The notes under the pieces: model-generated | Told to the model about the DNA's origin: nothing | The model's input: only the letters and a program-made list of their open reading frames with translations | The model's database searches: none | Translations under genes and position numbers: made by a program | IMG/VR virus record: IMGVR_UViG_3300046780_000088 | Span: 22,783-86,782 of that record | Direction: 5' to 3' (one strand) | Length of the DNA: 64,000 nt | Source of the DNA: a virus | Part shown: positions 1 through 64,000 of the stretch, one piece after another | Numbering within the stretch: the first letter of the stretch is position 1 | Layout of the letters: each line of letters opens with the position of its first letter

Positions 1-595
1 AAATATACAGTGTTGCTCGGTACGCACTGCGCAACATTCAAGTGTGATCTTATCTCAGCCTGCCCTGACGGAATGGTCAGAAGCGCTTTTCGCGCACCCT
101 GAAAATGTTTGACCGTGTACCGTAACTCGCCCGACCAATTCAGATGCAAGAACTTGAATGCTGCGCACTGCGCACTGTGCAACACACTGGAATCGGAATC
201 AAAGCGTTGGCCGGTTTCCAGTTTTTCAATCCCAACGCTACAGAGGGAAATAATTCACTTTTCACCGTTAGACTTTGATCATGTCTTGTGTGTTGCACAC
301 TGCGCAGTTACCGCAGTGTTGAAAAGAGCAATGCTTCGCCCTTTCCCTTTCCGTCCGGGTGCCGGTTGTCTTCGGGTTTCGTTGCGAGTCGTCTGACTTC
401 GTGCTATCGGTTTTTAGCTTGTTGGCGGTTGCCTGTTGCCTGAACCCGCCACTCTGATTCTGCTTGGCAGACACCGATGGTGCCTACCTACCGAAGCGAC
501 TCTGCTACCCTAGTGAGCCTGCTTCCCTTGCTACTCGGTTCTCAGTGCCCGGTGGACCCGACTGGTTGGCATCCACTGAACTTCAAGTACCGTGA
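1..595 (-). ncRNA. Candidate structured non-coding RNA/leader (truncated at window start)
   Basis: No credible ORF. Long inverted repeats 23-43/152-172 and 169-187/288-306, plus several short hairpins, lie downstream of a sigma70-like promoter. Confidence 0.45.
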
Positions 596-599
596 TTGA

Positions 600-627
600 A
601 GTATAGTCCAACCACAGACCATGTCAA
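600..627 (-). promoter_or_regulatory. sigma70-like promoter firing leftward
   Basis: Minus strand reads TTGACA-N16-TATACT. Confidence 0.65.
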
Positions 628-672
628 GCACTTTCTGAACTATTTTTATGCTCTGTAAGCCCTTGATTCCAT

Positions 673-2610
673 TTAAAAATTCTCCGCATGGTAGCGACCA
701 TCAGGGCTAAGTGTGACCCTGCCTGCTTCGATCAGCGCGTATACCGAGCGGTCGAATCGCTTGCGCCGTGCATCAAGCAGCTTCGTGCGCTCTTCACCAT
801 CAGGCACTAGGTTGATCGCATAGTAGCGTTCGCGCCATGCATCGAGTGTTACTCCTTTGCCTTCGTCGCCTAACGTCTGCAATGCCATGTCATCGAATGC
901 TGATAGCGGTTTGATTTTCTTTCGCTCGACAGGAACATAGTCAGGCGGTTTCGGTTTGACGATGCACGATCCAATCGTTTCATCAGGATCAGCATCCGGG
1001 TCCGGTGATTTGCCGAGTCCGATGTATTCAAGATCGTACGAAAATGATTGTCCTGTTTCTCCATCGCGCACCTTGGACACTTCAGCAGTCCGCGCACCAT
1101 CTTCTTCTGTTCGCACTTGCAACTCGAAGTCCGCAGCAGCGCGCAACGAACTGTGACCGCGCGATCCTTTGCTTTCATCCTTGCCGCTATGGTGCACATA
1201 GACGACTGTGCAACCGCACGCATCGCGTATCGCCTTGCCTGCCATCACCATCATGCCCATGTCAATCGAACTATTCTCATCGCCACCCGGCATCATCGCG
1301 TTCAGCGTATCAAGCACGACCAGCACGACACCGTGCAACTCTTCCGACTTTTGCTTCACGTCTTCGACCAGTGCTGCAACGTCTGTTCCTTTCTGATCGC
1401 ACAGGTTCAAGTTCGTTTGCAGGATACGGAAGTTCGGATAGTCATCGGCGGATGTATTGTTGTGACCGACCATGTACGCACGCAAGCGATACGTCAGGTT
1501 GCCTTCGCTTGTGACGTAGATAACACCGCCCGGTTTGATTCGACGCTCGAACCAACGCAGCTTGCCTTCCTTCTGCGCAAGCAGCATCGCAAGGTCCGTT
1601 GCAAGAAACGTCTTCGAGCTACCCGGCTGACCATAGATGACTCCGATGTCGCCAAGCTGCGCAACACCGCGCACCAACCAACGAGGCGGTTGTCGATCAA
1701 GAAACTCCGACAACGTTTGTGACTTGACTACGCGCGGTACACCTTTCCATTCGAACCCTGCTTCGTATGCCCACTTGAAGATCGTGCCAACTGTGACCGG
1801 CTTGCGACCTGTCTTCTTGCGCGCATGGTAGAAGTCTAGCGTCTGTTTCTCGTTGAAGTTCCCCGCTCGACGCGCGAAGTCCAACGCAAGTTGCTCGCCG
1901 ACTTCGTCATGTCCGAACGCATTCCCAATCGCATACGTTATCCGCATCCATGAATCGCGGTCTTCCGCTTTTGCAGGATCAAGAAATTCCAGTGCAGCTT
2001 TCAGCTTTTCGAATGAACCCGGCTTGTTACGATTCCATTGTTCTTCTTCGTCATCGTCGGATTCAACCGTAGCACCTTTCTTTCTCAGCTTGACTTCGAC
2101 TTCTTCATTGATCGGTGCGAACGGTGCATCATCCGCGACATCTGTGATCGCGCGCCCGGTGAAGGTGACGTACTTCTTATCGGTGAAGACATCGATACCG
2201 ATACCATCGCCGATGTCCCTGTTGTCGGGCAGCGAAGATTTTCCACTCACAAACGCATGGACACCGTGACCTGACGGACTCCATTCAACGTACGTCGCCC
2301 CAAGACCTTTGATGATGTCGGCAGCGCGATCCTTCAGCGTCCCTTCAGCATCGGTTGCCTTGTCGAAGTCGTAGACTGTTACGCCGAGTTCAGGCAACAA
2401 AGCTAACCCGATTCCTGTAAAGGATTTCGGGTTTTTATCGAGTCTTTCTTTTGCTACGTCGAACGATACTAACTCAGCACGATCACTCGCATCACCATTC
2501 TCACCGCGTCTTGGTTCACCATTCGTTGCGTAGAACGGTTGCTTTGTAGCGTTATGCAGTAACCATACTGGCAGCTTTTTGAGTTCTGTGAGATTCATTC
2601 TTTCGCCCAA
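673..2610 (-). CDS. Primase-helicase (N-terminal primase-like domain, PriCT-2-like domain, AAA_25/RepA-type helicase)
   Basis: Motifs EWSPSGHGVH and DRDSWMRITYAI, Walker A GQPGSSKT, Walker B VVLDT, HHSGK..RGHSSL.AAAD. Confidence 0.88.
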   Translation of the reverse strand: MGERMNLTELKKLPVWLLHNATKQPFYATNGEPRRGENGDASDRAELVSFDVAKERLDKNPKSFTGIGLALLPELGVTVYDFDKATDAEGTLKDRAADIIKGLGATYVEWSPSGHGVHAFVSGKSSLPDNRDIGDGIGIDVFTDKKYVTFTGRAITDVADDAPFAPINEEVEVKLRKKGATVESDDDEEEQWNRNKPGSFEKLKAALEFLDPAKAEDRDSWMRITYAIGNAFGHDEVGEQLALDFARRAGNFNEKQTLDFYHARKKTGRKPVTVGTIFKWAYEAGFEWKGVPRVVKSQTLSEFLDRQPPRWLVRGVAQLGDIGVIYGQPGSSKTFLATDLAMLLAQKEGKLRWFERRIKPGGVIYVTSEGNLTYRLRAYMVGHNNTSADDYPNFRILQTNLNLCDQKGTDVAALVEDVKQKSEELHGVVLVVLDTLNAMMPGGDENSSIDMGMMVMAGKAIRDACGCTVVYVHHSGKDESKGSRGHSSLRAAADFELQVRTEEDGARTAEVSKVRDGETGQSFSYDLEYIGLGKSPDPDADPDETIGSCIVKPKPPDYVPVERKKIKPLSAFDDMALQTLGDEGKGVTLDAWRERYYAINLVPDGEERTKLLDARRKRFDRSVYALIEAGRVTLSPDGRYHAENF

Positions 2611-2617
2611 AGAGAAA

Positions 2618-2641
2618 CAGAGGGATCAATTGATCCCTCTG
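2618..2641 (-). terminator. Intrinsic terminator-like hairpin between the SSB-like gene and the primase gene
   Basis: Perfect palindrome CAGAGGGATC-AATT-GATCCCTCTG followed by TTTCTCTTT on the minus strand. Confidence 0.6.
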
Positions 2642-2664
2642 GCCTTGCATTATGGACGATGATT

Positions 2665-3477
2665 TTAGAACCGCTCGCTGGCTTTTCCGCTCTTCACGTC
2701 GTCGCCATCGGTTGCTGCCTTGAAGTCTGCCTTTGCCTTGCCGCCCTCGACCGCCGCCTTGAATGCCTTTGCAGCGTGATACAGGACCACAGGTGACGGT
2801 CCCTTGAGACTGATGACCCAACCCTGCCAGCTTCCCTTATCGTTGCTCTCTGGCGTGCTGGTGATCGTATAGATCGTGCTGTACGTCGGTTTTGTGAAGA
2901 AGACCCCATCCGAACCGGCAACCTTCTGCGCATCCATCTTCGAACACCAGTTGCGCGACTTCTTGACCTGAGTGCTTGACAGGTTGATCAGTGCCGGTGC
3001 GAAGCTGCCGTCATCTTCCAAGACCAAGACGTAATGCAGGCGCGTATCCTTCAGTTGATCGCTCGAACCATCAACGATCAGCTTACCTTCATCATCCGGC
3101 TTCGTGTTCTGCACGACCGGATCATCAGGTTGATATTCGCCCCTGAATCCGCCACCTTCTTTACGATCTGCCCAACGCAAGAAGCGCCGTTCGTAGTGAG
3201 CCGGGATCACGTCAACGGATTCGTAGAACTTTCCAGTGACGGTGTTGAACAGCATCCCTTGCTTCGCGCCTTCTACATACGCGCCGTCATCCTCATCGAC
3301 TTGCGGCGAACCCTTTTGCAGCATGATCAGGAACGGCATCGCATACGAATCTTTGTCAGCGTGTTCCAGACCAGCACCCTTGTCTTGCGCATACAGCGCG
3401 AGCAGTTCAGCATCAACTGCGCCAACCGCCGTGCTTTCCTTCACTACTACTTCTGTACCACTGGATTTCTTTGCCAT
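2665..3477 (-). CDS. Conserved phage replication-module protein, putative ssDNA-binding protein
   Basis: PFLIMLQKGSPQV..GAKQGMLFNTVTG and NDKGSWQGW motifs, C-terminal F, adjacent to the primase. Confidence 0.6.
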   Translation of the reverse strand: MAKKSSGTEVVVKESTAVGAVDAELLALYAQDKGAGLEHADKDSYAMPFLIMLQKGSPQVDEDDGAYVEGAKQGMLFNTVTGKFYESVDVIPAHYERRFLRWADRKEGGGFRGEYQPDDPVVQNTKPDDEGKLIVDGSSDQLKDTRLHYVLVLEDDGSFAPALINLSSTQVKKSRNWCSKMDAQKVAGSDGVFFTKPTYSTIYTITSTPESNDKGSWQGWVISLKGPSPVVLYHAAKAFKAAVEGGKAKADFKAATDGDDVKSGKASERF

Positions 3478-3491
3478 GATAAGTGTTCCCT

Positions 3492-3995
3492 TTATTTGAT
3501 TACAGCAAGTGTTACGGCTTGAATTGCGAAAACGTCGTACGGAACGTCAACGCCTTTTTCCAATTGCTCTTTGACTAATGCTTTGAGCGTTTGCGGATGC
3601 ACTGTTTCCTTGTCTGCTATCGGGATGTTATTCTCTTCGCAGAACTTCAACAGTTTGTCAGCGGCATCACCTTCGTTCTTGCCGAAGTCAGCCTTGACTT
3701 GATGCTTGATCACTCCCCCCATTTCATGTTCGCGCAACCATGCGAACGCACGGTCTTGCATTTCCGCCGTGATACTGGCGAACACGTCAGGCTTGACTGT
3801 GATCTTCGTTCCATCTTCGAGTGCGATGCTTTGCACCTGTCCCTCACGCATCGCTTCCGGGATGTCAATCTCGATAAGCTTGCGCAAATCGTTGTTAGCT
3901 CGCTTCAGCGCTTCTTCTTTCTCTGCAATTTCATCCTTCTTGTCGCGCGCCAACTGCGCAAGACGAGAAAGAGTTTTCAGTAGGTCTTCGTTCAT
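3492..3995 (-). CDS. Conserved phage replication-module protein
   Basis: N-terminal coiled coil, AFAWLRE and VHPQTLKALVKE motifs, typical synteny with SSB/primase. Confidence 0.65.
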   Translation of the reverse strand: MNEDLLKTLSRLAQLARDKKDEIAEKEEALKRANNDLRKLIEIDIPEAMREGQVQSIALEDGTKITVKPDVFASITAEMQDRAFAWLREHEMGGVIKHQVKADFGKNEGDAADKLLKFCEENNIPIADKETVHPQTLKALVKEQLEKGVDVPYDVFAIQAVTLAVIK

Positions 3996-4369
3996 AGTTC
4001 CCTTCCCGATGAATCAATCTGCACAGCAACGTAATGTCCTGCCGTTCGTTGCAACGTTTGTGGATCAAGATCGCGTTCCCACTTCAGAATCCGCACTCGA
4101 CCACCATTACGCTCACCAGCAATGATTGCCGCAGCTACCATGATTGATGGATCGCCTAGCGGAACAAGATAATCATCGTCATTGAAGTGAATCAATTTCT
4201 CTCGCAACGTGCGAACGATTGGAACAGGAGCGAACAGGTTCAACACCGGGGGCAGCAACACGACAGGTTCGCCAAAATCCTTCAGCGAAGACAGATCGAA
4301 TTGTGAGACACGTTCTCCGGTGACTTTGTTCTTCTTAAAAATCTCTTGTGTAATGTAAACCTTGCCCAT
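3992..4369 (-). CDS. Conserved hypothetical phage protein
   Basis: Translationally coupled ORF with VYITQE..DFGEPVVLL..DDYLVPLGDP motifs. Confidence 0.6.
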   Translation of the reverse strand: MGKVYITQEIFKKNKVTGERVSQFDLSSLKDFGEPVVLLPPVLNLFAPVPIVRTLREKLIHFNDDDYLVPLGDPSIMVAAAIIAGERNGGRVRILKWERDLDPQTLQRTAGHYVAVQIDSSGREL

Positions 4370-4372
4370 TGC

Positions 4373-4615
4373 TCAGTATCCTTTGCGCACCTTGTTGCGT
4401 TGAACTTTATGATAGATGCTAATAACACCAGCAATGATTGCTGCAACAATAAGGATAGCAACTCCAATAGCAGCACCCAACCAAAATGGCATCGTAACGT
4501 ACCACCAAGACCAATCAATAAATCCTGTGAGCTTCAGCGTTACGAATACGATCCCAAGCAAACCCATTATAAGACCACTGAAATTCGTCGTTGTTTCTCC
4601 GCTCTGCTTATGCAT
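4373..4615 (-). CDS. Small membrane protein
   Basis: LKLTGFIDWSWWYVTMPFW, a common small phage membrane-protein motif, with two hydrophobic segments. Confidence 0.7.
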   Translation of the reverse strand: MHKQSGETTTNFSGLIMGLLGIVFVTLKLTGFIDWSWWYVTMPFWLGAAIGVAILIVAAIIAGVISIYHKVQRNKVRKGY

Positions 4616-7145
4616 GTTCTTCTCTCCTATGTTGACGTGCTGACTTGAACTTCAAACCGCTGTACGGACCACTGGCATACCGATTCTTGTACGACCGTTG
4701 CGTCTTCGTCAAACCATCTGTGAGCTTATCGTTGCGACGATCCTTGCCAACGCCAGTATTGCGCAAGCTTTGACGATGATAGCCGTTTCCTGTTGCTGTC
4801 ATCACGCGCCACATAGCGATCAGAGCATCGTCAATGAATTTCCGCACGCCAGCACGATCAAGATTTCCATTTACAGTTGTCATCGCAGTAATGCTCCTAA
4901 AAGTGTTTCATCGTCATAAACAAACACACAAGAAGGCCAAACCTTCACTTTGATTTTGTCAGGCATGAAGCATGTTGCTGACGGTTCAACGTTTGGTTCA
5001 ACAGGACGAGGGGGAACATGAATCGGCTCCCAAGGGAAATGGAAATTTGTATTGGCATAAACATTTTTAACAACTTCTTTCTCGCCGGTTTCAAGTTCAT
5101 GCACGCGCCGATCAAGCTTGCGGATTGCTCCATCAATCGTGTCGGTTTCCAGAACGCGGTTTGTCGGAGTATTTATCTCGATCAACCTTCTAGCTTCGTG
5201 ATAACCACATTGACATTCGTTTTCGTTAACGGCATGACACCAAGTTTTGTGACCAATAGAGCGGATATAATCAATCGCTGCATTCATTCTACTTTTTCCT
5301 CGCAAATTTGACGGACCTGTTCCAGAATTTCCAACTTGAAACGCTGAAGTCCGCGTGCTTTAACTACAACAGGATCGCCGAGCAACGAACGAATCACATT
5401 GACACTGCGCAAACAATCATTTGTTATCGCTCCATCGCAATGTGATATTTTCCCATCACTAGTTTTGAAATCAAGATTGAACGGCCAACAATGATTGAGG
5501 AATCGTTCTCCATACTCTCCCCATTTGTGACCGTGATCCTTTGCTGTGCCAGTGCGCGACGAAATCGTAACTCCAATAACACCTTCGCGGAACCACGCCT
5601 GAATAAAATCATCGAGCGCCAGCGATAGACGAAACAGGAACGGTTCCCACCAATCTAGGATTCGTTTCTTTCTATCTGTGAGCCAAAAAGAAATTCGCTC
5701 ACAAACTATGCGCGCATTAGTCGTAACCTTTGTTTTGTAAACGCTCTGTTGCGATAGAACGTAACCAATTATTCTCTGTACGCTCTTCTTCAAGTTCTTT
5801 CTCCAATCGTTGAATTTTCTGTTCCTGTGCTTCGACAAATCGAGCAGCAATGAATCCGCCTGTAGCTTGCATTGCTGAGTCTGGTCTTCCGGGCAAATCC
5901 TGCCGTGCCCATTCACGCAAATTCATAGCAACTCTATACGCGGTCGATAGACCCCATTTTTCGCTCACAACTTTAGCTCCCTAATCTTGTAATACAGTTG
6001 CCGTTCACTGATACCAAGCGACTTTGCAGTTGCCGCTCTGTGACCTTCGAACTCGCGCAGTCTACGCTTGATCACCATGTTGTTTATCTGTTCGAGTGTC
6101 GGATACCACGGACCACGCTGCTGTTGCGTGCGCAATTGCTTCATCACATCCAATCTTTTCGAAATCGATTTGTAAGCTTCATTAACCAGCGTATTTGCCA
6201 TTATCGCATCATCCCGTAGAATCGGTCGATTGTCGGCACATCCATCCTTCGAGTTATTTCTGCCTCGTACCAAAATCTTTTATCATGAACCATTTCCATC
6301 GTGCGCGGTGGACAGGTTGCCGCAGTGCTAATTATTCCAACATACCTGTTGTATTCACTTTCTTGTGACTTCATATCTTCCGGCAATGACATCCAAATTT
6401 TCATGGCTTCCCTGACAGTCCGCAATAACCCAACGCTTTACCATCACGACTCTCGCCTGTCTCCCGCCACGACATACACATCGAACCGATGCAATCTGTT
6501 CCTTGCGCCAACGATGCACCTTGCGCCGTGATAACTCGATTCACCGCCAAGAATGCAACAGCACCATTCCGAAGATCGACAGCTTGTGACGTGATACGAG
6601 TGTGTGGGCACCATTTCTTTTTTGCTTCTTCTTCAGTCATTGCCACGCTGCCCGGATTAACTTTCAGTGCGTGCATTCCACCTAACAACGTTTCACTCAT
6701 AGCGTAAACTCCGATGGGTCAACTTCCAAAAGTTCTTTGCGTATGCCAGCAGCGAGTGCTAGATACGCGCCGTTCGGTACTTGATCAAGACATTCGCAAG
6801 CTGCTTCTACACCTTCGCGGTATGCCTCTTCAGCGAGCGCCAAAGCAAATTCTGTGAGTACCGAATCAAGCGCAGCTTCCGCTGTATCGAGTCGTGACGG
6901 AATTGATTCTAAATTTGCTTCGTTCATTTTCCGAACTCATCTGTGAGTTTTGCAAGTTGAACAAATACGCGACCATCAATATCAATTCGATCACGCGCTA
7001 ATTTTAATACCTTTGCAGGAAATTTATAGTCGTTATTTGTGTTCAATAGCACAATCAAATCATCCATCATTACGAGTAATTTTGCGCGCGATCCTAATTC
7101 TTCATCGCTGCCCATCGACTGCGATCCAACTTGGGAAACTGGCAT
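4608..7145 (-). other. Cluster of short, overlapping hypothetical ORFs (4608-4883, 4880-5305, 5284-~5750, 5717-5968, 6201-6425, 6401-6700, 6697-6927, 6924-7145)
   Basis: Tiled minus-strand ORFs, several with 4-bp start/stop overlaps. No recognisable domains. Confidence 0.55.
5965..6201 (-). CDS. Stand-alone Fis/NtrC-type helix-turn-helix protein
   Basis: PTLEQI...LREFEGHRAATAKSLGISERQLYYKIREL. Start taken at ATG 6201. Confidence 0.75.
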   Translation of the reverse strand: MANTLVNEAYKSISKRLDVMKQLRTQQQRGPWYPTLEQINNMVIKRRLREFEGHRAATAKSLGISERQLYYKIRELKL

Positions 7146-7591
7146 AGTATCACCTTATCTGTTTGTGAGTCATATGTATCGATCAATGCGTTTGTGTTCT
7201 GATCCAACTCACTTGCAAACAGAACAGCTTCTTTGGCAGTTGCGCCAAGATGCATTGCTGCCATCGCAAATTTCGATCCTGTTCCAATCGCTGCAAATTC
7301 ATGCTCTACCGGAACAGGAGTCGGGCCATCATCGTACCAATACACGTCTTTCCACTGATTGACGTGAAGTGCTTCGAATTTCTTCGTGCGCTTCCATTCG
7401 AAATCGGCAAGCTTCTCTCCCGCCATGAACCACTGTCTGAACAACCATTCTCCATCAGTGTCACCAGCACATGCCATGCAACCGTGCCCTTTGATCTGAT
7501 AGAGCTTGCGGCAGTATGTCTTGATGTCATCGCCGAGAGTCAACTGTGTATCAGCGGCAAGGATGCGACCGCGCCATGCAATCGTCGTCAT
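7094..7591 (-). CDS. Ntn-hydrolase, HslV/proteasome-beta-like peptidase
   Basis: N-terminal MTTIAW..ILAADTQ (Thr1 nucleophile), AIGTGSKFAMAAM..GATAKEAV. Confidence 0.75.
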   Translation of the reverse strand: MTTIAWRGRILAADTQLTLGDDIKTYCRKLYQIKGHGCMACAGDTDGEWLFRQWFMAGEKLADFEWKRTKKFEALHVNQWKDVYWYDDGPTPVPVEHEFAAIGTGSKFAMAAMHLGATAKEAVLFASELDQNTNALIDTYDSQTDKVILCQFPKLDRSRWAAMKN

Positions 7592-8841
7592 TTGTTACGC
7601 CACGAAATCCAATCGCCCTTTGGATCAACAAGTTTACCCGCTGCTGGTTCGAGAAACACCGGCATCTGGATCGTAATGCCATGCTCCGGGTGTGTGAGCC
7701 ACAGCGCTTGGATCGGCGGTTCATACGCGAAGTTCGACACGTTCGCATATTCATCGTATCCCTTCAGCGATCCATTACCGATGATCGACATCGTCGGGAA
7801 GTAAGTGTGAAAGTGACCGTGTATCAGCGTATCGAATTCCAAACCGATGTTCGAATTGCGCGCAGCTTTCTTCTTCTCTCCGCGCAGCACCGGACCAAAG
7901 TGACCAATCATCCCATCACCGCCGCGAAACTGATCACCGTGTGTGAGCAATATCCGATGCCCAACGACCGAATACAGCGCGTCCGGGCCATCTGGAATGT
8001 AGAACGTAATGCGATCATCGTTCTCGAACGACTGCGCGAGGAATTGATAAAGCAACCAATCGAAGTTTGTGAAGTTGCGATGCTTCGCGCGAGGCTTGCG
8101 AGTAGTGCGCCCATGATTGCCAGCAACACACGCTACGAACACACGACCAAACTCATCCGCCAATTCCTTCAACGCCCAACGCAAGACGCCAAACAGATCG
8201 AGCAACACCGGCATCAGCGGTTGTTCATTCGTTTCTGTGAGTTCTTCGTGGATGTCTCCTGACATCATATCGCCACCAAGATTCACGACGATGCCCGGAA
8301 AGTCCGGTGTCACGACGTGATGGCGCAGCAGATAGATTGTGCGCTCCACCAACTTCTTCGCTCGCTTGTGAGCTATTTCCAAATTGAATTCGTTTACTCC
8401 GTTGATCTGCGCCGGGAAGACAATTTCTCCCCAATGCCAATCAGACCAGAACGCGACAGGAACGCCGGGACGCTTCGTATCCTTTTTGATTGCATCGCCA
8501 GCAATCACCCAATTCGGTGTTGGTGTATCTTCGCATGTCTTCTTCAGATCGAGCAATTTACGCTTGACCCAATCATCGGTGATTGAATTCGCTCGAATGC
8601 TTTTCAGTTGGGTTGTGAGTTCGAAGACCTGATCACGCAACGCATCTTCAGGTGAAATGATTGCTTCTTTTTCGGATGGCCTGATCAGCGTAATCGCTTT
8701 TGCATATCTACCTTTGAACGTCGATGGTTGCACACCTTCTTCGCGTGCTGCCGCTGTTTTGTTACCATCGTGTTTGTTGACTAGAGCAATAACGTGTTTC
8801 GCTTCAGCAACAGTCATCTTTCCAAATTGATTTGCCCCCAT
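7588..8841 (-). CDS. Calcineurin-like metallophosphoesterase with N-terminal HTH
   Basis: SDWHWGE, GGDMMSG, GNHGR, THGD and GHFH motifs. N-terminal GNKTAAAREEGV. Confidence 0.85.
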   Translation of the reverse strand: MGANQFGKMTVAEAKHVIALVNKHDGNKTAAAREEGVQPSTFKGRYAKAITLIRPSEKEAIISPEDALRDQVFELTTQLKSIRANSITDDWVKRKLLDLKKTCEDTPTPNWVIAGDAIKKDTKRPGVPVAFWSDWHWGEIVFPAQINGVNEFNLEIAHKRAKKLVERTIYLLRHHVVTPDFPGIVVNLGGDMMSGDIHEELTETNEQPLMPVLLDLFGVLRWALKELADEFGRVFVACVAGNHGRTTRKPRAKHRNFTNFDWLLYQFLAQSFENDDRITFYIPDGPDALYSVVGHRILLTHGDQFRGGDGMIGHFGPVLRGEKKKAARNSNIGLEFDTLIHGHFHTYFPTMSIIGNGSLKGYDEYANVSNFAYEPPIQALWLTHPEHGITIQMPVFLEPAAGKLVDPKGDWISWRNK

Positions 8842-8842
8842 A

Positions 8843-9922
8843 TTATTGTTCCCTCACGATACCGTTATCAATGACGTAATGCTTGCACAACAACGATACC
8901 GGAATGCGTGCTGCTTTCAGCTTCAATCCTTCTATACGTCCCTTAGTAGTGCAAGCTTCAAGATCAGGGAACGTTACCGGAGTCTTCCGATCAACTGTGA
9001 GCAGCGCACGATCTGCCGGGTTTGCATCTTCGACAAGAACAAGAACGTATCCGGGTTGAAGAGCAATTTCTGCAAATGCCGGTAAAGCAACCAACGCGCA
9101 CAATACAACTCCAATCAAAAATCCTTTAAGCAGATTCATAAGTGTTCCCTTGTTGTGAGAAAAATAACGCGAACCACTGATCCGGTTCGCGTCAAACCGC
9201 ACCGCCTGTTTACTTAGATGCTGCTTTCTGAGCCTCATTCTTTTCTTTGATCGCTCGCCGTGCTGCTGCAAACGTTTTGCGAATATCCGTTGCGACCGCT
9301 GGCGTATATCGAAACTTAGGATCGAGAATCGATTTAGGTTTCATCATTACTAAAATCATCCTTTCTGGCATCAAAGAATTGAACCAAGTCAACGATAAGA
9401 TCACGACCTTCATCCCGCGTTTCTGCTATCAATTCACGAAGGTCTTCAATTTCCCAAACAGATTCTTTTAATTCGTGTTCCAACTCCTGAACGCGCTCTT
9501 TCAATTCGCGCACCTTTGCATTCGCCTTATCGAGCGGTGATTGATATTTACTCATGTTGCGTTACCATGCCACCAAGATTTTTAATCACGGCAGCTTCAA
9601 TCGAAGCTTCAAGTTGATCGAAGTTGCCAAGATTTTCACGATGCAACATCACCTGTGTAAAATTCTCGTACGTCATATCATCCATGTAGCGATCAACTGC
9701 AAGCAAGAATTCGAGTTCCTTGTCGGGAAGAGCAGTACGCGCGGTTTTTAAGTTTTGAAATTCTTCGTCTGCCTGTTCGTCGGTTTGTGAGGCGGCAAGC
9801 TTCAACAAATACGCATCGAATGCTGAGACAAATGTTTTGATGCTTTCCATTAATTTCTCCTGTTTTATCGTTCGTGATGTTCGTATCTGTTCCGCAATTC
9901 TTCGATTTTCAAAGCTACACAC
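8843..9922 (-). other. Short hypothetical ORFs (8843-~9139 with signal peptide, 9334-9555, 9548-~9850)
   Basis: Tiled ORFs. MNLLKGFLIGVVLCALVALPAFA resembles a signal peptide. Confidence 0.5.
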
Positions 9923-10155
9923 TCTTCGAGTGAATGACCGAGTGAATCAGCCATGAACAAAGCATAGACATACACGTCTGCCAGTTCCTTCATAACATCG
10001 ACCGTCAAAACTTTGTCGCCGCGCCATTCTTTCTTGACGAAGTTCGCCAACTCTCCTGCCTCTCCGCACAATGCAAGCGAGCAATACCGCGACCACATTA
10101 TCGGTGTGAAGTTAGCGTTCTTCTGCATAGACAGCAATTCTTTATCGTACTTCAT
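9865..10155 (-). CDS. MazG-like nucleotide pyrophosphohydrolase
   Basis: LALCGEAGELANFVKK...ELADVYVY. Confidence 0.85.
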   Translation of the reverse strand: MKYDKELLSMQKNANFTPIMWSRYCSLALCGEAGELANFVKKEWRGDKVLTVDVMKELADVYVYALFMADSLGHSLEECVALKIEELRNRYEHHER

Positions 10156-10309
10156 GCTGTCACCTTCGCGTGCAGTTTGTTACGCGCAGCACGTTTCTTA
10201 CGCTTCGCTGCTGCTGCATCTTTTACTGCAACAGCGGTAAGGTTGCGCTTTGTGAGTGCTGAAGTGATCTTCTGATCAAGCAACGCTTTTTCGAGTTCTG
10301 TCTGTGCTG

Positions 10310-10603
10310 TCATTGTGGTGTTCCCGATCCCGGAGCAGTCATCTTGCCGAGTGTATTTTGCGCGAGTTCGTTTGCTGCTTGTTCAGCTTTCGCTTTCGCT
10401 GCTTGAATATCTGCTTCCATTGCAGCGCCAATATATCTACCGACCACTTGCCCCGCCTCATTAGCATACTCCAACGGCATCTTGCCATCCGCTGCAATAC
10501 GCGACAACAGGAGAATACCAGCACGTCCGGTTGTTACGACAAGTTGCAAATTGACCAGCATCTTGTCGTATTCAGGAGTCGGTAACTTTTGTTGTTCAGC
10601 CAT
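10310..10603 (-). CDS. Hypothetical protein
   Basis: ATG 10603 with upstream AAAGGAAA ribosome-binding site. Confidence 0.55.
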   Translation of the reverse strand: MAEQQKLPTPEYDKMLVNLQLVVTTGRAGILLLSRIAADGKMPLEYANEAGQVVGRYIGAAMEADIQAAKAKAEQAANELAQNTLGKMTAPGSGTPQ

Positions 10604-11045
10604 TCTTTTTCCTTTCAGCTTTTCGCTTCTCAAGTGATTCGCCAATTTCGGCAAGCAATTTGTTACGGGCCTTGTCCCACGCTGGCGAAGCAACCTTAAC
10701 CAGTAACGCGAACATGACCAACTTGTCGTATGCTTCGAGCTTTCTTTGGGTTTCATAGATTGCCGCATTCTTTGCGTTGCGCACTGCGCATTCTTGCCGC
10801 CATCTTTCTTCGCGCTCTGCTTGACGGCGAGCTACAGCAGCATCGTTGTGAACACCGCATTTGTCAGACGGAGCAAGAGCATCGTTCTGACATTGCCGAG
10901 TGCGACCCCAATCGCCATACGGAAGTCGTACAACACATTTAGATGACACGTTCTCTCTCCAAGAGAATATTGCGCCAGATTGCAAGATCGGCAGCAGCGA
11001 GGCGATGCTTTTCTTCGCTCTCATCACGCCAACGATTTTCTTCAA
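10596..11045 (-). CDS. Hypothetical protein (start uncertain)
   Basis: Tiled ORF with C-x-..-CGVH motif and coiled coil. Confidence 0.45.
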   Translation of the reverse strand: MKKIVGVMRAKKSIASLLPILQSGAIFSWRENVSSKCVVRLPYGDWGRTRQCQNDALAPSDKCGVHNDAAVARRQAEREERWRQECAVRNAKNAAIYETQRKLEAYDKLVMFALLVKVASPAWDKARNKLLAEIGESLEKRKAERKKNG

Positions 11046-11102
11046 CTTCGTAGTGAGCCACCAACACCTTCAAATCGGCGATGCTCAAGAATGGATTTGT
11101 GT

Positions 11103-11441
11103 TCATGCTTGCACTTCTGCACGAAGCTTTGCTATCACCTTTGCAAGCGCACCTTCACCATAGTCACGGTCGAACAAACCCGAATTGACTTCATCGTTTG
11201 TGATGTCAACTTTCATACAGCGACCGTTGAGATAATCAAAATACAAATTATTCCGTTTTCTTGCAACACCGCCAGCAAAAACATAATCACGGTCGAATTC
11301 CTCACCAAGAATTTTCTTGGCTTCATCTTCAGTCATGTCACCGCGAGTCGCGCGCAAAAATCCCATGCCCATCGGTTGCGCATGGTTGTAAATTGCCGCA
11401 AGCACTTTGTGCTTCGGGAGTCCACTGATGTCAACTTTCAT
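11103..11441 (-). CDS. Conserved viral hypothetical protein
   Basis: VDISGL.KHKVLAAIYN...YFDYLNGRCMKVDI..LFDRDYGEGA. Confidence 0.65.
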   Translation of the reverse strand: MKVDISGLPKHKVLAAIYNHAQPMGMGFLRATRGDMTEDEAKKILGEEFDRDYVFAGGVARKRNNLYFDYLNGRCMKVDITNDEVNSGLFDRDYGEGALAKVIAKLRAEVQA

Positions 11442-11475
11442 TTCTCTTTCCACCTTTCTTATCAAAAATCATTTC

Positions 11476-11549
11476 TGGCGGGACGTAAGGGATTCGAACC
11501 CATATCTGACGGATAGACAATCCGTTGCATCCCGATCTGCCAACGCCCC
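11476..11549 (-). tRNA. tRNA-Asp (GTC)
   Basis: Acceptor GGGGCGT/ACGTCCC, anticodon arm ACGGA-TTGTCTA-TCCGT, TTCGAAT T-loop, encoded CCA. Confidence 0.88.
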
Positions 11550-11627
11550 AAAATAAAATCGCTCGGTACAGGCATCACTGTATCTGGCCCCGAGCTTGCA
11601 TCGTCTTTGTGACGATGGATGCAGCGA

Positions 11628-11702
11628 TGGTAGCGGGTGTGCGATTCGAACGCACGATCTTCAGGTTATGGGCCTGACGAGTTACCACTTCTCCAACCCG
11701 CA
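11628..11702 (-). tRNA. tRNA-Met (CAT), initiator-like
   Basis: Acceptor TGCGGGT/ACCCGCT with unpaired 1:72, anticodon arm TCAGG-CCCATAA-CCTGA, TTCGAAT, ACCA end. Confidence 0.88.
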
Positions 11703-11849
11703 TTCGATTCCTTCGGCGGTTAAATCCCCGGATCGGGGGTCCGCCGTCGCCGACCCAAGACGCTTTAGCGACTCGCGCCGGGGAGTCCATGTGTTGCAAC
11801 ACATTCGCTCCTAAGCTTTCTTCCGGTTCCGCACAGCACAGGTTATGTG

Positions 11850-12170
11850 CTTTCGGTTCTGTTGCCACGCTCACCGGATCGCGCCGCGTATTGTTGGACC
11901 GATTAGGCCGCGATACGCTGGTCGTACATTTCGTCATTCGCAGTTATGCGCTGGCTCAGTTATTACGCGACTGTGCGCGTGTTGTCATCGTCTGCTATCT
12001 CGCCACGTCGAAACCTGTGCGACCCCGCCGCGCGACACTTTGTTACCCGCATATTATTGCGCCCAACATTCACGGATGAACTATGGGAAAATGCCGCTCG
12101 GTGGAGTCGTCGGGAATTGAACCCGAGTCCGCAACGCCTTCACTTCCGAGTCTGCGGTCTTAATCACCGC
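11850..12170 (-). ncRNA. ssrA: Circularly permuted (two-piece) tmRNA; tag peptide ANDEMYDQRIAA*
   Basis: The acceptor piece ends GACTCGGGTTCAATTCCCGACGACTCCACC (to 12100) and precedes the coding piece, which starts GGGGTCGCACAGGTTTCGAC at 12026. Acceptor stem has G3.U70. Tag ORF 11941-11903 follows ATAACT. Outer boundaries are approximate. Confidence 0.9.
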
Positions 12171-12192
12171 CACAACAATTCTTCGAACGACA

Positions 12193-12237
12193 AGGGTTTC
12201 CCCAAGGGTAGACACCAAAACCTGCAAAAAGTTCCGT
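12193..12237 (-). promoter_or_regulatory. ECF (sigmaE/AlgU-type) promoter upstream of the tmRNA-tRNA cluster
   Basis: ACGGAACTT-N15-GTCTACCCTTGGGGAAACCCT; one of three conserved copies. Confidence 0.75.
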
Positions 12238-13156
12238 TAATCGATTAACCCGTTGATCTGGTTAAGATAATGCGCGACCACTTCGCCAGCTTCTTCCCAT
12301 GTCGGTTTGTGATTAAAGTACGCCACTGGTTGCTCCTGAAAATATCTCCGACGCGCAACTGTCCGACCACGCTTGCGAATGAACTCATCTTTGATCGAGC
12401 AGACTGCAACCGTTGCTCCCCAATTTTGTGCCGTTGTTTGAAACGGATTTGGTGGAGTAGCATTGCGCGCAAAGAACGTCGCGCCACGATACTTGTTGAA
12501 CGGATCGTTGATCGGAAAATGGTGATAGATTTCTTCGTGCGTTGTACTTCTGTGATTCATGATTGTTGCTCCTGATCCTGTTGTTGAATGTGATGTCTCG
12601 CGTTCTGCCGTGCAGTACCACGCGGCACCTTCATCACCTTCTTTGTTTCCTGTCGTTTCTTTTCGCGTGCAATGTTGCGTGCTTTGTTAGCGATGCTGCG
12701 ATTCATCTGATTGCCATCGCTAGGACTCGTTCCCTTTGCTCCGGTCTTCTTAACCTTCGTTGCCTTCTTCTCTTCCTTCTTTGTGTCTTTGTCAATCTTG
12801 TTCGAACGATCTTCGCTCATATTCAATTGTCCACGTTGTGAATAATAACTTCAGGTACTACTTCGTCACGCTCCGGGTGACAACGGCATTCCAATCCAAT
12901 CAATCTGTGAGGCATACCAAATAACGGATACACATGCACATCATCTTGGTTCAACTCCAAATTCTCGCATGATGACTTTTGTGATTTCTTCGAATTCAAT
13001 TTTCCATCCTTCCGGTTTATCACCGATATATTGCAAATTTCCAACGATTAGCTCTGCTGCATTTTTAGAGCGCTCTCGAATTTCATCTTCACTCATTATC
13101 TTCATGACGCTACCACCAATCCAAATTCCCTCATTGACGCTCGAACATTCACCCAA
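12237..13156 (-). other. Short hypothetical ORFs (12237-12560, 12557-12826, 12941-~13105)
   Basis: Tiled ORFs with start/stop overlaps. Confidence 0.5.
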
Positions 13157-13488
13157 CCATCGAAGCGTTCGAGCAATCGAGCGTACAGCGCACAGAAATT
13201 GCCATGATGACCCACCTGTCCCAATGCATGTGTGAGTTCATGTAACGTATACCAAGGCGACCGAAAACATTCTGGCAGATAGATTAAATGATACTTGTCA
13301 TTATAGAATCCGGCACCGCCAACTGTTCGAGTAGTTCTGACTTTCGGTGCTGATCCTTTCGCACGCATATTGCTCCACACGTTTCTCGCCAAATCATTAC
13401 ACTCTGTGAGCGAAAGATATGGACATTGCATTCCTACCAATACACACCCTTCCCATGCGTAGAGCTTTGCCCGTTGGAAATCTCTCAT
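13102..13488 (-). CDS. SprT-like zinc metallopeptidase domain protein
   Basis: LHELTH...HHGNF (HExxH plus downstream His). Confidence 0.65.
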   Translation of the reverse strand: MRDFQRAKLYAWEGCVLVGMQCPYLSLTECNDLARNVWSNMRAKGSAPKVRTTRTVGGAGFYNDKYHLIYLPECFRSPWYTLHELTHALGQVGHHGNFCALYARLLERFDGWVNVRASMREFGLVVAS

Positions 13489-14087
13489 TCTACTTTCCCT
13501 TTCGGAACTTCATCGTTCTTTATCGTCTTCTTGAATCCGATGTTTGCCGCGTGATGCCATATCACGATGCCTTCAGGGTTCATGAATCCGGGCGCTGCTT
13601 TACTGCCATGTTGTTCGAGTTCAGCTAACGACATTCGAACCCAATCAGTTGTGAATGGACCTTGATACACGACCGGCACAACGTCGCAACATGCAGGACG
13701 TACATCCTGCCATCTGTGAGTATTGAACAGCGCGAAGCGCCTGTGATCGAGTCCGTATCCGCGTTGAATACCGCGCCCATACCACTCGCCAAAGTGTGAG
13801 CCATGTCCAAGGTCTGCCAATTCTGCCGCGTGATTAGCAACCCAAAGAGCAAACCCAAAGTTGTCGTCTTGCGTACCAATCCATCGCGTGCGCGATCCTG
13901 CACGAATGAAATGTGTGACGCCATCAATCAACACTTGATTGTCGTACTTGATGTCGTATGCCTCGTCACCTGACACTAGCAACCGTGAATCTCGAATGCT
14001 TACTTGCGCATTCGTGCCATCGATCTTTTCTGTGATCGTACAGTCACGCGACAGTCGCGGCATCTTGGGAAACTCAACGAATTCCAT
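13485..14087 (-). CDS. ATP-dependent RNA ligase (Rnl2-like nucleotidyltransferase)
   Basis: FPKMPRL, motif I TEKIDGTN, FGEWYG, FALFN, EGIV, KK. RBS AGGAG before ATG 14087. Confidence 0.82.
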   Translation of the reverse strand: MEFVEFPKMPRLSRDCTITEKIDGTNAQVSIRDSRLLVSGDEAYDIKYDNQVLIDGVTHFIRAGSRTRWIGTQDDNFGFALWVANHAAELADLGHGSHFGEWYGRGIQRGYGLDHRRFALFNTHRWQDVRPACCDVVPVVYQGPFTTDWVRMSLAELEQHGSKAAPGFMNPEGIVIWHHAANIGFKKTIKNDEVPKGKVE

Positions 14088-14261
14088 TCTTTCTCCTATC
14101 ACGTTTTGTGAGTACAGCAAACATTTCGTTGCATACGTCAGTACCGTGTTCCTTTTCGAACTTCGCTATATCGCACCGAGCTTCAATACGATCCATTTGC
14201 CTCAATGACGACAGTTTGTTTGTGAGTCTGTCAAACCTATCAAGCATTGATCTGGTATAGC

Positions 14262-14561
14262 TCATTGTAATGTCTCTCCCCCACGTTGAATGTCTCCTGC
14301 TTGGCACTTCAACAACTCGTACGTTGAATCTTTGCCGACGAAACCCCACTTGATACCAGCGCACCCTTGCTCGGTAGCACGCGCAAATCCAAGCAGGATT
14401 AGTGAGCCACCATTCGTCGCCAGCGTCAATTGATAACCTGACGGCAGTGCAACGAGTGAGCAAAACTTAGCGCGAGGGTCAATCGGTTGCGGCAGCAAAT
14501 CCAGTATGCCTTCTGTTGCATTCTCAATCTCAATCAACCATCCTTCAATCATTTCCTTCAT
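14262..14561 (-). CDS. Hypothetical protein
   Basis: ORF coupled to the helicase stop codon. Confidence 0.45.
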   Translation of the reverse strand: MKEMIEGWLIEIENATEGILDLLPQPIDPRAKFCSLVALPSGYQLTLATNGGSLILLGFARATEQGCAGIKWGFVGKDSTYELLKCQAGDIQRGGETLQ

Positions 14562-16021
14562 TGCATCCGCTCCAAGTGTCGCAACGTTTCAATCGATACA
14601 TCGCTCTTTGATTCCAGCGTGTCCAATATATGCCTGTCAATCGGTGCATCACGGCAGATGATGTCATAGTACGTTACCGACTTCGTCTGACCGCCACGGT
14701 GCGACCTGTCTTCTGATTGAATGCGATCCTCAAGACTGAAATTGTTTGTGAAGTAAATCACATGCGATGCTCGATTCAATGTGATCGACAATCCACCAGC
14801 ATGTTGATTGCCTACGAAGATTCGTTTCTCGCCAGCTTCGAATGCAGCAACGTTTGCTCCCCGTTCATCCTTCTTGGTATCTCCAATGTACGTTACGATG
14901 TTTCCTTCATACATCTTGGCAATTCGCTCTGTGTCTTCTGTGAACCGCGACCAGATGATGATGCTTTCGTCTTCCGGTATATCTTCAATCAGTTCCTTCA
15001 GCGTATCGAATCTGTTAGTCGGTATCGGCGGCAGATCAGGCAGATGCCCGGACAACAATTGCTGCAATCGCATGAAGCTTGTGAGCTTCGATACAGTAGC
15101 AATGCGATTATCCTTCAATACGATCTGCAAATCCTCATCGAGTCGGTGATAGATATTCTTTTGCTCTGGTGTCATCACGCAAAACACACGCTCGAACACC
15201 TTCGGCGGAAGATCGAGGCAATCAACCTTCTTTACATGGTACGAGTATGGAGCGATCAATGCAGCGAGCTTATCAAGGTTCTTGAACTTTGGTCTGCCTG
15301 TCTCTTTGTCACGCGCAAGAATCTGCGGTTGAAACCTGTCGCGCCCTGTTATGTTCTTGACCTGTTTGTGAGACAACAGATCGCAATATTCTGCGGTGAA
15401 AGCATATTTGCTGCATCCAAGAATCGACTCATCCAAGAATGTAAACTGTGAGTACACGTCAACCGGGTTTTGCGTGATCGGAGTGCCGGTCGCTATCCGA
15501 CGAACCTTCGCCAACTTCCCAAGCTTGATCATCCGCTTCGTACGAATTGCTCCTGTTGACTTGATGCGACTTGATTCATCGATAGCAAGATATGAATCGA
15601 CGCACATCAAAACCTTCTTCAACATCGCTTCGCCTTTGGCAGTCTGCACCGCGTCGATGTTCATCAGGAATACGCGCATCCCATCTTTGTGAGCCATGAA
15701 TTCGTCGTACTTCTTCTTCCACTTCTTCGTTTCTGTTTTTCCTGAATGCCACGCCAGAATTTTACCGTTGACATATTCAGGAAACCACTTCGGCAATTCC
15801 ACTTCTTCCCAATTGATGTGAGCAGACATCGGCCCAACAACAACGAGGCATTGAATTTTCCCGTTTCCATATAGCTCGACAGATTCATCAATGACGATCT
15901 TGGTCTTGCCTGTTCCCGGCTCACACAGGAATGCGAAAGCAACTGCACCGCGCGCTTTGTCACGCGCTATCTTCTGATGCCCCCAATCGACGCTCTTTAC
16001 CATAACGGAATTCCATCCCAC
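14558..16021 (-). CDS. SNF2-family (SF2) helicase
   Basis: EPGTGKT, IDESSRIK, TGTPITQ, QSEDRSHRGGQ. Confidence 0.92.
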   Translation of the reverse strand: MGWNSVMVKSVDWGHQKIARDKARGAVAFAFLCEPGTGKTKIVIDESVELYGNGKIQCLVVVGPMSAHINWEEVELPKWFPEYVNGKILAWHSGKTETKKWKKKYDEFMAHKDGMRVFLMNIDAVQTAKGEAMLKKVLMCVDSYLAIDESSRIKSTGAIRTKRMIKLGKLAKVRRIATGTPITQNPVDVYSQFTFLDESILGCSKYAFTAEYCDLLSHKQVKNITGRDRFQPQILARDKETGRPKFKNLDKLAALIAPYSYHVKKVDCLDLPPKVFERVFCVMTPEQKNIYHRLDEDLQIVLKDNRIATVSKLTSFMRLQQLLSGHLPDLPPIPTNRFDTLKELIEDIPEDESIIIWSRFTEDTERIAKMYEGNIVTYIGDTKKDERGANVAAFEAGEKRIFVGNQHAGGLSITLNRASHVIYFTNNFSLEDRIQSEDRSHRGGQTKSVTYYDIICRDAPIDRHILDTLESKSDVSIETLRHLERMQ

Positions 16022-16084
16022 AACATGCAGAACACAAAGAATCCACCTATACCAATAAAAGCAAGTCCTAGCAGCTTGATCAGA

Positions 16085-17121
16085 TCATTCATCATCTTCC
16101 TCGAACATCGATTTGTGACCCGGTCCCTTGCGATGCATAGCGAGTTCAGATGGATGCACCCAACCCGCTCCATCACCATTGTAGAAATCGACAGCGACCA
16201 TCGGTGGATCAATCTTTGTGACCGTGCCATGTTCCCAATCGTCTGCACCCATGCGACAGACCTGATCACCGACGCGCAACTCTTCGATCAACATTACTGT
16301 TCCAATACTCGCGCCAACTCTGTGAAGAGTGCAGCGAGTTCTGCCAGATCAGCAGCTTCAACGTACTGTGAGTTCGAAGAATCCCAATTTGAATCGCGGA
16401 TGAATGCTTTGCTTCCGAAACGCAAACGAATATGTGGGCGACGATTTGGGCGTTCTTTCTGATCATCAGGTACTTGAACACTCAACACTGCATAGTGATT
16501 TCCAGTAGTGTGTTCACCGGGCACAATTTCAAATTGTTTTATTGTTGGCGGAATTTCTTTGACCAAAGCAGTTTTCATTTGTGATCCTCAATCGTAATAG
16601 AACGTAAGATTGTCCGGGTGTATTGCTGAATCGAAATCGTCGCCACGCAATCGCACCATGACGAACGGCCAATCAATTTTTGTAATCCTTCCTATCTGAA
16701 CGAATCCTTCCTTGACAGGCGGAATGTAAAGCACCTTGTCTCCAACGCGAGCGTTCTTGATGTTCATTTGAGTGCCGAATCTATTTCCGCTAATGTTTCC
16801 TCAACATCCAATGTTTCCTCAACATCGCGGACAGGTTTGTGAGAGAGTAGAAGACTGATACATCCTCTTGCACGTTCTAATGCTAATCGACGTGTTTCAA
16901 GCAACGCGATGGCGTGCTTTACCATGTCTGCTTGATAAGCGTGCCACGAATTTTTGTCTTTGCCAGCGCGCGATCGCTCTCCGCTTTCCATCGTTGTGAG
17001 CCTTTGCACGAACTCTTCGCTGCCGATCTTCATCTGTTTCCTCGTATGTATCTTCAAAATAAAACATGAACATCGCAACAATGGTCAATCCAAGCAGTAA
17101 AAATATTCCATCAACCATCAA
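16085..17121 (-). other. Short hypothetical ORFs (16085-16294, 16294-16578, 16764-~17033 and others)
   Basis: Tiled minus-strand ORFs. Confidence 0.5.
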
Positions 17122-17289
17122 AGCATTCCATCAATGAATCGTTGATTCAGTTTATCACGCACCCACGTTTCGAATGAAGGTGGATGACCAGCAAAATAAC
17201 GAAATGCTTTGTTGTACTGCGCTCGCAAACTATCGAATTCCGCGCGAGTCAAAGAAATATCTGGTTCATCAATTATCTTGATTGCCATG

Positions 17290-18474
17290 TCAGTTTCCCT
17301 TTATGCAAAGCACTTGCTTCAATGTGTGAACGACTTCGACAAGGTCTTCCTGATTCTTCATTACGACATCGATGTCTTTGTAAGCACCGGGTATCTCATC
17401 GATCACGCCTTTATCTTTGCGACATTCGACGCCTTGTGTTTGTGCGATAAGATCGTCAACCGTGAATTGCTTGTTCGCTTCTGTGCGCGACATCCGACGA
17501 CCAGCACCATGCGAACACGAATGGTACGAGTCTGCATTTCCCTTCCCACGCACAATGTATGATCGTTGCCCCATGCTGCCGGGTATGATGCCCATATCGC
17601 CCTCTCGCGCACGAATCGCCCCTTTTCTAGTTACCAAAACGTTCTGTCCAAAATGACTTTCACGCTCGATGTAATTGTGATGGCAGTTGACCGCTTCGGT
17701 TGTGAGTTCAAACGGTTTCACCGAGTGATGCAACGCGCGCAGCACCGTATCGAGCATCGCCTTGCGGTTTGTGAGTGCATAGTCCTGTGCCCACGTTACC
17801 GCCTCGACATAGTCGCGGAAGTCTTGCGTGTTCTCCGGGAAGTATGCAAGGTCTTTGTCGGGCAACGTTATGAAGTATTCTTCCATGCGCTCGCGCGCTT
17901 TTGTGATGAAGTGACGCCCGATCTGATTGCCGATGCCACGCGATCCTGAGTGCAACATCACCCAAACGTTTTGTGACTCGTCAAGACAGACTTCAATGAA
18001 GTGATTCCCGCCACCCAACGTGCCGATTTGCTTACCAGCGTTCTTCAACGAAACCTTTGAATCGCGCAACGGCAAATCATCGAGTCTGTCGAACAGATTT
18101 CTATCCGGCCATTGATCTTCGCCGTGCGCCGCCCCCGGCCCGAGCGGAACACCGCGCTCGATGTCGTGTCGCAATTGTGTGAGTGAGTCGGGCAGATCAG
18201 ATGCAGTCAATGATGTGCGTACAGCGTTCATACCGCAACCGATGTCAACGCCAACAGCAGCAGGAATCACCGCGCGTGCAGTCACTATCACGCTACCGAC
18301 TGTTGCACCAATGCCGTAATGAACGTCAGGCATCGCCACAACTCCATGCGGATGAATGAACGGCAGTTGCGAAGCGTTGATCAGTTGCTTCATTGCTTCA
18401 GGTTCGACATCGTCTGTCCAAATGCGAACAGGACGTGCGCCGGGTGATTGTGTGACGTGCGGAAAATCAGACAT
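17290..18474 (-). CDS. rtcB: RtcB-family RNA 3'-phosphate/5'-OH ligase
   Basis: MPDVHYG, VGVDIGCGM, GTLGGGNHF, HSGSRG, HHNY, RKGA, PGSMG, HGAGR, DEIPGAYK. Confidence 0.96.
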   Translation of the reverse strand: MSDFPHVTQSPGARPVRIWTDDVEPEAMKQLINASQLPFIHPHGVVAMPDVHYGIGATVGSVIVTARAVIPAAVGVDIGCGMNAVRTSLTASDLPDSLTQLRHDIERGVPLGPGAAHGEDQWPDRNLFDRLDDLPLRDSKVSLKNAGKQIGTLGGGNHFIEVCLDESQNVWVMLHSGSRGIGNQIGRHFITKARERMEEYFITLPDKDLAYFPENTQDFRDYVEAVTWAQDYALTNRKAMLDTVLRALHHSVKPFELTTEAVNCHHNYIERESHFGQNVLVTRKGAIRAREGDMGIIPGSMGQRSYIVRGKGNADSYHSCSHGAGRRMSRTEANKQFTVDDLIAQTQGVECRKDKGVIDEIPGAYKDIDVVMKNQEDLVEVVHTLKQVLCIKGN

Positions 18475-18475
18475 G

Positions 18476-20361
18476 CTATTCCTTTATGATTGCGTATACG
18501 ACCATTGTGAGCAAGTAACAATCAATGATTGCTGAAATTGCCGGATGTGCATGACGAATGTTTCCGCCCGATCCTACCGCCAAATCGACAAGGTCTGCCA
18601 CTTGCCAGAAACCAAAGATGACGAGCAACAGCTTCGAAAAGATCGGATACTTGCGCGCTCCGCTTTCGTATGCTTTGTGATATTCGTTGTCGTGAGTCAT
18701 TTCAATTCCTTCTCAATGGTACGAGAGACATCGCTGCCATTTGCTTTAACCACTCCACAACTTCTTCGTCGCCAAGCAATACTTCGAGTGCGATTCGATC
18801 TGCCGGATGACTGTAAGCAGAAAAGAATTCCTGTGCGTGAACCACGATGCTGCCAAGCTTCATCAACACCGGAAGCGACGGCACCGTTGGATTCACCGGC
18901 TTCGCTGCCATAGTCATAGCACTGCCCCTTTGCTTATACACATCCAATCGCCATACTGCTGCATTCCTTTGACGCCACTAATTTTCCCACGCATAGCAAC
19001 ACCGCCTCGCTGTTCGCATCCTTGAATGAATGCGTCAGACTTGACAGACCCATCGTAGACAACCCACAACAAAAAGAAAAACGCTGCGAACAAACCAACG
19101 ATGAGTGTTTTCACCGCTCTTCTCCGCTCGACTTCCGATACTCGCTGTTCAACGTTTCGAACCCCAAGTCGCCATGCACCTTCAACACCGTGCTTGTGAG
19201 TACAGATTGTGTGTTTGAAACTTTACTCGACGTGTGATCGATTGGAACAACGATTGCTGATTGTCCAACGATAGGACCACGCAACGTTTCAACATAGTGA
19301 ACTACTCGTTTACTATTCATCATAGCTCCTGTTCAACATCTGCAATCCCATCCGAGTATCCTGATTGATACCCGGCGCGTGTGGCGTTTGCAATTGCTCT
19401 TACATGATCTTGGAAACTGACCCAAGGCCCGTTCGGTGCGGGTTCGAGTCCGCTGCCAACAGTCTCATCAACGATACGCCAGCGCTCGATACTCATCGCA
19501 TCCTCGCGGTGCGCGTGATCTTCGTGCGTACATCACGCATCGTTTGACGAATCCGGCTTGTGAGCGTGACGCGCTCTGCTGCCGTGTCGTCATTGGTTGC
19601 AAGACGAGCAAGCGCCGACTTCCGACGCGCGTTAACCTTCTCCGGGAAATTCCATGTCTTCATTTCTGACCCCTCGCTTTCACTGCCTTGTCTGCAATCT
19701 TGTAAGCACGTTCGAGCAACACGTCTTCGTTGAATTCCTTTTTGTCAGCACGACCTATCAATGCATGTGCGACGACCATCGCCCACTGATCGCGCAATGC
19801 TTCCGCTGACGGTGCTATAAGTGTGAGCATTAAAGATGTTTCTCGATGTAGTTAGCGATCTGATCGAACGATTTTGCACCAGTACCATTCCAATCGCCAT
19901 CATTCATTGCCGACAATTTTTGCTGTTGTTCTATTGTTAAGCCTATAAGCTTGAGTGATTGAACAGAAAGAAGTTCATCGCCTATGGGGTCTTTTTTCAG
20001 TTTTTTATCGCATACGGTTTTCAAAACACCTAAACAACAATAACCAATTTCACCATCTTCATTGACACCTTCAAGCACGCCTCGCGCCTGCCTAAACAAT
20101 CCTGACCGCAATGCTTTAACCCAATACTTCTTGATCGTCTTGTTCATTTTTTTGCTCCTGTTATCTCACTTCAATGCTGCCAATATGCTTCGGTTCATCT
20201 TCATCGAGAATCTTCAAGTCGAATGCGCAGATTGTGTAATCGGTATAATCAGATTCATCCATTGCTTTGTATGTTTTGTATACATCATAACCGTTACCGT
20301 TTCGGTTGTAAGCAACATAGAATTTCACTTTCAAAGTACGAGGCTTAATTTTTGCTGCCAT
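18476..20361 (-). other. Cluster of short hypothetical ORFs, including 19830-20147 (WVKALRSG..CCLGV..MND..FDQIA family)
   Basis: Tiled ORFs. 19830-20147 matches a recurrent small phage protein pattern. Confidence 0.55.
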
Positions 20362-20376
20362 TTAAATTTCTCCTGA

Positions 20377-20796
20377 TTAAAATGGAACTACACCTTTGTC
20401 ATCCGGCCACCGAATCGGTTTCGCTTCCCGGATGTTCTCGATGTTTGTGATGATTCGTACGTTGTCAATTGCGTACGGTCCAACATCACCATTACGCGCC
20501 ATGCAATATTGATGTCCGAGTCTGCCCCGTTCTCGCCAGTACCCGGACGTAACCCACACTTGCCACCACTCCGCAAGCGTTAGCTTCCACTCGACTCCAC
20601 GCTTTTGTGCATTCTCTCTTTGACGCCTGTAAGCGTGCAACGGATGTTTGCTGTTCTTCGCACGCCTGCCATACTGCGCATCCAACGATGGCAGATCGAC
20701 GCCCAATAATTCGCTTTCTGGTATACACATACGAAAGTCAAGACGTAACTGTTTCGGTCTTCTTGTCATGTGAGCGCTTCGGGCCGTTGCGTTCAA
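20377..20796 (-). CDS. HNH-like phage endonuclease (start uncertain)
   Basis: NAQKRGVEWKLTLAEW...YCMARNGDVGPYAIDNVRIITNIEN. Confidence 0.65.
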   Translation of the reverse strand: MNATARSAHMTRRPKQLRLDFRMCIPESELLGVDLPSLDAQYGRRAKNSKHPLHAYRRQRENAQKRGVEWKLTLAEWWQVWVTSGYWRERGRLGHQYCMARNGDVGPYAIDNVRIITNIENIREAKPIRWPDDKGVVPF

Positions 20797-21580
20797 CGAT
20801 CTGCCGCAGTTTCTTGAACACGACCTTCGCCGTTTCCAATTGACCGTTGCTCAGTTTGAATTTCTGCACATCAACAACAACAATCACGTCGTGTATCTGG
20901 CCGATCAAATCGACCAGCGTTTCGTATGGATCGCCAGCAGCGATCAGTTGATCCTTCGTCGGTTCGAGTTCGGCCTTCTTTGCTGCCTTGTCTGCCGCTG
21001 CATCGAGCTTCGCCTTCGCCGCTTCCATCTTCGACGCGCTAGGATCGTCGCCAGTCGTCAGAGACTTCAGGGCAGCATTCAGGGTAGTCTTGCCGTCCCT
21101 GACCGCTTCTACGACCGCTTTAGGTGCTTCTGCGACGAGTTTCTTGGCCCGCTTCACGGTGACAGGCGAAACACCCATCGCTTTCGCCGCTTCCGGTTGT
21201 GTGAGCGGTGCAGCAGGATTAATTGATCCATCTGCCTTGGTCTTGCGCACGCCCTTCTTGCCTGTCGCCATCGCGTTCGCCAGCAATGCGCGCTGGCTGG
21301 TTGTGAGTGACCGTCTGTGCAGATTGAGCGACAGCACCAGCAACCGCGCAGCATGTTCGTCGCCCTCGAAGTTGTGAGTCTTGATAGCGATGCTTCGCTC
21401 GATACATGCATCGTACCGATGACGACCATCGAGTATCTTGCCTTCGAACAATTCGATTGGCACGCGCAGGCCGTTCGTTTCGATGTCATCGGCAAACGAA
21501 CTGTATTCGTCTTCGCCCATGCGCGGCACCATGTCTGCCAGTGGATGATTCTCCAAATGTTTCACGCTTACGAGTTCCAT
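20738..21580 (-). CDS. ParB-like N-terminal domain protein with HTH
   Basis: HPLADMVP..DIETNGLRVPI..ILDGRHRYDAC..NLHRRSLTTSQRA; TQPEAAKAMGVS. Confidence 0.85.
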   Translation of the reverse strand: MELVSVKHLENHPLADMVPRMGEDEYSSFADDIETNGLRVPIELFEGKILDGRHRYDACIERSIAIKTHNFEGDEHAARLLVLSLNLHRRSLTTSQRALLANAMATGKKGVRKTKADGSINPAAPLTQPEAAKAMGVSPVTVKRAKKLVAEAPKAVVEAVRDGKTTLNAALKSLTTGDDPSASKMEAAKAKLDAAADKAAKKAELEPTKDQLIAAGDPYETLVDLIGQIHDVIVVVDVQKFKLSNGQLETAKVVFKKLRQIVERNGPKRSHDKKTETVTS

Positions 21581-21935
21581 TTGTTAGCCTTTATATGAAA
21601 TACAAAATCGAAAACAGCAATGCGATACTCGACACCGCTGCTGCTTCAGCTTTCTCGCCATCCATGTATGCTTCTATCGCGCAACAGGCAACGACAAAAA
21701 TAGACAAACAGAAAATGAAATCACGCATCATCGAATGCCGGTGCTATCCATTGATACCACAATTGTCCGCAAGCGTAAACACAGACATGCCTATCAGTAT
21801 TGAAGTCCGTTAGTGGACTGAACTTCGAACCGGGATCGATGCCCCGCGCGCACCATACAACGCCCGATTCGTAAGGCGGTCGCTGTCCGCTCGGTGCGCG
21901 GTTTGTGATCTTGTCGCTGAGTCGAACAGGTAACA

Positions 21936-22841
21936 TCAAACGCTGCCCCGCGCCAGTGCGAACAGTTCGGTTGCCTCATCGCGCATCTGATCTGCTTTTG
22001 TGTGAGCTTCGAAAGCTTCTGTGTATGCTGCTTTCGCATTTCCTACCGTCACCGCGAGCATAGCCTTCGCCGATGCAGTGTCGTACACGAATCCGTATTG
22101 CTTGCGCAACAGGATCGATTCCTCTGCCAGCTTGTGAGCCTTGGTGATCATTTGTTCCGGTGTCAATGCTGCTGGTTGCGCTTGCTGTTCCATTCGTCGC
22201 CCTTTCCAAATGTTGAATATGTCCTGATGCGTTTTTGCAATTCTTCCTTTGCTTGTTTCTCGCGCAACCAATCATCGTACTGTTCGTCATGCGCGCGTTC
22301 CAAATCATCCTCTCGATCACTGGTGCACAACGGACAACGAGGCGTGTGTAGTACGCTCATCAAAAATTCCTTCCGTTTGGATCATACCATTCACGATGTT
22401 TCTTCATCACGTCGCGCAACGATTCGTTGTACAGATTGCGCTCGCCACACAGCTTGCATTTGCGATCAACGAATTGATGCTCGACTCCGGGCATCCGATG
22501 CCCCGGTTTGTAAGAACATAACCAACGAAAGCAGAGAATCATTTGTCACTCGCCGCTTGCGATGCGAGGGCGCGCGACGAGTCAATAGCTTCGTCCATGT
22601 GTTCGCCCCACAGTGACGCGGCATAGCCTGATACGTCAGCGTTTTGCGGGTCACGCAGCCACCGATACCGTTCCGCATCCCGCTCCAACTCCCCGCACCG
22701 CGCGGCCAGTGCGTCGTTGGCGGCGATGCGGCGATAGCAGTCTACGAGAATGGCGTCGATAGCATGACTGCCCGCGCCAATCCGCAGCGCCTCCCGTATC
22801 TCCGCCAGCAGTTCGTCAGGCCCGCTCACTTGGTGGTTCAT
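21936..22841 (-). other. Short hypothetical ORFs (21936-~22193, 22163-22363, 22360-22542, 22539-22841)
   Basis: Tiled ORFs. 22539-22841 has a DAERYRWLR motif common in small phage proteins. Confidence 0.5.
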
Positions 22842-23062
22842 GCGTTGCTCGTATCGCAGGCGTCAAACAACATACCGTCCTCGGCGGCAACAACCTTTCC
22901 CGGCGTCATGGTTCCCTGCCGTTGCTCGTCACTACTGCGGCGCGTGCGGTAGGTAACCGTGATAATTCGCTTCGGGTCGAAGCCAGCGTGGGCAAGGATT
23001 TGTTCGTAAGTTACCTCTTGTCTTGCAACATAAGTCTGCTTGCCGTTTATGTAGATATTCAT
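22838..23062 (-). CDS. Single multi-ubiquitin-type (beta-grasp) domain protein
   Basis: IYINGKQ..V...EVTYEQIL..A....ITVTY.....GTMTPGKVV..EDGMLFD..T pattern of the Multi_ubiq family. Confidence 0.72.
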   Translation of the reverse strand: MNIYINGKQTYVARQEVTYEQILAHAGFDPKRIITVTYRTRRSSDEQRQGTMTPGKVVAAEDGMLFDACDTSNA

Positions 23063-23675
23063 TTGACCTCAATCATGTAGCGGCGGGGGCACCACGGGCC
23101 GGGGCATTGATGCGTCCAGTCCGCGCACTCCCGCTCGCACCGCTTGTTATGTTCCGCGATCACGCCCTCTAGCGCCCGGTTGCGGGTGAGCAGGGATTCG
23201 AGTACAGGTAAGGCGTCGTCCGTCCACTCGATAAGCTCGAAGCGGTCACACACACCTTGGTATCGCTCGATCAAGTCGGCGGCGTCATCCTCCGGCGCGG
23301 CATCGATCCTCGCCAGCAGTTCAGGCCCGCTCACTTGGGCACCTCGATCATGTAGTTGAGCGGATCAGTACATCGCATACCGCCAAATGTGACCGACTCC
23401 CGCTCGCACCGCTTATTGTGTTCCGCGATCACGGTCTCTAGCGCCAATTTCACGCCTAGTAATTTGATGTTGGCGGCTTGCGCGCTATCCCTGTGCTGGC
23501 AGGCCAGCCGTTCGCGCACCAGCAGCTCCATGTTCTTGCCCTCTAGCGCCGTGCAGCGGGTGGAGAGGGATTCGATCATGTCGGCTGCGGCGTTTCGAGA
23601 TACGCCACCATGCGGCACGCGAAGTTCTTTGACTGTTTCCGCTACATCCTCCGGCGCGGCAGGGGCGGTAGTCAT
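23059..23675 (-). other. Two partly paralogous hypothetical ORFs (23059-23334, 23331-23675)
   Basis: Shared ALE.VIAEHNKRCERE..YMIEV.K C-terminus and a 50-bp near-identical repeat. Confidence 0.6.
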
Positions 23676-23941
23676 GATGCGACATACCCGGTGATGCGAT
23701 TGACTTCTTCAACCGCTTCTTTGAGGCTTGATCCCTTGATCGACTCACGATAAAACCGAACCGCAGCAACACGACCTTCGGTGCGCGACAGTTCCTTGAT
23801 ACGCGCCTCGAATGCCGGTCCACGCACGTTGATCACATCCAAGATCACTTGCGGATATTGATCGGCGAGCTTCACCAGCAATTCCAGCGCGTCAATCGAT
23901 CCACTGCCAACTTCGATCATGATCTGATTCAGCGATTTCAT
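23672..23941 (-). CDS. Protein with ribosomal L7/L12 C-terminal-like domain
   Basis: GRVAAVRFYRESIKGSSLKEAVEEVN resembles the K..AIK..R..G.GLKEAK..VE motif. Confidence 0.6.
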   Translation of the reverse strand: MKSLNQIMIEVGSGSIDALELLVKLADQYPQVILDVINVRGPAFEARIKELSRTEGRVAAVRFYRESIKGSSLKEAVEEVNRITGYVAS

Positions 23942-23943
23942 TT

Positions 23944-25578
23944 TTAACCTTTCTTCTTCAATGATTGGACAAGTTCAATCACATCATAGATTGAATTGTA
24001 CGTTGCACCGCCACTCGAATATGAATTCAACCTTTCTGTGAGTGCAAGTCTAACTTCTTCGAGTGCTGCATCGCGTATCCCATCCATGTACTCGAAGACA
24101 TCGCGCGGGATTTCATACGAACGCTGTCCGACCACGACGATCTTTGTGAGTTCGGTTTCATCTGTGATAACAGGATTGTGTGATGCCCAACTCACCTGAT
24201 CAAGTGTATCTTTACTCACGCCCACAGCACGCTCCGGTCGCGGCCAAATGCATCTTCCAACGCGCACAGCGCTTTGAATTTTGTGATCGCGCGCAAGACC
24301 ATCGCCATTACATACGCGCTGCCTTTCAATGCATTGTTATATGCACTGATCAAATGCTGCAACACTTTCGAGCGGTTCATCATTCACCTTTCTTCAAGCG
24401 AGCTACGAAACAGTTCAATGCGCTGATGACATGCGCCTCAAGATAGATTTCGTTTGTTACGTTGATGCCATCTTCGGTTGTGAGCAGAATGCTATCGCTG
24501 CCCTCTTCGTATGCAGCATACACACCATCGCCAAGATATTCTTTCTTCATCGTGACTCGATCACCGCGCGAGCTAAGGCGTCCACCGCGCGTTCAACTGT
24601 GTCGTCGCCTTTCAAGCAAACGTCTTTGAAATGCGTATTGCGCAAATCGTATGCCGAATCAAACACCGAATCAACAAACAACTTCTCACGCTCTGTGAGC
24701 TTGTCGTAATTCTCGTGTATCGCGTGTCTCATCATCAACCTTTCTGTGTTGTGCGCGGTGTGTTCCATATAGCCATGTGCGCCTCGTTCAACTTCTCGAT
24801 CAGCGTCTTGTGCCACGGTGCTGTGATTTGTGGCAAGTTTAACGCCATTGCATCGGCAACATAGTACAGACCGAGCAGTGCATTGTACTCTGCCGGTTTG
24901 ACCCGATCATTCGCGCGTGCAACAACATCGACCTTGAGCTTCGCGTGCGAACCATCGGTATTAACTAACTTGTCTCGCTTCATCTGTGACCTTTCTTATG
25001 AATGGCGGCGACCAGCGACATGCGCTGCACGCGAACCATAGACGACCACAACGAAAGCCGTGCGGCGATCCATACCCGCGACATTTCCAATCATTCTGCT
25101 GTTTCTTTGCCATCGTCTTTCTTTCTCTTTGTGAGCGGGATGAAGTTCGGGCCGTCGCGTTCGTCATCGAACTTCGACTGCTGCCACTGGAACCAACCAT
25201 CAATCCGCTCGATTCGATTCACGTCTTCATAGTTGCGAATCTGCTGAAGTGCCGCGCGACGTTCCACGCCCCTTAGCGACGATCCATTGTAGATAGCGCT
25301 GACCAAGCGATGATAATCGCCCCGGACGCGCGCTGATTCAACAATCGCTTCAATCCTCATTGTCAATTTGCACCTTTCTGTTTGACGCGCGCCGTTCAAT
25401 GCGCGAAAGCTACATCCTCTTCAAGTTCATGCAAGAACATCGGTTCCGATTCTTGGTGTCCCTCGAATCGGACAAAGATACTGTCACCCTGAACATCTGT
25501 GATCACCCCGGACTGCGGGTATGCAGGATGACTCCATACCACATGAAGTCCGACCCGCGCCGTTCTGAGCTTTGTCAT
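23944..25578 (-). other. First genes of the leftward operon: short hypothetical ORFs (23944-24267, 24547-~24768, 24735-24983, 25091-~25360, 25396-25578)
   Basis: Tiled ORFs. The first follows the leftward ECF promoter and RBS GAGAGG. Confidence 0.5.
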
Positions 25579-25604
25579 CGCATCATGCCTCTCTTTTGTG
25601 AGCA

Positions 25605-25648
25605 GGGTTTCCCCAAGGGTAGACACCGAGCGGCGCGGAAAGTTCCGT
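25605..25648 (-). promoter_or_regulatory. ECF (sigmaE-type) promoter, leftward
   Basis: ACGGAACTT-N15-GTCTACCCTTGGGGAAACCCT on the minus strand. Confidence 0.75.
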
Positions 25649-25974
25649 GGCAACCGAAAATAAGGTTTCAGGGATTTTCGGTTGACTCGTTAGAACGGCC
25701 TTGGTTGATCGGCGAGTCGCGGACATGGGAAGATGAGCGCCGACCACCGGGCGATCAATGGCGAGGCTTGTGAGCGGTTTGTTGCGCGTTATATGGCGAG
25801 CGCTACCCAACGAGCGATTGATTGCTCAAAATCGTATAGAACTAATAGTTATAATGACCGCCGAAAAACGAGCGATTGGAATATAGGGTTTTGGCCCGAA
25901 TCGCGGCCAAAAACTAAGTCATTGAATTATATAAGTGTGATAATAGAATCAAAGACGTTTTGGTCCTGACGCTC

Positions 25975-26083
25975 GGACGGACACGGACAAGCCTATAGGC
26001 TTTTGTCCTGTCCTGTCCAGAGTGAGCGGTCACTATGGACTGGTGGACAGAACGGACAAAGTCCGATTTGTCCCGTTTTGTCC
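25975..26083. repeat. Two iterated GGAC(A)/TGTCC palindromes; candidate replication origin
   Basis: GGACGGACACGGACAAGCCTATAGGCTTTTGTCCTGTCCTGTCC (25975-26018) and GGACAGAACGGACAAA-N6-TTTGTCCCGTTTTGTCC (26045-26083), next to an AT-rich tract at the strand switch. Confidence 0.55.
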
Positions 26084-26090
26084 GGTTTGG

Positions 26091-26210
26091 TTGCTTAGGC
26101 AATCATTGTCTCGGCAAGCAATCACGGAACTTTTTGAGTTATTTGTTGTCTACCCTTGGGGAAACCTTTGTGTGCTACAAAACGGATCATCATTGCTTAG
26201 GCAATAATTG
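26091..26210. promoter_or_regulatory. Paired operator-like sites TTGCTTAGGCAAT(C/A)ATTG flanking the rightward promoter
   Basis: Copies at 26091-26108 and 26193-26210. Related perfect palindrome TGCCTAGGCA at 26756-26765. Confidence 0.5.
26124..26168 (+). promoter_or_regulatory. ECF (sigmaE-type) promoter, rightward
   Basis: ACGGAACTT-N15-GTCTACCCTTGGGGAAACCTT. Confidence 0.75.
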
Positions 26211-26291
26211 CTCTGCCAAGCGTCGATCTGTACCGTACAAAAACGCGGTTTTTATTCCCCTTTAAAATCAACGACTTACACAGGAGCAGCA

Positions 26292-26537
26292 ATGTTAACC
26301 ATAAGAATCAATGGGTTAGATGGGAATCAGGAAATCTTCGAGGCGTCGGTCGTCGTGCGCCGTCCTGCATCCCTGCCCGGTAGCGCTGGTGCGCTTGAAT
26401 TCACGTCTGGTGGCGTCGAATGCCATGCTGCTGCTCACTTCGGACACGTCTACGTTATGAACGACCACGGCAAAACGGTCGCGGCATACGATCTTGGGAA
26501 GTGGGATGAGGATAAGCCAGCGGCGCGTAAAGCATAG
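26292..26537 (+). CDS. Hypothetical protein
   Basis: RBS CAGGAG; GHVYVMNDHGKTVAAYDL motif. Confidence 0.65.
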   Translation: MLTIRINGLDGNQEIFEASVVVRRPASLPGSAGALEFTSGGVECHAAAHFGHVYVMNDHGKTVAAYDLGKWDEDKPAARKA

Positions 26538-27013
26538 GCAAAGTGGTAGATTTTATTTGTCCTACATTCTTTACATATTAGGCATTATACGCAGTGCAGA
26601 TTTATCCGCGTTGATTATTAAGGACAATTCACCACTCCCATAATCTTGTCCAACCTGAATTAGAGGGTGTCTAGGACAAGATTCGACATTGTCCATGCCG
26701 AACAGCAGCATGGTCGAGCGGTGCGGTTTGCCAAGTGGGGAATCAGCGATTCCACTGCCTAGGCAACGATCTTCGGTCCACATGGATCAATTGATCCACG
26801 ATGCAAGCGATCGATGGCACGATCCTTGACGCCGACACGATCCATGCCAAAGGATCGTTGAACGGCGCACGGTGCGCGCAGATCGACGGACCACGACCGT
26901 TGGACTCCCCCCGGTTTCGCGTCGGGCCGTTCGACCACCCCCGGCTTCGGTTTTGTTCTGAACAGCGGCGCATGTCGTGCATCTGTGCCGGAAAATCAAA
27001 AAAAGGAAAAAAG

Positions 27014-27151
27014 ATGCAGATCGTCTTGATCGTGCTTTTGGTTTTGCTTCTTGCTGGCGCGTTCCCGATATATGGATGGGCAGGACCGTACGGATTGGTT
27101 GGTACGCTTCTTATCATCGTTCTGATTCTCGCGTTGCTCGGCGCTCTCTGA
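27014..27151 (+). CDS. Small membrane protein, DUF3309-like
   Basis: MQIVLIVLLVLLLAGAFP.YGW.GPYGLVGTLLIIVLILALLG; RBS AAGGA. Confidence 0.7.
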   Translation: MQIVLIVLLVLLLAGAFPIYGWAGPYGLVGTLLIIVLILALLGAL

Positions 27152-27471
27152 ACATCGCATTATGTCCATCGCCTCTGTTGCACCGAAAGATGTGCATCAA
27201 GCGTTGGATTTCCCTTTCACCGCGCGTCGAGCTTCGCTCGTTGAAAACAAAACATTGATCAAAGTGTCCGTTGCATCCGCCGTCAGGCGAGGAAGACCGT
27301 CAGCGGGCACGATGTTAACTCAGCCGACCGAGGGGTCGCGGTGTTCACGCACCGAACTGTGATACCACAACTGTGGTGCTGATGTAATAAATCACAGGTG
27401 AACAGAAGTTAAAGCAGAGCAAGCGACATGGGATGAAATTTCCAGAAAATCCAAAAAAGGAGAATATCCAA

Positions 27472-27804
27472 ATGTTGAACATACTGTTTGCAGTATTGAT
27501 GGCAATTCCGTTAACGTTCGTAAGTTGCCAAGCGAGGGCAGAGGATCACCGTGTTGGACCAGTGAACGGCCCGAACGTGACGATACAAACTGATCGTGAG
27601 CATGTATTCCCGCGCCACATCGAAGTACATCGTCATCACTTTCATAGCTATCGACATGGGCGCACTGAGTTTGGTGTTGTGATCGCAGCACCGTGGGTTC
27701 CGGGTCCGGGATATGCAGCGCGATCCGCATGGTGTCCTGATCCTGCCGGATATTATCCAGACGTGCAAGTTTGTTTTCAACCGTGGGTTCGAGTGATCAA
27801 CTAA
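27472..27804 (+). CDS. Secreted protein with C-terminal WCPDPAGYYPDVQVC motif
   Basis: Signal peptide and RBS AGGAG. The motif resembles small proteobacterial exported proteins. Confidence 0.65.
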   Translation: MLNILFAVLMAIPLTFVSCQARAEDHRVGPVNGPNVTIQTDREHVFPRHIEVHRHHFHSYRHGRTEFGVVIAAPWVPGPGYAARSAWCPDPAGYYPDVQVCFQPWVRVIN

Positions 27805-27818
27805 TGAGGAAAAATAGA

Positions 27819-28737
27819 ATGGTACATAAACACGAAGGTCAGACCAAGGTTCAACCGCCGAACGATTCGGCCTATCCGGGTCCGTATTTGCAAGTCGCCG
27901 ACTTGAAAGTCGATGATGCGAAGTATATTCAAAAGCGTGCTGGTTCAGTTTTCAATTCCATCGTCAAGGGCGATCAAGCGGCGAAGAATGATCTGATCAA
28001 TGCAGCGATGCAAGGCGCATACCGCGATGCTTCGCCGGGTGATACGCAACCGCAAGTGATTGCTCCGAACTTCGATGATTCGCAATACGCCAATCAAAGT
28101 GTGATCGATGTTGTTGCGGCATTCAACAAATTCAGACATCCGAATCGGTGATTTCACCAGCGACAAGTATTGTCATCGTCGGAGTGAGTGCGCAGACAGC
28201 GTTGCTCGCTCTTTGGGCGTTGGGCATCGAGCGATGGCCTTGGTTCATCAATCTGCTCCCGCTTGAAGCACTGATCGTATTCGTGCTTGGGCTGAGTGTG
28301 TATCTGGTATCAACGAAATCGAATCCATTTCAGTGAAGGAAAACATCATGGCAAAATACGGAAGAGTACCGCAAGAAAAAGATGCAGTCGCACCGAAGGG
28401 CGCGTTCGGACAACCGAATGGCGATGGATCGCACAACGACAAGCCTGATTTCGTTGGACAGGTTGTATCGAGTGACGCGAGGGCCACACACCGCGTTGTG
28501 AAGTCGGTTGGCAATCAGCGCGAAGCGGTTGCGCATTTCGCGCCGGTTCCGCAAGATGCGTCGGCATTCGAAGCGGCGGTAGAAGCTGCGAAGGTTTTGT
28601 CGAAGGAACAACCGGGTGCGACGTTCGATGTCGAAGGTCCGAAACCTGACGATAAGGCAGAAACGTCGTTCGTCGTGGAGACACCAAAACCGAAGGTTGA
28701 AGCGGCAAAGACTGAGACAACTTCTGCGAAGACGTGA
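27819..28737 (+). other. Hypothetical ORFs (27819-28151, 28148-28336, 28348-28737)
   Basis: Tiled plus-strand ORFs with RBSs. Confidence 0.55.
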
Positions 28738-28876
28738 GCGAAGCGCAATATTCATTCACTGACCTTGTGATCGCGTTCTGGATGGGCGCGATCTTTTTGT
28801 ATATGCTGCTGATCATAATGGCCGGTATCCAAGTGATGAAAAACAAACCGCCGAACGAACCGCCGACAGGCACGAC

Positions 28877-29380
28877 ATGAAGATTAAGAAGACGCGAAGC
28901 GACAAAGGCGTGCATAAACCTGCATCCGAAAAGAGTTTGCAAGCGCTGGTGAAGTACCGAGCGGAACATCCGGGCGAGAAAATTGGTGGTATACCGTTGG
29001 TAGTGTTCGATGCAAAGCAGTTGCAGACGATCACGAAGTTGCGCGCAGTAAGCACCCCGATTAGGGCTATTGCTCGCGCGATGGGCGTGTCGAACATGAC
29101 GTTCAATGCGATGCGCGAACGGCAACCGGAAGTTCAGGACGCACTCGATGCTGGCGACGACATGCTGTACAACAGGATCATTTCAGGTCGCACAGGATTG
29201 CTCAACGAGAAGAGTTTCGTTGCGAAGATTTTCTTAGCGAAGGCGTTGTTAGGACTACGCGATGGCGAATCAGTGCCGGGTAATACCGGGCCGCGCATAG
29301 TCATCAACATGCCCGGAGCGCAACCGCTGTCGAAGGTGATCGAGGGACAGGTGATCAGGGAAGATGACGACGAAAAATAA
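28877..29380 (+). CDS. Putative terminase small subunit
   Basis: HTH IRAIARAMGVS..F, AKIFLAKALLGLRD and C-terminal IVINMP; upstream of TerL. Confidence 0.6.
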   Translation: MKIKKTRSDKGVHKPASEKSLQALVKYRAEHPGEKIGGIPLVVFDAKQLQTITKLRAVSTPIRAIARAMGVSNMTFNAMRERQPEVQDALDAGDDMLYNRIISGRTGLLNEKSFVAKIFLAKALLGLRDGESVPGNTGPRIVINMPGAQPLSKVIEGQVIREDDDEK

Positions 29381-29724
29381 ATTCAGTCCGCGCGTCGGCG
29401 ATCCGAATTTCAACCCGCGTGCGTACTATGAGCGTGTGTATCTCAAAGACATCGAGCGTGACATCGACATGAAGGACAAGCTCAAGAAGGATGCAGCATG
29501 GCGGAAGATGATCAGGGACAAACACAATGAAACTGCTTGACTATCCCGGACTGACGATTGAAAAGTTCGATGACGGTACAGTTACCGTCAGTTTGTTCGA
29601 TCAGTATGTGGAATTTACGAACGAGGAATTTTTGTTCATGATGAAAGATTTGAATGGGAACATTGCACATGATGCGCGCATGGAGCGCGAGCGACCATCG
29701 CCGGTTGCCGTAGCTTGACGCCAT

Positions 29725-29802
29725 CTGTGCGTAGCTCAGTCAGGTCAGAGTACCCGGCCCGGAACCGGGAAGTCGAAGGTTCGAATCCTTCCGTACAGAC
29801 CA
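29725..29802 (+). tRNA. tRNA-Pro (CGG)
   Basis: Acceptor CTGTGCG/CGTACAG (C1-G72, A73), anticodon arm CCCGG-CCCGGAA-CCGGG, GGTTCGAATCC, CCA. Confidence 0.88.
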
Positions 29803-29821
29803 TTTCCAAGAGGAAATTATC

Positions 29822-31094
29822 ATGAATACAACCGTTGTAACACTGAATTATTTCTTCGTACTTGCTGCTACCGTTGTGATGTGGGTTGCGGCATTCAATC
29901 CTACCGTCGATGCAAACCATAAATTTTCGCTCGCAATAAATTGGATGTGTCTTAGCTTTGCACTTCTTCTGACTGCGTGGTTCTTCAAGTAAGTGAAGAA
30001 CTGCACTTACGGTTGTACGGGAAAGTGTTTCGATAATCATTCGTTCGATTGTTCGGTTTGTGGTAGCAAATCTTCGGCATGTTACGGTATTGATAACGTA
30101 TGGTATTGCGTGAAGTGCTGGCTTGAGAGAGTTCTATGATCGAGTACGTTCTGGTTATGGTGGTTGGCAGTCAACTGGCGTTTGCTACCGACGTTCGTAC
30201 AGATGAAATGCTCATCTTTACGAAGCTTGCTGTATGTGAGCAAGCGAAAGTGAGGATGGAGAAAGTTGCTGCGAAAGTGATGAAGGAAAATCCGCAGTTC
30301 GACAAAAGCTTGACGCCTGTGATTGAATGCATTGATCGGCAGAAGACACCTTGGGCCGATGAACCAACAGAAAAGAAAACGCCGATGCTGAACGAAGAAC
30401 AATTCTTTCAGTACGGCAACAAGCAAGGTGATGCATAATGGTTCGCGCATTTCAAGATACTGGTAACGGTACAGCAGCACCGGCAACTTTCACTGGACAA
30501 GTGAAAGCAAATGGTGAATCTCCAACCGACAACAAGACGTATTCTGCAACGTATCGCGTGACTCGATATTGGGGTGTGGCATTCATTCAAGCAGAAGCGG
30601 TAGCGTACTTTCATACCAAAGCAGACGCCGATGCTGCTGCTGCAACATTGAATGCAACGGCACATGGTGAAGTATATCGTTCTGAAGTTTCTCAATGAGG
30701 AAATTGATATGTCAATGAATGGTCCGAAGTCCGCGAACAAGAAACAAACATTCGATATTCAACCAAAACTGATTCCTGATGGATATGCACAATTACCAGC
30801 AGCATTGGCGGTTACACCGCCCGGTGTTCCAGTAAGTGTTCCGTTGGTTCCAAATGCAATGCCTGTGTATCCTTGTAAGAATTGATGTAAGTGAGAGGAA
30901 TGCGTAACATCGCTCTTTGGGCGTCGAACGAATCACCAAATTCGCAATCCGCGCCAATGGTTTCGATAAACCAAAAAGACGATTGTGTTGTGTTCACAGT
31001 GCGTGATGCCTTCGACACAACAGCGATTGCCTTCATGCCGATAAAAGACTTCGTGAAGTTTGCTGCGACATTTATTCAAGAGGCTAGATCATGA
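29822..31094 (+). other. Short hypothetical ORFs (29822-29992 membrane, 30136-30438, 30438-30698, ~30709-30885, 30891-31094)
   Basis: Tiled ORFs with start/stop overlaps. Confidence 0.5.
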
Positions 31095-31534
31095 CAGGCT
31101 GGACTGATGCAGCAAGAGCCGCGAGTCTTGCAGTTCGTGAGGCTGAAGCGAAGAATCACAATGCAAATGGAAAAAGAGCAGGGCAGGAAACACATCATCA
31201 AGCAATTCGTGAAGTATCAAAATGGTATCACGGCGACATTAATGCGATAAGAGGACAATCAATAAATGCAAAGAGTTTGATGACTCCAAGTTGGGCAGTA
31301 ACGAATTTAAAGTCAGCTTATAATTATGCAACTCAAGCATCATACAAAAAATCTTTAATTCCTGAACGCAAAGCGATATTCTCAGTTAGACCGATAACAA
31401 AAAATTCAACTCGTATGTCGGAAGGTCGCGGTCGCGGTAGTATGTCAAAAGAAGTTATTGCTTCTCCATATCGGATGAGTATTGTGTCAAGATTACCGCA
31501 AGCTCGCGGCCATGCATCAAGAGGAAAATATTGA
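31091..31534 (+). CDS. MTGWTD-leader protein 1; ADP-ribosyltransferase-like cargo
   Basis: Shared leader, then WYHG..W.VTNLKSAYNYA..IFSVRP..E. Confidence 0.6.
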   Translation: MTGWTDAARAASLAVREAEAKNHNANGKRAGQETHHQAIREVSKWYHGDINAIRGQSINAKSLMTPSWAVTNLKSAYNYATQASYKKSLIPERKAIFSVRPITKNSTRMSEGRGRGSMSKEVIASPYRMSIVSRLPQARGHASRGKY

Positions 31535-31707
31535 TGACAGGCTGGACTGATGACGCGCGGAAGTCGTCGCTCGATGCACGTCGGAACAAGAAGACAGGAA
31601 AAAAGAAGACGTACGTTCGCAATCGCGTAGCGAAAACTCCGCGCGAAAAGGCAATCGATAAATTTGGTGAAGCCTATGTCGAAACTTTCATGGATGAACT
31701 GAAATGA
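31534..31707 (+). CDS. MTGWTD-leader protein 2 (57 aa, absent from the ORF track)
   Basis: MTGWTDDARKSSLDARRNKKTGKKKTYVRNRVAKTPREKAIDKFGEAYVETFMDELK*. TGATG and ATGA overlaps with its neighbours. Confidence 0.8.
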   Translation: MTGWTDDARKSSLDARRNKKTGKKKTYVRNRVAKTPREKAIDKFGEAYVETFMDELK

Positions 31708-32096
31708 CAGGATGGACTGACCAAGCACGCGAGGCGTCGATTGCTGCACGCCACAATGCCAATGGCAAAGCACCCGGTCAGGAAGCGCACCATGCCGCGT
31801 TGAAAGCGGCGCAGACGCGCAGAGCGAATGTCGCGCACAACGATCACCGTCATGCTGTGAAAGCTGCTGAAGATGCGTTGCTTCGTGCACGTTCGCTTCA
31901 TGAAGTTCCGAAGTGGGCGAACCTGAAAGCTGTGAGCAACTTCTATCTTGCCGCTGCACAATCGCATGGTCGATACCAAGTCGATCACATCGTACCGTTG
32001 AACGGTCGCAAAGTGATGGGTTTGCATGTGGAGAATAATATGCAACTGTTGACTCCGTGGCAGAATAAATCAAAAAGCAACAGGTTCAAATCATGA
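31704..32096 (+). CDS. MTGWTD-leader protein 3; HNH endonuclease cargo
   Basis: PKWAN..YQVDHIVPLNG..VMGLHVENNMQLL...NKSKSN. Confidence 0.85.
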   Translation: MTGWTDQAREASIAARHNANGKAPGQEAHHAALKAAQTRRANVAHNDHRHAVKAAEDALLRARSLHEVPKWANLKAVSNFYLAAAQSHGRYQVDHIVPLNGRKVMGLHVENNMQLLTPWQNKSKSNRFKS

Positions 32097-32413
32097 CAGG
32101 CTGGACTGACGCTGCGCGTGAAGCGAGCTTGGCAGTTCGTGAAGCCGAAGCGAAAGATCATAACGCCAACGGGAAAGCTCCCGGACAGGAAACGCACCAT
32201 GCCGCATTGAAGGGCGCAGTGACGCCGACATGGGCAACACATACTGAAGCTGCACGAAAGATGGCAGCGTTGCAATCGACAAGACCGCATTCAATTGAAA
32301 AACGTTTCGGTAGTAACGGGCCAAATCCTGATCAATTGACAGCATATAAAGCAGAAGTGAAGTCTTGGAATTCTGCATATCGAAATGCGAAGAAGGGATT
32401 GATGCCTAGATGA
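32093..32413 (+). CDS. MTGWTD-leader protein 4; unknown cargo
   Basis: Shared leader; overlaps the TerL start (ATGA). Confidence 0.8.
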   Translation: MTGWTDAAREASLAVREAEAKDHNANGKAPGQETHHAALKGAVTPTWATHTEAARKMAALQSTRPHSIEKRFGSNGPNPDQLTAYKAEVKSWNSAYRNAKKGLMPR

Positions 32414-33849
32414 GCCAAGAAGTAATAGCACGCACACCAGAAAAAGTAGTAGGAAGACCAAGACTCGATACACCGCCGCCCGGAACCGATCTGTTGACGA
32501 TGTCGAAATTTCAGAAGCGCGTGCTTCGCGTTCCTGAAGAAGTCGATTTGTTTCTTGGTGGTGGTCGTGGTGGCGCGAAGTCATACACGATGGTCTTGCT
32601 CGCTCTTCGGCACGTCGAACAGTATGGTCCAAAGGCACGAATTCTTTACATCCGGCAAACACATGCGGGGTGCGCAGACTTCGAATCTTTGTGTCTCGAA
32701 GTTTTTTCGTTGTTGTATGGTCGCACCGTAAAATACAATTCTACGAAGGGACTATTCAAGTTCCCGAACGGCGCGACTCTCGAAATCAATCAGCTTGAAA
32801 CAGTATCAGACTATACGAAATTTCAGGGGCGCTCATTTACGCTGCTGATGATTGACGAAGCAGGGCATTATGCGATGCCTGATATGTTGGACAAGCTTCG
32901 TTCGAACTTGCGTGGACCGGCAGACATGCCTACACGCATTGTGATCGCAGCAAATCCGGGTGATGCAGGACACCATTGGTTAGCTTCACGGTACGTTTTT
33001 CGTGCGGCACCGTGGACTATCTTCAAGGAACCGAACTCGCAACGTTTCTTTTTGTATGCGCCTTCAACGTTCCTAGACAATCCATTCATCAACCAAGCTG
33101 AATACAAGGCTCAACTTGTATCGTCTTGTCCAAGCGATCCTGAACTGTTGCGCGCGTGGCTTGATGGTGATTGGGCGATTGCTCGCGGTGCGTACTTCGG
33201 TGGATGTCTTGAAGAATCGCGTAACGCGGTAGACTTCTGGAATTACAAGATACCTGCTGGTTGGGATTGGTGGCTTGCGCACGATTATGGTTCGACCGCT
33301 CCGTCAGTAACGTACATCGTTGCGAAGTCACCGGGTGGCGAAGGACCGGATGGAAAATGGTATCCGCGCGATTCACTTGTACTGGTCGATGAATTTGCAA
33401 CGAACGAAGCTGGACATCTGAACAAGGGACTTGGTTGGATGGTTCCGCGACTCGCAGAAGAAATCATCAAGCATTTGTGTATGCCGTGGAATGTTGCCGC
33501 AACTGGTGTCGCTGATGATGCTTGCTTTGCCAAAGGTGGACATTCTCGCGGTTCGATTGCTGATGAGTTTGCACGATGTGGATTGATCTTTGTTCCTGCC
33601 AAGAAGGGTGATCGTCTTTCAGGCTTGACAACGTTGAAGCGTTTGTTAGGCGATGCAGGACAGATGGATGTACCCGGTTTGTATATCTCGCGTTCGTGTT
33701 CGTATTTTTGGGCTACCGTTCCATACTTGGCGCGCGATCCTCGTAAGATGGAAGATTTGGATTCAAAGGGACCGGATCACGCTGCTGATGCAGCACGGTA
33801 CGGTGTATTGCGCGAAGAGAGAAGCGCAACAATGAAGGCGATGTTCTGA
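32410..33849 (+). CDS. terL: Terminase large subunit
   Basis: Walker A GGGRGGAKS, Walker B MIDEAG, ANPG, HDYG, DHAADAARY. Confidence 0.93.
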   Translation: MSQEVIARTPEKVVGRPRLDTPPPGTDLLTMSKFQKRVLRVPEEVDLFLGGGRGGAKSYTMVLLALRHVEQYGPKARILYIRQTHAGCADFESLCLEVFSLLYGRTVKYNSTKGLFKFPNGATLEINQLETVSDYTKFQGRSFTLLMIDEAGHYAMPDMLDKLRSNLRGPADMPTRIVIAANPGDAGHHWLASRYVFRAAPWTIFKEPNSQRFFLYAPSTFLDNPFINQAEYKAQLVSSCPSDPELLRAWLDGDWAIARGAYFGGCLEESRNAVDFWNYKIPAGWDWWLAHDYGSTAPSVTYIVAKSPGGEGPDGKWYPRDSLVLVDEFATNEAGHLNKGLGWMVPRLAEEIIKHLCMPWNVAATGVADDACFAKGGHSRGSIADEFARCGLIFVPAKKGDRLSGLTTLKRLLGDAGQMDVPGLYISRSCSYFWATVPYLARDPRKMEDLDSKGPDHAADAARYGVLREERSATMKAMF

Positions 33850-34008
33850 AAGGAAAACCAATGACAAATTTGACGGTTGTAAATCCGAATGAACTGAATC
33901 CTGATACATCACCGCCGCCAGTTGTGATAGGTGAAGCAAGCGAATCGCCGGATGATTCTGATGCTGATGATGTTGTTGATGTGCCGCAAGGCTCTAAGGT
34001 GTAAATGA

Positions 34009-34820
34009 ATGTCTATGACCTTAGATCGGTTCAAAACTGAACCACACAAAATCTATTCGTCAGGTTGGTTTGTATTCTGCTTAGTGATTATAGCAGCTTT
34101 GGTTTTGGAATTGCTGCATCAACAAACAATAATTCTCGATCAAACAAAGATCGATCAAGAACTCCAAACGATAATCAACAATGAAGAAAATATAATTGCT
34201 CACCAAGGTCAGTATGATCAGATAATCAAGATGCTTCTTTCAAACCAAGAAAACATCATTAAGAAGCTCGATGACCACAACACCGGAAAATCGAAATGAT
34301 GACAGCTACTACTACACAACAGAGACAACGTAAAAAAGACGCACGAAAAGTAATCACCACTGCACAGACTACAGCGAAGATGTTGAAGAGCAATGCAGAT
34401 GCAGTTGCTTCGGCGACAGCAAATGTATTGAAGAGTAACGCCAAGCTTGTTTCTGATGCTTTGGAAGACACGGCAAAAAATACAGCAGATATTGTTTCAA
34501 AAGCAATTGAAACTGCTAACCATAAAAATGAAGAAATATTGCGACAACGATCTGATGAAATTGTTCTTAAAACAGAAGCGCATTTTGACAAGGCTTCAGA
34601 CCGAATCGATTCATTGGAAGATAGAATTGATGGAGTAGAAAAGAAGGTTCAGGACAGAATTGATAAGGTTGAAAAGAAGGTTGATGAAGGAAATGAAGAT
34701 ACGAAGAAGGTTTTGGCAATAGTTAGTGCAGGAAAAATTGGTGGCAAATTCATGGGTTGGCTTGCCGCGCTGATTGCTTCTATTGCTGTTGCATGGTCGT
34801 ATCTTATTCATGGAAAATAA
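34009..34820 (+). other. Two membrane-anchored coiled-coil ORFs (34009-34299, 34296-34820); possibly holin-like
   Basis: Each has one hydrophobic segment. The second has a C-terminal TM after a coiled coil. Confidence 0.45.
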
Positions 34821-35034
34821 ATTTGGAGTGTGAGCAAAATGTCATCGACTCGCCCACCGAAAACTCTCGATTACGATGCACAAGAAGTTAGCATGTTGAG
34901 AGATTTGTATACCAAGATGGCAAAGAATAATGAAATGGATCAGGATAGCGAAGGCTTCGTCACCGTCGAACAAGTTTTCGACGAATTTGCGCGAGTGCGC
35001 GATTTCTACAAAATGAAGCGAAGGAAACATTAAA

Positions 35035-35442
35035 ATGACAGGATGGACAGACGAAGCGAGGGCCGCATCGCTCGCAGTGCGTGAGGCTGAAGCAAAAGAC
35101 CACAACGCAAACGGCAAAGCACCGGGACAAGAAACACATCATCAAGCAATTAAGGCGGCGAGTAATTTAACTCGTCAGCATTTCGTTGCTGCCGCGAATC
35201 AGTTGCGCGAATCTGGTGCAAGCGCTGAAGCTGTTTCGCGCGCTGCTAATGCATTCGCTATGACGAATCCTAATTTTGATCGTGGTCGTTTTGTTGCTGC
35301 CGCTACAAAGGGACTGACGAAGGGACTTGATATTCGCTCGCAATCAAACAAAGGATTCGCAAAAGCTTCGCGTGTTGCAGCTAACGTGATGAAAAATTAT
35401 TCGAGCGGCAGTCCCTATTTGACCCCTTCTAGGAGTCGATAA
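35035..35442 (+). CDS. MTGWTD-leader protein 5; TRQHF..NPNFD..RF cargo
   Basis: Shared leader plus LTRQHFVAAA...FAMTNPNFDRGRFVAAA. Confidence 0.8.
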   Translation: MTGWTDEARAASLAVREAEAKDHNANGKAPGQETHHQAIKAASNLTRQHFVAAANQLRESGASAEAVSRAANAFAMTNPNFDRGRFVAAATKGLTKGLDIRSQSNKGFAKASRVAANVMKNYSSGSPYLTPSRSR

Positions 35443-35443
35443 C

Positions 35444-36004
35444 ATGACCGGCTGGACTGACGAAGCACGACAAGCATCACTCGATGCACGGCGCGGCAAT
35501 CCAAAGGATCATAATGCCAATGGTGCTGTGAGGGGGCAAGAAACTCATCAAGCAGCGGCGCGAGTATTTTCGCGCAACAATTTACCGAAGCTTATGCGCC
35601 AATCAAATTGGTCGATTCTTTCTGCCAATCGTGGTGATGCAGTATCATCGACCAAGAACACGATGCATCAAACACAACTTGCAAACGATCTTCGTAGACA
35701 AGGGGCATCATTCATCAAGGTAGAAGGACATTATGGTGGCAAGCCTGAAATTTCGTATGCCGTAACTGGAATTTCTGCGAGAGCAGCATACGCACTTGGT
35801 GCTAAATACAAACAAGATTCTATTTTGACCAATCGTGGTCTGATTTATACGACAGGCGCGAAAGCTCGCGCTGGCGTTCGTACACCATCTACAGGAAGAA
35901 TGGCAGTCGGAAAGTCCGCAACCGGAGATTTCTATTCGCGTATTCCGTCAACAGGCGCGCGTTTCTCTGCCGGTTTGAATTTCGACAAATACAAGACAAG
36001 GTAA
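35444..36004 (+). CDS. MTGWTD-leader protein 6; SAM lyase/DUF3293-like cargo
   Basis: ILSANRG..N....LANDLR..G..VEGHYG..PEISYAV...LGAKYKQDSIL. Confidence 0.68.
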   Translation: MTGWTDEARQASLDARRGNPKDHNANGAVRGQETHQAAARVFSRNNLPKLMRQSNWSILSANRGDAVSSTKNTMHQTQLANDLRRQGASFIKVEGHYGGKPEISYAVTGISARAAYALGAKYKQDSILTNRGLIYTTGAKARAGVRTPSTGRMAVGKSATGDFYSRIPSTGARFSAGLNFDKYKTR

Positions 36005-36010
36005 TAGCCT

Positions 36011-37576
36011 ATGTACGGTGATACGAATCCCTCTCCCGCGCCAGCTATTGCGCGTGCGGCAGTTGCAGCATTGCTTGGTGGCGGCGGAAAAAATCCTGTA
36101 GGGATTCCGACTGCGCGTTACACCGAACTTGCCGCAGAGCGTTTGTTGCCCCGTACATTGATGGGCGGCACCGAATCGATGCGTGCTGCCGGAACATTGT
36201 TCCTACCGAAACATCCTGCCGAAACACAAGCTTCGTACGACTCTCGTATCAATGCAACGTTCTTGTATGGCGGTTATGCTGAAACTGTTTTCCGCATGGC
36301 AGCTAAGTTCTTCGAAGAACCGATTGCAATGAAAGATGATGTACCGATCAAGATGCAGCAACTTGCATTGAACATCGATGGTCAGGGTCGTGCATTGACT
36401 CCATTCACAATGGACTTGGTGAAAGAAGCAATGGTCGATGGGATAGCATTCATTCTTGTTGATCACCCTAAAGTAGCACCAGATTCTACGCAAGCAGATG
36501 TGATAAAAGCTGGATTGCGTCCGTATTGGATTCTTGTTAAAGCAGATGATGTCATTGGTTGGCAGACAACTGCTGACTCTGGTGCGCAACTTCTTACGCA
36601 AGTCCGCATCAAGGAAACTGTTGTTGTCCCTGATGGATTGTTTGGCGAGAAAATTGAGAAGCGCGTTCGTGTTTTGTTTCCCGGACACTTCCAAGTTTAC
36701 ACACAGATTGTAAACTCGCGTGGAGAATCAGATTGGATATTATCTGATTCTGGTGATACATCGTTCGATGAAATTCCTTTGATCCCTTTCTACACCAATC
36801 GTTGTGGATTCATGGAAGGTATGCCGCCGCTGAAGGTTCTGGCGGAAATGAATCAAGAACATTGGGTATCGTCTAGTGAACAACGTCGTGCGTTGACGTT
36901 CTTGCGTTTCGCAATGCTTTGTGCAATTGGTGTTGATGGTAAGACATCGACACTTGAAGTTGGCCCTGATCGAGTGTTGTACGTTCCTCTCGGTGGCGAT
37001 GCAAAGTACGTTGAACATAGTGGTAAGGGAATTGAATCTGGTCAAGCTGATTTGGATTCGATAGAGAAGCGCATGACTAGCGCTGGAATGAAGTTGAGAA
37101 TTGAGAATGCAGGACAAGTTTCTGCTACAGCGAGTGCAGTTGATAGCGATGATGTGAATGCAGTATTGAAAGCAATTGCCAAAGAACTTGAAGACGTGCT
37201 TGCGCAAGCAGCACAATTCACTGTTGAATTGCTTGGGTTGCCGGATGGCGGTTCATACGATGTGTTTGATGATTTCGCTGATAGCGGCGCACCGGGCACA
37301 ATAACTGAATTCAATGCAATGGCGGTCGCAGGAAATATCAGCAAGCAGACGTTGTGGGAAGAATTGCGCCGTCGCCATATGCTCAGTGAGGATTTCGATC
37401 CCGAAACAGAACAAGCAAATCTTGATTCAGAATTGCAGTCGTACATGAAATCAGTAGCACAACAGTCGGCATTGGTTGCTAATGCAGTGCCGCCATCACC
37501 CACTTCTGGCGCTGCGCCAACACCTGTTGCACCAACACCGCCTAAGAAGTCGAAATTGAATATCAAACAAAATTGA
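36011..37576 (+). CDS. Portal protein (DUF4055-type)
   Basis: LMGGTESMRAAG..FLPK..E...Y..R, NIDGQG, ILVDHP, RPYW; position after TerL. Confidence 0.88.
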   Translation: MYGDTNPSPAPAIARAAVAALLGGGGKNPVGIPTARYTELAAERLLPRTLMGGTESMRAAGTLFLPKHPAETQASYDSRINATFLYGGYAETVFRMAAKFFEEPIAMKDDVPIKMQQLALNIDGQGRALTPFTMDLVKEAMVDGIAFILVDHPKVAPDSTQADVIKAGLRPYWILVKADDVIGWQTTADSGAQLLTQVRIKETVVVPDGLFGEKIEKRVRVLFPGHFQVYTQIVNSRGESDWILSDSGDTSFDEIPLIPFYTNRCGFMEGMPPLKVLAEMNQEHWVSSSEQRRALTFLRFAMLCAIGVDGKTSTLEVGPDRVLYVPLGGDAKYVEHSGKGIESGQADLDSIEKRMTSAGMKLRIENAGQVSATASAVDSDDVNAVLKAIAKELEDVLAQAAQFTVELLGLPDGGSYDVFDDFADSGAPGTITEFNAMAVAGNISKQTLWEELRRRHMLSEDFDPETEQANLDSELQSYMKSVAQQSALVANAVPPSPTSGAAPTPVAPTPPKKSKLNIKQN

Positions 37577-37590
37577 AGGAGTCTTGAAAA

Positions 37591-38283
37591 ATGATGGACA
37601 AATTAAATGCAACAGACGGTGTTGGTGCAGCAGTACATCGCGGGGCCGCATTGTCTGAATCGATGAATGCAATTGGTCGCTATGATGTGACTTGTGTTCG
37701 ACCGCTGAAAGAATATGAAGGTGAATATCTTCGCTTGCTCGGTATTGCGATGGCATGGGACAAGATCGGTAAGGAACGACTTGTTGAACGCTTCCTTGAA
37801 CAAGCTAGAGAATTGCCGCATCAGATTGTGTGGGAAGATACAATTCACAACACGGTCTGTACTGCCGGGAAGAATCTTGCTCTCGATACTTTTCTTGCTG
37901 GCTCTTCGTACACAGTTGTTGGTCCGTATATTGGTTTGATCAGTTCAACTTCGTATTCGGCAATTGCCGCTGGCGATACGCAAGCATCGCACTCTGGTTG
38001 GCTTGAAGCTGGAAATGCAAACGCTCCGACATATACATCGCCTCGTAAGACTGCCGCATGGAGTGCTGCTTCTGCTGGTTCGAAAGCGTTGTCTTCGAAT
38101 GCCTCGTTCGCTATTACTGGATCGGGAACCGTCAAAGGTGCGTTTATGATTTATGGTTCAGGTGCATTGACTACCATTGACAACACTGCCGGAACGCTTC
38201 TGTCTGCTGGTCTGTTCACTGGTGGCGATAAAGTTGTTGCCAACCTTGACACGCTTAACGTCAGCTATTCGCTGGCAATCTAA
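37591..38283 (+). CDS. Putative virion structural protein
   Basis: HNTVCTAGKN...GTVKGAF...DTLNVSY; beta-rich, in the late operon. Confidence 0.6.
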   Translation: MMDKLNATDGVGAAVHRGAALSESMNAIGRYDVTCVRPLKEYEGEYLRLLGIAMAWDKIGKERLVERFLEQARELPHQIVWEDTIHNTVCTAGKNLALDTFLAGSSYTVVGPYIGLISSTSYSAIAAGDTQASHSGWLEAGNANAPTYTSPRKTAAWSAASAGSKALSSNASFAITGSGTVKGAFMIYGSGALTTIDNTAGTLLSAGLFTGGDKVVANLDTLNVSYSLAI

Positions 38284-38291
38284 TAGGAGAT

Positions 38292-38718
38292 TTGGTTATG
38301 TTGAAAAAGGGATCGAAGGTAAAACAGATTGTCCAAGCTGCGATTGAAGGTGAAGTTGTGCGCGTCGAACGTGATGGCGATGGCGAACCAACAGGGAATT
38401 ATCTTGTTGAATGGGAAGCTGATGGTGTGACTCATTCCAAATATTTCTCTGAAAAAGAAGTTGAGGAAGTTGCAAATGGATAACGCCACGTTGATTGCCG
38501 ACATTACTACGTCTTTGCAAGATGCTTGCACTTTAGCAAACGTTCAATCGCCGATGCAGCAACTTGTGACAGCAAACGCTTCACTGCAAACTGCATTAAC
38601 TCATGCTACACAATTACAGACTGCTCTTGATGCTGAGACAGCAGATGATGTTGCAAAAGCAGCGCAGTTAGCGACAGCGAAACAGAAGGCACAGGATTTG
38701 GTTGCTTCACTTAGTTGA
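38292..38718 (+). other. Two small late ORFs (38292-38483, 38476-38718)
   Basis: RBS AGGAG/GAGG; tiled. Confidence 0.55.
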
Positions 38719-38730
38719 AAGGATTTGTTC

Positions 38731-40758
38731 ATGCCAACTGTTACATACGACACAATCGTAACTGGTCTTCAACGCGCTATAGTAGACGCGCAAACTTTGG
38801 CTGGACAAGTAATTACTCCCCCGCCGCCCCCGCCGCCTGTTAATGGAACCCCGATTGGGACGTACTATCCGCCAAACTTTACTGAGTCTGGTTTTGGTGA
38901 TGCTGCTGGACCGCCATCATGCGGTGTAACAGCTAGAATTGGTCAACAGTTGAAACCGCCTTATCCGGCATTTCTTCCGGGATTTTATTTAGGTGATGGT
39001 GATGCTCCGGTGCGTTGGACGACAATCAATAAACCTGATTGGTATGATACCGCTGGAACATTGTATGGTTCTGTTCCATACGCTAAGACTACGGTTACTG
39101 CTGCGCCAGTTCATTTAACTGAATTTTCGGTTGATCTTGATGCAACTTCATTAGTTAAGGAATTTGCAAGCAAACCGAATTATGGATTTGTAGTTGCTGC
39201 TGACAGTGCAAACTCTAACACAATCAAATGGCGTTCTTCACATGCATCAGTAAATTTGCCGGTGCTTATTGTTGATGGTGTGACGATTCAATGTGAACGT
39301 TCTACATGGTTTTCGACTAGCAGTGAGACATCGTTTGCTGGCAATCCTGAAATGAGAACGGCACATAATACCGATTTTGCTTTGCTGCGATTCGATCTTA
39401 GAACTATCGACGTATCGAAAGTCCAAAAAGCAACACTTCGTATGTGGACGTTTGATCAATATGGTAACGTGACAATCGGATTATATCGTTTGTGGAATCC
39501 GGCTGATCCTGCGAGCGTTGCACCTGTGCAACTTGGCATTGCTGCACAATATCCGCTTGATGTCGGAATTGAAACTAATTCTGCTGTTGCGTTTGTTCAA
39601 GCCGTCAAGGATAAAAATTATTCTTCCCTTTGGGGTTCTAGCTCCACTGGCGACAATTCAACATTCTTTACACCGGCAGACTTGGCAGCGCTTGGTTTAC
39701 CGCCTATGCCGGGGGCTACTGGAAACGCTATTGCTGGTGTCTTCAAAAAAGGTGGCCCGCAAAGTACCTTAGAAGCTCACTGGTCGCCGTGGCGTAGGGG
39801 TCAGGGTACAACCGGACCTTGGGAAACCGGGCAGCAGCTACGACCGCCTGCACCGATGGAAGAGGCATATTTCCGATATTACCTTATGATCCACGGCAAC
39901 CCGGAACCTGATGGTGGTAAGTTGTTTGGATTCGATGGTCGATACCGCGATTGGGGAACACCGCCTACACCTGAAAGTCTTGTTGGTGCTGGTCGTGGAA
40001 ATTCAGCTTCATTTTGTGATTTGCTTACTGGATATTCTGCGCGTGGAAATCACAATGCTGAACCTGTAGCTGGATCGCCTTGTAAGGGTCGTATTGGTGT
40101 TGGTATGAGCGATTGTTACATACCGGACCAAACAGGACCATATGGACCGGCATTAACAGTTGATCTAAATTATCTTGGTCAATTGAAAAAGGATGTGCCG
40201 CACTGTATTGAAATGCATTTGAAGTTGAATACAGTGACACATCCTGAAGAAAAACAGCAACTCATTACTTCTATTACTGCTGTAAATGGTGTTGCTACAG
40301 CTACTCTTGCACAACCATGTACGTCGCCATTGTACGTTACCGGAGCAACTATGGCTGTTGGTGGTGCTGGTGGATATTCTTCACTTGCATACAATGGTGA
40401 ATTCAAAATCACTGTTATCAGTCCGACTCAATTTACATATCCAGTTCCAACAACTGTTGCTCCTGTTGCTGCACTAGGTTCTAGTCCAAGCTATCCGTTG
40501 CGATTCACTTGCTGTTTGAGTACTGGAAACTTCGACGGTATTTTGGAATGGTTCATCAATGGTCGTTTGGCAATGCGTTATTCCGGTATGCGTTTTCGTG
40601 GTTCAGCATGGCTTCCTGATGGCAAATCGAAATATGGAATTGACAATTTCTGGTTTGCATTCTTCCAAGGTGGCCCAAACAATCCGACAGAAGACTACTG
40701 GATGTTTGCCAGTGGCATTGTGATCGCCGATAAATACATTGGACCTATGGTTCATTGA
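38731..40758 (+). CDS. Virion-associated protein with polysaccharide-lyase-like C-terminal domain
   Basis: EEAYFRYYL..GGKLFG..HCIEMHLKLNT..DGILEWFING..FFQGG; N-terminal ALLRFDL..KATLR domain; poly-Pro linker. Confidence 0.55.
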   Translation: MPTVTYDTIVTGLQRAIVDAQTLAGQVITPPPPPPPVNGTPIGTYYPPNFTESGFGDAAGPPSCGVTARIGQQLKPPYPAFLPGFYLGDGDAPVRWTTINKPDWYDTAGTLYGSVPYAKTTVTAAPVHLTEFSVDLDATSLVKEFASKPNYGFVVAADSANSNTIKWRSSHASVNLPVLIVDGVTIQCERSTWFSTSSETSFAGNPEMRTAHNTDFALLRFDLRTIDVSKVQKATLRMWTFDQYGNVTIGLYRLWNPADPASVAPVQLGIAAQYPLDVGIETNSAVAFVQAVKDKNYSSLWGSSSTGDNSTFFTPADLAALGLPPMPGATGNAIAGVFKKGGPQSTLEAHWSPWRRGQGTTGPWETGQQLRPPAPMEEAYFRYYLMIHGNPEPDGGKLFGFDGRYRDWGTPPTPESLVGAGRGNSASFCDLLTGYSARGNHNAEPVAGSPCKGRIGVGMSDCYIPDQTGPYGPALTVDLNYLGQLKKDVPHCIEMHLKLNTVTHPEEKQQLITSITAVNGVATATLAQPCTSPLYVTGATMAVGGAGGYSSLAYNGEFKITVISPTQFTYPVPTTVAPVAALGSSPSYPLRFTCCLSTGNFDGILEWFINGRLAMRYSGMRFRGSAWLPDGKSKYGIDNFWFAFFQGGPNNPTEDYWMFASGIVIADKYIGPMVH

Positions 40759-40773
40759 AAGTGAATACATAAA

Positions 40774-41130
40774 ATGGCAGCTACTAAAAACAAGCGGACT
40801 CTTCTTGCTTCAACGAGTATTGCCGCAGCAACACCGACTGATGGTACTGAAATTGATCTTTCAACGAAGTATGGTGGCGTTCTTACTGTAAAATTGACGA
40901 ATGGTGGAACTGGTCCTACGGTTCCGATCAACGCTTATGTATACATTGGTGGCGCTACAACTGAAAAGAAATTGTTCGCCAAGCTTCTTGGTGATTCAGT
41001 AAACAGTAGCGTTAATGAATATGCAGTTGATATTCCTGCTGGCACAATGTTTTTGAACATCACATTTAAGGACAATACTGCACAAGCGGTGACTTGTGAG
41101 GCATTCTTGCAAGAACTGACTACGATTTAA
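40774..41130 (+). CDS. Putative virion protein
   Basis: Beta-rich ORF in the late operon. Confidence 0.55.
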   Translation: MAATKNKRTLLASTSIAAATPTDGTEIDLSTKYGGVLTVKLTNGGTGPTVPINAYVYIGGATTEKKLFAKLLGDSVNSSVNEYAVDIPAGTMFLNITFKDNTAQAVTCEAFLQELTTI

Positions 41131-41133
41131 GCT

Positions 41134-43479
41134 ATGACTGTTTTCAATCGAGTTCGGTCGGCTCAGATTCCGCGTTACCCGCTGAAGATTGATCGCTCGA
41201 CTGAAATCGGAAAATCTCTCGTTGGACTTGTTTACTGCGGTGATAATGTAGCGCTCGATCTTGTAACTGGTTTGAAGCTTACATCGACGGTAAAAGCAGG
41301 AACGGCACCAGATTCAATAATGCCTCGCGGTGCACAGATACGTCCGATTAGTGCGGCGAATGGTGTTTACACTGCTAACCGTCTTGATTTTCCGACATGG
41401 CAGATTTCGCAACCACTAACATTTTTTGCGTTGTGGTATATATCATCGTATCAAGGATCAACCAGCACTGGAATGGGTTTTACTGGCGGGTCTGATGGTT
41501 TTCGCATAGGTGAACAGTTTGGTATTGGCAATCGTGTTTATGCAGCAATGGGAATATCAATTCTTCCGGGTGCTGTGTGGCCGATCAATACACCAATCTT
41601 AACTGTGATGACGTATAGCGGCGGTAATCTCGCTGCATATTTGAACGGTGTTGCAGATGGAACTGCAACTGGTGGTGCTGCAATAACATACGGTGCATTT
41701 GCTCGATTGTTTGCTGGAAAGCAACCTGACGGTTTTGCATTGAATGGTGGCGTATGTTACATGGGGTTGTGTAACTCTGTGTTGAGTACCGCTGCAATCG
41801 CAACTCTCTCCGCTGATCCGTTGTCGATACTTGCTCCTGCTCCAAGTCCTGAATGGTGGTGGCAAGTTGGTGCAACCGGAAATACCTATAACGATGGTGT
41901 TACGGAAAGTGGAAGCGCTGCCGACTCAGTAGACGGAATAATCTGTTCTGAATTTTTCCCTGCATCTGATATATCGTCTGGAAGTTGGGTTCCTAGTACT
42001 GGCGGAAGTTTGTTTGGTACTGTTGACGAATTTATTGCAGACGATAGTGACTACGACAAAAGTAGTTTCGATCCTTCTTCAGATACGATGGAAGTAAAAT
42101 TTGGTAGTGTGATAGCACCAAGCGTAAACACCAATCACACAATCAAGTATAGAATTTCCGCAAGATCGGGAGCTAATCGAGCAGCGCAATTGGTGATGAG
42201 TTTGTATTGCGGAGCTACGCTTATCAAAACTTGGACGCATAATCCAGTTCCGTCAACACCAACAACATATTTTCAAGCGCTAACACCGTCTGAAGCAAAC
42301 ACGATTTCAGATTATACTGATCTTCGGTTGCGTGCTGTTGCATCGAAGGTGCTTGTAACACCATCATGGCTTAGTGGCGCAGCAGTAAATTCGTGGGTTC
42401 CTTTGCCCGGTACAGATTTGAATTCTATGGATGTCTCTGTTCTGACTGCTGCTGGTTTGAATCCGGGAGCGAATGAATGGGGCAACCCTAAAACTGGAAT
42501 TCTTGCTTATAGTGGCGGAACGATACGAAGATCAGATAGTACATTCATGATTTTCGGTGGTGGCGGTTCGAATGCTTGGGCTGGAAATGAATGGCGTGGA
42601 ATTGGATTAGAAGACAATGCTCCATCTTGGGTTTGTTTGACGAATCCTGATCCAGCTTATGATTGTTGGTTGCACGCTGATCCTGCTGCTGCATACAACA
42701 AAGATGGTATCACACCGCAAGCACGCCACTCATATTGGGCAGGGCATTACATCGATGCAACAAAACGTTGCTATACATTCGGTATTGCGAATACTTGGTC
42801 AACTGATGGATCACCGCCCGGAAATGAAAAATATCATGTCGATGCAATTCTTCTTGCTACTAAGACATGGTTAGCACCTGATACTCTTTCGCGCCCAACA
42901 TCTTATCCGCGAGCGCAAGATGGAAACTTGATTCTCAAGAATCCATCTAATGAACATATTTATTGGTATGGCTCTACGACCATCGCTGAATATGATCCTT
43001 CGACTGATACTTGGACTTCAAGATATTCGCAAGCTGGAACAGATAATGACAGCGCTGGTGGATGTGTCGATCCTGTAAATGGTGTTGTTTTGAGATTTGG
43101 TGATGATGGTGGAACACAAAACCTATGGCATGAGTTTGCAATTGGTACATCGTGGACAAAAACTGCTTGCACCATGTCTGGTCCGTATGCTGGAACTCTA
43201 GCGCAGTATCACGGTTATTGGGCAAATGGTTTTGTATACGATGAAGGATTAGGTTGTTTCTTGATGTATCAGGATGATGGTTTTCTATACACGATTACTC
43301 GCACTGGTACAGCAGCATACACTGTTGATCGATTGACGATGACAGGTACACCGCCAACAGCAAATCAATATGGTGGACTGACTGGCATTTGGAGTCGTAT
43401 GCAGTACGTTCCAAATCTCAAAGGTGTTGCCATTTATCTTCTTGGTTCGAATCCAATCTATTTTGCAAAAACTTCGTAA
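41134..43479 (+). CDS. Putative fibre/adhesin: LamG-like domain plus beta-propeller-like C-terminus
   Basis: VMTYSGGNLAAYLNGV (LamG-like); IFGGGG, PQARHSY and YDPSTDTWT (propeller-like). Confidence 0.55.
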   Translation: MTVFNRVRSAQIPRYPLKIDRSTEIGKSLVGLVYCGDNVALDLVTGLKLTSTVKAGTAPDSIMPRGAQIRPISAANGVYTANRLDFPTWQISQPLTFFALWYISSYQGSTSTGMGFTGGSDGFRIGEQFGIGNRVYAAMGISILPGAVWPINTPILTVMTYSGGNLAAYLNGVADGTATGGAAITYGAFARLFAGKQPDGFALNGGVCYMGLCNSVLSTAAIATLSADPLSILAPAPSPEWWWQVGATGNTYNDGVTESGSAADSVDGIICSEFFPASDISSGSWVPSTGGSLFGTVDEFIADDSDYDKSSFDPSSDTMEVKFGSVIAPSVNTNHTIKYRISARSGANRAAQLVMSLYCGATLIKTWTHNPVPSTPTTYFQALTPSEANTISDYTDLRLRAVASKVLVTPSWLSGAAVNSWVPLPGTDLNSMDVSVLTAAGLNPGANEWGNPKTGILAYSGGTIRRSDSTFMIFGGGGSNAWAGNEWRGIGLEDNAPSWVCLTNPDPAYDCWLHADPAAAYNKDGITPQARHSYWAGHYIDATKRCYTFGIANTWSTDGSPPGNEKYHVDAILLATKTWLAPDTLSRPTSYPRAQDGNLILKNPSNEHIYWYGSTTIAEYDPSTDTWTSRYSQAGTDNDSAGGCVDPVNGVVLRFGDDGGTQNLWHEFAIGTSWTKTACTMSGPYAGTLAQYHGYWANGFVYDEGLGCFLMYQDDGFLYTITRTGTAAYTVDRLTMTGTPPTANQYGGLTGIWSRMQYVPNLKGVAIYLLGSNPIYFAKTS

Positions 43480-43491
43480 GGGTAAACTTCA

Positions 43492-44613
43492 ATGACACTG
43501 CATACGCATTCAGATAGATTGGAGCGCTGGTTGGGCGCAGAAGAAGTTGCGAATTTGTCTAGAGCGATGAAGGATTTTTATTGGCCTATCGCCGTGCATG
43601 GTGTACCCGGTTCTGTTTTTGCAATGCCGGGTGGAGATTTTACTGGTGAGATTCGCGCTGGAAAAGAAGTGAGCGCAGTAGAACGTGCATCAGATACGCT
43701 TCGCAGAATGCGTAATGCTCAACGCGCTCGCATGGCAATGTCGCAACGACAACTTGGTGCATTCTCTAATCTTTCAGCCTTGATTGCGGCAGCTACAGGT
43801 GGCAAGGCGCAAAATTTCACATACACCAAAACAGGTTCGGCGGTTGCTGCGATTGGTAATGCTGCTGACCTTTGGACTTCTGCTGGTCAACCGGGTGCTG
43901 GTGCTGCTGGTAGTGCAGCGCCGGGGGGCAAAGCATGGACAAATGCTGATGCAGGAAGTTTGAAGTATGCTAATCCTGTAAACGCAAACACCGGACACTT
44001 TGCTACCGGATATGTTTCAGCTAGTGTTGTTTCGAACACACTATTGCTTTACGACAGATTGCTTTCAGTTGTAAAGACGATGGCATCGACAACAACTGAA
44101 GCAGTGACAGGAACATTTTCGCGTTATCAAAGTGCAACGACTACTAATGCAGATTACATTGGCGGGAATTTCTGTTTCCCAAGTAATCCAACAACGATTT
44201 TGGCAGCAACAGCACACAACTGGACTGTGTGCCAATACACCGATCAAGCAGGTAATACTGCAAATAGTTTCCCTACAATTGCTGGTCTTTCAGCTTGCGC
44301 TGTTCATGCAATCGATCTGGCTGTTGGCAATTGGTTTATGCCTCTCGCCTCTGGCGATGTTGGAGTCAAAGCGTTGACGCAAATGCAATGCGATGCTTCG
44401 GTTGCAACCGGAACAATCGACTTCAATGTCGGACATCCAATTGCATTCTTCCCGGCACCAATTGCAAATATGATTTGTGTGATTGATGGTATCAACACAG
44501 CATTTAATTTGACGAATATATATGATAATGCCTGCCTAGCATTTCTCGAAATGCCAAAACCGGCAACGACAGCTACGACTTATGGTGGACAAGTAACCAT
44601 AGTTGCTGAGTAA
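43492..44613 (+). CDS. Putative virion structural protein
   Basis: LLLYDRL..YTDQAGNT..MPLASGDVGVK motifs seen in phage structural proteins. Confidence 0.55.
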   Translation: MTLHTHSDRLERWLGAEEVANLSRAMKDFYWPIAVHGVPGSVFAMPGGDFTGEIRAGKEVSAVERASDTLRRMRNAQRARMAMSQRQLGAFSNLSALIAAATGGKAQNFTYTKTGSAVAAIGNAADLWTSAGQPGAGAAGSAAPGGKAWTNADAGSLKYANPVNANTGHFATGYVSASVVSNTLLLYDRLLSVVKTMASTTTEAVTGTFSRYQSATTTNADYIGGNFCFPSNPTTILAATAHNWTVCQYTDQAGNTANSFPTIAGLSACAVHAIDLAVGNWFMPLASGDVGVKALTQMQCDASVATGTIDFNVGHPIAFFPAPIANMICVIDGINTAFNLTNIYDNACLAFLEMPKPATTATTYGGQVTIVAE

Positions 44614-44616
44614 TAC

Positions 44617-45858
44617 ATGGCGAACATCTTTCGATGGGCACCATCTTCAATTGTAAGTGCCAGTGAAAATCAATGGGCAAATGTAGAAGGTGATGCTGAT
44701 TCAGATGTTTTACCTGTTGGTGGGCGTGACGGTATAATCTTTGAATCACTCAAAGCAACAGACGGTGTTGATGCAACACAACCAACACAAGCGTTTTTGT
44801 TTTGGGCGAATCTTGAAATCCCGAAGGGTACTACTGCTTCAGTAATTGCGGAATCAGGTACAGCAACAGATACCGTTGGTAGCGCGTGGGTTACGACAGC
44901 AGCGGTTGTTGAATCAGGCACAGCAACAGATACAGTCGGTAGCGCATGGGTTACTAAAGCGACTATCGCCGAGGCTGGTTCAGCAGCGGATACAGTTGGC
45001 AGTGCTTGGACAACTTCAGCAGCAATCGCGGAATCTGGTACAGCAACAGACACGGTAGGAAGCGCGTGGGTAACGTCTGCCGCGATTGTTGAAACAGGTA
45101 CAGCAACAGATACCGTTGGTAGTGCGTGGGTTACTACAGCGGCGATTGTTGAATCAGGTTCGGCAGCAGACACTACGGATGCCTCAATTTCATCTGGCGG
45201 TGTAAATGCAATTGCCGAAGCTGGATCGGCAGCAGACACGGTTTCAGCAAGTGTTGTTGATTCTGCTGCAATATCTGAGTCTGGTTCGGCAGCAGATACA
45301 GTCGGAAGTGCTTGGATAACTTTTGCTGCAATTGCCGAAGCTGGATCGGCAGCGGACATCACTGCTGTAACAGCTATTTTCAATGCTGCGATTTCTGAAT
45401 CTGGTTCAGCAGCAGATACGGTTATCAGTGCTTGGATCACATCGGCAGCGATTGTCGAATCTGGATCAGCAGCGGATACCGTAAATGGTTCGATAACTAG
45501 CGGAACCGCTAGTGCTGTTTCTGAAGCAGGAAGTGCGATTGATTCTTGCGATGCTCATGTTGTATATGCCGGTTCGATTGCTGAAGGAAGCGCTAGTGCC
45601 GCCGACGTTGTTGCTGTTCGAGCATTGTGGGCAGCAGCTATTGCTGAAAATGGTAATGCAATAGATGTTGAATCTGTCACTGCACAATTCGTTGCAAGCA
45701 TTGCCGAAATTGGTGCTGCACAAGATGATGTCCATCTTCCAGTTACTACGATCCATGAATCGCTTTGTTCAGCAACACCTGAAACACCTTATTTTGTTAC
45801 CGCTGCTGAACGTGTATACAAACCTGTAATGCCCGAAAACATTCCAAAGGGATCGTAA
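44617..45858 (+). CDS. Repeat-rich virion protein (20-aa ESG(T/S)A.DTVGSAW.T.AAI repeats)
   Basis: More than ten degenerate 60-bp units between about 44840 and 45730. Confidence 0.75.
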   Translation: MANIFRWAPSSIVSASENQWANVEGDADSDVLPVGGRDGIIFESLKATDGVDATQPTQAFLFWANLEIPKGTTASVIAESGTATDTVGSAWVTTAAVVESGTATDTVGSAWVTKATIAEAGSAADTVGSAWTTSAAIAESGTATDTVGSAWVTSAAIVETGTATDTVGSAWVTTAAIVESGSAADTTDASISSGGVNAIAEAGSAADTVSASVVDSAAISESGSAADTVGSAWITFAAIAEAGSAADITAVTAIFNAAISESGSAADTVISAWITSAAIVESGSAADTVNGSITSGTASAVSEAGSAIDSCDAHVVYAGSIAEGSASAADVVAVRALWAAAIAENGNAIDVESVTAQFVASIAEIGAAQDDVHLPVTTIHESLCSATPETPYFVTAAERVYKPVMPENIPKGS

Positions 45859-46172
45859 TGGATTACATAATTGGCGATGATGGATACCCACACACTGATG
45901 CAGACATTGCCGCTAATTTGCCATACGGTTTCGATCTGACTCAATGGGTTTTGTCCAAAGGTGAATCTGGTATTGCTTCGGCAACTTGTACAGCAGATGC
46001 AGGAGTGACCAAGGTTGGATCGGTTGTGATTGTTGGTAGCAAGATTGCACAACAATGTGACTTGTCTACATGCTCCATCAACACTGCATACAAGTTGAAA
46101 TTCGCATGGGTTTCGTCACCGAATGGTTTTAAGGATGAGAGGACAATCGTTCTTGATGTCAAGCAACGTTGA
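45858..46172 (+). CDS. Putative fibre-adaptor-like small protein
   Basis: LPYGFDLTQW..GESGIASAT..DERTIVLDVKQR. Confidence 0.5.
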   Translation: MDYIIGDDGYPHTDADIAANLPYGFDLTQWVLSKGESGIASATCTADAGVTKVGSVVIVGSKIAQQCDLSTCSINTAYKLKFAWVSSPNGFKDERTIVLDVKQR

Positions 46173-46950
46173 TACAACCACAGATGTAATAGCAGGAAAG
46201 CTTGCTGAACACCGCGTCAATTTGATGCGGGTAGCTGCACATATTTCGACGTTGGTAAATGCAATTCTTACTGATCTACAAAACGAAATAATTTATCGGT
46301 TGCGTTCCACCGATCTGACTTCATTCCAACAGTTCAAGCTGGCATCGCTTTTGACAGACATCGGAAATGAAATTGCTTATAGCATGAACGAAGCAAGCAC
46401 ATTGATCGATGAAAACATGACTGATGTTTCTGGAACAGAAGCTTTGGTTGTAGCGCAGATCATCAATAGCGTTCTTGGTATGGATGTTATGAATGGTGAT
46501 TTGCCAAACGAAACGACTCAACAAATCGTTGATGATCTGATGGTTCAAGGTGCACCAATTGGTGATTATCTAAACCAACAGGGAAGTGATCTTCAATTCA
46601 GAATAGCTCAACAATTGCGCATGGGTGTAGCTGCTGACGATTCAATGTCTGAATTGGAAGACAGAATAATTGGTGCTGGTGGCGATCCCGGAGTGTTTGG
46701 GAAAACGAATTCTATGATGGATTTGTTGGTAGGTACAGCGCTCGCAACAGTTGTGAATGATACTCGCTCGGCAGTATATGATCAAAATGATGTTGCACAC
46801 ATGGTCTGGTACACCATCATGGATGGTGATGAATGCCCTGAGTGCGCGGACCTAAATGGTGAAGTCGATCCTGATGATGAACCACCATTACACCCGAATT
46901 GTAGATGTGACCTTGTTCCACAGGTAGCGGCAGAGGCGCAGATCGAATGA
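46156..46950 (+). CDS. Head morphogenesis protein (MuF/SPP1 gp7-like)
   Basis: W..IMDGDECPECADLNG..PPLHPNCRC. Confidence 0.85.
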   Translation: MSSNVDTTTDVIAGKLAEHRVNLMRVAAHISTLVNAILTDLQNEIIYRLRSTDLTSFQQFKLASLLTDIGNEIAYSMNEASTLIDENMTDVSGTEALVVAQIINSVLGMDVMNGDLPNETTQQIVDDLMVQGAPIGDYLNQQGSDLQFRIAQQLRMGVAADDSMSELEDRIIGAGGDPGVFGKTNSMMDLLVGTALATVVNDTRSAVYDQNDVAHMVWYTIMDGDECPECADLNGEVDPDDEPPLHPNCRCDLVPQVAAEAQIE

Positions 46951-47168
46951 AAAAGGCAAGCAAAGATTTTCAGAACTGGTTTGATGAATTAGGAACCGTC
47001 AGACAAGACGAATTACTAGGAGCAGATAAGGCAGAACTTTTTCGCAATGGAAAGTTGAATGTACGAAATTTGTTGAATCAAAAAGCACGACCCTTATCTC
47101 TGGAAGAGTTAAGACGAATGCATGGAGTAGATACAAACGATGGTGTGACGCCATCAACCCGAAGTTAG
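46947..47168 (+). CDS. Separate ORF resembling the usual MuF C-terminal extension
   Basis: FQNWF..QDELLG..KAELFRNGKL..LLNQKARPLSLEEL. Confidence 0.65.
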   Translation: MKKASKDFQNWFDELGTVRQDELLGADKAELFRNGKLNVRNLLNQKARPLSLEELRRMHGVDTNDGVTPSTRS

Positions 47169-47216
47169 GCGAGGGACTCGCCAAACATAGTTTGAAAAGA
47201 ATGGAGTGATTCCATC

Positions 47217-47999
47217 ATGGCACTAAAAATCGTAGTCGATACTTTGGATGGTCTGGATGACGCAACAAAGGCGCTGTACGAACCGAAACCCAATGCAGAA
47301 GGAAAGTTTGATCTGATTGTTGAGGGGATTGATGGTTTGCGCAGTGCGCTTGGATCGGAACGGGAAGCTGCGAAGAAGGAACGAGTGCGCGCGGAAAAGG
47401 CAGAAGCATTGTCTAAGGCGTTCTCCGAACTTGGAATGGCACCTGAAACGATCAAGGAACTGAAGTCCAAAATGGAAGGTGATGCTGAAGCGCAATTGCT
47501 TGCGCAAGGCAAGATCAACGAACTGCTTGGACTTCGGACTGAGAAGATGCGCGGAGACTTTACAAAGAAACTCGAAGCGGCTGATGCGACCGTCAAGAAA
47601 GCTCTTGAGACAGCATCAAAATGGACCGGGAAGGTTCTGGAAAATCATATCCGCGAAGCTGCAATAGTTGTTGGCGTTCACAAGAATGCCGTTCAAGATG
47701 CACTGCTTCGTGCGAGAGGGATTTTTCAACTGAATGAAGATGGAAACGCGGTTGCGATGCGCGATGGTAGCCCTGTACTCGGGAAAGATGGCAAGACGCC
47801 ATTGACTCCTTCGGAATGGCTGGACTCAATGAAAGAAGTTGCACCACATTGGTTCCCTGCTGCCGGTTCGGGTTCAGGAGCGCAACAATCATCGAACGCG
47901 CAAGGCGCGAAGACAATCAAGAGGGCCGCATTTGACGCACTCGATCCGCAGCAAAAGCGGAAAGCAGTAGTTGAAGACGGCATGACAATAGTTGACTAA
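47217..47999 (+). CDS. Capsid scaffold protein
   Basis: GLRSALGSERE coiled coil, APHWFP..GSGA; directly upstream of the capsid gene. Confidence 0.8.
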   Translation: MALKIVVDTLDGLDDATKALYEPKPNAEGKFDLIVEGIDGLRSALGSEREAAKKERVRAEKAEALSKAFSELGMAPETIKELKSKMEGDAEAQLLAQGKINELLGLRTEKMRGDFTKKLEAADATVKKALETASKWTGKVLENHIREAAIVVGVHKNAVQDALLRARGIFQLNEDGNAVAMRDGSPVLGKDGKTPLTPSEWLDSMKEVAPHWFPAAGSGSGAQQSSNAQGAKTIKRAAFDALDPQQKRKAVVEDGMTIVD

Positions 48000-48032
48000 T
48001 CTGTCAACACTCCAAGAAGGAATTTTTGAACT

Positions 48033-49184
48033 ATGGCAAATACCCTTACGGGTCTAATCCCCACACTATTCGCGGCACTTGATGTTGTGTCGCGTGAATT
48101 GGTTGGGTTCATTCCCGCTGTTACGCGCAATTCGAGCGCAGAGCGGGCCGCATTGAACGAAACAATTACATACCCGGTTGCACCTATCGGTACGCTGTCG
48201 AACATCACACCGGGCGTTACTGCCCCGAATGATGGCGATCAGACTATCGGTACTGGTTCGATCACCATTTCCAAGTCGATGTACGCTCCGGTTCGTTGGA
48301 ACGGCGAGGAAATGAAGGGTGTTGGTAACTCTGGACAGCTTCAACAAATCATGCAAGACCAATTTTCGAACGCGATGCGTGCGCTTGTGAATCAGGTTGA
48401 AACTGATTTGGCTGTTGCTGCCCGCGCTGGTGCTTCGCGTGCTGTCGGTACTATTGGTCAAAACCCGTTTGGAACTGCTGGCGACTTCAGTGATTTTGCT
48501 GCTGCGCTGAAAGTTCTGGATGACAACGGTGCACCGACATCAGACCGTCACCTTGTGCTTGGATCGGCAGCTATTGCCAATCTTCGCGGCAAGCAATCGG
48601 TTCTGTTCAAGGTGAATGAAGCTGGTACGCAAGACCTTTTGCGCGCTGGTATCATGGGTCGCGTTGAAGGGTTCGACATCCACAACAGCGCTGGTATCAA
48701 GCAAGCTGCGTCTGGTGGTGGTACAGCATACGTTACTAACGGTTCCACCGCTCCGGGTGTTACTGGCATCGCACTTATTACTGGTTCTGGTACTGTGCTT
48801 GCTGGTGACGTTGTTACCTTCGCGGCTGACGCAACCAATAAGTATGTTATTGGTACTGGTGTTGCTGCACCGGGTACGATTCAGTTGAACAAGCCGGGTG
48901 CGTTGGTCACTATTGCAACATCAAATGCGATGACGATTGCGGCAGCAAATACTGCCAATGCAGCGTTCTCGCGTAATGCTATCCACCTTGTTACTCGCGC
49001 ACCGGCAATGCCGGAAGGTGGGGATGGAGCGGATGACGTTATGGAAATTACCGATCCGGTTTCGGGTCTGTCTTTCCAAGTTGCTGTGTACCGTCAGTAC
49101 CGCCAGATTCGTTACGAAGTTGGTCTTGCTTGGGGTGTTGCTACTCCCAAGTCGGAACACATCGCAACTCTGATCGGAGCGTAA
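48033..49184 (+). CDS. Major capsid protein (P22 coat-like, HK97 fold)
   Basis: MANTLTGLIPTLFAALDVVSRELVGFIP..; 383 aa; followed by a terminator. Confidence 0.9.
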   Translation: MANTLTGLIPTLFAALDVVSRELVGFIPAVTRNSSAERAALNETITYPVAPIGTLSNITPGVTAPNDGDQTIGTGSITISKSMYAPVRWNGEEMKGVGNSGQLQQIMQDQFSNAMRALVNQVETDLAVAARAGASRAVGTIGQNPFGTAGDFSDFAAALKVLDDNGAPTSDRHLVLGSAAIANLRGKQSVLFKVNEAGTQDLLRAGIMGRVEGFDIHNSAGIKQAASGGGTAYVTNGSTAPGVTGIALITGSGTVLAGDVVTFAADATNKYVIGTGVAAPGTIQLNKPGALVTIATSNAMTIAAANTANAAFSRNAIHLVTRAPAMPEGGDGADDVMEITDPVSGLSFQVAVYRQYRQIRYEVGLAWGVATPKSEHIATLIGA

Positions 49185-49202
49185 TAGAAGTTGTGAGCCA
49201 AT

Positions 49203-49233
49203 CCCGGCTTGCTCAAAAGGCGAGTCGGGGTTT
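49203..49233 (+). terminator. Hairpin terminator after the capsid gene
   Basis: CCCGGCTTGCT-CAAAA-GGCGAGTCGGG followed by GTTT. Confidence 0.6.
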
Positions 49234-49255
49234 CACTTATCAGGAGATATTGAAA

Positions 49256-49552
49256 ATGACTGAAGATACAAAGGATGTTAATGGTGCGCCTCTGGTGAAA
49301 ATGATTCATCCTAATCCGCCTAATGGTGCGCCGCCTGCTATTTATGTTTCTAGTGATCCAGAAATTTTGAGACAGCATAAGCGTCTTGGATGGGTTGCTG
49401 ATCCTGAACAAGAGAGCATCGCAATCTACAAAGCTATTGAAGCGAAGATTGCGGCAGAAGCACCGAAAGAAACTTTCCCACAATTCACTCCTGTTGCTAC
49501 GGAGAAAAGGGAAACAATCAACACATTGAGCAAGCCTAAATTCAACAAGTAA
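49256..49552 (+). CDS. Hypothetical protein
   Basis: RBS AGGAG before ATG 49256. Confidence 0.55.
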   Translation: MTEDTKDVNGAPLVKMIHPNPPNGAPPAIYVSSDPEILRQHKRLGWVADPEQESIAIYKAIEAKIAAEAPKETFPQFTPVATEKRETINTLSKPKFNK

Positions 49553-49564
49553 TGGAGTAAGCCG

Positions 49565-50101
49565 ATGGCGTCGAATCTGATTGTCGAAGATGGCAGCATT
49601 GTTGCAAACGCAGATTCGTATGTTACTGCTGCGGAAGCTGATACTTATTGGCTTACCAATCGCAACAACAATGCGATTTGGCTTGCTGCATCTGTTGGAC
49701 AGAAGGATCAGGCATTGCGTGAGGCAACACAGTTTTTGGACAATGCATACGATTGGCTCGGTGGTCGTCGGAATTATAGTCAGTCTCTTCGCTGGCCGCG
49801 CGTGCTTTGGTGGACAAAAGACAACAAGGTTCTGAACGTCAACACCATTCCTGATGCAATCAAAGTTGCGCAGATGGAACTCGCCATCGAAGCTGTTGGT
49901 GGTCGTTTGATTACTGGCGCTCCAAAAGCTTCGCTCGAACGTGGCGGAATGATTTCATCTGAATCTTTGAGCGGCATGGCGATTCAATATTCGTCATCGG
50001 CTCCCGGTGGCATTTCATATCCGTTTATTGATTTGATCGTCGCCGATTATGTTCAAGGTGCGAAGTATGGTGCACTTTCTGGCGAAGCAGTTCGTAGCTG
50101 A
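49565..50101 (+). CDS. Head-tail adaptor (DnaT-like)
   Basis: LIVEDGS..NADSYVT..QSLRWPR..IPDAIKVAQMELA. Confidence 0.8.
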   Translation: MASNLIVEDGSIVANADSYVTAAEADTYWLTNRNNNAIWLAASVGQKDQALREATQFLDNAYDWLGGRRNYSQSLRWPRVLWWTKDNKVLNVNTIPDAIKVAQMELAIEAVGGRLITGAPKASLERGGMISSESLSGMAIQYSSSAPGGISYPFIDLIVADYVQGAKYGALSGEAVRS

Positions 50102-50490
50102 TGCCAAATCTTACGCAGTTCGATAGGATATTTCCTGCCCTTGCATTGAAAATGCTGGCGCAGTTTGGTACGTCAGCAATATTCACACACACTGAAGTCC
50201 AAACTTACGATACATCCACACTGTCGCAACCAAGTGTTAGCGAAAGCTATAACGTGAAGGTTGCATTCCCGCCTGACCCTCGGGGTGTCTACATTGTGGA
50301 TCGATTTGAAAATGGATCACTTGCTGCATCATCGCATCGTCGTGTTTTGATGGCAGCACTCGATGCTCCTGTTGCTCCTACCAATGGAGACATTCTTACC
50401 ATCGGTGGAGTCGATTACACGATCCTGACTTGGTCGCCGATTTACAGCGGTGAAAAAATCGCTGCGTATGAAATGAAGATTGATTTTTGA
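50101..50490 (+). CDS. Head closure/stopper protein
   Basis: Synteny; PTNGDILTIGG. Confidence 0.65.
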   Translation: MPNLTQFDRIFPALALKMLAQFGTSAIFTHTEVQTYDTSTLSQPSVSESYNVKVAFPPDPRGVYIVDRFENGSLAASSHRRVLMAALDAPVAPTNGDILTIGGVDYTILTWSPIYSGEKIAAYEMKIDF

Positions 50491-50891
50491 TGGGTCAACA
50501 ATTTTTCTCCAACATTACGAATTGGGTTGAAAAAGCCAAAGGCGATTGCGACCAAGTAGTTCGTGATGTATTAATTGATCTATCTGCTGTTGTGCCGCGC
50601 ACACCAGTTGATACTGGACACGCACAAGCTAACTGGCAATTCGGTACAGACTCGATGCCTACCGATGAAATCCCCGGTGTAAATCCGCCTGACCTTGCGG
50701 CAGATATTCAATCGGCGAAGGCAGGACACATTCATTATCTTGTGAACAATGTTCCGTACATAGGAAAGCTCGAATATGGTGGATACCCGATTCCCGGTGC
50801 TGGCAAGACTGTGAACGGTTTCTCAACGCAAGCACCAGCGGGAATGGCGCGTCTTACCATGCTCGAAGTGAAAGCAAAATATTCCCAATGA
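50490..50891 (+). CDS. HK97 gp10-like tail completion protein
   Basis: TPVDTG..ANW..NNVPYIGKLEYG..STQAPAGM. Confidence 0.8.
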   Translation: MGQQFFSNITNWVEKAKGDCDQVVRDVLIDLSAVVPRTPVDTGHAQANWQFGTDSMPTDEIPGVNPPDLAADIQSAKAGHIHYLVNNVPYIGKLEYGGYPIPGAGKTVNGFSTQAPAGMARLTMLEVKAKYSQ

Positions 50892-51286
50892 TTGAAATCC
50901 AGAAGGCACTCGAAGCACGACTCGCCGCGTTGTCAGGGGCATTACCGACTGCATGGTCGAATGTTCTTTTGTCACCGCCAGCAACAGCATATCAAAGTGT
51001 TGATTTACTCCCTGCAAAACCAGTGAACCCTACATTCGGAAGCGCGTTCTATAGGGATCAGGGAATTTTCCAAGTGACTCTTTTCTTTCCACTTGGCGGC
51101 GGTGTTGGGGCAGCGCTCGCTCGCGCTGATGTTATTAGGGCCGGATTTCCGCGAGGCTCTTCGTATTCAAATGGCGGAATAACTGTTTTGATCAGTGGGA
51201 CTCCTGAGATTGCTCCGGGGCGGGTGATTGAACAACGGTGGGTTGTGCCAGTGAGCATACCCTATTTTGCAAATATTTTTCCCTAA
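50888..51286 (+). CDS. Tail terminator protein
   Basis: AWSNV..GIFQVTLF.P.GGG..FPRG..VPVSIPY. Confidence 0.75.
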   Translation: MIEIQKALEARLAALSGALPTAWSNVLLSPPATAYQSVDLLPAKPVNPTFGSAFYRDQGIFQVTLFFPLGGGVGAALARADVIRAGFPRGSSYSNGGITVLISGTPEIAPGRVIEQRWVVPVSIPYFANIFP

Positions 51287-51298
51287 AGAGGAATTGCG

Positions 51299-52525
51299 AT
51301 GACTATTGCAACAGGCGTAGGTAAGAAAGTTGCCTACAAAAAGGAAGTAACATTTGGTGTTGACCCCGCTGCCGGTGGCGCGCAATACCTTCGTAGGGTG
51401 ACATCAACGATTGATTTGGCGAAAGACACTTATCAATCTGCTGAACTCCGAACGGATTACCAAGTCGCAGATATGCGACATGGGATGCGCAAGGTTGGTG
51501 GCAACTTGAAGGATGAATTGTCGTGTGGAACATTTAAGGATTGGCTTGCTGCTATTGCTCGCGCAGCTTGGGTTGCTGGTACAGCAATTACAACTGGTGC
51601 GCTTACAACCATTTCGTCACAGGTTGGACCGCCCGGAACAATTACTCGTTCTGCTGGATCATTTATCACTGATGGATTCAGAGTTGGCGACATCATTACG
51701 ATGTCAGGTTGGGCTACAACGATGACAGGAGCAAATGCAACTGCCTATCAGATTATGGCAGTTACAGCAACCGTAATGACGCTTGATGGTTTGACACCAG
51801 CAGCATTTGCTCTCGTAACTAAAGCCGCTGGTGACTCTGTTACGGTTCTTCGTTCTACATCGAAGGTTATGGTTCCGTTGTCAGGACATACCGACGACTC
51901 GTTTACGATTGAACATCAATATACTGACATCGTTCAATCGGAGCGGTTCAATGGTTGTAAAATGAATTCTCTTGACATCCAACTTCCGGCAACTGGAATT
52001 GCAACAATGGATTGGAATGTCATGGGGCAAAATGCACAGTCTGTTGCATCGACTGGATATTTTACTACACCGACAGCGCCAACAACCACAGGTGTTATGG
52101 CGGCTGTTAATGGACAGCTTATCTATAACGGTGTCGTGAATGCACTTGTTACTTCGGCAAGTATTAAGATTGAAGGTGGAATGTCTGTTGGAGCAGTTGT
52201 TGGAAGCAATCAAACACCAAGTGTGTTTCCGGGTCGTGTCCGTGTTTCCGGGCAACTTGGTATTTACTTCCAAGATGCTGCTACTGGTCGTGACGACTTC
52301 TGGAATGAAGCAACACCATCACTTTCGATTGCAATGGCTTCTGATGGTGGTATTCTTCCGGCTTCGATTTTTGTTATTACGATGCCTAAGATCAAATTGG
52401 GTGGCTTCACGCGCGCTGATGGTGAGCAAGGTATTATTGCTACGGCACCGTTTACAGCGTTGCTTCCTGCCGCAACAACTGGTCTTGATACAACAACGAT
52501 CAGCTTCCAAGATTCAACGTTCTAA
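51299..52525 (+). CDS. Major tail tube protein
   Basis: KKEVTFG..SAELRTDYQVADMRHG..SFTIE; followed by a terminator. Confidence 0.85.
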   Translation: MTIATGVGKKVAYKKEVTFGVDPAAGGAQYLRRVTSTIDLAKDTYQSAELRTDYQVADMRHGMRKVGGNLKDELSCGTFKDWLAAIARAAWVAGTAITTGALTTISSQVGPPGTITRSAGSFITDGFRVGDIITMSGWATTMTGANATAYQIMAVTATVMTLDGLTPAAFALVTKAAGDSVTVLRSTSKVMVPLSGHTDDSFTIEHQYTDIVQSERFNGCKMNSLDIQLPATGIATMDWNVMGQNAQSVASTGYFTTPTAPTTTGVMAAVNGQLIYNGVVNALVTSASIKIEGGMSVGAVVGSNQTPSVFPGRVRVSGQLGIYFQDAATGRDDFWNEATPSLSIAMASDGGILPASIFVITMPKIKLGGFTRADGEQGIIATAPFTALLPAATTGLDTTTISFQDSTF

Positions 52526-52535
52526 TCGTAGCAAA

Positions 52536-52572
52536 TGCGAGGGGTTACAATTCTGTGATCCTTCGCAGTTTT
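52536..52572 (+). terminator. Hairpin terminator after the tail tube gene
   Basis: TGCGAGGGGTTACA-ATTC-TGTGATCCTTCGCA followed by GTTTT. Confidence 0.65.
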
Positions 52573-52601
52573 ACCAACGGGGAAACAATAGGAGATTGAC
52601 C

Positions 52602-53042
52602 ATGAGTGAGAATCAAGTTGCGAAGTTTTCGTTTGATGAATTCGAAACGAAGGATAAGTCAAACGCTGGATATGAAGTCACAATCAACAATGCATTTGGT
52701 GAGCCTTCAGGTTTGTTCATCACTGTGCTTGGTGTTGACAGTGATGCATATGTAAACCTGAAAGAAAAGCACGACCGCAATCGTATTAAGAAGATGGCGA
52801 AGAAAGGTCGTGGGGCAGTGGAAGAATTGTATGATGATGCGAAAGGCAACGATCTTGAATTGCTTGTCGCTTGCACATTGTCTTGGCGTCATGCGTCGGG
52901 CGATAAAATGCCGTTCGATATTGGGCCTTCTTCACCGGCTGAAACGAAAGAATTCTACGCGAAGTATCCGCTTGTTGCGGAACAGGTTCGTGTTGGAATG
53001 ACTGATCGTGCAAATTTTACGCCAGCATCGGCGAACTCCTAA
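52602..53042 (+). CDS. Tail assembly chaperone (gpG-like)
   Basis: RBS AGGAG; ITVLGVDSD..ACTLSW..DRANF. Confidence 0.8.
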   Translation: MSENQVAKFSFDEFETKDKSNAGYEVTINNAFGEPSGLFITVLGVDSDAYVNLKEKHDRNRIKKMAKKGRGAVEELYDDAKGNDLELLVACTLSWRHASGDKMPFDIGPSSPAETKEFYAKYPLVAEQVRVGMTDRANFTPASANS

Positions 53043-53377
53043 TTGAAGTTGCCGGTGCACGTTTCAATTTAGATGTCCCAACAAAAGTAGGTGGCACACT
53101 AAGGGACCATCTTGTTGCAGTATGGAATAGAACTCGGGTGATGCCAAAGGAACTAGATACTCCTGACATCCCCGAAGTTCTTCAATACCTGATGGATTGG
53201 TGGCAAAGCTTGAGTCTTAGCAGAACGAACAATGGTTTCGGTAACAATCCACTTCAATATTCCGAAATCGAGGCATGGTGCAGGATCAACGGGATCAAGA
53301 TGGAACGTTGGGAATTATCCTGTATCAGAGCAATCGATATTGCTTATCTAACTGCAATGGCTAAAGCTAAGGATTGA
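53012..53377 (+). CDS. Tail assembly chaperone extension (gpT-like), reached by a -1 frameshift
   Basis: Slippery A AAT TTT at 53012-53018. The -1 frame is open (..TLRDHL..) into ORF 53138-53377. Confidence 0.75.
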   Translation, partial: KFYASIGELLIEVAGARFNLDVPTKVGGTLRDHLVAVWNRTRVMPKELDTPDIPEVLQYLMDWWQSLSLSRTNNGFGNNPLQYSEIEAWCRINGIKMERWELSCIRAIDIAYLTAMAKAKD

Positions 53378-53378
53378 A

Positions 53379-56300
53379 ATGACAGTTGATGTAAGCTCGC
53401 TCGCGCTCGCAGTCGATTCAACGCAAGTTGTATCTGCTGCGACTGCACTTGACAGTATGGCAAAGGCTTCATCTGCCGCTGGTACAGCGCAGGAGTCGTT
53501 CGCCAGTGGAACAAAGAAAGGTTCGGACGCAGCAGAGCAAGCGGCGCGAAGTGCTAAATCATTTCTTGATTCGTTGGAACGGACTGCCGCAACACTTGGC
53601 ATGTCACGTTCTGCTTTGCTTGAATATGATGCATCGCTTCAGAAATTAGACGATACACAAAAATCTGTAGCTCAATCTGCCATCAATCAGATTGCCGCAT
53701 TCGACAGTTCGAAGCAATCGTTGGATGGTCTTGCCAATGCAGCGCGCGGTGCTGGCGATCCTATTGGAATGCTTAAAGGATTGTTTGAGGGTGTTGGTGG
53801 TGGAGCAGGAATAGCAGTAACAGCGATCATTGCTGTTGTTGGTGCGATACTTGATCTTGCGAAAGGCACTGCTGATTCTGTGAATCAGTTGCGTAACTTG
53901 GCGGCTGAGTCTGGAACCAACATGACAGCGATGGTTGCTTGGAAAGCAATCGCTGATGAAGCAGGAGTGAGCGGGGAATTGATGGCCCGCACGCTTGCTC
54001 GCTTGAGTAACAACATGGCTGAAGCTGAAGACGAAAGCACGAAAGCTGCATACGTCTTCAATAAGTTGAATGTCGAAACCAAAAATCTTGATGGCTCTTT
54101 CAGAGATACTAGTGCCGTCATGTTGGATTTGCTCACGTCGATTTCGAAGATCGGGAGTGTATCGCAACAACAATCTGCTTTGTCTGATGCATTCGGTTTG
54201 CGTCAGGCTCTTTTGCTGCGCCCGCTGCTTGTTGACATCGAAGGGAATTGGACTCGTATAAGTCAAATCATTAATGACACTGGTGCTGGTCCTAGTGAGA
54301 GGCTTAATCAAGCTGCATTGAATTATCAGAAGGCAACGACTGATACTGGACTTACTTGGGAAGGATTGAAGAACACGATCTTCCCGCCTGTGATTGATCA
54401 GTTGACAGATATGGTTAAGGCGATGGGTGGCGCGGCATTAGCTGCAAAGGATTTTGCAACATGGATTCAATCTGCATTCAATCCTGATGTTTTGAAAGGT
54501 CTTGATAAAATCTTGACTGTTGCAAATACTGGTGTGCTTGGATTTGTATTGAATGCTGTTGCAAAGTATGGGCAAAAACCGACAGATCAAAGTCAAGCAG
54601 GGCAACCCGATTGGGGCGGCATCGGGTCGTTGAATCCTCATACAGTGCAAGGTTCTCAGGGTGATTCCGCTGACTATGCCGAGAATTATGCTAAGAGCAG
54701 AAGGGATGCGGCAGAGGCAGACAGGATTCTCGATGAGCTTTCGAAAGAAGTAGCTGAAGACATTCGCGCTGAAGAACAAGCGATGATGAAGGCACAACAA
54801 GCAACGGCTTTATATACTGGTGAAATGATTAAGTTGAATCAGGTTATCAATCAAGCGGCTGGTGGCGGAAGTATGTCGCTGTTCGAAGAGACTGAAAACA
54901 AGATCAATGCCGCTCTTGTTGCTGGTGTTCCGCTGCAACAAAAACAAATTGATAATATGCTTCATGCCGCAGCAGTGGCATCCGATCTTACTGATGAACG
55001 TATCAAATGGCTTGCTATCCAGAACGCGCAAATCGCTTCTGATGACGAAGAACAAAAAGCAATTGATAGTGTCAACAACGTTGTAGATCAATCGATAAAG
55101 AAATTTGATGAATGGTCTGAGAAGATTCAGGATAACGTAGACAAGTTCAATCAGGAAGTTGAGGACATTGGTAAGTCAGCTTCGCAGATCAAGATAGATA
55201 CCGAAGCAAGACGTAACGATATTGAATTACGCAAAATCTTGACTGATTTGCAAGATGAAGAAAACAAGATCAATACGACCGCTAATCAAATTCGCGCACA
55301 AGGCGATCCTGATTATGCCAAATTCTTAGCAAACCAAATTCAAGAAATAGAAAATCGAAAGCAGATTGCTGCTACTGCTGTTGCGCAAGCCAATGCGACT
55401 ATAGCTGCTGACGTTCATGCGCAGGATTCATTTGGCGCAGGATGGGCGAAGGCGTTCGCCGCATATAACGATGGACTGACAGGAGCGAAGGTTGCTCAAG
55501 ATTTGTTCAATCAAACTACACAAGCATTTGAGACATTGATCGTTGGTGTGTTGAACAAAACACAAAATGCTTGGAAGACATTTACTGCATCCATCCTTCA
55601 AATGATCGAACAGATGGCAGCAAAGATGTTTGTGAGTGGCATCTTTGGTGGCGGCGGCGGTCCCGGACTTTCCTCGCTTTTTTCAGGTGGAATTGGTTCG
55701 GGTTCGAGTAGCAGCGGCGGATTAGGAAATCTTGGTGGTCTTAGCAGCAGTTTGTTTTCTGCTGGTCCGTGGAATGCTGCTGGTAATTTAGTGACCGGAA
55801 ATTTCCTTGGTGGATTTGGCGCTGCTGCTGGAACAACAGTTGGTGGAACAACTGCCGCTGTTACGACAGACGTTGCTGGTAGTGCTATGGCTGAAATGGC
55901 TGGTGGCGCTTCAGTTGCCGCTGATGCTTCTCTTGCCGCTGGTGAGGGTCTAATGACTTTCGCTGGAACAATTGGTGCTGCAATTCCTGTTATCGGTGCG
56001 TTCGTTGCCGTTGCCTTGATCGCATATCAATTACTGAGTCAGCCGAAAGGTGGGCCGAAGGTTGGCGGGTATGGTGCTGCCGGAAACTTTTCTAACTTCG
56101 AGGGACTTGATACAGATAATAGTCGATACTACACGCCAAACCAGAATGATGATCAGATGGTTCAATTAGCGAAGGGGAATATCACTTCATACAATTCTGC
56201 TTTGTTAGGTCTTGGTGGAAACAATCTAAACAACAAAGCAAGCTTTGCGTTCGGTGCTGATACGGACCCTGAAGGGACTGCGGGTAATCGAGTGAGTGCT

Positions 56301-57359
56301 GGCGCAATTGTAAATGGGAAGAACGTTTACAATCAGCGCAACTTGGACATCGGACAAGGTGATGTCTCTGCCGCACTTGGTCTTGAAGCACAGCGAGCAT
56401 TGCTTGCTGCATTACAGGCATCAGACTTGCCTGCTGGTGTTGCGAAGATTCTTAATTCGTTGGCACCAAAAACAGCAACAGCAGAGGCAATCACTAACGC
56501 TGTTGCTGTAGCATCTGTGTATGAATCGATCTTGAAACTTGGTGTCGAAATCCCGGCAACGATTCAGAAGATGTTCGATAGCATTGATCTGTCAGCGATC
56601 ACTTCCGATCAGGTTGCACAGGTTCAAGCTTTCTCGCAAGCCTATTTGACCATCAGTGATATTCTGAAAAAGAATCCTCTGGCTGAAGCAATGAAGAGCA
56701 TTCAAACCGCTGCTGGTGGAGCGTATGGTGCGCTGTTTACGATGGGCGATTCTCTTGCTACGTTAGGCAAGAAGTTTGATGGTAGTACGGCAGCATCGCA
56801 ACAGCTTACGCAAGCATCGGTTCAGTATTATCAAGCGCTGATTCAAGAACTCGTTGTGATCCAACAAATGAAAACGGCAATCAACGATACCGCAGAAGGA
56901 TTTAAGCGCCAGATCACGATGCAGAACATGACGAACCAACAGAAGGATGCTTATCTGCAAGCACAAATTGCTGGTGAGCGTAAGCAACTTGATGCTGCTA
57001 CAAATCCTGACGACATCAATCGCTTAACGAATCAAATCTTTAGCGATATGAGTTCTGCATTCAATCTTGAAACGCCAGAACAACAAATTGCGAATCAGGC
57101 AACGTTCTTGCATGACATCGATGTCATCAATCAGGAAGCACAGACTAAGCTTGATGCAGCTTCTCAGAAGGCGGTTGACGCCTCGACTACTGTTATCAAT
57201 GGTATCAAGACAGCTATGGACGCTGCCGCTGCCAAGATCATCGATTCTGTGAAGGGTCCGATTCCTATTGATGTCAATACAACCGTTACGGTAAATGCCA
57301 ATGGCGCGACAGCAACAACTGAAGTTGATACCGCTCCAAATCCTAACGTCGGGGGTTGA
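53379..57359 (+). CDS. Tape measure protein
   Basis: 1326 aa, Ala/Gly-rich and helical; follows the chaperones. Confidence 0.92.
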   Translation: MTVDVSSLALAVDSTQVVSAATALDSMAKASSAAGTAQESFASGTKKGSDAAEQAARSAKSFLDSLERTAATLGMSRSALLEYDASLQKLDDTQKSVAQSAINQIAAFDSSKQSLDGLANAARGAGDPIGMLKGLFEGVGGGAGIAVTAIIAVVGAILDLAKGTADSVNQLRNLAAESGTNMTAMVAWKAIADEAGVSGELMARTLARLSNNMAEAEDESTKAAYVFNKLNVETKNLDGSFRDTSAVMLDLLTSISKIGSVSQQQSALSDAFGLRQALLLRPLLVDIEGNWTRISQIINDTGAGPSERLNQAALNYQKATTDTGLTWEGLKNTIFPPVIDQLTDMVKAMGGAALAAKDFATWIQSAFNPDVLKGLDKILTVANTGVLGFVLNAVAKYGQKPTDQSQAGQPDWGGIGSLNPHTVQGSQGDSADYAENYAKSRRDAAEADRILDELSKEVAEDIRAEEQAMMKAQQATALYTGEMIKLNQVINQAAGGGSMSLFEETENKINAALVAGVPLQQKQIDNMLHAAAVASDLTDERIKWLAIQNAQIASDDEEQKAIDSVNNVVDQSIKKFDEWSEKIQDNVDKFNQEVEDIGKSASQIKIDTEARRNDIELRKILTDLQDEENKINTTANQIRAQGDPDYAKFLANQIQEIENRKQIAATAVAQANATIAADVHAQDSFGAGWAKAFAAYNDGLTGAKVAQDLFNQTTQAFETLIVGVLNKTQNAWKTFTASILQMIEQMAAKMFVSGIFGGGGGPGLSSLFSGGIGSGSSSSGGLGNLGGLSSSLFSAGPWNAAGNLVTGNFLGGFGAAAGTTVGGTTAAVTTDVAGSAMAEMAGGASVAADASLAAGEGLMTFAGTIGAAIPVIGAFVAVALIAYQLLSQPKGGPKVGGYGAAGNFSNFEGLDTDNSRYYTPNQNDDQMVQLAKGNITSYNSALLGLGGNNLNNKASFAFGADTDPEGTAGNRVSAGAIVNGKNVYNQRNLDIGQGDVSAALGLEAQRALLAALQASDLPAGVAKILNSLAPKTATAEAITNAVAVASVYESILKLGVEIPATIQKMFDSIDLSAITSDQVAQVQAFSQAYLTISDILKKNPLAEAMKSIQTAAGGAYGALFTMGDSLATLGKKFDGSTAASQQLTQASVQYYQALIQELVVIQQMKTAINDTAEGFKRQITMQNMTNQQKDAYLQAQIAGERKQLDAATNPDDINRLTNQIFSDMSSAFNLETPEQQIANQATFLHDIDVINQEAQTKLDAASQKAVDASTTVINGIKTAMDAAAAKIIDSVKGPIPIDVNTTVTVNANGATATTEVDTAPNPNVGG

Positions 57360-57362
57360 TAG

Positions 57363-57902
57363 ATGAGAAGTCCAACATCAGGTATTGCTGGACAGCTTTC
57401 AGCGACGGTAACGCAGTCTGGTTATCTTGTATCGATTGCGTTGTCATCTGCTACATTATTTTTGACTTCTCTTTCGCAAGGATTTAATTTCGTCACTACT
57501 GACAACTCAAGTGGAACTTGGGCGAGCAAAAGTATTGATATTACTGGAATCAATTGGCAAGCAAAAGGTTCACAAGCTGGACAGATGGTTATGGAAGACG
57601 CTGATCTTGTGATGTGGTCGTATGCATTGAATGGTTTGCTTTCTGATGCGGTTGTTTCAATATGGCAAGTTTATGCTGATGCACCAAATGAAGCTGAACC
57701 TTTATGGGTTGGAAGAATTGGGGCAATCAACAAGGGTGATCTTGAAATTACTTGTGCACTTGTTCCAGAAAATACTGTACGGTTAGCTCCGTCGCGGAGA
57801 GTTCAATCATTTATTGATTCGAATTTTTTGATTGCTCCGGGAACCATAGTCAATGTTGGAAAAGCGCAATGGGTTATTGCTGCGCAATCAATCAACGGGT
57901 AA
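57363..57902 (+). CDS. Minor tail protein
   Basis: Synteny after the tape measure gene. Confidence 0.6.
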   Translation: MRSPTSGIAGQLSATVTQSGYLVSIALSSATLFLTSLSQGFNFVTTDNSSGTWASKSIDITGINWQAKGSQAGQMVMEDADLVMWSYALNGLLSDAVVSIWQVYADAPNEAEPLWVGRIGAINKGDLEITCALVPENTVRLAPSRRVQSFIDSNFLIAPGTIVNVGKAQWVIAAQSING

Positions 57903-57905
57903 TTC

Positions 57906-58238
57906 ATGCCGAACACTTATCCTGCACTTCCTCAATTTGTTGGAACAAAATATTCACCGCGATTCAATATGCAAGAACGTATTTCGCGCAATGGATCGGT
58001 TCGTCTTCGAAAACTTGCTTCTCCGAAGTATGACATTGTTGTCGTTCATGATTTATTGACACAAGCTAATAGAAATACTCTTGTTACTTTTTACAATGCT
58101 AATTCAACTTTGCCAATTCTTTTTACTGCGGTTGAAGATGGTGTTCAACGAACTATGTTGTTTGCTGGACAAGGATATGACATCGAACCGCGTGATTCTG
58201 GTTTGTATAAGGCGACAGTATATTTAAGGGAAGTCTAA
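57906..58238 (+). CDS. Minor tail/distal tail-like protein
   Basis: Synteny; RISRNGSVRLR..YKATVYLREV. Confidence 0.6.
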   Translation: MPNTYPALPQFVGTKYSPRFNMQERISRNGSVRLRKLASPKYDIVVVHDLLTQANRNTLVTFYNANSTLPILFTAVEDGVQRTMLFAGQGYDIEPRDSGLYKATVYLREV

Positions 58239-58242
58239 ATCG

Positions 58243-61200
58243 ATGTCAGTAAAAAAGAATCCAGTTGGTTATGCAGATTCGTTTAGTCCGTATGGACAAA
58301 CTGGTGGCGGAGCTTTGCCTATGGGTCCACCCGGAACATCATCTGGTGTTCCTACATCGGTTGGTGCAAATAATCCGAATACTGGTGGATTGCCAATGGA
58401 CCCATCAACTACATCTGCATCTTCTGGATGGATAAATTGGGACATTGGTGTTGTAACTCCGGTTGCTCCTGCATCAAGTCTTCAATCAACAGGGAAGAAA
58501 CGTGGCGCACCGTCAACAGCTACCGTTGCAGCGCTTGGTTCGTTTCTTCCAGTTGCATATGGCACAGTTCAAGTGCCAGCGCTGCTTGTTAATATTTTGG
58601 ATAGTCCATCGACAGGCAAAACAACGTTTTTTGTTTTGTGGTGTGAGGGACCGATAGGTGCTATCACACAAGTTCAGATGAACGACACTGATCTTCCTAA
58701 TGGAACGATCATTACCAATTACACAGGTACGCAATCACAGACAGTAAATTCGACTCTTGTATCAGGTTACGCTGCTGTTATAGGTGGACACCAAACAGGG
58801 CCAACATGGAATAATGCGCTGCTTGGAATTGCATATTCTGTGATCACTTTGGACTATGGCAAGAACACATCACCGCCGAAGTTTACTGCAACGATTAATG
58901 GTCGTAACGTTTATGATCCTCGTAAAGACTCAACGTTGTGTTGGAATCTGTTGACGTTCACAGAAGATTTCAGTAATGCAGCTTGGACGAAAACTAGAAC
59001 AACAGCATCAGCTAAAACAGCAAATGGCGGTAGGATTAGAACAACAGCGCAAACCAATTTGATTACCGAAGATGCCACAGCAAGTGCAACACACTTGGTG
59101 CAACAAAATGTGACATTGACCGCGAGCAAGACGTATACAAAATCTGTATATGCAACAGTTAATCCATTGCATCCTCGCAATTTCATCTATTTGCAAATCA
59201 CTGATCTTGCCGGTACGTCAAAGCACGCATATTTCAATATTTCAACTGGTGCTATTGGAAATGTAAGCGCTGGATGTACAGCAGCAATCGAATCACAAGG
59301 TACAGGATGGTATCGTTGTGAGTTTACTTTTGCTTCAGCGACAGGTGTAACAGCACCGGCTGAAGTGATTGGTCTTGCTGCCGCAGACAACACTCCTTCA
59401 TATACTGGTGATGGTGTGTCTGGTGTATATCTATGGGGAGCGCAGACAGAAATAGCTCCTGCCGTACAGGAATATTTTCCTGTATTGACAAACCTTGCTG
59501 CTATGACGCAGAGGCAAACAGATCAAACGACTTGGGCATTCTCAGCTAACGCTGCTTGCATTCTTGCAGATTTCTTGTCGCAACCAGCGACATCGTGGGG
59601 TGCTGGAAAAACTGTTCTTTGGTCTTCGGTAATTTCTACCGCGCAGATGAGTGACACTGCCCTTGGTGTATATCCAAATATTGAAGTTCAACGCGATTGC
59701 AATATGTTGTTGGATAAACCGGCCACAATAGATTCATGGAAAGACACTCTCCGCACTGCTGCTGGTTGTTTCCTTGCAGAGAATCAAAATGTAGTAAAGC
59801 TTATTCCAGATTTATTGGGTGTTGCAACACAAACGTTTTCTGACAGCGATGGAACATTAATTGCGATCACTAATCTGCATACAGCAGATGCTACGCAATT
59901 ACCAACAGTAATTGATTTGACTTGGACTGATACTACAGGTGCTACGGCAACACCGCCTACTCCGTGGAAAGATAATACTGTTACCGTTAAGCGAATTGGT
60001 GTTGATACTGGCACAGTACCGTGGCGTCGGTCGTCGGTCCCTATGCAATGGATTCAACGTTACTCGCAAGCCTCGCGTGAGGCAACAGAACGTTTGAATA
60101 AATTATGGCTTCGTTCTCCAATGTTCGATGCTGAAGTTTTCGATGAAGGATTGAAGACTGAAGTTGGAGACACGATAGCATTGAATTCCACAGAACATGG
60201 TTTTGTTAGTTTGCTTTGCAAAGTATTCCAAGTCACGCCTACAGATCATGGTACTTGGGTTCTTTCAGTTACGAAAGACGATCCGGGTTCATATAGCTTG
60301 ACTGTGCAAACAAACCCAACTATTCCTGCTATCGCTCTTCCTGATCCTAGTAATGTTCCAATGATCACAGGGTTGGTGGTGGCAGAAGATGTTTACCAAG
60401 CGCAGACAGGATATTTTGCTTCACGTTGGAAGATCGATTGGGATGATCCTAGTTTGTCGTGGCCTTATGTTGATCGAATCAATGTTGTTGTTACGCAAAA
60501 TGGAATATTGAAAGACTCAGCACAAGTTGCTCGCGGAGCTACTGAATATGTTACGCCATCGATGGCAGAAAATCTTGCGTATGATATTTCTGTCAACATT
60601 ATTTCGACAGTTGGTATTGCTGGTCCTGTTGCTTCTGTAACAGCAACGAACAGTGGTAAATCTGCATTGCCAACAGATGTTGCTATTCTTAATGGGTACG
60701 ATATTTCTGGTGAAACACATTTGCAATGGACACCATCAACTGATCTTGATTTAACTGGATATGAAATCAGATATTATCAAGGTGGAAGTCCATCATGGGC
60801 AAATGCAACATTGCTTGATCGGGTTTCTGTTCCATCATTGAAATATGTAACTAACGGACTTGTTCCGCCCGGAGCAACAACGTTTTATATTAAGGCTCTT
60901 GATTCAGTTCGTAGCAATGATTTACCGTTTGGTCAGTATTCAGCGAATGCCGCCTCATGTTCCGTTACTGTTGGAACGAACCCTGATTCGCTTGTTGCTG
61001 CAACGCATACTTGGACAACACCAACTCTTACTGCGATGGTGGCAACAGGTTCGTCACCGCAGAATTGGCTTACTGATTACGGCACTTCATGGTCAACATT
61101 ATTCCCAACTGCATTGTCTGGTTTTACGAATGTTCTTTCTAGTTATTTTGGTACTGGTGTTAGCACGTTGTTGACTGAGACTTTCGATTTGGGTCAAGCA

Positions 61201-61716
61201 TATGCTGGACTCTTAACCAACAATGCAACGTGGACTGATCTGTCTGGTGTTGCAACAGTGTTCATTGAAACATCGCTTGACAACGTAACGTTCACACAGT
61301 TCTCCGGACAAGCAGCGCAGATCAACGGACGCTATGTTCGATTCCGCATTACCACAACTGGTGTTGTGCTTGTTACTAGTATGGGATCAATGCAGTTGTC
61401 AGTTGTTGCGGCAAGCGAATCTGGAAGTGTGATGACTAGCACAACAGGTTGGGTAACTGTGACGCTTGCTCGCAAATATTCAAAGGTTAAAACGATTCAA
61501 CTTACATCTGATGGAAGTCTTGGTGTAGCGAATCCGGTCTATGATCAGAACAGCATCACGCTGGTTGGCGATCCAAGATATGTGAACACTACTTACATTC
61601 CAGAAGATTATGTTGACGAGGCTTACAGTCCGCTTGGCTCATTCGCAGTTGAATGTTTCGACAACAACGACAATCTACTCGCTCGATCTACCAATTATTT
61701 GTTTCAAGGAATCTAA
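58243..61716 (+). CDS. Tail tip/central fibre (gpJ-like) protein with Fn3-like domains
   Basis: LPVAYG, WCEGPI, GRNVYDPR, LQWTPSTDLDLTGYEIRY. Confidence 0.85.
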   Translation: MSVKKNPVGYADSFSPYGQTGGGALPMGPPGTSSGVPTSVGANNPNTGGLPMDPSTTSASSGWINWDIGVVTPVAPASSLQSTGKKRGAPSTATVAALGSFLPVAYGTVQVPALLVNILDSPSTGKTTFFVLWCEGPIGAITQVQMNDTDLPNGTIITNYTGTQSQTVNSTLVSGYAAVIGGHQTGPTWNNALLGIAYSVITLDYGKNTSPPKFTATINGRNVYDPRKDSTLCWNLLTFTEDFSNAAWTKTRTTASAKTANGGRIRTTAQTNLITEDATASATHLVQQNVTLTASKTYTKSVYATVNPLHPRNFIYLQITDLAGTSKHAYFNISTGAIGNVSAGCTAAIESQGTGWYRCEFTFASATGVTAPAEVIGLAAADNTPSYTGDGVSGVYLWGAQTEIAPAVQEYFPVLTNLAAMTQRQTDQTTWAFSANAACILADFLSQPATSWGAGKTVLWSSVISTAQMSDTALGVYPNIEVQRDCNMLLDKPATIDSWKDTLRTAAGCFLAENQNVVKLIPDLLGVATQTFSDSDGTLIAITNLHTADATQLPTVIDLTWTDTTGATATPPTPWKDNTVTVKRIGVDTGTVPWRRSSVPMQWIQRYSQASREATERLNKLWLRSPMFDAEVFDEGLKTEVGDTIALNSTEHGFVSLLCKVFQVTPTDHGTWVLSVTKDDPGSYSLTVQTNPTIPAIALPDPSNVPMITGLVVAEDVYQAQTGYFASRWKIDWDDPSLSWPYVDRINVVVTQNGILKDSAQVARGATEYVTPSMAENLAYDISVNIISTVGIAGPVASVTATNSGKSALPTDVAILNGYDISGETHLQWTPSTDLDLTGYEIRYYQGGSPSWANATLLDRVSVPSLKYVTNGLVPPGATTFYIKALDSVRSNDLPFGQYSANAASCSVTVGTNPDSLVAATHTWTTPTLTAMVATGSSPQNWLTDYGTSWSTLFPTALSGFTNVLSSYFGTGVSTLLTETFDLGQAYAGLLTNNATWTDLSGVATVFIETSLDNVTFTQFSGQAAQINGRYVRFRITTTGVVLVTSMGSMQLSVVAASESGSVMTSTTGWVTVTLARKYSKVKTIQLTSDGSLGVANPVYDQNSITLVGDPRYVNTTYIPEDYVDEAYSPLGSFAVECFDNNDNLLARSTNYLFQGI

Positions 61717-62436
61717 ATGGCATTAACCCTACGAGCAGTAAAAGGTTCTCAGCTTACGCAAGCTGAAATGGATGCGAACATGAAGGAAATTGGTTTCGTG
61801 TCTTCTACTGTTGCTAGTGCTGCAACAACTGATTTGAATACTGCTACAGGGAATTATGTTCCTATCAGTGGTACAACAACTATCACCAGTTTTGGTTCTG
61901 CCGCTCCGACAGGGACTTTGCGTATTTTGAAGTTTGCTGGTGCGCTAACATTGACTCATGGTGCTTCTGCAATTGTACTTCCGGGGGCTATTAATTTTGT
62001 TACGCGAGCAAATGATATTGTAGCGTTCGTTCATGAAGGTTCAGGTTTGTGGCGATGTATTGATCTGGTTCGCGCTGATGGTTCAACGCTTGCACAGTTC
62101 TTACAGTTCCCCGCTGTGTTCGATAACGGTTCGACTCCGGGTGCTACGCCAACAATCGATCCTACCAAGGGTGCACGACAAAAGATCACTCTCAATATTA
62201 ACGTTACCACGTTCACTATTACAGCACCGCCAAATAGTTTACCAATGAATTTGCAGATTGATATTTTTCAAGATGGAACTGGTGGCAGAACATGGCCCGC
62301 TGGTGGACCGGCAAGTTCGAAGTGGAAGACAGGAGCAGACAAAGTATTGAGTGCTGCCGCGAGTGCGCGTGATCGTTTGATTGCTGATTATGATGGCACT
62401 GCATGGATTTGTGATTTGATGAAGGGTATCGCGTGA
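61717..62436 (+). CDS. Tail fibre-related protein
   Basis: LTLRAVKGSQLTQAEMDAN; ISGTTTITSFG; QDGTGGRT. Confidence 0.7.
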   Translation: MALTLRAVKGSQLTQAEMDANMKEIGFVSSTVASAATTDLNTATGNYVPISGTTTITSFGSAAPTGTLRILKFAGALTLTHGASAIVLPGAINFVTRANDIVAFVHEGSGLWRCIDLVRADGSTLAQFLQFPAVFDNGSTPGATPTIDPTKGARQKITLNINVTTFTITAPPNSLPMNLQIDIFQDGTGGRTWPAGGPASSKWKTGADKVLSAAASARDRLIADYDGTAWICDLMKGIA

Positions 62437-63098
62437 CAGCTAGTTACATTGGTGTTGGAACTGTTACTGGTGGTGCTGCGTCAGGCGCAGTGACATCGCA
62501 CGCAAGCACACTTGCTGGTGACGTTCTTATCTTATTGACCAATGCTGGTGGTGCGAACGTAAGTACAATCACAGGTGGAAGCAGTCCGACATGGACTAAA
62601 TTTGGAACTACACAAACAACTTCCAACAGTTTAGTTCACTTGGAAGTATGGTACGCGACGGCAGCAGCAGCGGATATTGCCGCATCATTCACGGTGACTT
62701 ACACAGTGTCAACGCAGTTCACCGCAGCTTTGGCAACATGGCGCGGTGGAAGTGGAGCTACACCTTCACTTGGTAATTTCCAAGGAACCATAGATAACAC
62801 AGCAGGCACGATTATTACATCGCCGAATTGGAATGGTTCGGTTGCTGTTGCTTATGGTGCTATCAACAGCACAGGTGCGACTCCAACTTGTACAGTTACA
62901 GGCGCAGCATGGACAGAAATTGTAGACCATGCGCGAACAACCAACATTGCAAGTGATGTGGCAAATGACACTTCAACAAGTGGCATTAGTAATCCCGGCA
63001 GTACATTTACTTGGACTTCAAGTGGTGCATCACGCGCTGCTCTTACATTCAATGTGATTGACGCTGGTGGAACTCCATTATTTTTTGGAAGCAACTAA
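62433..63098 (+). CDS. Tail-associated protein
   Basis: Thr/Gly/Ala-rich; AGDVLIL..WTK..EVWY. Confidence 0.6.
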   Translation: MTASYIGVGTVTGGAASGAVTSHASTLAGDVLILLTNAGGANVSTITGGSSPTWTKFGTTQTTSNSLVHLEVWYATAAAADIAASFTVTYTVSTQFTAALATWRGGSGATPSLGNFQGTIDNTAGTIITSPNWNGSVAVAYGAINSTGATPTCTVTGAAWTEIVDHARTTNIASDVANDTSTSGISNPGSTFTWTSSGASRAALTFNVIDAGGTPLFFGSN

Positions 63099-64000
63099 AT
63101 GACTTCTTCTTATACAGCACTAGATTCTACAAAACCAGCCGGAACACAAACGGGTCCGCAGTTCGCGGTATCGGCTAATTCAAACGACGTAGCATTGTGG
63201 TACGGATTGATTGCTGCCAATCCTGATGGATGGGTATATGCACCTGTTGTTGGATCAGGCACGGCAGAACAACCACAATACATGGTCTGGACAAATGGAG
63301 CATTCCGTGTTCGAGGAACTTTGACTTGGGGTGTTTCTGCTGGCGCGACAGGAAACATTACACAGATCATTTGGGAAGTCTCACAGGATAGCGGTAGCAC
63401 GCCAAACAGCACAGGTACTTGGGCAGCGCGCGGATCAACGCAGACGATGACATATGACGCAAATGGCAATCTCACAGCGACAACAAATGCTGGTGGCTTC
63501 GCAACATTCGTAGCATATCTGATTGGTAGAGTTAAAGGGCACACGACACTATTGGCATCGCATACCGCTGCATTGGCAGCGCTCGGTACGATGTCAACTC
63601 AATCAGCAAGTGCTGTTGCAATTGCTGGTGGTTCAATCAATGGAACACCAATCGGTGCAACGACTCCATCTGTTGTTGCAGCAACAAATTTTGAAGGTGT
63701 TGTTGTTAATCTAGGAAACATTACCGGAACTGTAAACATTGATTGGAATCTTGGCGATTATTACTACGGTACGCAGACAGGCATTACTACGATAACATTC
63801 TCGAATCTTCCAGCATCAGGAAGAGCGCAAGGTTTGACGTTGGAAGTAACAAACCCCGGCGCGTTTGCTTGGACGTGGCCTACGATCAAATGGCCTAGTG
63901 CTACTGCGCCAACACGAACTGTTTCTGGAATCGATTTATTTGAATTCTCATGTCGTGATGGAGTAACAGTTCGTGGCGTGCAATCAATGAAGGATAGTAG
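63099..64000 (+). CDS. Tail fibre-related protein (runs off the window end; absent from the ORF track)
   Basis: ATG 63099, frame open to 64000; LGTMSTQSASAVAIAGGSINGTPIGATTPS. Confidence 0.7.
   Translation, partial: MTSSYTALDSTKPAGTQTGPQFAVSANSNDVALWYGLIAANPDGWVYAPVVGSGTAEQPQYMVWTNGAFRVRGTLTWGVSAGATGNITQIIWEVSQDSGSTPNSTGTWAARGSTQTMTYDANGNLTATTNAGGFATFVAYLIGRVKGHTTLLASHTAALAALGTMSTQSASAVAIAGGSINGTPIGATTPSVVAATNFEGVVVNLGNITGTVNIDWNLGDYYYGTQTGITTITFSNLPASGRAQGLTLEVTNPGAFAWTWPTIKWPSATAPTRTVSGIDLFEFSCRDGVTVRGVQSMKDS

Follow-up and report, generated by a model that had tools for sequence, protein, structure and literature searches.

TGTGAG, a strand-polar word under selection across the genome of an uncultured soil siphophage, and its possible Chi-like role

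The closest described systems are the Chi arrays of phages. When phage LLS of E. coli is drawn with its terminase on the left, the top strand has 20 of the 23 Chi sites, with a concentration toward the right end, and the Chi density is 1 per 1.86 kb (PMC12315714); Chi of the Pseudomonas phage MD8 is distributed 32 to 0 between the strands (Zheng et al. 2025, Genome Res, PMC12315714). The Chi-rich class of that study consists of lambdoid phages that have neither a phage recombination module nor Gam (PMC12315714), and only five species have an experimentally known Chi (PMC8022716). Other precedents are the 36 EcoP15 sites of T7, which share a single orientation throughout (PMC3874151), the strand-biased depletion of MANTIS sites (bioRxiv 10.64898/2026.09.23.753747) and the T4 endoribonuclease RegB, which acts at GGAG in early mRNAs (PMC1702504).

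Here, we analysed the word TGTGAG in an uncultured, siphovirus-like soil phage of 86.8 kb, the whole genome of which carries 82 copies on the + strand and 6 in the opposite orientation by exact count. This siphophage is large, looks lytic and carries Pol III alpha, primase-helicase and nucleotide genes of its own. Its large terminase (TerL) is at best ~30% identical to the TerL of any cultured phage, no terminal repeat was found on the contig, and prophage coat homologues with 52% identity in a Methylobacterium and a Planctomycetaceae MAG yield no host call. Coordinates refer to the window, a stretch of 64,000 nucleotides of this genome, unless genome positions are named.

Distribution and polarity of TGTGAG

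The features that define the layout of the word are as follows.

32410 to 33849, + strand: TerL gene, which sets the map orientation, with the packaging genes on the + strand
2587 to 25774, + strand: dense array with 52 copies of TGTGAG (in its extended form (T)TGTGAG(Y)), antisense to leftward genes, mean spacing ~450 bp
26001 to 64000, + strand: sparse continuation of the array in rightward packaging, head and tail genes, 9 TGTGAG against 2.4 expected
10257 to 12905, no strand: word-free gap with tRNA-Asp, tRNA-Met, a permuted tmRNA and small ORFs in which no synonymous opportunity exists
22139 to 24036, no strand: word-free gap that includes a block of 59.8% GC (22500 to 23700)
5677 to 5703, no strand: inverted pair TGTGAGC-N13-GCTCACA, where no gene was called
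25606 to 25652, − strand: leftward ECF-type promoter ACGGAAC..GTCTACCCTTGGGGAAACC at the head of the left arm
26121 to 26166, + strand: rightward promoter of the same sequence type at the head of the right arm

A preliminary description of this DNA had reported about 52 copies against about 4 in the opposite orientation between 2587 and 25774, and the exact numbers are 52 and 3 (5698, 5964 and 15920), with a fourth opposite copy at 2246, just outside that interval. The approximate right-arm counts of 8 and 2 became 9 TGTGAG and 2 CTCACA on the + strand (26001 to 64000). Most of the remaining layout was also borne out, namely that C or T usually follows the word (45 of the 52 copies in 2587 to 25774), that several reading frames are used (33 copies in frame 0, 14 in frame 1 and 8 in frame 2 of the left-arm called genes), and that the tRNA/tmRNA area and the GC-rich block, the DNA of which is possibly a recent acquisition, lie in gaps with zero copies. 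The density is about 1 per kb overall and 2.2 per kb in the dense arm, the copies are spaced at random (CV 1.08, with no regularity and a largest gap of 2.7 kb), and the position of the copies inside genes is uniform. The inverted pair supplies one of the six opposite-orientation copies in the genome, and the TGTGAG at 25769 is located upstream of the leftward promoter.

The same description had placed the array in the left arm only, which holds for the raw count, lower in the right arm, but not for the word family, which is enriched there on the same physical strand. Because TGTGAG in sense calls for Cys-Glu in one frame and brings a TGA stop into another, the restriction to the left arm is largely a coding artefact, and the lower right-arm count mostly reflects coding constraint. 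The nine right-arm copies were reached by 1 of 500 synonymous shuffles. On the + strand, TGTGA was observed 120 times against 38.5 expected in the left (minus) arm and 53 times against 25.6 in the right (plus) arm, with corresponding values of 58/13.9 and 22/7.2 for TTGTGA and 66/19.9 and 31/10.3 for GTGAG. On the opposite strand, TGTGA was below expectation in both arms (14/23.6 in the minus arm and 23/36.2 in the plus arm), CTCAC occurred 5 times in the plus arm against 17 expected, and none of the 136 opportunities for the opposite orientation in right-arm genes was used (5.6 expected; 0/500 shuffles were so low). The ratio of observed to expected TGTGAG per 7-kb bin was 2.5 to 6.5 in every plus-arm bin and 4.1 to 9.8 in the minus arm; since these ratios differ only about two-fold between the arms, the gradient is modest. 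Per 6-kb bin, 54-67% of the opportunities were realised between genome positions 24 and 48 kb, compared with 22-39% between 0 and 24 kb and 0-19% in the + arm. Thus, (T)TGTGAG(Y) is a DNA-level strand-polar signal of the whole genome, on the strand that runs 5′ to 3′ along the terminase and structural genes.

These data bear on a reading at the RNA level, in which CUCACA of the leftward transcripts would be the target of a sequence-specific RNA-binding protein, a small-RNA seed or an endoribonuclease, much as GGAG is that of T4 RegB, and late rightward mRNAs would avoid it. We regard this as quite unlikely. The sense-strand counts (55 against 7.4 in leftward genes, 0 against 5.6 in rightward genes) and the absence of the word from the RNA-gene cluster are in line with it, and sense CUCACA was slightly more open in predicted folds than composition-matched hexamers (0.551 vs 0.480, p=0.014), while the other strand of these sites had no accessibility excess in predicted RNA folds (p=0.30). 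However, the sense strand of the rightward genes is itself enriched for the complementary family (TTGTGA, GTGAG and TGTGA, as above), the copy at 25769 precedes the leftward promoter, and both arms are headed by the same promoter, so that the temporal classes are not obviously different at their starts. No ribonuclease family was found among the ORFs scanned. The earlier proposal of an early-mRNA mark is therefore disfavoured, as the word tracks one strand of the DNA rather than the sense of the genes, and the promoter is identical for both arms.

Selection beyond composition and codon usage

In a dinucleotide shuffle of the whole window with the strands pooled, 67 copies compared with 39.2±6.1, and 0/100 shuffles reached 67. 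The claim that codon usage does not explain the word was upheld by a synonymous-codon shuffle of 72 left-arm genes, a kind of check that had been named beforehand (55 observed vs 7.4±2.5; 0/500 reached this count), and by a codon-order shuffle (55 vs 6.0±2.3; 0/500). CTCACA was the top hexamer outlier of the left arm (z 17.4). Synonymous opportunities were realised at 55 of 113 positions in left-arm genes, across three frames, and peptides able to encode the word were themselves in excess (113 vs 91.5±9.3 expected). Of the 12 realised sites in RtcB, the SNF2 helicase and Pol III alpha, 8 encode peptides found in ≤10% of homologues. Two of the genes concerned here and below are as follows.

14558 to 16021, − strand: SNF2-family helicase with 5 TGTGAG copies inside
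7588 to 8841, − strand: PHROG 284 (‘exonuclease’) protein, 5/5 TGTGAG opportunities realised, with no sequence match in Pfam, NCBIfam or PDB

That the word is a by-product of codon, dicodon or amino-acid usage and carries no signal at all is extremely improbable. One codon pair, CTC ACA, does account for 60% of the genic copies, and the tRNA genes of the phage include tRNA-Thr(UGU) and tRNA-Leu(AAG), but neither shuffle reached the observed count in 500 trials and all three frames are used. Leu-Thr was written CTC ACA in 33 of 58 pairs in left-arm genes, and CTC was followed by ACA 33 times but by ACG once and by ACT once; in the right arm, despite similar ACA usage, 0/82 Leu-Thr pairs were spelled this way.

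The word is also sharply bounded. Single-mismatch variants of TGTGAG were mostly not enriched, and T was the next base after a Leu-Thr site in 0/33 realised vs 5/25 unrealised cases; the flanking bases are thus under selection, giving the extended form (T)TGTGAG(Y). In the right arm, the first base is not T-specific (observed/expected T 9/2.4 and A 10/2.2, both small counts). Selection on TGTGAG therefore acts at both the synonymous and the amino-acid level, and the initial view of a selected, oriented signal embedded in coding DNA is supported: the enrichment survives the amino-acid- and codon-preserving shuffles, spans three frames, reaches into the flanks and comes with the encodable-peptide excess.

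The near absence of the opposite orientation could also be a means of escaping orientation-dependent restriction (Type III, Type ISP or MANTIS-like), in which cleavage takes place only where asymmetric 6-bp sites face each other in inverted arrangement. With 6 opposite copies in 86.8 kb and 0/136 opportunities used in right-arm genes, such an escape would follow the precedents of the T7 EcoP15 and MANTIS sites, and the genome is heavily sculpted against restriction elsewhere, 18 of the 29 six-base palindromes tested and CCWGG being at zero copies. Nevertheless, restriction escape covers the depletion only and not the 7.4-fold enrichment, the site-creating amino-acid changes or the selected flanks, and as the whole explanation it is very unlikely; restriction avoidance could be a contributing force. 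Because many copies on one strand have been kept together with altered proteins, some direction-sensitive reader must exist.

Candidate readers of the word

The leading explanation, which we hold tentatively, is that TGTGAG is a Chi-like signal. A helicase-nuclease, either a host enzyme of the RecBCD/AddAB type or possibly one encoded by the phage, would enter linear or concatemeric phage DNA at a right-hand end and travel leftward. It would reach the word from its 3′ side first, on the 3′-ended strand, and would there change from degrading the DNA to sparing or recombining it. This model takes the reader to be an end-processing nuclease, assumes a free right-hand end on the phage DNA and supposes that the host uses the word TGTGAG itself.

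We favour the Chi-like reading because selection is real (55 vs 7.4±2.5, three frames, encodable-peptide excess), because one physical strand carries the polarity in both arms and because the word is sharply defined, with mostly unenriched mismatch variants and selected flanks. It is further favoured because TerL and 82 of 88 copies are on the + strand, as in the geometry of LLS and MD8, because random spacing and uniform genic position fit a signal that may be met anywhere, and because recombinase or Gam families were not found in the 60 ORFs scanned against PHROGs. A Chi-like site, one of the mechanisms proposed at the outset, remains the leading one, and relative to the terminase TGTGAG lies on the same strand as Chi in published Chi-rich phages; a purge of the opposite orientation (0/136 vs 5.6) is, however, not among the predictions of this model. 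Also against it, the phage has replication machinery and a protein assigned to PHROG 284, a putative exonuclease, and would in this differ from the lambdoid class without recombination modules; the gradient between the arms is modest and the right-arm first base is not T-specific; and the predicted accessibility of sense CUCACA may hint weakly at a reading of the other strand or of RNA. A search for conservation, which had been suggested for related phages, found the word in 0 of ~80 partial genomes of distant relatives.

Another, undescribed polar DNA reader is somewhat less probable; the word might orient a double-strand translocase or the packaging motor, or might serve as a ‘self’ mark against a phage nuclease that destroys host DNA. 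Translocase-orienting words such as the KOPS of FtsK are enriched in the favoured orientation and purged in the opposite one, the pattern found here, and the phage encodes the SNF2 helicase and a ParB-like nuclease-family protein. Still, this is a residual category and its candidate readers have no tie to the word. The same applies to the idea of a loading site for the ParB-like and Fis-like proteins, which was not sustained: nothing ties these proteins to the word, and double-strand binding needs no single orientation.

A further candidate for a reader is as follows.

673 to 2610, − strand: primase-helicase with PriCT-2 and AAA_25/DnaB-like domains

Some primases of the archaeo-eukaryotic family require a short template word containing GTG, and TGTGAG could be the preferred start site of the phage primase-helicase on the lagging-strand template, with one-way (rolling circle) replication and hence about one site per kb on one strand. 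We consider this unlikely. It agrees with the PriCT-2 domain and DnaB-like ATPase, with the placement of the word on one strand genome-wide, the dense arm having roughly 1-2 copies per kb, and with a lineage-specific word, as a phage-encoded reader would predict; against it, the sites follow each other at random and irregularly, some 2.7 kb apart, the model leaves the missing opposite orientation unaccounted for, and one arm would necessarily be replicated head-on to its own transcription. We know of no phage genomes that have been re-written for priming sites.

More broadly, it is conceivable, although we would not expect it, that the word is not a host Chi and that phage machinery reads it as a polar ‘self’ or priming signal; the PriCT-2 primase-helicase would be one such reader, a helicase-nuclease encoded by an early gene another. 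The phage would then have recoded about half of the available positions and changed roughly twenty protein positions for a private one-strand code.

If the Chi-like reading is correct, TGTGAG offers a candidate Chi for a soil bacterium not yet in culture, and the use of Chi arrays would reach beyond lambdoid phages to a large phage of lytic type that brings its own replisome. A reader encoded by the phage would instead make the word a self-mark of a new kind, spread over the whole genome. In both cases, a short DNA signal shapes the coding sequence of a phage strongly, with half of the synonymous opportunities used and proteins altered, and the precise word, orientation and flanks given here are directly testable in vitro.

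Comparison with known systems

Like RegB and GGAG, TGTGAG is a short word present in one transcript set and missing from another (PMC1702504); unlike GGAG, it tracks the DNA strand and lies throughout coding sequence rather than in ribosome-binding sites. With the EcoP15 sites of T7 and the MANTIS sites it shares an asymmetric 6-bp word in one orientation under heavy restriction-avoidance pressure (PMC3874151; bioRxiv 10.64898/2026.09.23.753747), but those are cases of one-strand depletion, whereas the kept orientation of TGTGAG is positively selected, seven-fold and with protein changes. Candidate one-strand words of other phages or plasmids (TTGAYAAT, CAGGACTC, CGGGAG, ATAACAG, GGGGTA and AGATCG) differ from TGTGAG in spelling, and their genomes are unrelated.

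In comparison with LLS and MD8, the present array is denser (~1 per kb overall and 2.2 per kb in the dense arm vs 1 per 1.86 kb in LLS), its sites are antisense to the genes that carry them, and its word is unrelated to the Chi words named in the reports consulted (PMC12315714, PMC8022716). It resides in a siphophage that is large, looks lytic and encodes Pol III alpha, a primase-helicase and nucleotide genes, whereas the Chi-rich class is described as lambdoid. As in LLS and MD8, however, one orientation of a short asymmetric word is in strong excess, falls on the top strand of a map with rightward terminase genes and rises in density toward the right-hand part of a terminase-left map, and the opposite orientation is rare or absent, with ratios of 20:3 in LLS, 32:0 in MD8 and 82:6 in the TGTGAG phage (PMC12315714).

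Gene map and distribution of the word

The strand-polar enrichment of TGTGAG (the word) claimed in the preliminary description is real and stronger than could be shown there; it extends over the entire genome, on a single DNA strand. The window corresponds to bases 22783-86782 of one 86,782-bp contig, from which a terminal repeat is absent and to which genome coordinates refer. Genes were called with a codon-score gene caller made for this analysis, resulting in a clean map of two arms.

Gene arms of the contig (gene calls)
Genome 48990 to the contig end, then on at genome 12-4010: rightward genes
Genome 48181 down to 5147: leftward genes

Family searches identified a primase-helicase (PriCT-2 and AAA_25), a PHROG-284 'exonuclease', an RNA ligase, an SNF2 helicase, RtcB, a ParB-like protein, a ribonucleotide reductase, a DnaE-type Pol III alpha and an RNase T-like exonuclease in the left arm, and a large terminase, portal, P22-type coat protein and tape-measure protein in the right arm. 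Sequence searches of Pfam, NCBIfam and PDB with the PHROG-284 'exonuclease' gave no match. The public run with most of the phage DNA is a soil metagenome; of the three soil metagenome runs listed, one may be where the window comes from, and the other two contain 17% and 6% of the sampled words. No copy of the word was hit among the 40 of 264 differences listed for variant fragments from the soil runs, and among the runs listed, no RNA run contained phage sequence. The contig also shows extreme palindrome avoidance: of 29 six-base palindromes tested, 18 are missing altogether from its 86.8 kb (including CTGCAG, CAGCTG, GGATCC, GTCGAC, CTCGAG, CCCGGG, TGGCCA and GCCGGC), as are CCAGG and CCTGG (CCWGG), and GATC (514 copies) and GCGC (603 copies) are common.

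Window 2587-25774 contains 52 copies of the word on the + strand and 3 in the opposite orientation, and the right 38 kb contains 9 and 2, so that the earlier counts by eye (about 52 and about 4; about 8 and about 2) were right or nearly exact. The word is followed by C or T in 45 of the 52 copies, and zero copies lie in the tRNA/tmRNA area (10257-12905) or in 22139-24036, which includes the GC-rich block, all as first described. The array runs on leftward past the window with 21 further copies and zero in the opposite orientation, giving 82 against 6 in the whole contig. Two of these six opposite copies lie 91 bp apart (window 63380 and 63471) at the right end of the contig, in a stretch without a confidently called gene that also has two copies of GCTGGTGG, the E. 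coli Chi word. No periodic spacing (CV 1.08) and no preferred position inside genes (flat histogram) were found for the word.

Selection at the codon and protein level

The 72 called left-arm genes contain 55 copies of CTCACA, the complement of the word, on their sense strand. The codon-preserving shuffle suggested in the preliminary description, in which the codons of each amino acid were permuted over every position where it occurs (synonymous shuffle), yielded 7.4±2.5 copies, with 0 of 500 shuffles reaching 55, and a codon-order shuffle of the same genes yielded 6.0±2.3. When every hexamer was compared with the synonymous shuffle, CTCACA was the top outlier (z 17.4); one-base variants of the word were mostly at or below expectation, with partial enrichment of TGTGAC (24 vs 8.7) and TGTGAT (27 vs 15.7). 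Codon usage is ruled out as the cause by both shuffles and the hexamer scan. A mutational origin from CpG-type precursors was also rejected because TGCGAG (3 vs 10.7) and CGTGAG (2 vs 6.1) are too few for 55 sites.

As noted earlier, the word occurs in more than one reading frame (33, 14 and 8 CTCACA in frames 0, 1 and 2). Counting as an opportunity each place where the protein sequence allows the word synonymously, 55 of 113 opportunities in left-arm genes are realised: 33 of 58 for Leu-Thr, 14 of 28 for [SPTA]-His-x and 8 of 27 for x-Ser-[HQ]. While CTC ACA spells those 33 Leu-Thr dipeptides, CTC ACG and CTC ACT are used once each. The flanks of the word are under selection too: on the + strand it is preceded by T, C or G, rarely by A, and followed by C or T, and a codon starting with T follows Leu-Thr at 0 of 33 realised sites versus 5 of 25 unrealised ones. 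Opportunities average about one per 95 aa in the left arm, and two groups of ORFs offer none, namely the Pam3 gp34-like and gp33-like genes (window 2665-3995, 437 aa in all) and, near the RNA genes, a set of five ORFs (window 10310-12826, about 520 aa).

Selection for the word extends to the proteins themselves. Peptides able to encode it number 113, against 91.5±9.3 after residue shuffling, and Leu-Thr occurs 58 times against 45.3, a count reached in 10 of 500 shuffles. When RtcB, the SNF2 helicase and Pol III alpha were each aligned with about 30 homologues, 8 of the 12 realised sites proved to be peptides that no more than 10% of homologues share; at RtcB residue 234, Leu-Thr stands where 22 of 31 homologues have Leu-Glu. 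The nearest RtcB homologue (87% identity) has Leu-Thr at 3 of 3 RtcB sites, which at the peptide level hints that a sister phage keeps the three sites. An avoidance of conserved positions by realised sites, suggested by Pol III alpha, failed over the three proteins (p=0.47).

DNA strand or transcript

A restriction of the signal to the left arm, as originally proposed, is not borne out: the word is enriched on the same physical strand in the right arm too. Because TGTGAG is hard to encode when read as sense (one frame has TGA, one needs Cys-Glu, and the third needs x-Val-[Ser/Arg] with the choice of three codons fixed), the right-arm expectation is just 2.4, against which 9 copies were observed, a small count that 1 of 500 shuffles reached. 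The word spells 4 of the 5 right-arm Cys-Glu pairs. Shorter words of the family gave better statistics and agreement between both arms.

Observed/expected counts of shorter words of the family
TGTGA on +: left arm 120/38.5; right arm 53/25.6, z 5.4
TTGTGA on +: left arm 58/13.9; right arm 22/7.2, z 5.5
GTGAG on +: left arm 66/19.9; right arm 31/10.3, z 6.5
TGTGA on the opposite strand: left arm 14/23.6; right arm 23/36.2
CTCAC on +: right arm 5/17 (compared in the right arm only)

Per 7-kb bin, + strand TGTGAG reaches 2.5-6.5 times expectation in all six right-arm bins and 4.1-9.8 times in the seven left-arm bins. Because the same strand is enriched in both arms, the signal is genome-wide on one physical strand, and the apparent left-arm restriction is mostly coding constraint plus an about two-fold stronger enrichment there. 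In the right arm, where counts are small, the first base is not T-specific (observed/expected: T 9/2.4, A 10/2.2, C 5/2.0, G 5/2.9), but T and A rank above C and G in both arms (left arm: T 55/7.5, A 9/4.4, C 2/6.1, G 0/2.6).

The opposite orientation takes 0 of 136 opportunities in right-arm genes (5.6 expected; 0 of 500 shuffles as low). Orientation-dependent restriction of the Type III or MANTIS kind would account in part for the data, namely for the missing orientation, with precedents in T7 and EcoP15 (Type III, PMC3874151) and in the strand-biased MANTIS system (preprint). It is in keeping with the zero counts of 18 of the 29 palindromes and of CCWGG in this genome, but leaves the seven-fold enrichment of the kept orientation unexplained. 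Alternatively, the word would be a priming site of the PriCT-2 primase-helicase, and rolling-circle replication would also give one-strand, genome-wide placement; priming predicts neither that the opposite orientation is purged nor that the spacing is random (CV 1.08). A sizeable residual probability falls to some other polar reader of the word.

An ECF-type promoter (ACGGAACTTTT..GTCTACCCTTGGGGAAACC) occurs in five copies in the contig.

ECF-type promoters
Window 25606-25652 (leftward) and 26121-26166 (rightward): pair, back to back at the divergence point
Window 12213, - strand: before the permuted tmRNA
Genome 17852, - strand: before the region left of the window
Genome 4197, + strand: before the five-tRNA cluster

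Because one promoter type heads both arms, the arms do not simply divide into early and late where they start, which weakens the earlier proposal that the word marks early mRNAs. The copy of the word at 25769 is located upstream of the leftward promoter. Two observations favour recognition of the word in RNA or on the sense strand: sense CUCACA has a predicted mean unpaired probability of 0.551 versus 0.480 for 300 composition-matched hexamers (p=0.014), compared with 0.310 versus 0.292 on the other strand (p=0.30), and the RNA-gene cluster, whose ORFs offer zero opportunities, lacks the word. These two points are all that was found in favour of a transcript signal, and the accessibility effect is weak.

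Two further features were observed. The tRNA cluster at genome 4368-5008 (+ strand) comprises Ala(TGC), Gly(TCC), Thr(TGT), Leu(AAG) and Ile(GAT); its adjacent tRNA-Thr(UGU) and tRNA-Leu(AAG) decode ACA and CUU (perhaps also CUC), and the codons of CTC ACA, the commonest embedding of the word, are among those read by this pair. Between the divergent promoters (window 25960-26090) lie nine GGACA/TGTCC pentamers, partly forming one long palindrome, which could be iterons of an origin or operators.

Distant relatives and Chi-rich phages

The word is absent as a signal from all of about 80 partial genomes of distant relatives (Pol III alpha at most 49%, RtcB at most 64%, or coat 52% identity) and is therefore specific to a narrow lineage or its host. 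Pol III alpha scans of IMG/VR and JGI metagenomes reached 49% identity at best. Among 57 IMG/VR loci of at least 9 kb, the highest count was 12 CTCACA beside 6 TGTGAG in 22.8 kb (L066), and the word was never among the most strand-asymmetric or most frequent hexamers; in a neighbour-contrast screen of 68 distinct loci of at least 12 kb (IMG/VR and JGI), none of the loci listed had it among the leading hexamers. What looked like polar hexamers in the screened relatives belonged to tandem repeats, with units of 15 nt or 6 nt, or to boxes resembling promoters. Three of the relatives' loci (L130 1-480, L131 2660-3580, L159 3320-3820) carry long arrays of 15-nt tandem repeats, with units such as ..GCGCAGACCTCTGTG.., which look like pentapeptide-repeat coding sequence.

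Among other queries, RtcB matched 10 loci (40-64% identity) and the coat protein matched two prophage-like loci among genome contigs (52% identity), all of them without the word; the Pam3-gp34-like protein had a single match, at 33% identity; and the primase-helicase, as well as the 1157-aa tail protein in a scan of genome contigs, found no match. Cultured phages are all distant (coat protein at most 59% identity, TerL about 30%), with RtcB-level matches only in the DNA search, and an index of other DNA stretches contained none resembling the window. Closer relatives were seen only as proteins: a 2.2-kb JGI contig encodes an RtcB of 87% identity, and Logan contigs encode Pol proteins of 53-57% identity.

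Literature searches for TGTGAG and phage returned primers and operators only, and those for Chi/AddAB in Alphaproteobacteria gave no Chi word for such hosts among the matches listed. In the whole contig, GCTGGTGG occurs 12 times on the + strand, always in the rightward-gene region (in the window, for example, at 40366, 43054, 46675, 54858, 55899, 56712 and 62299-63624), and once on the - strand. Right-arm genes contain 10 copies against 1.8 under the synonymous shuffle (0 of 300 reach this), all spelled GCT GGT GGx (Ala-Gly-Gly). The shorter TGCTGGT also exceeds expectation in both arms on the coding strand (32 vs 6.6 and 20 vs 3.9), so that codon context, rather than a second polar signal, may lie behind this excess.

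By analogy with published Chi-rich phages, we tentatively consider the word a putative Chi-like polar signal, a possibility given somewhat less weight than its negation because a purge of the opposite orientation would not follow from the Chi model, because the phage encodes its own replisome, and because the contig is without a terminal repeat. In the report on these phages (Zheng et al. 2025, PMC12315714), LLS has 23 Chi sites, 20 of them on the top strand with the terminase at the left and concentrated toward the right end; the authors consider Chi to act on RecBCD that enters at this end, which packaging leaves open. In MD8, Pseudomonas Chi-like words number 32 in the LLS orientation and 0 in the other. 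In our contig, 82 of 88 copies are on the top strand of a map oriented by the terminase alone. Per 6-kb bin, 0-19% of opportunities are realised in the structural genes, against 22-39% in genome 0-24 kb and 54-67% in genome 24-48 kb, adjoining the divergence point. On the map so oriented, the array of this phage has the same anatomy as those described for LLS and MD8, and a Chi-like function is therefore ranked first.

Follow-up and report, generated by a model that had tools for sequence, protein, structure and literature searches.

What could a single short peptide be for when it heads six otherwise different proteins beside the packaging genes of a phage? The question is raised by the window, the 64,000-nucleotide stretch of an uncultured soil phage analyzed here (positions 22,783 to 86,782 of IMG/VR record IMGVR_UViG_3300046780_000088), in which six plus-strand open reading frames begin with MTGWTD, all of them adjoining DNA-packaging and portal genes. 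These are ORF1 (31091..31534; 147 aa, pI 10.7), ORF2 (31534..31707; 57 aa from ATG, pI 10.0), ORF3 (31704..32096; 130 aa, pI 10.6), ORF4 (32093..32413; 106 aa, pI 9.9), ORF5 (35035..35442; 135 aa, pI 10.5), and ORF6 (35444..36004; 186 aa, pI 10.7). A pI of at least 9.9 is thus found in six of six leader proteins, compared with 15 of 109 further genes from a rough gene call. An earlier, sequence-only reading had listed the same six frames, and the ORF list and a six-frame scan reproduce all of its coordinates, as well as the 57 aa of the frame at 31534, which the ORF list opens one codon earlier at TTG. In the six-frame scan of the window, GW[TS]D occurs six times, each time at one of these starts, while HN[AS]NG and GQE[TAS]H occur five times each, exclusively in the five long leaders. 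When the 42-aa leader was used as a protein query against all 86,782 bases of the record, the six places came back (E 4.5e-25 to 5e-3), and no further copies.

The genes are tightly packed, as had been claimed. ORF1 to ORF4 are chained to one another and into the large terminase gene, terL (32410..33849, plus strand), through stop/start overlaps (TGATG, ATGA, ATGA, and ATGA), the start of terL overlapping the ORF4 stop; ORF5 is separated from ORF6 by 1 nt, and ORF6 from the portal gene (36011..37576, plus strand) by 6 nt. The terminase is recognized by Pfam (Terminase_3, E 3.8e-10; Terminase_6N, E 4.8e-5) and by phrog_979 and phrog_2 (both E about 1e-23), and the portal by phrog_145 (E 6.4e-106) and Pfam DUF4055 (E 6.8e-28).

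An alignment of the five long leaders has 21 invariant columns out of 43 and a mean column identity of 80%, and divergence sets in after about residue 40, which bears out the description of five leaders that continue together and then part completely. Depending on the pair, copies share identical DNA over at most 8–21 nt, and pS (0.64–0.92) exceeds pN (0.11–0.30) in all 10 pairwise comparisons, far from the dN/dS near 1 that the sequence-only reading had named as contrary evidence. Conservation acts on the leader peptide rather than on its DNA, which is to say that the peptide is under purifying selection. In a 15-row alignment of small leader proteins, the invariant residues are M1, T2, G3, W4, T5, D6, R9, A11, S12, R16, G27, G31, E33, and H35. 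The leader has two parts: residues 3–16 are the local form of a widespread motif, and a second block (G-x3-G-x-E-T-H-H) is lineage-specific. It had been viewed as one 38-aa unit with no named family; no model in Pfam, PHROG, NCBIfam, or PADLOC covers it, and the unit resolves into a widespread motif of ~16–25 aa plus the lineage-specific block. This two-part nature is new here. A helix-loop-helix is predicted at low confidence (pLDDT about 50 or less in both structure models). We found no paper on the leader, which as a tag is probably undescribed.

Beyond the leader, the proteins differ, and the HNH and DUF3293 folds among them agree with the earlier statement that the cargoes are unrelated. 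ORF1 carries the full leader (residues 1–40) and a 107-aa cargo with no family in Pfam, PHROG, or NCBIfam and no homologues beyond ORF1 itself. It had been labeled ART-like, for which the analysis gave weak language-model leads (atlas features Tox-ART-HYD1, 0.87, and PARP, 0.86, both under the tool's 0.9 mark). ORF2 has the first leader block only (MTGWTDDARKSSLDARR; plus strand, leader search E 5e-3), followed by a Lys-rich tail; AGAGGA precedes its start, which overlaps with the stop of ORF1, and since no homologue was found it is treated as a putative gene. In ORF3, the leader is six residues shorter and is followed by an HNH nuclease core, a label that holds (phrog_26577, E 5.4e-15; phrog_1035, endonuclease VII, E 6e-7), with the Pfam HNH score at 13 bits, below the 21.4 cut-off. 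By tblastn, ORF3 matched 98 phage records, some with an HNH endonuclease annotation, and the two cultured relatives that were translated both lack the leader. ORF4 has a full leader and a 66-aa cargo of no recognized family. ORF5 joins a full leader to an all-helical, TRQHF...NPNFD-type cargo (AF2 model, pLDDT 56.5) that is unmatched among 50,697 GenBank phage records. The full leader of ORF6 precedes a DUF3293/SAM-lyase-like cargo, in which DUF3293 is supported (Pfam E 5.5e-9; 37 bits, above the 25 cut-off) and the earlier "SAM-lyase-like" label is sub-threshold (S-AdoMet_lyase, 22.7 bits, below the 28 cut-off); with a poor model, the top Foldseek match in the PDB, the SAM lyase of a phage (6zm9), was not significant (E 0.18).

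Orthologues on other metagenome contigs retain the leader for ORF3 (P0004, P0016), ORF4 (P0002), ORF5 (P0003, P0009), and ORF6 (P0025, P0047, P0048). Leader genes are also gained or lost among relatives in a cassette-like manner. For instance, in a 231-nt contig from a soil run (X2), positions 32090 and 32419 are linked by 16 different letters, so that the 328 nt containing ORF4 are skipped, and on another contig an ORF5-like leader runs on into different sequence.

The search of leader and cargo combinations that had been proposed was run with a profile built from the five long leaders and covered 1.84 billion representative proteins. It gave 40 matches, namely 9 small proteins that begin with the leader (the window's own ORF1 among them) and 31 larger proteins (194–1253 aa) that aligned only over profile positions about 2–24. 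By pattern, 30 of the 31 have 1–4 internal copies of the motif. The general motif, [LV]-A-N-x-G-W-[TS]-D-E-A-R-x-A-[SA]-L-x-V-R-R-A-K-A, is present in 1–6 copies per large protein in uncultured phages and PVC-bacterial contigs, with a consensus over 63 instances of [LV][AV]N[TIV]GW[TS]D[EA]ARxA[SA]L[AE][VA]R[RQ]A[KN]AAAR; arginine stands at +12 in 63 of 63, though the pattern does not demand it. Neither the L-A-N found ahead of the motif elsewhere nor the basic tail R-A-K-A-A-A-R is present in the window copies, which may therefore be read in a different mode.

The motif recurs in proteins whose families place them inside the head, such as MuF, prohead protease/scaffold proteins of Mu type, and polyvalent-type proteins with ART domains. 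Among the 31, Pfam recognizes Mu-like_Pro in 7, ADPrib_exo_Tox in 2, ART in 2, Phage_Mu_F in 1, and methyltransferases in 1, and PHROG recognizes phrog_328 (head maturation protease) in 7, phrog_595 in 4, and phrog_115 (minor head protein) in 2. A MuF-C-like Cys knuckle, defined by our own pattern, is found in 11 of 35 large proteins, with a motif copy after the knuckle in 10 of the 11. Many of these chains are Mu-type prohead protease/scaffold-MuF fusions, some with ART or methyltransferase modules, and the motif sits in the linkers that separate the enzyme domains; in P0033, it lies at 216, ahead of an ART domain (275–447), and again at 558. In one IMG/VR locus (L017), a major head protein (phrog_1005, E 8e-29) is preceded by two motif proteins, of 1210 and 325 aa, and the same record has Mu-like_Pro within a 1237-aa frame; in another (L014), a capsid-like gene is followed by three separate genes with the motif. 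In species genomes, the full motif was present in 10 of 37 pattern matches, and these ten lie in Lentisphaeraceae, Victivallales, or Verrucomicrobia MAG contigs except for one in another MAG. Mu-like_Pro was found in 5 of 5 motif genomes tested and in 0 of 14 control genomes, and in 3 of the 5 PVC genomes it lies inside the motif-bearing frame itself.

The window phage has a different head, with a P22-type coat, a DUF4055 portal, and a separate scaffold: a scaffolding protein (47217..47999, plus strand; phrog_206, E 7.3e-36) and a major head protein (48033..49184, plus strand; phrog_283, E 6.8e-100; Pfam P22_CoatProtein, E 1.9e-12). A search for five prohead-protease families recognized none in the record, which makes T4-style leader cleavage unlikely here. 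Because these head families differ from those of the Mu-type motif bearers, no common partner is evident. A MuF-like minor head protein (46123..46950, plus strand; phrog_241, E 1.6e-30; Phage_Mu_F 28.6 bits, under the 29.6 cut-off) is a candidate reader of the tag; MuF was found in only three of five IMG/VR records tested, and above cut-off in only one. A search for a cultured relative of the phage found none, and the motif is absent from six loci with portals 32–53% identical to that of the window, those loci covering only 4–12 kb.

The reading that best fits these observations is that the leader is a head-loading tag, which we hold tentatively, at a probability of about 45%. It is rather unlikely that the leader instead docks small basic DNA-acting proteins to the terminase or outer portal vertex while the genome is cut and packaged, so that they are helpers and not cargo. 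Four leader genes chained into terL, two abutting the portal gene, and six strongly basic products would suit such a role, as would the position of the ORF3 nuclease, which is sited like packaging-associated HNH genes; terminase-adjacent HNH proteins assist cos cleavage, as is reported for HK97 gp74 (PMC3592412). The only other lineage with a residue-1 leader, the unrelated actinophage-like contigs L062/L063, points the same way. In them, an HNH gene, 53% identical to gp144 of Gordonia phage Keelan (annotated HNH endonuclease), has a 101-aa protein with the N-terminus MTGWTDAARKASAAAR on one side and a small ORF beginning M-A-W-S-K-A-A-R on the other, and ~0.8 kb downstream of it comes a terminase with 41% identity to those of Gordonia phages. 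However, most motif bearers are of prohead protease/scaffold, MuF, or ART/methyltransferase type and would act in the head or host rather than on the motor, a packaging role for a DUF3293/SAM-lyase-like enzyme is not evident, relatives of the ORF3 HNH core also occur at unrelated genome positions (e.g., the queuosine cluster of Escherichia phage KS_A3), and ORF4 is absent from one close relative. The sequence-only reading had inferred a tag for injected effectors. Its peptide-level module on unrelated cargoes is upheld, as are its place in a head/packaging block, the occurrence of the motif in head-internal families, and cassette variation; a purely injected-effector account is countered by the HNH cargo, which sits where terminase-associated HNH genes usually lie, and by the small L062/L063 proteins flanking an HNH gene.

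Two further explanations were considered. The conserved 40 residues could be the working part itself, such as a nucleic-acid- or metal-binding (H...E-T-H-H) helical hairpin in a family of DNA- or RNA-binding late proteins tuned by variable C-termini and directed to no particular place. The invariant Trp, two Arg, and His/Glu cluster (G27, G31, E33, H35) in 15 of 15 sequences, the arginine stripe (i, i+7, i+14) along the general motif, the basic charge of all six proteins, and the lack of any leader partner found would agree with this. We nevertheless consider it unlikely, as the HNH and DUF3293 cargoes are independent enzyme families that exist without the leader and so are not mere tails, the large proteins hold the motif in linkers, and the window leaders carry almost no net charge beyond R16 (E-A-E-A-K-D), an unfavorable property for binding DNA. 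Still less probable is that the motif is a polyprotein processing site, cut by a head protease or by itself after the conserved Asn, the window copies being leftover segment ends with little function after the polyprotein was split. That Asn, in [LV]-A-N directly upstream of x-G-W, is present in 35 of 63 instances, 15 of 15 small proteins start exactly one residue past its position and without Met would begin T-G-W like the predicted cut product, and 7 of 31 large proteins, like frames in 3 of 5 PVC genomes, combine the motif and a Mu-type protease domain in one polypeptide. Yet the window record has none of the five protease families while its peptide is under strong purifying selection, which extends well downstream of any cut point, and a cut needs no 16–25 conserved residues on its C-terminal side.

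Among known systems, the head-loading tag most invites comparison with the capsid targeting sequence (CTS) of phage T4, which has about 10 residues, whereas the window leader has about 40 in two conserved blocks and is probably retained on the protein. Its core motif is also internal and repeated in large proteins, an occurrence that is not known for the CTS. According to passages of PMC3012670, the diverse T4 internal proteins have only the CTS in common, which directs them to the scaffolding core, and are ejected with the DNA, and IPI* is an anti-restriction protein that blocks GmrS/GmrD. In both phages a short common N-terminal peptide stands on unrelated, mostly basic small proteins (IPI, IPII, IPIII, and Alt in T4) whose genes stand with late or head genes. 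The window head, in contrast, is P22-like in its coat and not T4-type, and neither a Peptidase_S77 (gp21-type) nor another prohead protease was found. Phage-type polyvalent proteins and MuF- or portal-fused effectors (Iyer, Burroughs, Anand, de Souza, and Aravind, 2017; PMC5512222) carry ART, methyltransferase, and nuclease modules on head-module proteins that are predicted to enter the capsid and be injected. Several of the large proteins have the motif placed between modules of this kind, and the passages of that paper on linkers, repeats, processing, autoproteolysis, and packaging do not describe it. Those chains combine many domains, whereas in the window phage every cargo has a separate gene and a separate tag. 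In Mu, the scaffold part lies downstream of the protease (gpI/gpZ; Pfam PF10123), where the motif also lies relative to Mu-like_Pro in the 7 large proteins and 3 PVC genomes, and an annotation "protease (I) and scaffold (Z) protein" agrees with that layout. The window phage lacks Mu-like_Pro, and the one cultured Mu-like I/Z protein translated, of Pseudomonas phage Fc22, lacks the motif. Encapsulin cargo-loading peptides and the C-terminal capsid-targeting tail of the HK97 protease likewise are short peptides for diverse cargo, docking it to the inner face of an HK97-fold shell; their sequences differ, and they are usually C-terminal rather than N-terminal.

As a head-loading tag, the leader would make the six small, strongly basic proteins a set with a common N-terminal address module of ~40 residues and exchangeable C-terminal cargo. 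The first helix of the module (T-G-W-T-D-x-A-R-x-A-S-L-x-x-R) is the local copy of the motif that other uncultured phages place one to six times in proteins working inside the procapsid, and would attach the protein carrying it to some part of the head under assembly, whether the coat inner face, portal, scaffold, or MuF. Since no head protease is detectable and every copy starts at Met-Thr-Gly-Trp, the tag is probably not cut off, and each cargo is made from its own gene rather than as a polyprotein segment. In this way the six proteins would come to lie within the procapsid, remain with the DNA, which would account for their basic charge, and exit with it at infection, so that at least some cargoes (the DUF3293/SAM-lyase-like protein, and perhaps ORF1) could act ahead of phage gene expression.

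Six plus-strand genes of the window, ORF1 (31091-31534; 147 aa), ORF2 (31534-31707; 57 aa), ORF3 (31704-32096; 130 aa), ORF4 (32093-32413; 106 aa), ORF5 (35035-35442; 135 aa), and ORF6 (35444-36004; 186 aa), encode proteins that start MTGWTD. Their common N-terminal peptide, the leader, comprises residues 1-16 in all six and approximately 40 residues in five, and is followed by cargoes that diverge until, beyond about residue 40, the six sequences cannot be aligned. The sequence-only reading had described this arrangement, and the observation is confirmed here as real and is extended. Each leader protein carries a single cargo of 40-146 residues, and all six have a pI of at least 9.9, compared with 15 of 109 other, roughly called genes. 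The parent IMG/VR record is linear, 86,782 bases in length and 84% complete by the CheckV estimate. The whole stretch is present in contigs of one soil metagenome run, which is probably where it comes from, and fragments of relatives occur in two further soil or rhizosphere runs; no RNA data set is listed as containing the stretch.

Over roughly the first 26 kb the genes of the window lie on the minus strand, and beyond that on the plus strand. As had been proposed, the coordinates place four leader genes in a chain leading into the terminase large subunit gene, terL (32410-33849, plus strand; Pfam Terminase_3, E 3.8e-10), each stop codon from ORF1 to ORF4 overlapping the next start, and place ORF5 and ORF6 just before the portal gene (36011-37576, plus strand; phrog_145, E 6.4e-106), which starts 6 nt after their end. 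Downstream of the portal, separate genes encode a MuF-like protein (46123-46950), a scaffold (47217-47999; phrog_206), and a P22-type major head protein (48033-49184; phrog_283, E 6.8e-100). Between 26000 and 38500, 6 promoter-like sites were found against 14.8 expected from shuffles, and 15 terminator-like sites against 13.9; since neither class exceeds the shuffles, co-transcription with the packaging genes is argued from gene spacing only. The strongest terminator-like hairpin of this region (28769-28793; 10 pairs and a T run) lies just 5' of a 167-aa ORF at 28877, which by reading has a helix-turn-helix-like middle and has no PHROG match; the hairpin may mark the start of the packaging and head operon. 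Three small ORFs lie between terL and ORF5 (34009-35033), including one of 96 aa with a hydrophobic segment and one of 174 aa that is coiled-coil-like with a hydrophobic C-terminus, both by reading. These ORFs match phrog_18362 and phrog_6701, of unknown function, and this is an odd location for membrane proteins. Between the portal and MuF genes (37591-45858), about 8 kb encode large acidic proteins (230, 677, 781, 373, and 413 aa), the sole matches of which are Disaggr_repeat/CBM96 and a weak Laminin_G_3, placing sugar-binding-type domains within the head module.

A six-frame pattern scan of the window finds GW[TS]D six times, exclusively at the starts of ORF1 to ORF6; when the whole record is searched at the protein level, the 42-residue leader matches the same six places and no other (E 4.5e-25 to 5e-3). 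This record-wide search, together with the pN/pS comparison, rules out a chance or non-coding repeat. Among the five long leaders 21 of 43 columns are invariant. It had been suggested that the peptide rather than the DNA is conserved, and this holds in all ten pairwise codon comparisons (pS 0.64-0.92 versus pN 0.11-0.30). The longest identical DNA run between any two copies is 21 bases, and synonymous differences are at or near saturation. Saturated pS, low pN, and the lack of long DNA identity indicate that the copies are old and kept by selection at the protein level; the saturated synonymous sites also rule out a recent DNA duplication. A secretion signal is excluded by the absence, on reading, of a hydrophobic core. 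Across the leader codons (31091-35572), pS is at least 0.75 in 6 of the 10 pairs, which is at or above the level for random synonymous sites; such values may reflect selection against DNA identity of nearby repeats, avoiding recombination.

An alignment of all 15 small leader proteins shows invariant M1, T2, G3, W4, T5, D6, R9, A11, S12, R16, G27, G31, E33, and H35. The leader consists of two blocks, a helix (residues 3-16) and then G-x3-G-x-E-T-H-H, with a spacer of variable size that in more distant relatives is missing HNANG. Two AlphaFold models place helices at approximately 6-16/20 and 33/34-42, with a leader pLDDT of about 50 or less. Searched alone, the leader gives no usable feature match in the Atlas and by structure resembles generic helical hairpins only. 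Complex prediction of leader residues 1-45 (15-row alignment) with the portal and with the major head protein gave 0.00 in two runs, in which controls were not folded, a score that bears on binding in neither direction. In agreement with the earlier statement that the leader has no named family, neither the leader nor the motif regions are matched, at the thresholds applied, by any model of Pfam, PHROG, NCBIfam, or PADLOC, the motif being the G-W-[TS]-D-E-A-R...R core of the first block. A full-text literature search with motif strings returned nothing relevant. The passages of PMC5512222, on polyvalent proteins, that concern linkers, repeats, processing, and packaging do not mention the motif, which its supplementary alignments might contain.

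Relatives that also start MTGWTD were found for ORF3 (P0004 and P0016), ORF4 (P0002), ORF5 (P0003 and P0009), and ORF6 (P0025, P0047, and P0048) in large protein collections, and P0005 and P0017 carry two additional cargoes. These small-protein relatives come from JGI contigs of 1-2.5 kb, and the adjacency of ORF5 and ORF6 in two relatives is inferred solely from same-sized contigs (2520 and 2550). A homologous-protein search with the leader profile gave 19 proteins from the 8000 most word-sharing candidates scored, and one with the ORF6 cargo gave 4 close relatives only. No locus was confirmed in the related-locus searches, which used the ORF5 family against viral and metagenome contigs and the leader profile against viral contigs. 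In GenBank phages there is no match to the 7.5-kb region (blastn), to ORF5, to the collection protein P0021, or to the leader protein of contig L062, and P0012 is matched through its protease domain only. Six loci with portals 32-53% identical to that of the window, all of them short, have no leader copy. A 231-nt contig from another soil run joins the end of ORF3 to the start of terL (32090 to 32419) with 16 other letters between; since it skips the 328 nt holding ORF4, it represents a close relative without ORF4. Another contig of the same run has an ORF5-like leader and then a different continuation. The contigs of this run are a case of cassette-level change. A weaker contig joint connects 30879 with 35035 and has 37 letters on one of its sides.

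Three of the cargoes had been assigned a likely function. The ORF3 cargo is indeed of the HNH type, with matches to phrog_26577 (E 5.4e-15), phrog_1035 (E 6e-7), phrog_589, and phrog_144. Its core is found by tblastn in 98 GenBank phage records, some of them annotated as HNH endonuclease, and ORF3 matches the "HNH endonuclease" of Achromobacter phage Mano with an E-value of 9e-8. The Pfam HNH model gives 13 bits, below its 21.4 cut-off, and a sequence search of the PDB gives one chance-level match (E 0.24). That the leader is the HNH family's own N-terminus was ruled out with relatives from Ralstonia phage BOESR1 and Escherichia phage KS_A3, which lack the motif; since these two translated cultured-phage relatives have other N-termini, the leader was joined to the HNH core.

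For ORF6, proposed to be SAM-lyase-like, the assignment that stands is DUF3293 (37 bits versus a cut-off of 25), with S-AdoMet_lyase (PF23780) below threshold at 22.7 versus 28. The ORF6 orthologue P0048 has a precomputed PF23780 match. In the PDB, sequence searches with the ORF6 protein and with a 4-row profile gave no matches. A weak ORF6 model (2-row alignment, pLDDT 40.6) has the phage SAM lyase 6zm9 as its top Foldseek match (E 0.18), with no match at E ≤ 0.001. The SAM-lyase-like label is accordingly kept as a lead, and a literature search for "DUF3293" found no paper. The ART-like character claimed for ORF1 was not recovered in Pfam, PHROG, NCBIfam, or PADLOC; two weak language-model (Atlas feature) ART leads score 0.87 and 0.86, short of the 0.9 that the tool takes as its mark. 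The ORF5 model (15 rows, pLDDT 56.5) is, like that of ORF6, too weak for fold claims, and the candidate that its cargo is a common stand-alone phage protein found no support, with no match in GenBank phages. The ORF3 and ORF6 cargoes belong to independent families.

A profile search of the kind that the sequence-only reading had suggested returned 40 matches at E ≤ 1e-3 among 1.84 billion representative proteins: 9 small leader proteins (one being ORF1) and 31 larger proteins of 194-1253 aa. The latter match over profile positions of about 2-24 only, often in 2-4 stretches, and 30 of the 31 contain one to four internal motif copies by pattern. The consensus of 63 instances is [LV]-[AV]-N-[TIV]-G-W-[TS]-D-[EA]-A-R-x-A-[SA]-L-[AE]-[VA]-R-[RQ]-A-[KN]-A-A-A-R. 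The pattern used demanded W and a basic residue at +5, which is Arg in 63/63; Arg at +12 is likewise present in 63/63, though the pattern did not require it. The core G-W-[TS]-D-x-A-R-x-A-[SA]-[LI]-x-x-R, with W, R(+5), and R(+12), fits all six window copies, which lack the upstream [LV]-A-N and the downstream R-A-K-A-A-A-R and have Met in the Asn position and E-A-E-A-K-D or similar downstream. The E-T-H-H block follows the motif in 13 of 94 instances scanned, exclusively in small proteins of the window's lineage, an additional pattern match in P0018 being unrelated. This last protein (1242 aa, NCBI source) has two motif copies and, between modules, three copies of K-Y-S-E-D-Q-P-R-D-x-R-G-R-W-[ST]-[GS]-G-G, a repeated peptide that may be a second linker or tag.

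The domain content of the 31 large proteins includes Mu-like_Pro, the Mu gpI-type prohead protease (7), ADPrib_exo_Tox (2), ART (2), Phage_Mu_F (1), and methyltransferase families (1) in Pfam, as well as head maturation protease phrog_328 (7), phrog_595 (4), and minor head protein phrog_115 (2) in PHROG, with single matches to head morphogenesis, portal, DNA methyltransferase, and Alt-like ART families. For instance, P0033 has a motif at 216, an ART domain at 275-447, and a second copy at 558, and P0039 has copies at 156 and 678 on either side of a methyltransferase. By our own pattern, a MuF-C-like Cys knuckle is present in 11 of 35 large proteins, and in 10 of these 11 the motif follows it; these positions give a common layout of protease, MuF knuckle, motif, acidic region, and motif.

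The motif is also found in other phages and in bacterial genomes. A degenerate DNA pattern (G-W-T-D-E-A-R-A-A) identified 7 IMG/VR loci, all with motif-bearing frames. Upstream of a major head protein (phrog_1005, E 8e-29), locus L017 encodes two proteins, of 1210 and 325 aa, each containing two motif copies, and the record has Mu-like_Pro within a 1237-aa frame. In L014, a capsid-like gene is followed by three separate motif genes. In this locus (L014:6860-9832), and also in L016 and L018, three genes have an internal W-S-D-A-A-R-A-A-A-[IVL]-A-A-R-[RK]-A-[RK] and then a conserved G-x-[DN]-W-[KR]-x-A-[AG]-R, another lineage-specific second block. Among species genomes, 37 stretches matched the DNA pattern; 10 have the full motif (six Lentisphaeraceae, one Victivallales, two Verrucomicrobia, and one other MAG), and the remaining 27, from Ala/Arg-rich genomes, have the look of matches by chance. 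Mu-like_Pro is present in all five full-motif genomes tested, compared with none of 14 control genomes, and in three of the five the protease domain lies inside the motif-bearing frame itself. The one cultured example translated, the Mu-like I/Z protein of Pseudomonas phage Fc22, lacks the motif.

A second metagenome scan found one further lineage with the motif at residue 1, the actinophage-like contigs L062 and L063 (GC 62%; L062:870-1626 and L063:300-1056, minus strand). Here an HNH gene is flanked by a 101-aa protein starting MTGWTDAARKASAAAR and by a small ORF starting M-A-W-S-K-A-A-R-D-A-A-I-A-A-R-R. The HNH protein shares 53% identity with gp144 of Gordonia phage Keelan (annotated HNH endonuclease) and has no match in a PDB sequence search. 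Its gene is closely followed by that of a terminase with 41% identity to terminases of Gordonia phages. This layout parallels that of the window in an unrelated lineage, and Keelan has no such small motif proteins.

Among known systems, the leader resembles the capsid targeting sequence (CTS) of T4, described in PMC3012670 as the sole feature common to the diverse T4 internal proteins, which it directs into the scaffolding core. Both are short N-terminal peptides on otherwise unrelated small proteins, here in 6/6 (residues 1-16). Unlike in T4, the motif also occurs internally and repeated within large proteins, and the window tag probably stays on the protein. The 86.8-kb record (84% complete by estimate) has no match at E ≤ 1 to Peptidase_S77 (PF03420), S78, S49, CLP_protease, or Mu-like_Pro; such an absence is not conclusive in an incomplete record, but with these five prohead-protease families missing, the tag is probably not removed. 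The window genes share a head-module context with the polyvalent proteins (Iyer et al., 2017), but have one cargo each rather than two or more effector domains per chain. They also differ from MuF-fused effectors, as none of the six leader proteins matches Phage_Mu_F and MuF is a gene of its own.

The motif occurs together with procapsid-internal proteins (protease/scaffold and MuF) and with enzyme modules of the polyvalent kind, which are presumably injected, and in the window it heads six proteins encoded among the packaging and portal genes. The simplest account is a peptide that would dock the protein carrying it to the head during assembly. The earlier interpretation of the leader as a head-loading tag is partly supported, by association, and for this uncultured phage we give the docking reading a probability of roughly 0.45. 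The leader could instead recruit helpers to the packaging machine as a terminase or portal accessory. The HNH cargo of ORF3 is placed as is typical for terminase-associated HNH genes, and the small motif proteins of L062 and L063 surround an HNH gene upstream of the terminase, an arrangement that fits a head-cargo role equally; we consider recruitment to the packaging machine unlikely. An autonomous nucleic-acid- or metal-binding domain, carried by six basic proteins, appears less likely still, and we hold it improbable that the motif is a mere processing site.

Elsewhere [LV]-A-N precedes the motif, and all 15 small proteins begin exactly one residue further on, so that removal of Met would leave T-G-W at their N-termini. 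This start at residue 1 is as expected for polyproteins that are cut after Asn, with the pieces made from separate genes in the window phage, and is suggestive of such a relationship. It is a rather doubtful proposal that the motif is a portable head-loading address across phage lineages, used in cis in Mu-type polyproteins of PVC bacteria and in trans in the soil phage and the actinophage-like lineage. The address would be the G-W-T/S-D-E-A-R...R helix, and some conserved feature of the capsid would recognise it during assembly. In cis it would serve protease-MuF-scaffold and effector polyproteins cut just after the conserved Asn, and in trans it would be carried by separate small genes beginning exactly at the residue of that cut. 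The Mu-type phages and the phage of the window have different families of coat, portal, and scaffold; among head families MuF alone was seen on both sides, in 3 of 5 IMG/VR records and over the cut-off in 1.

Proteins carried in the head and injected with the DNA act ahead of any phage gene expression. Few head-delivered systems are understood, namely the T4 internal proteins, P1 Dar, N4 vRNAP, and the MuF toxins, and we know of no general sequence-recognisable address for such proteins. The motif appears to be widespread in uncultured phages and, as far as the searches reach, undescribed. If the tag instead serves the packaging motor, it would represent an accessory interaction of terminase or portal of a type not seen before; under either reading, the peptide is strongly conserved and occurs in several distant lineages. 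If the motif is a head address, it would allow uncultured phages and metagenomes to be searched for effectors that the virion delivers, and would tie single-gene cargoes to giant polyvalent proteins. Adding 16-40 residues would then load any protein into the capsid, with no T4 background needed, and a SAM-lyase-like enzyme, normally an immediate-early function, would be carried in the particle itself.
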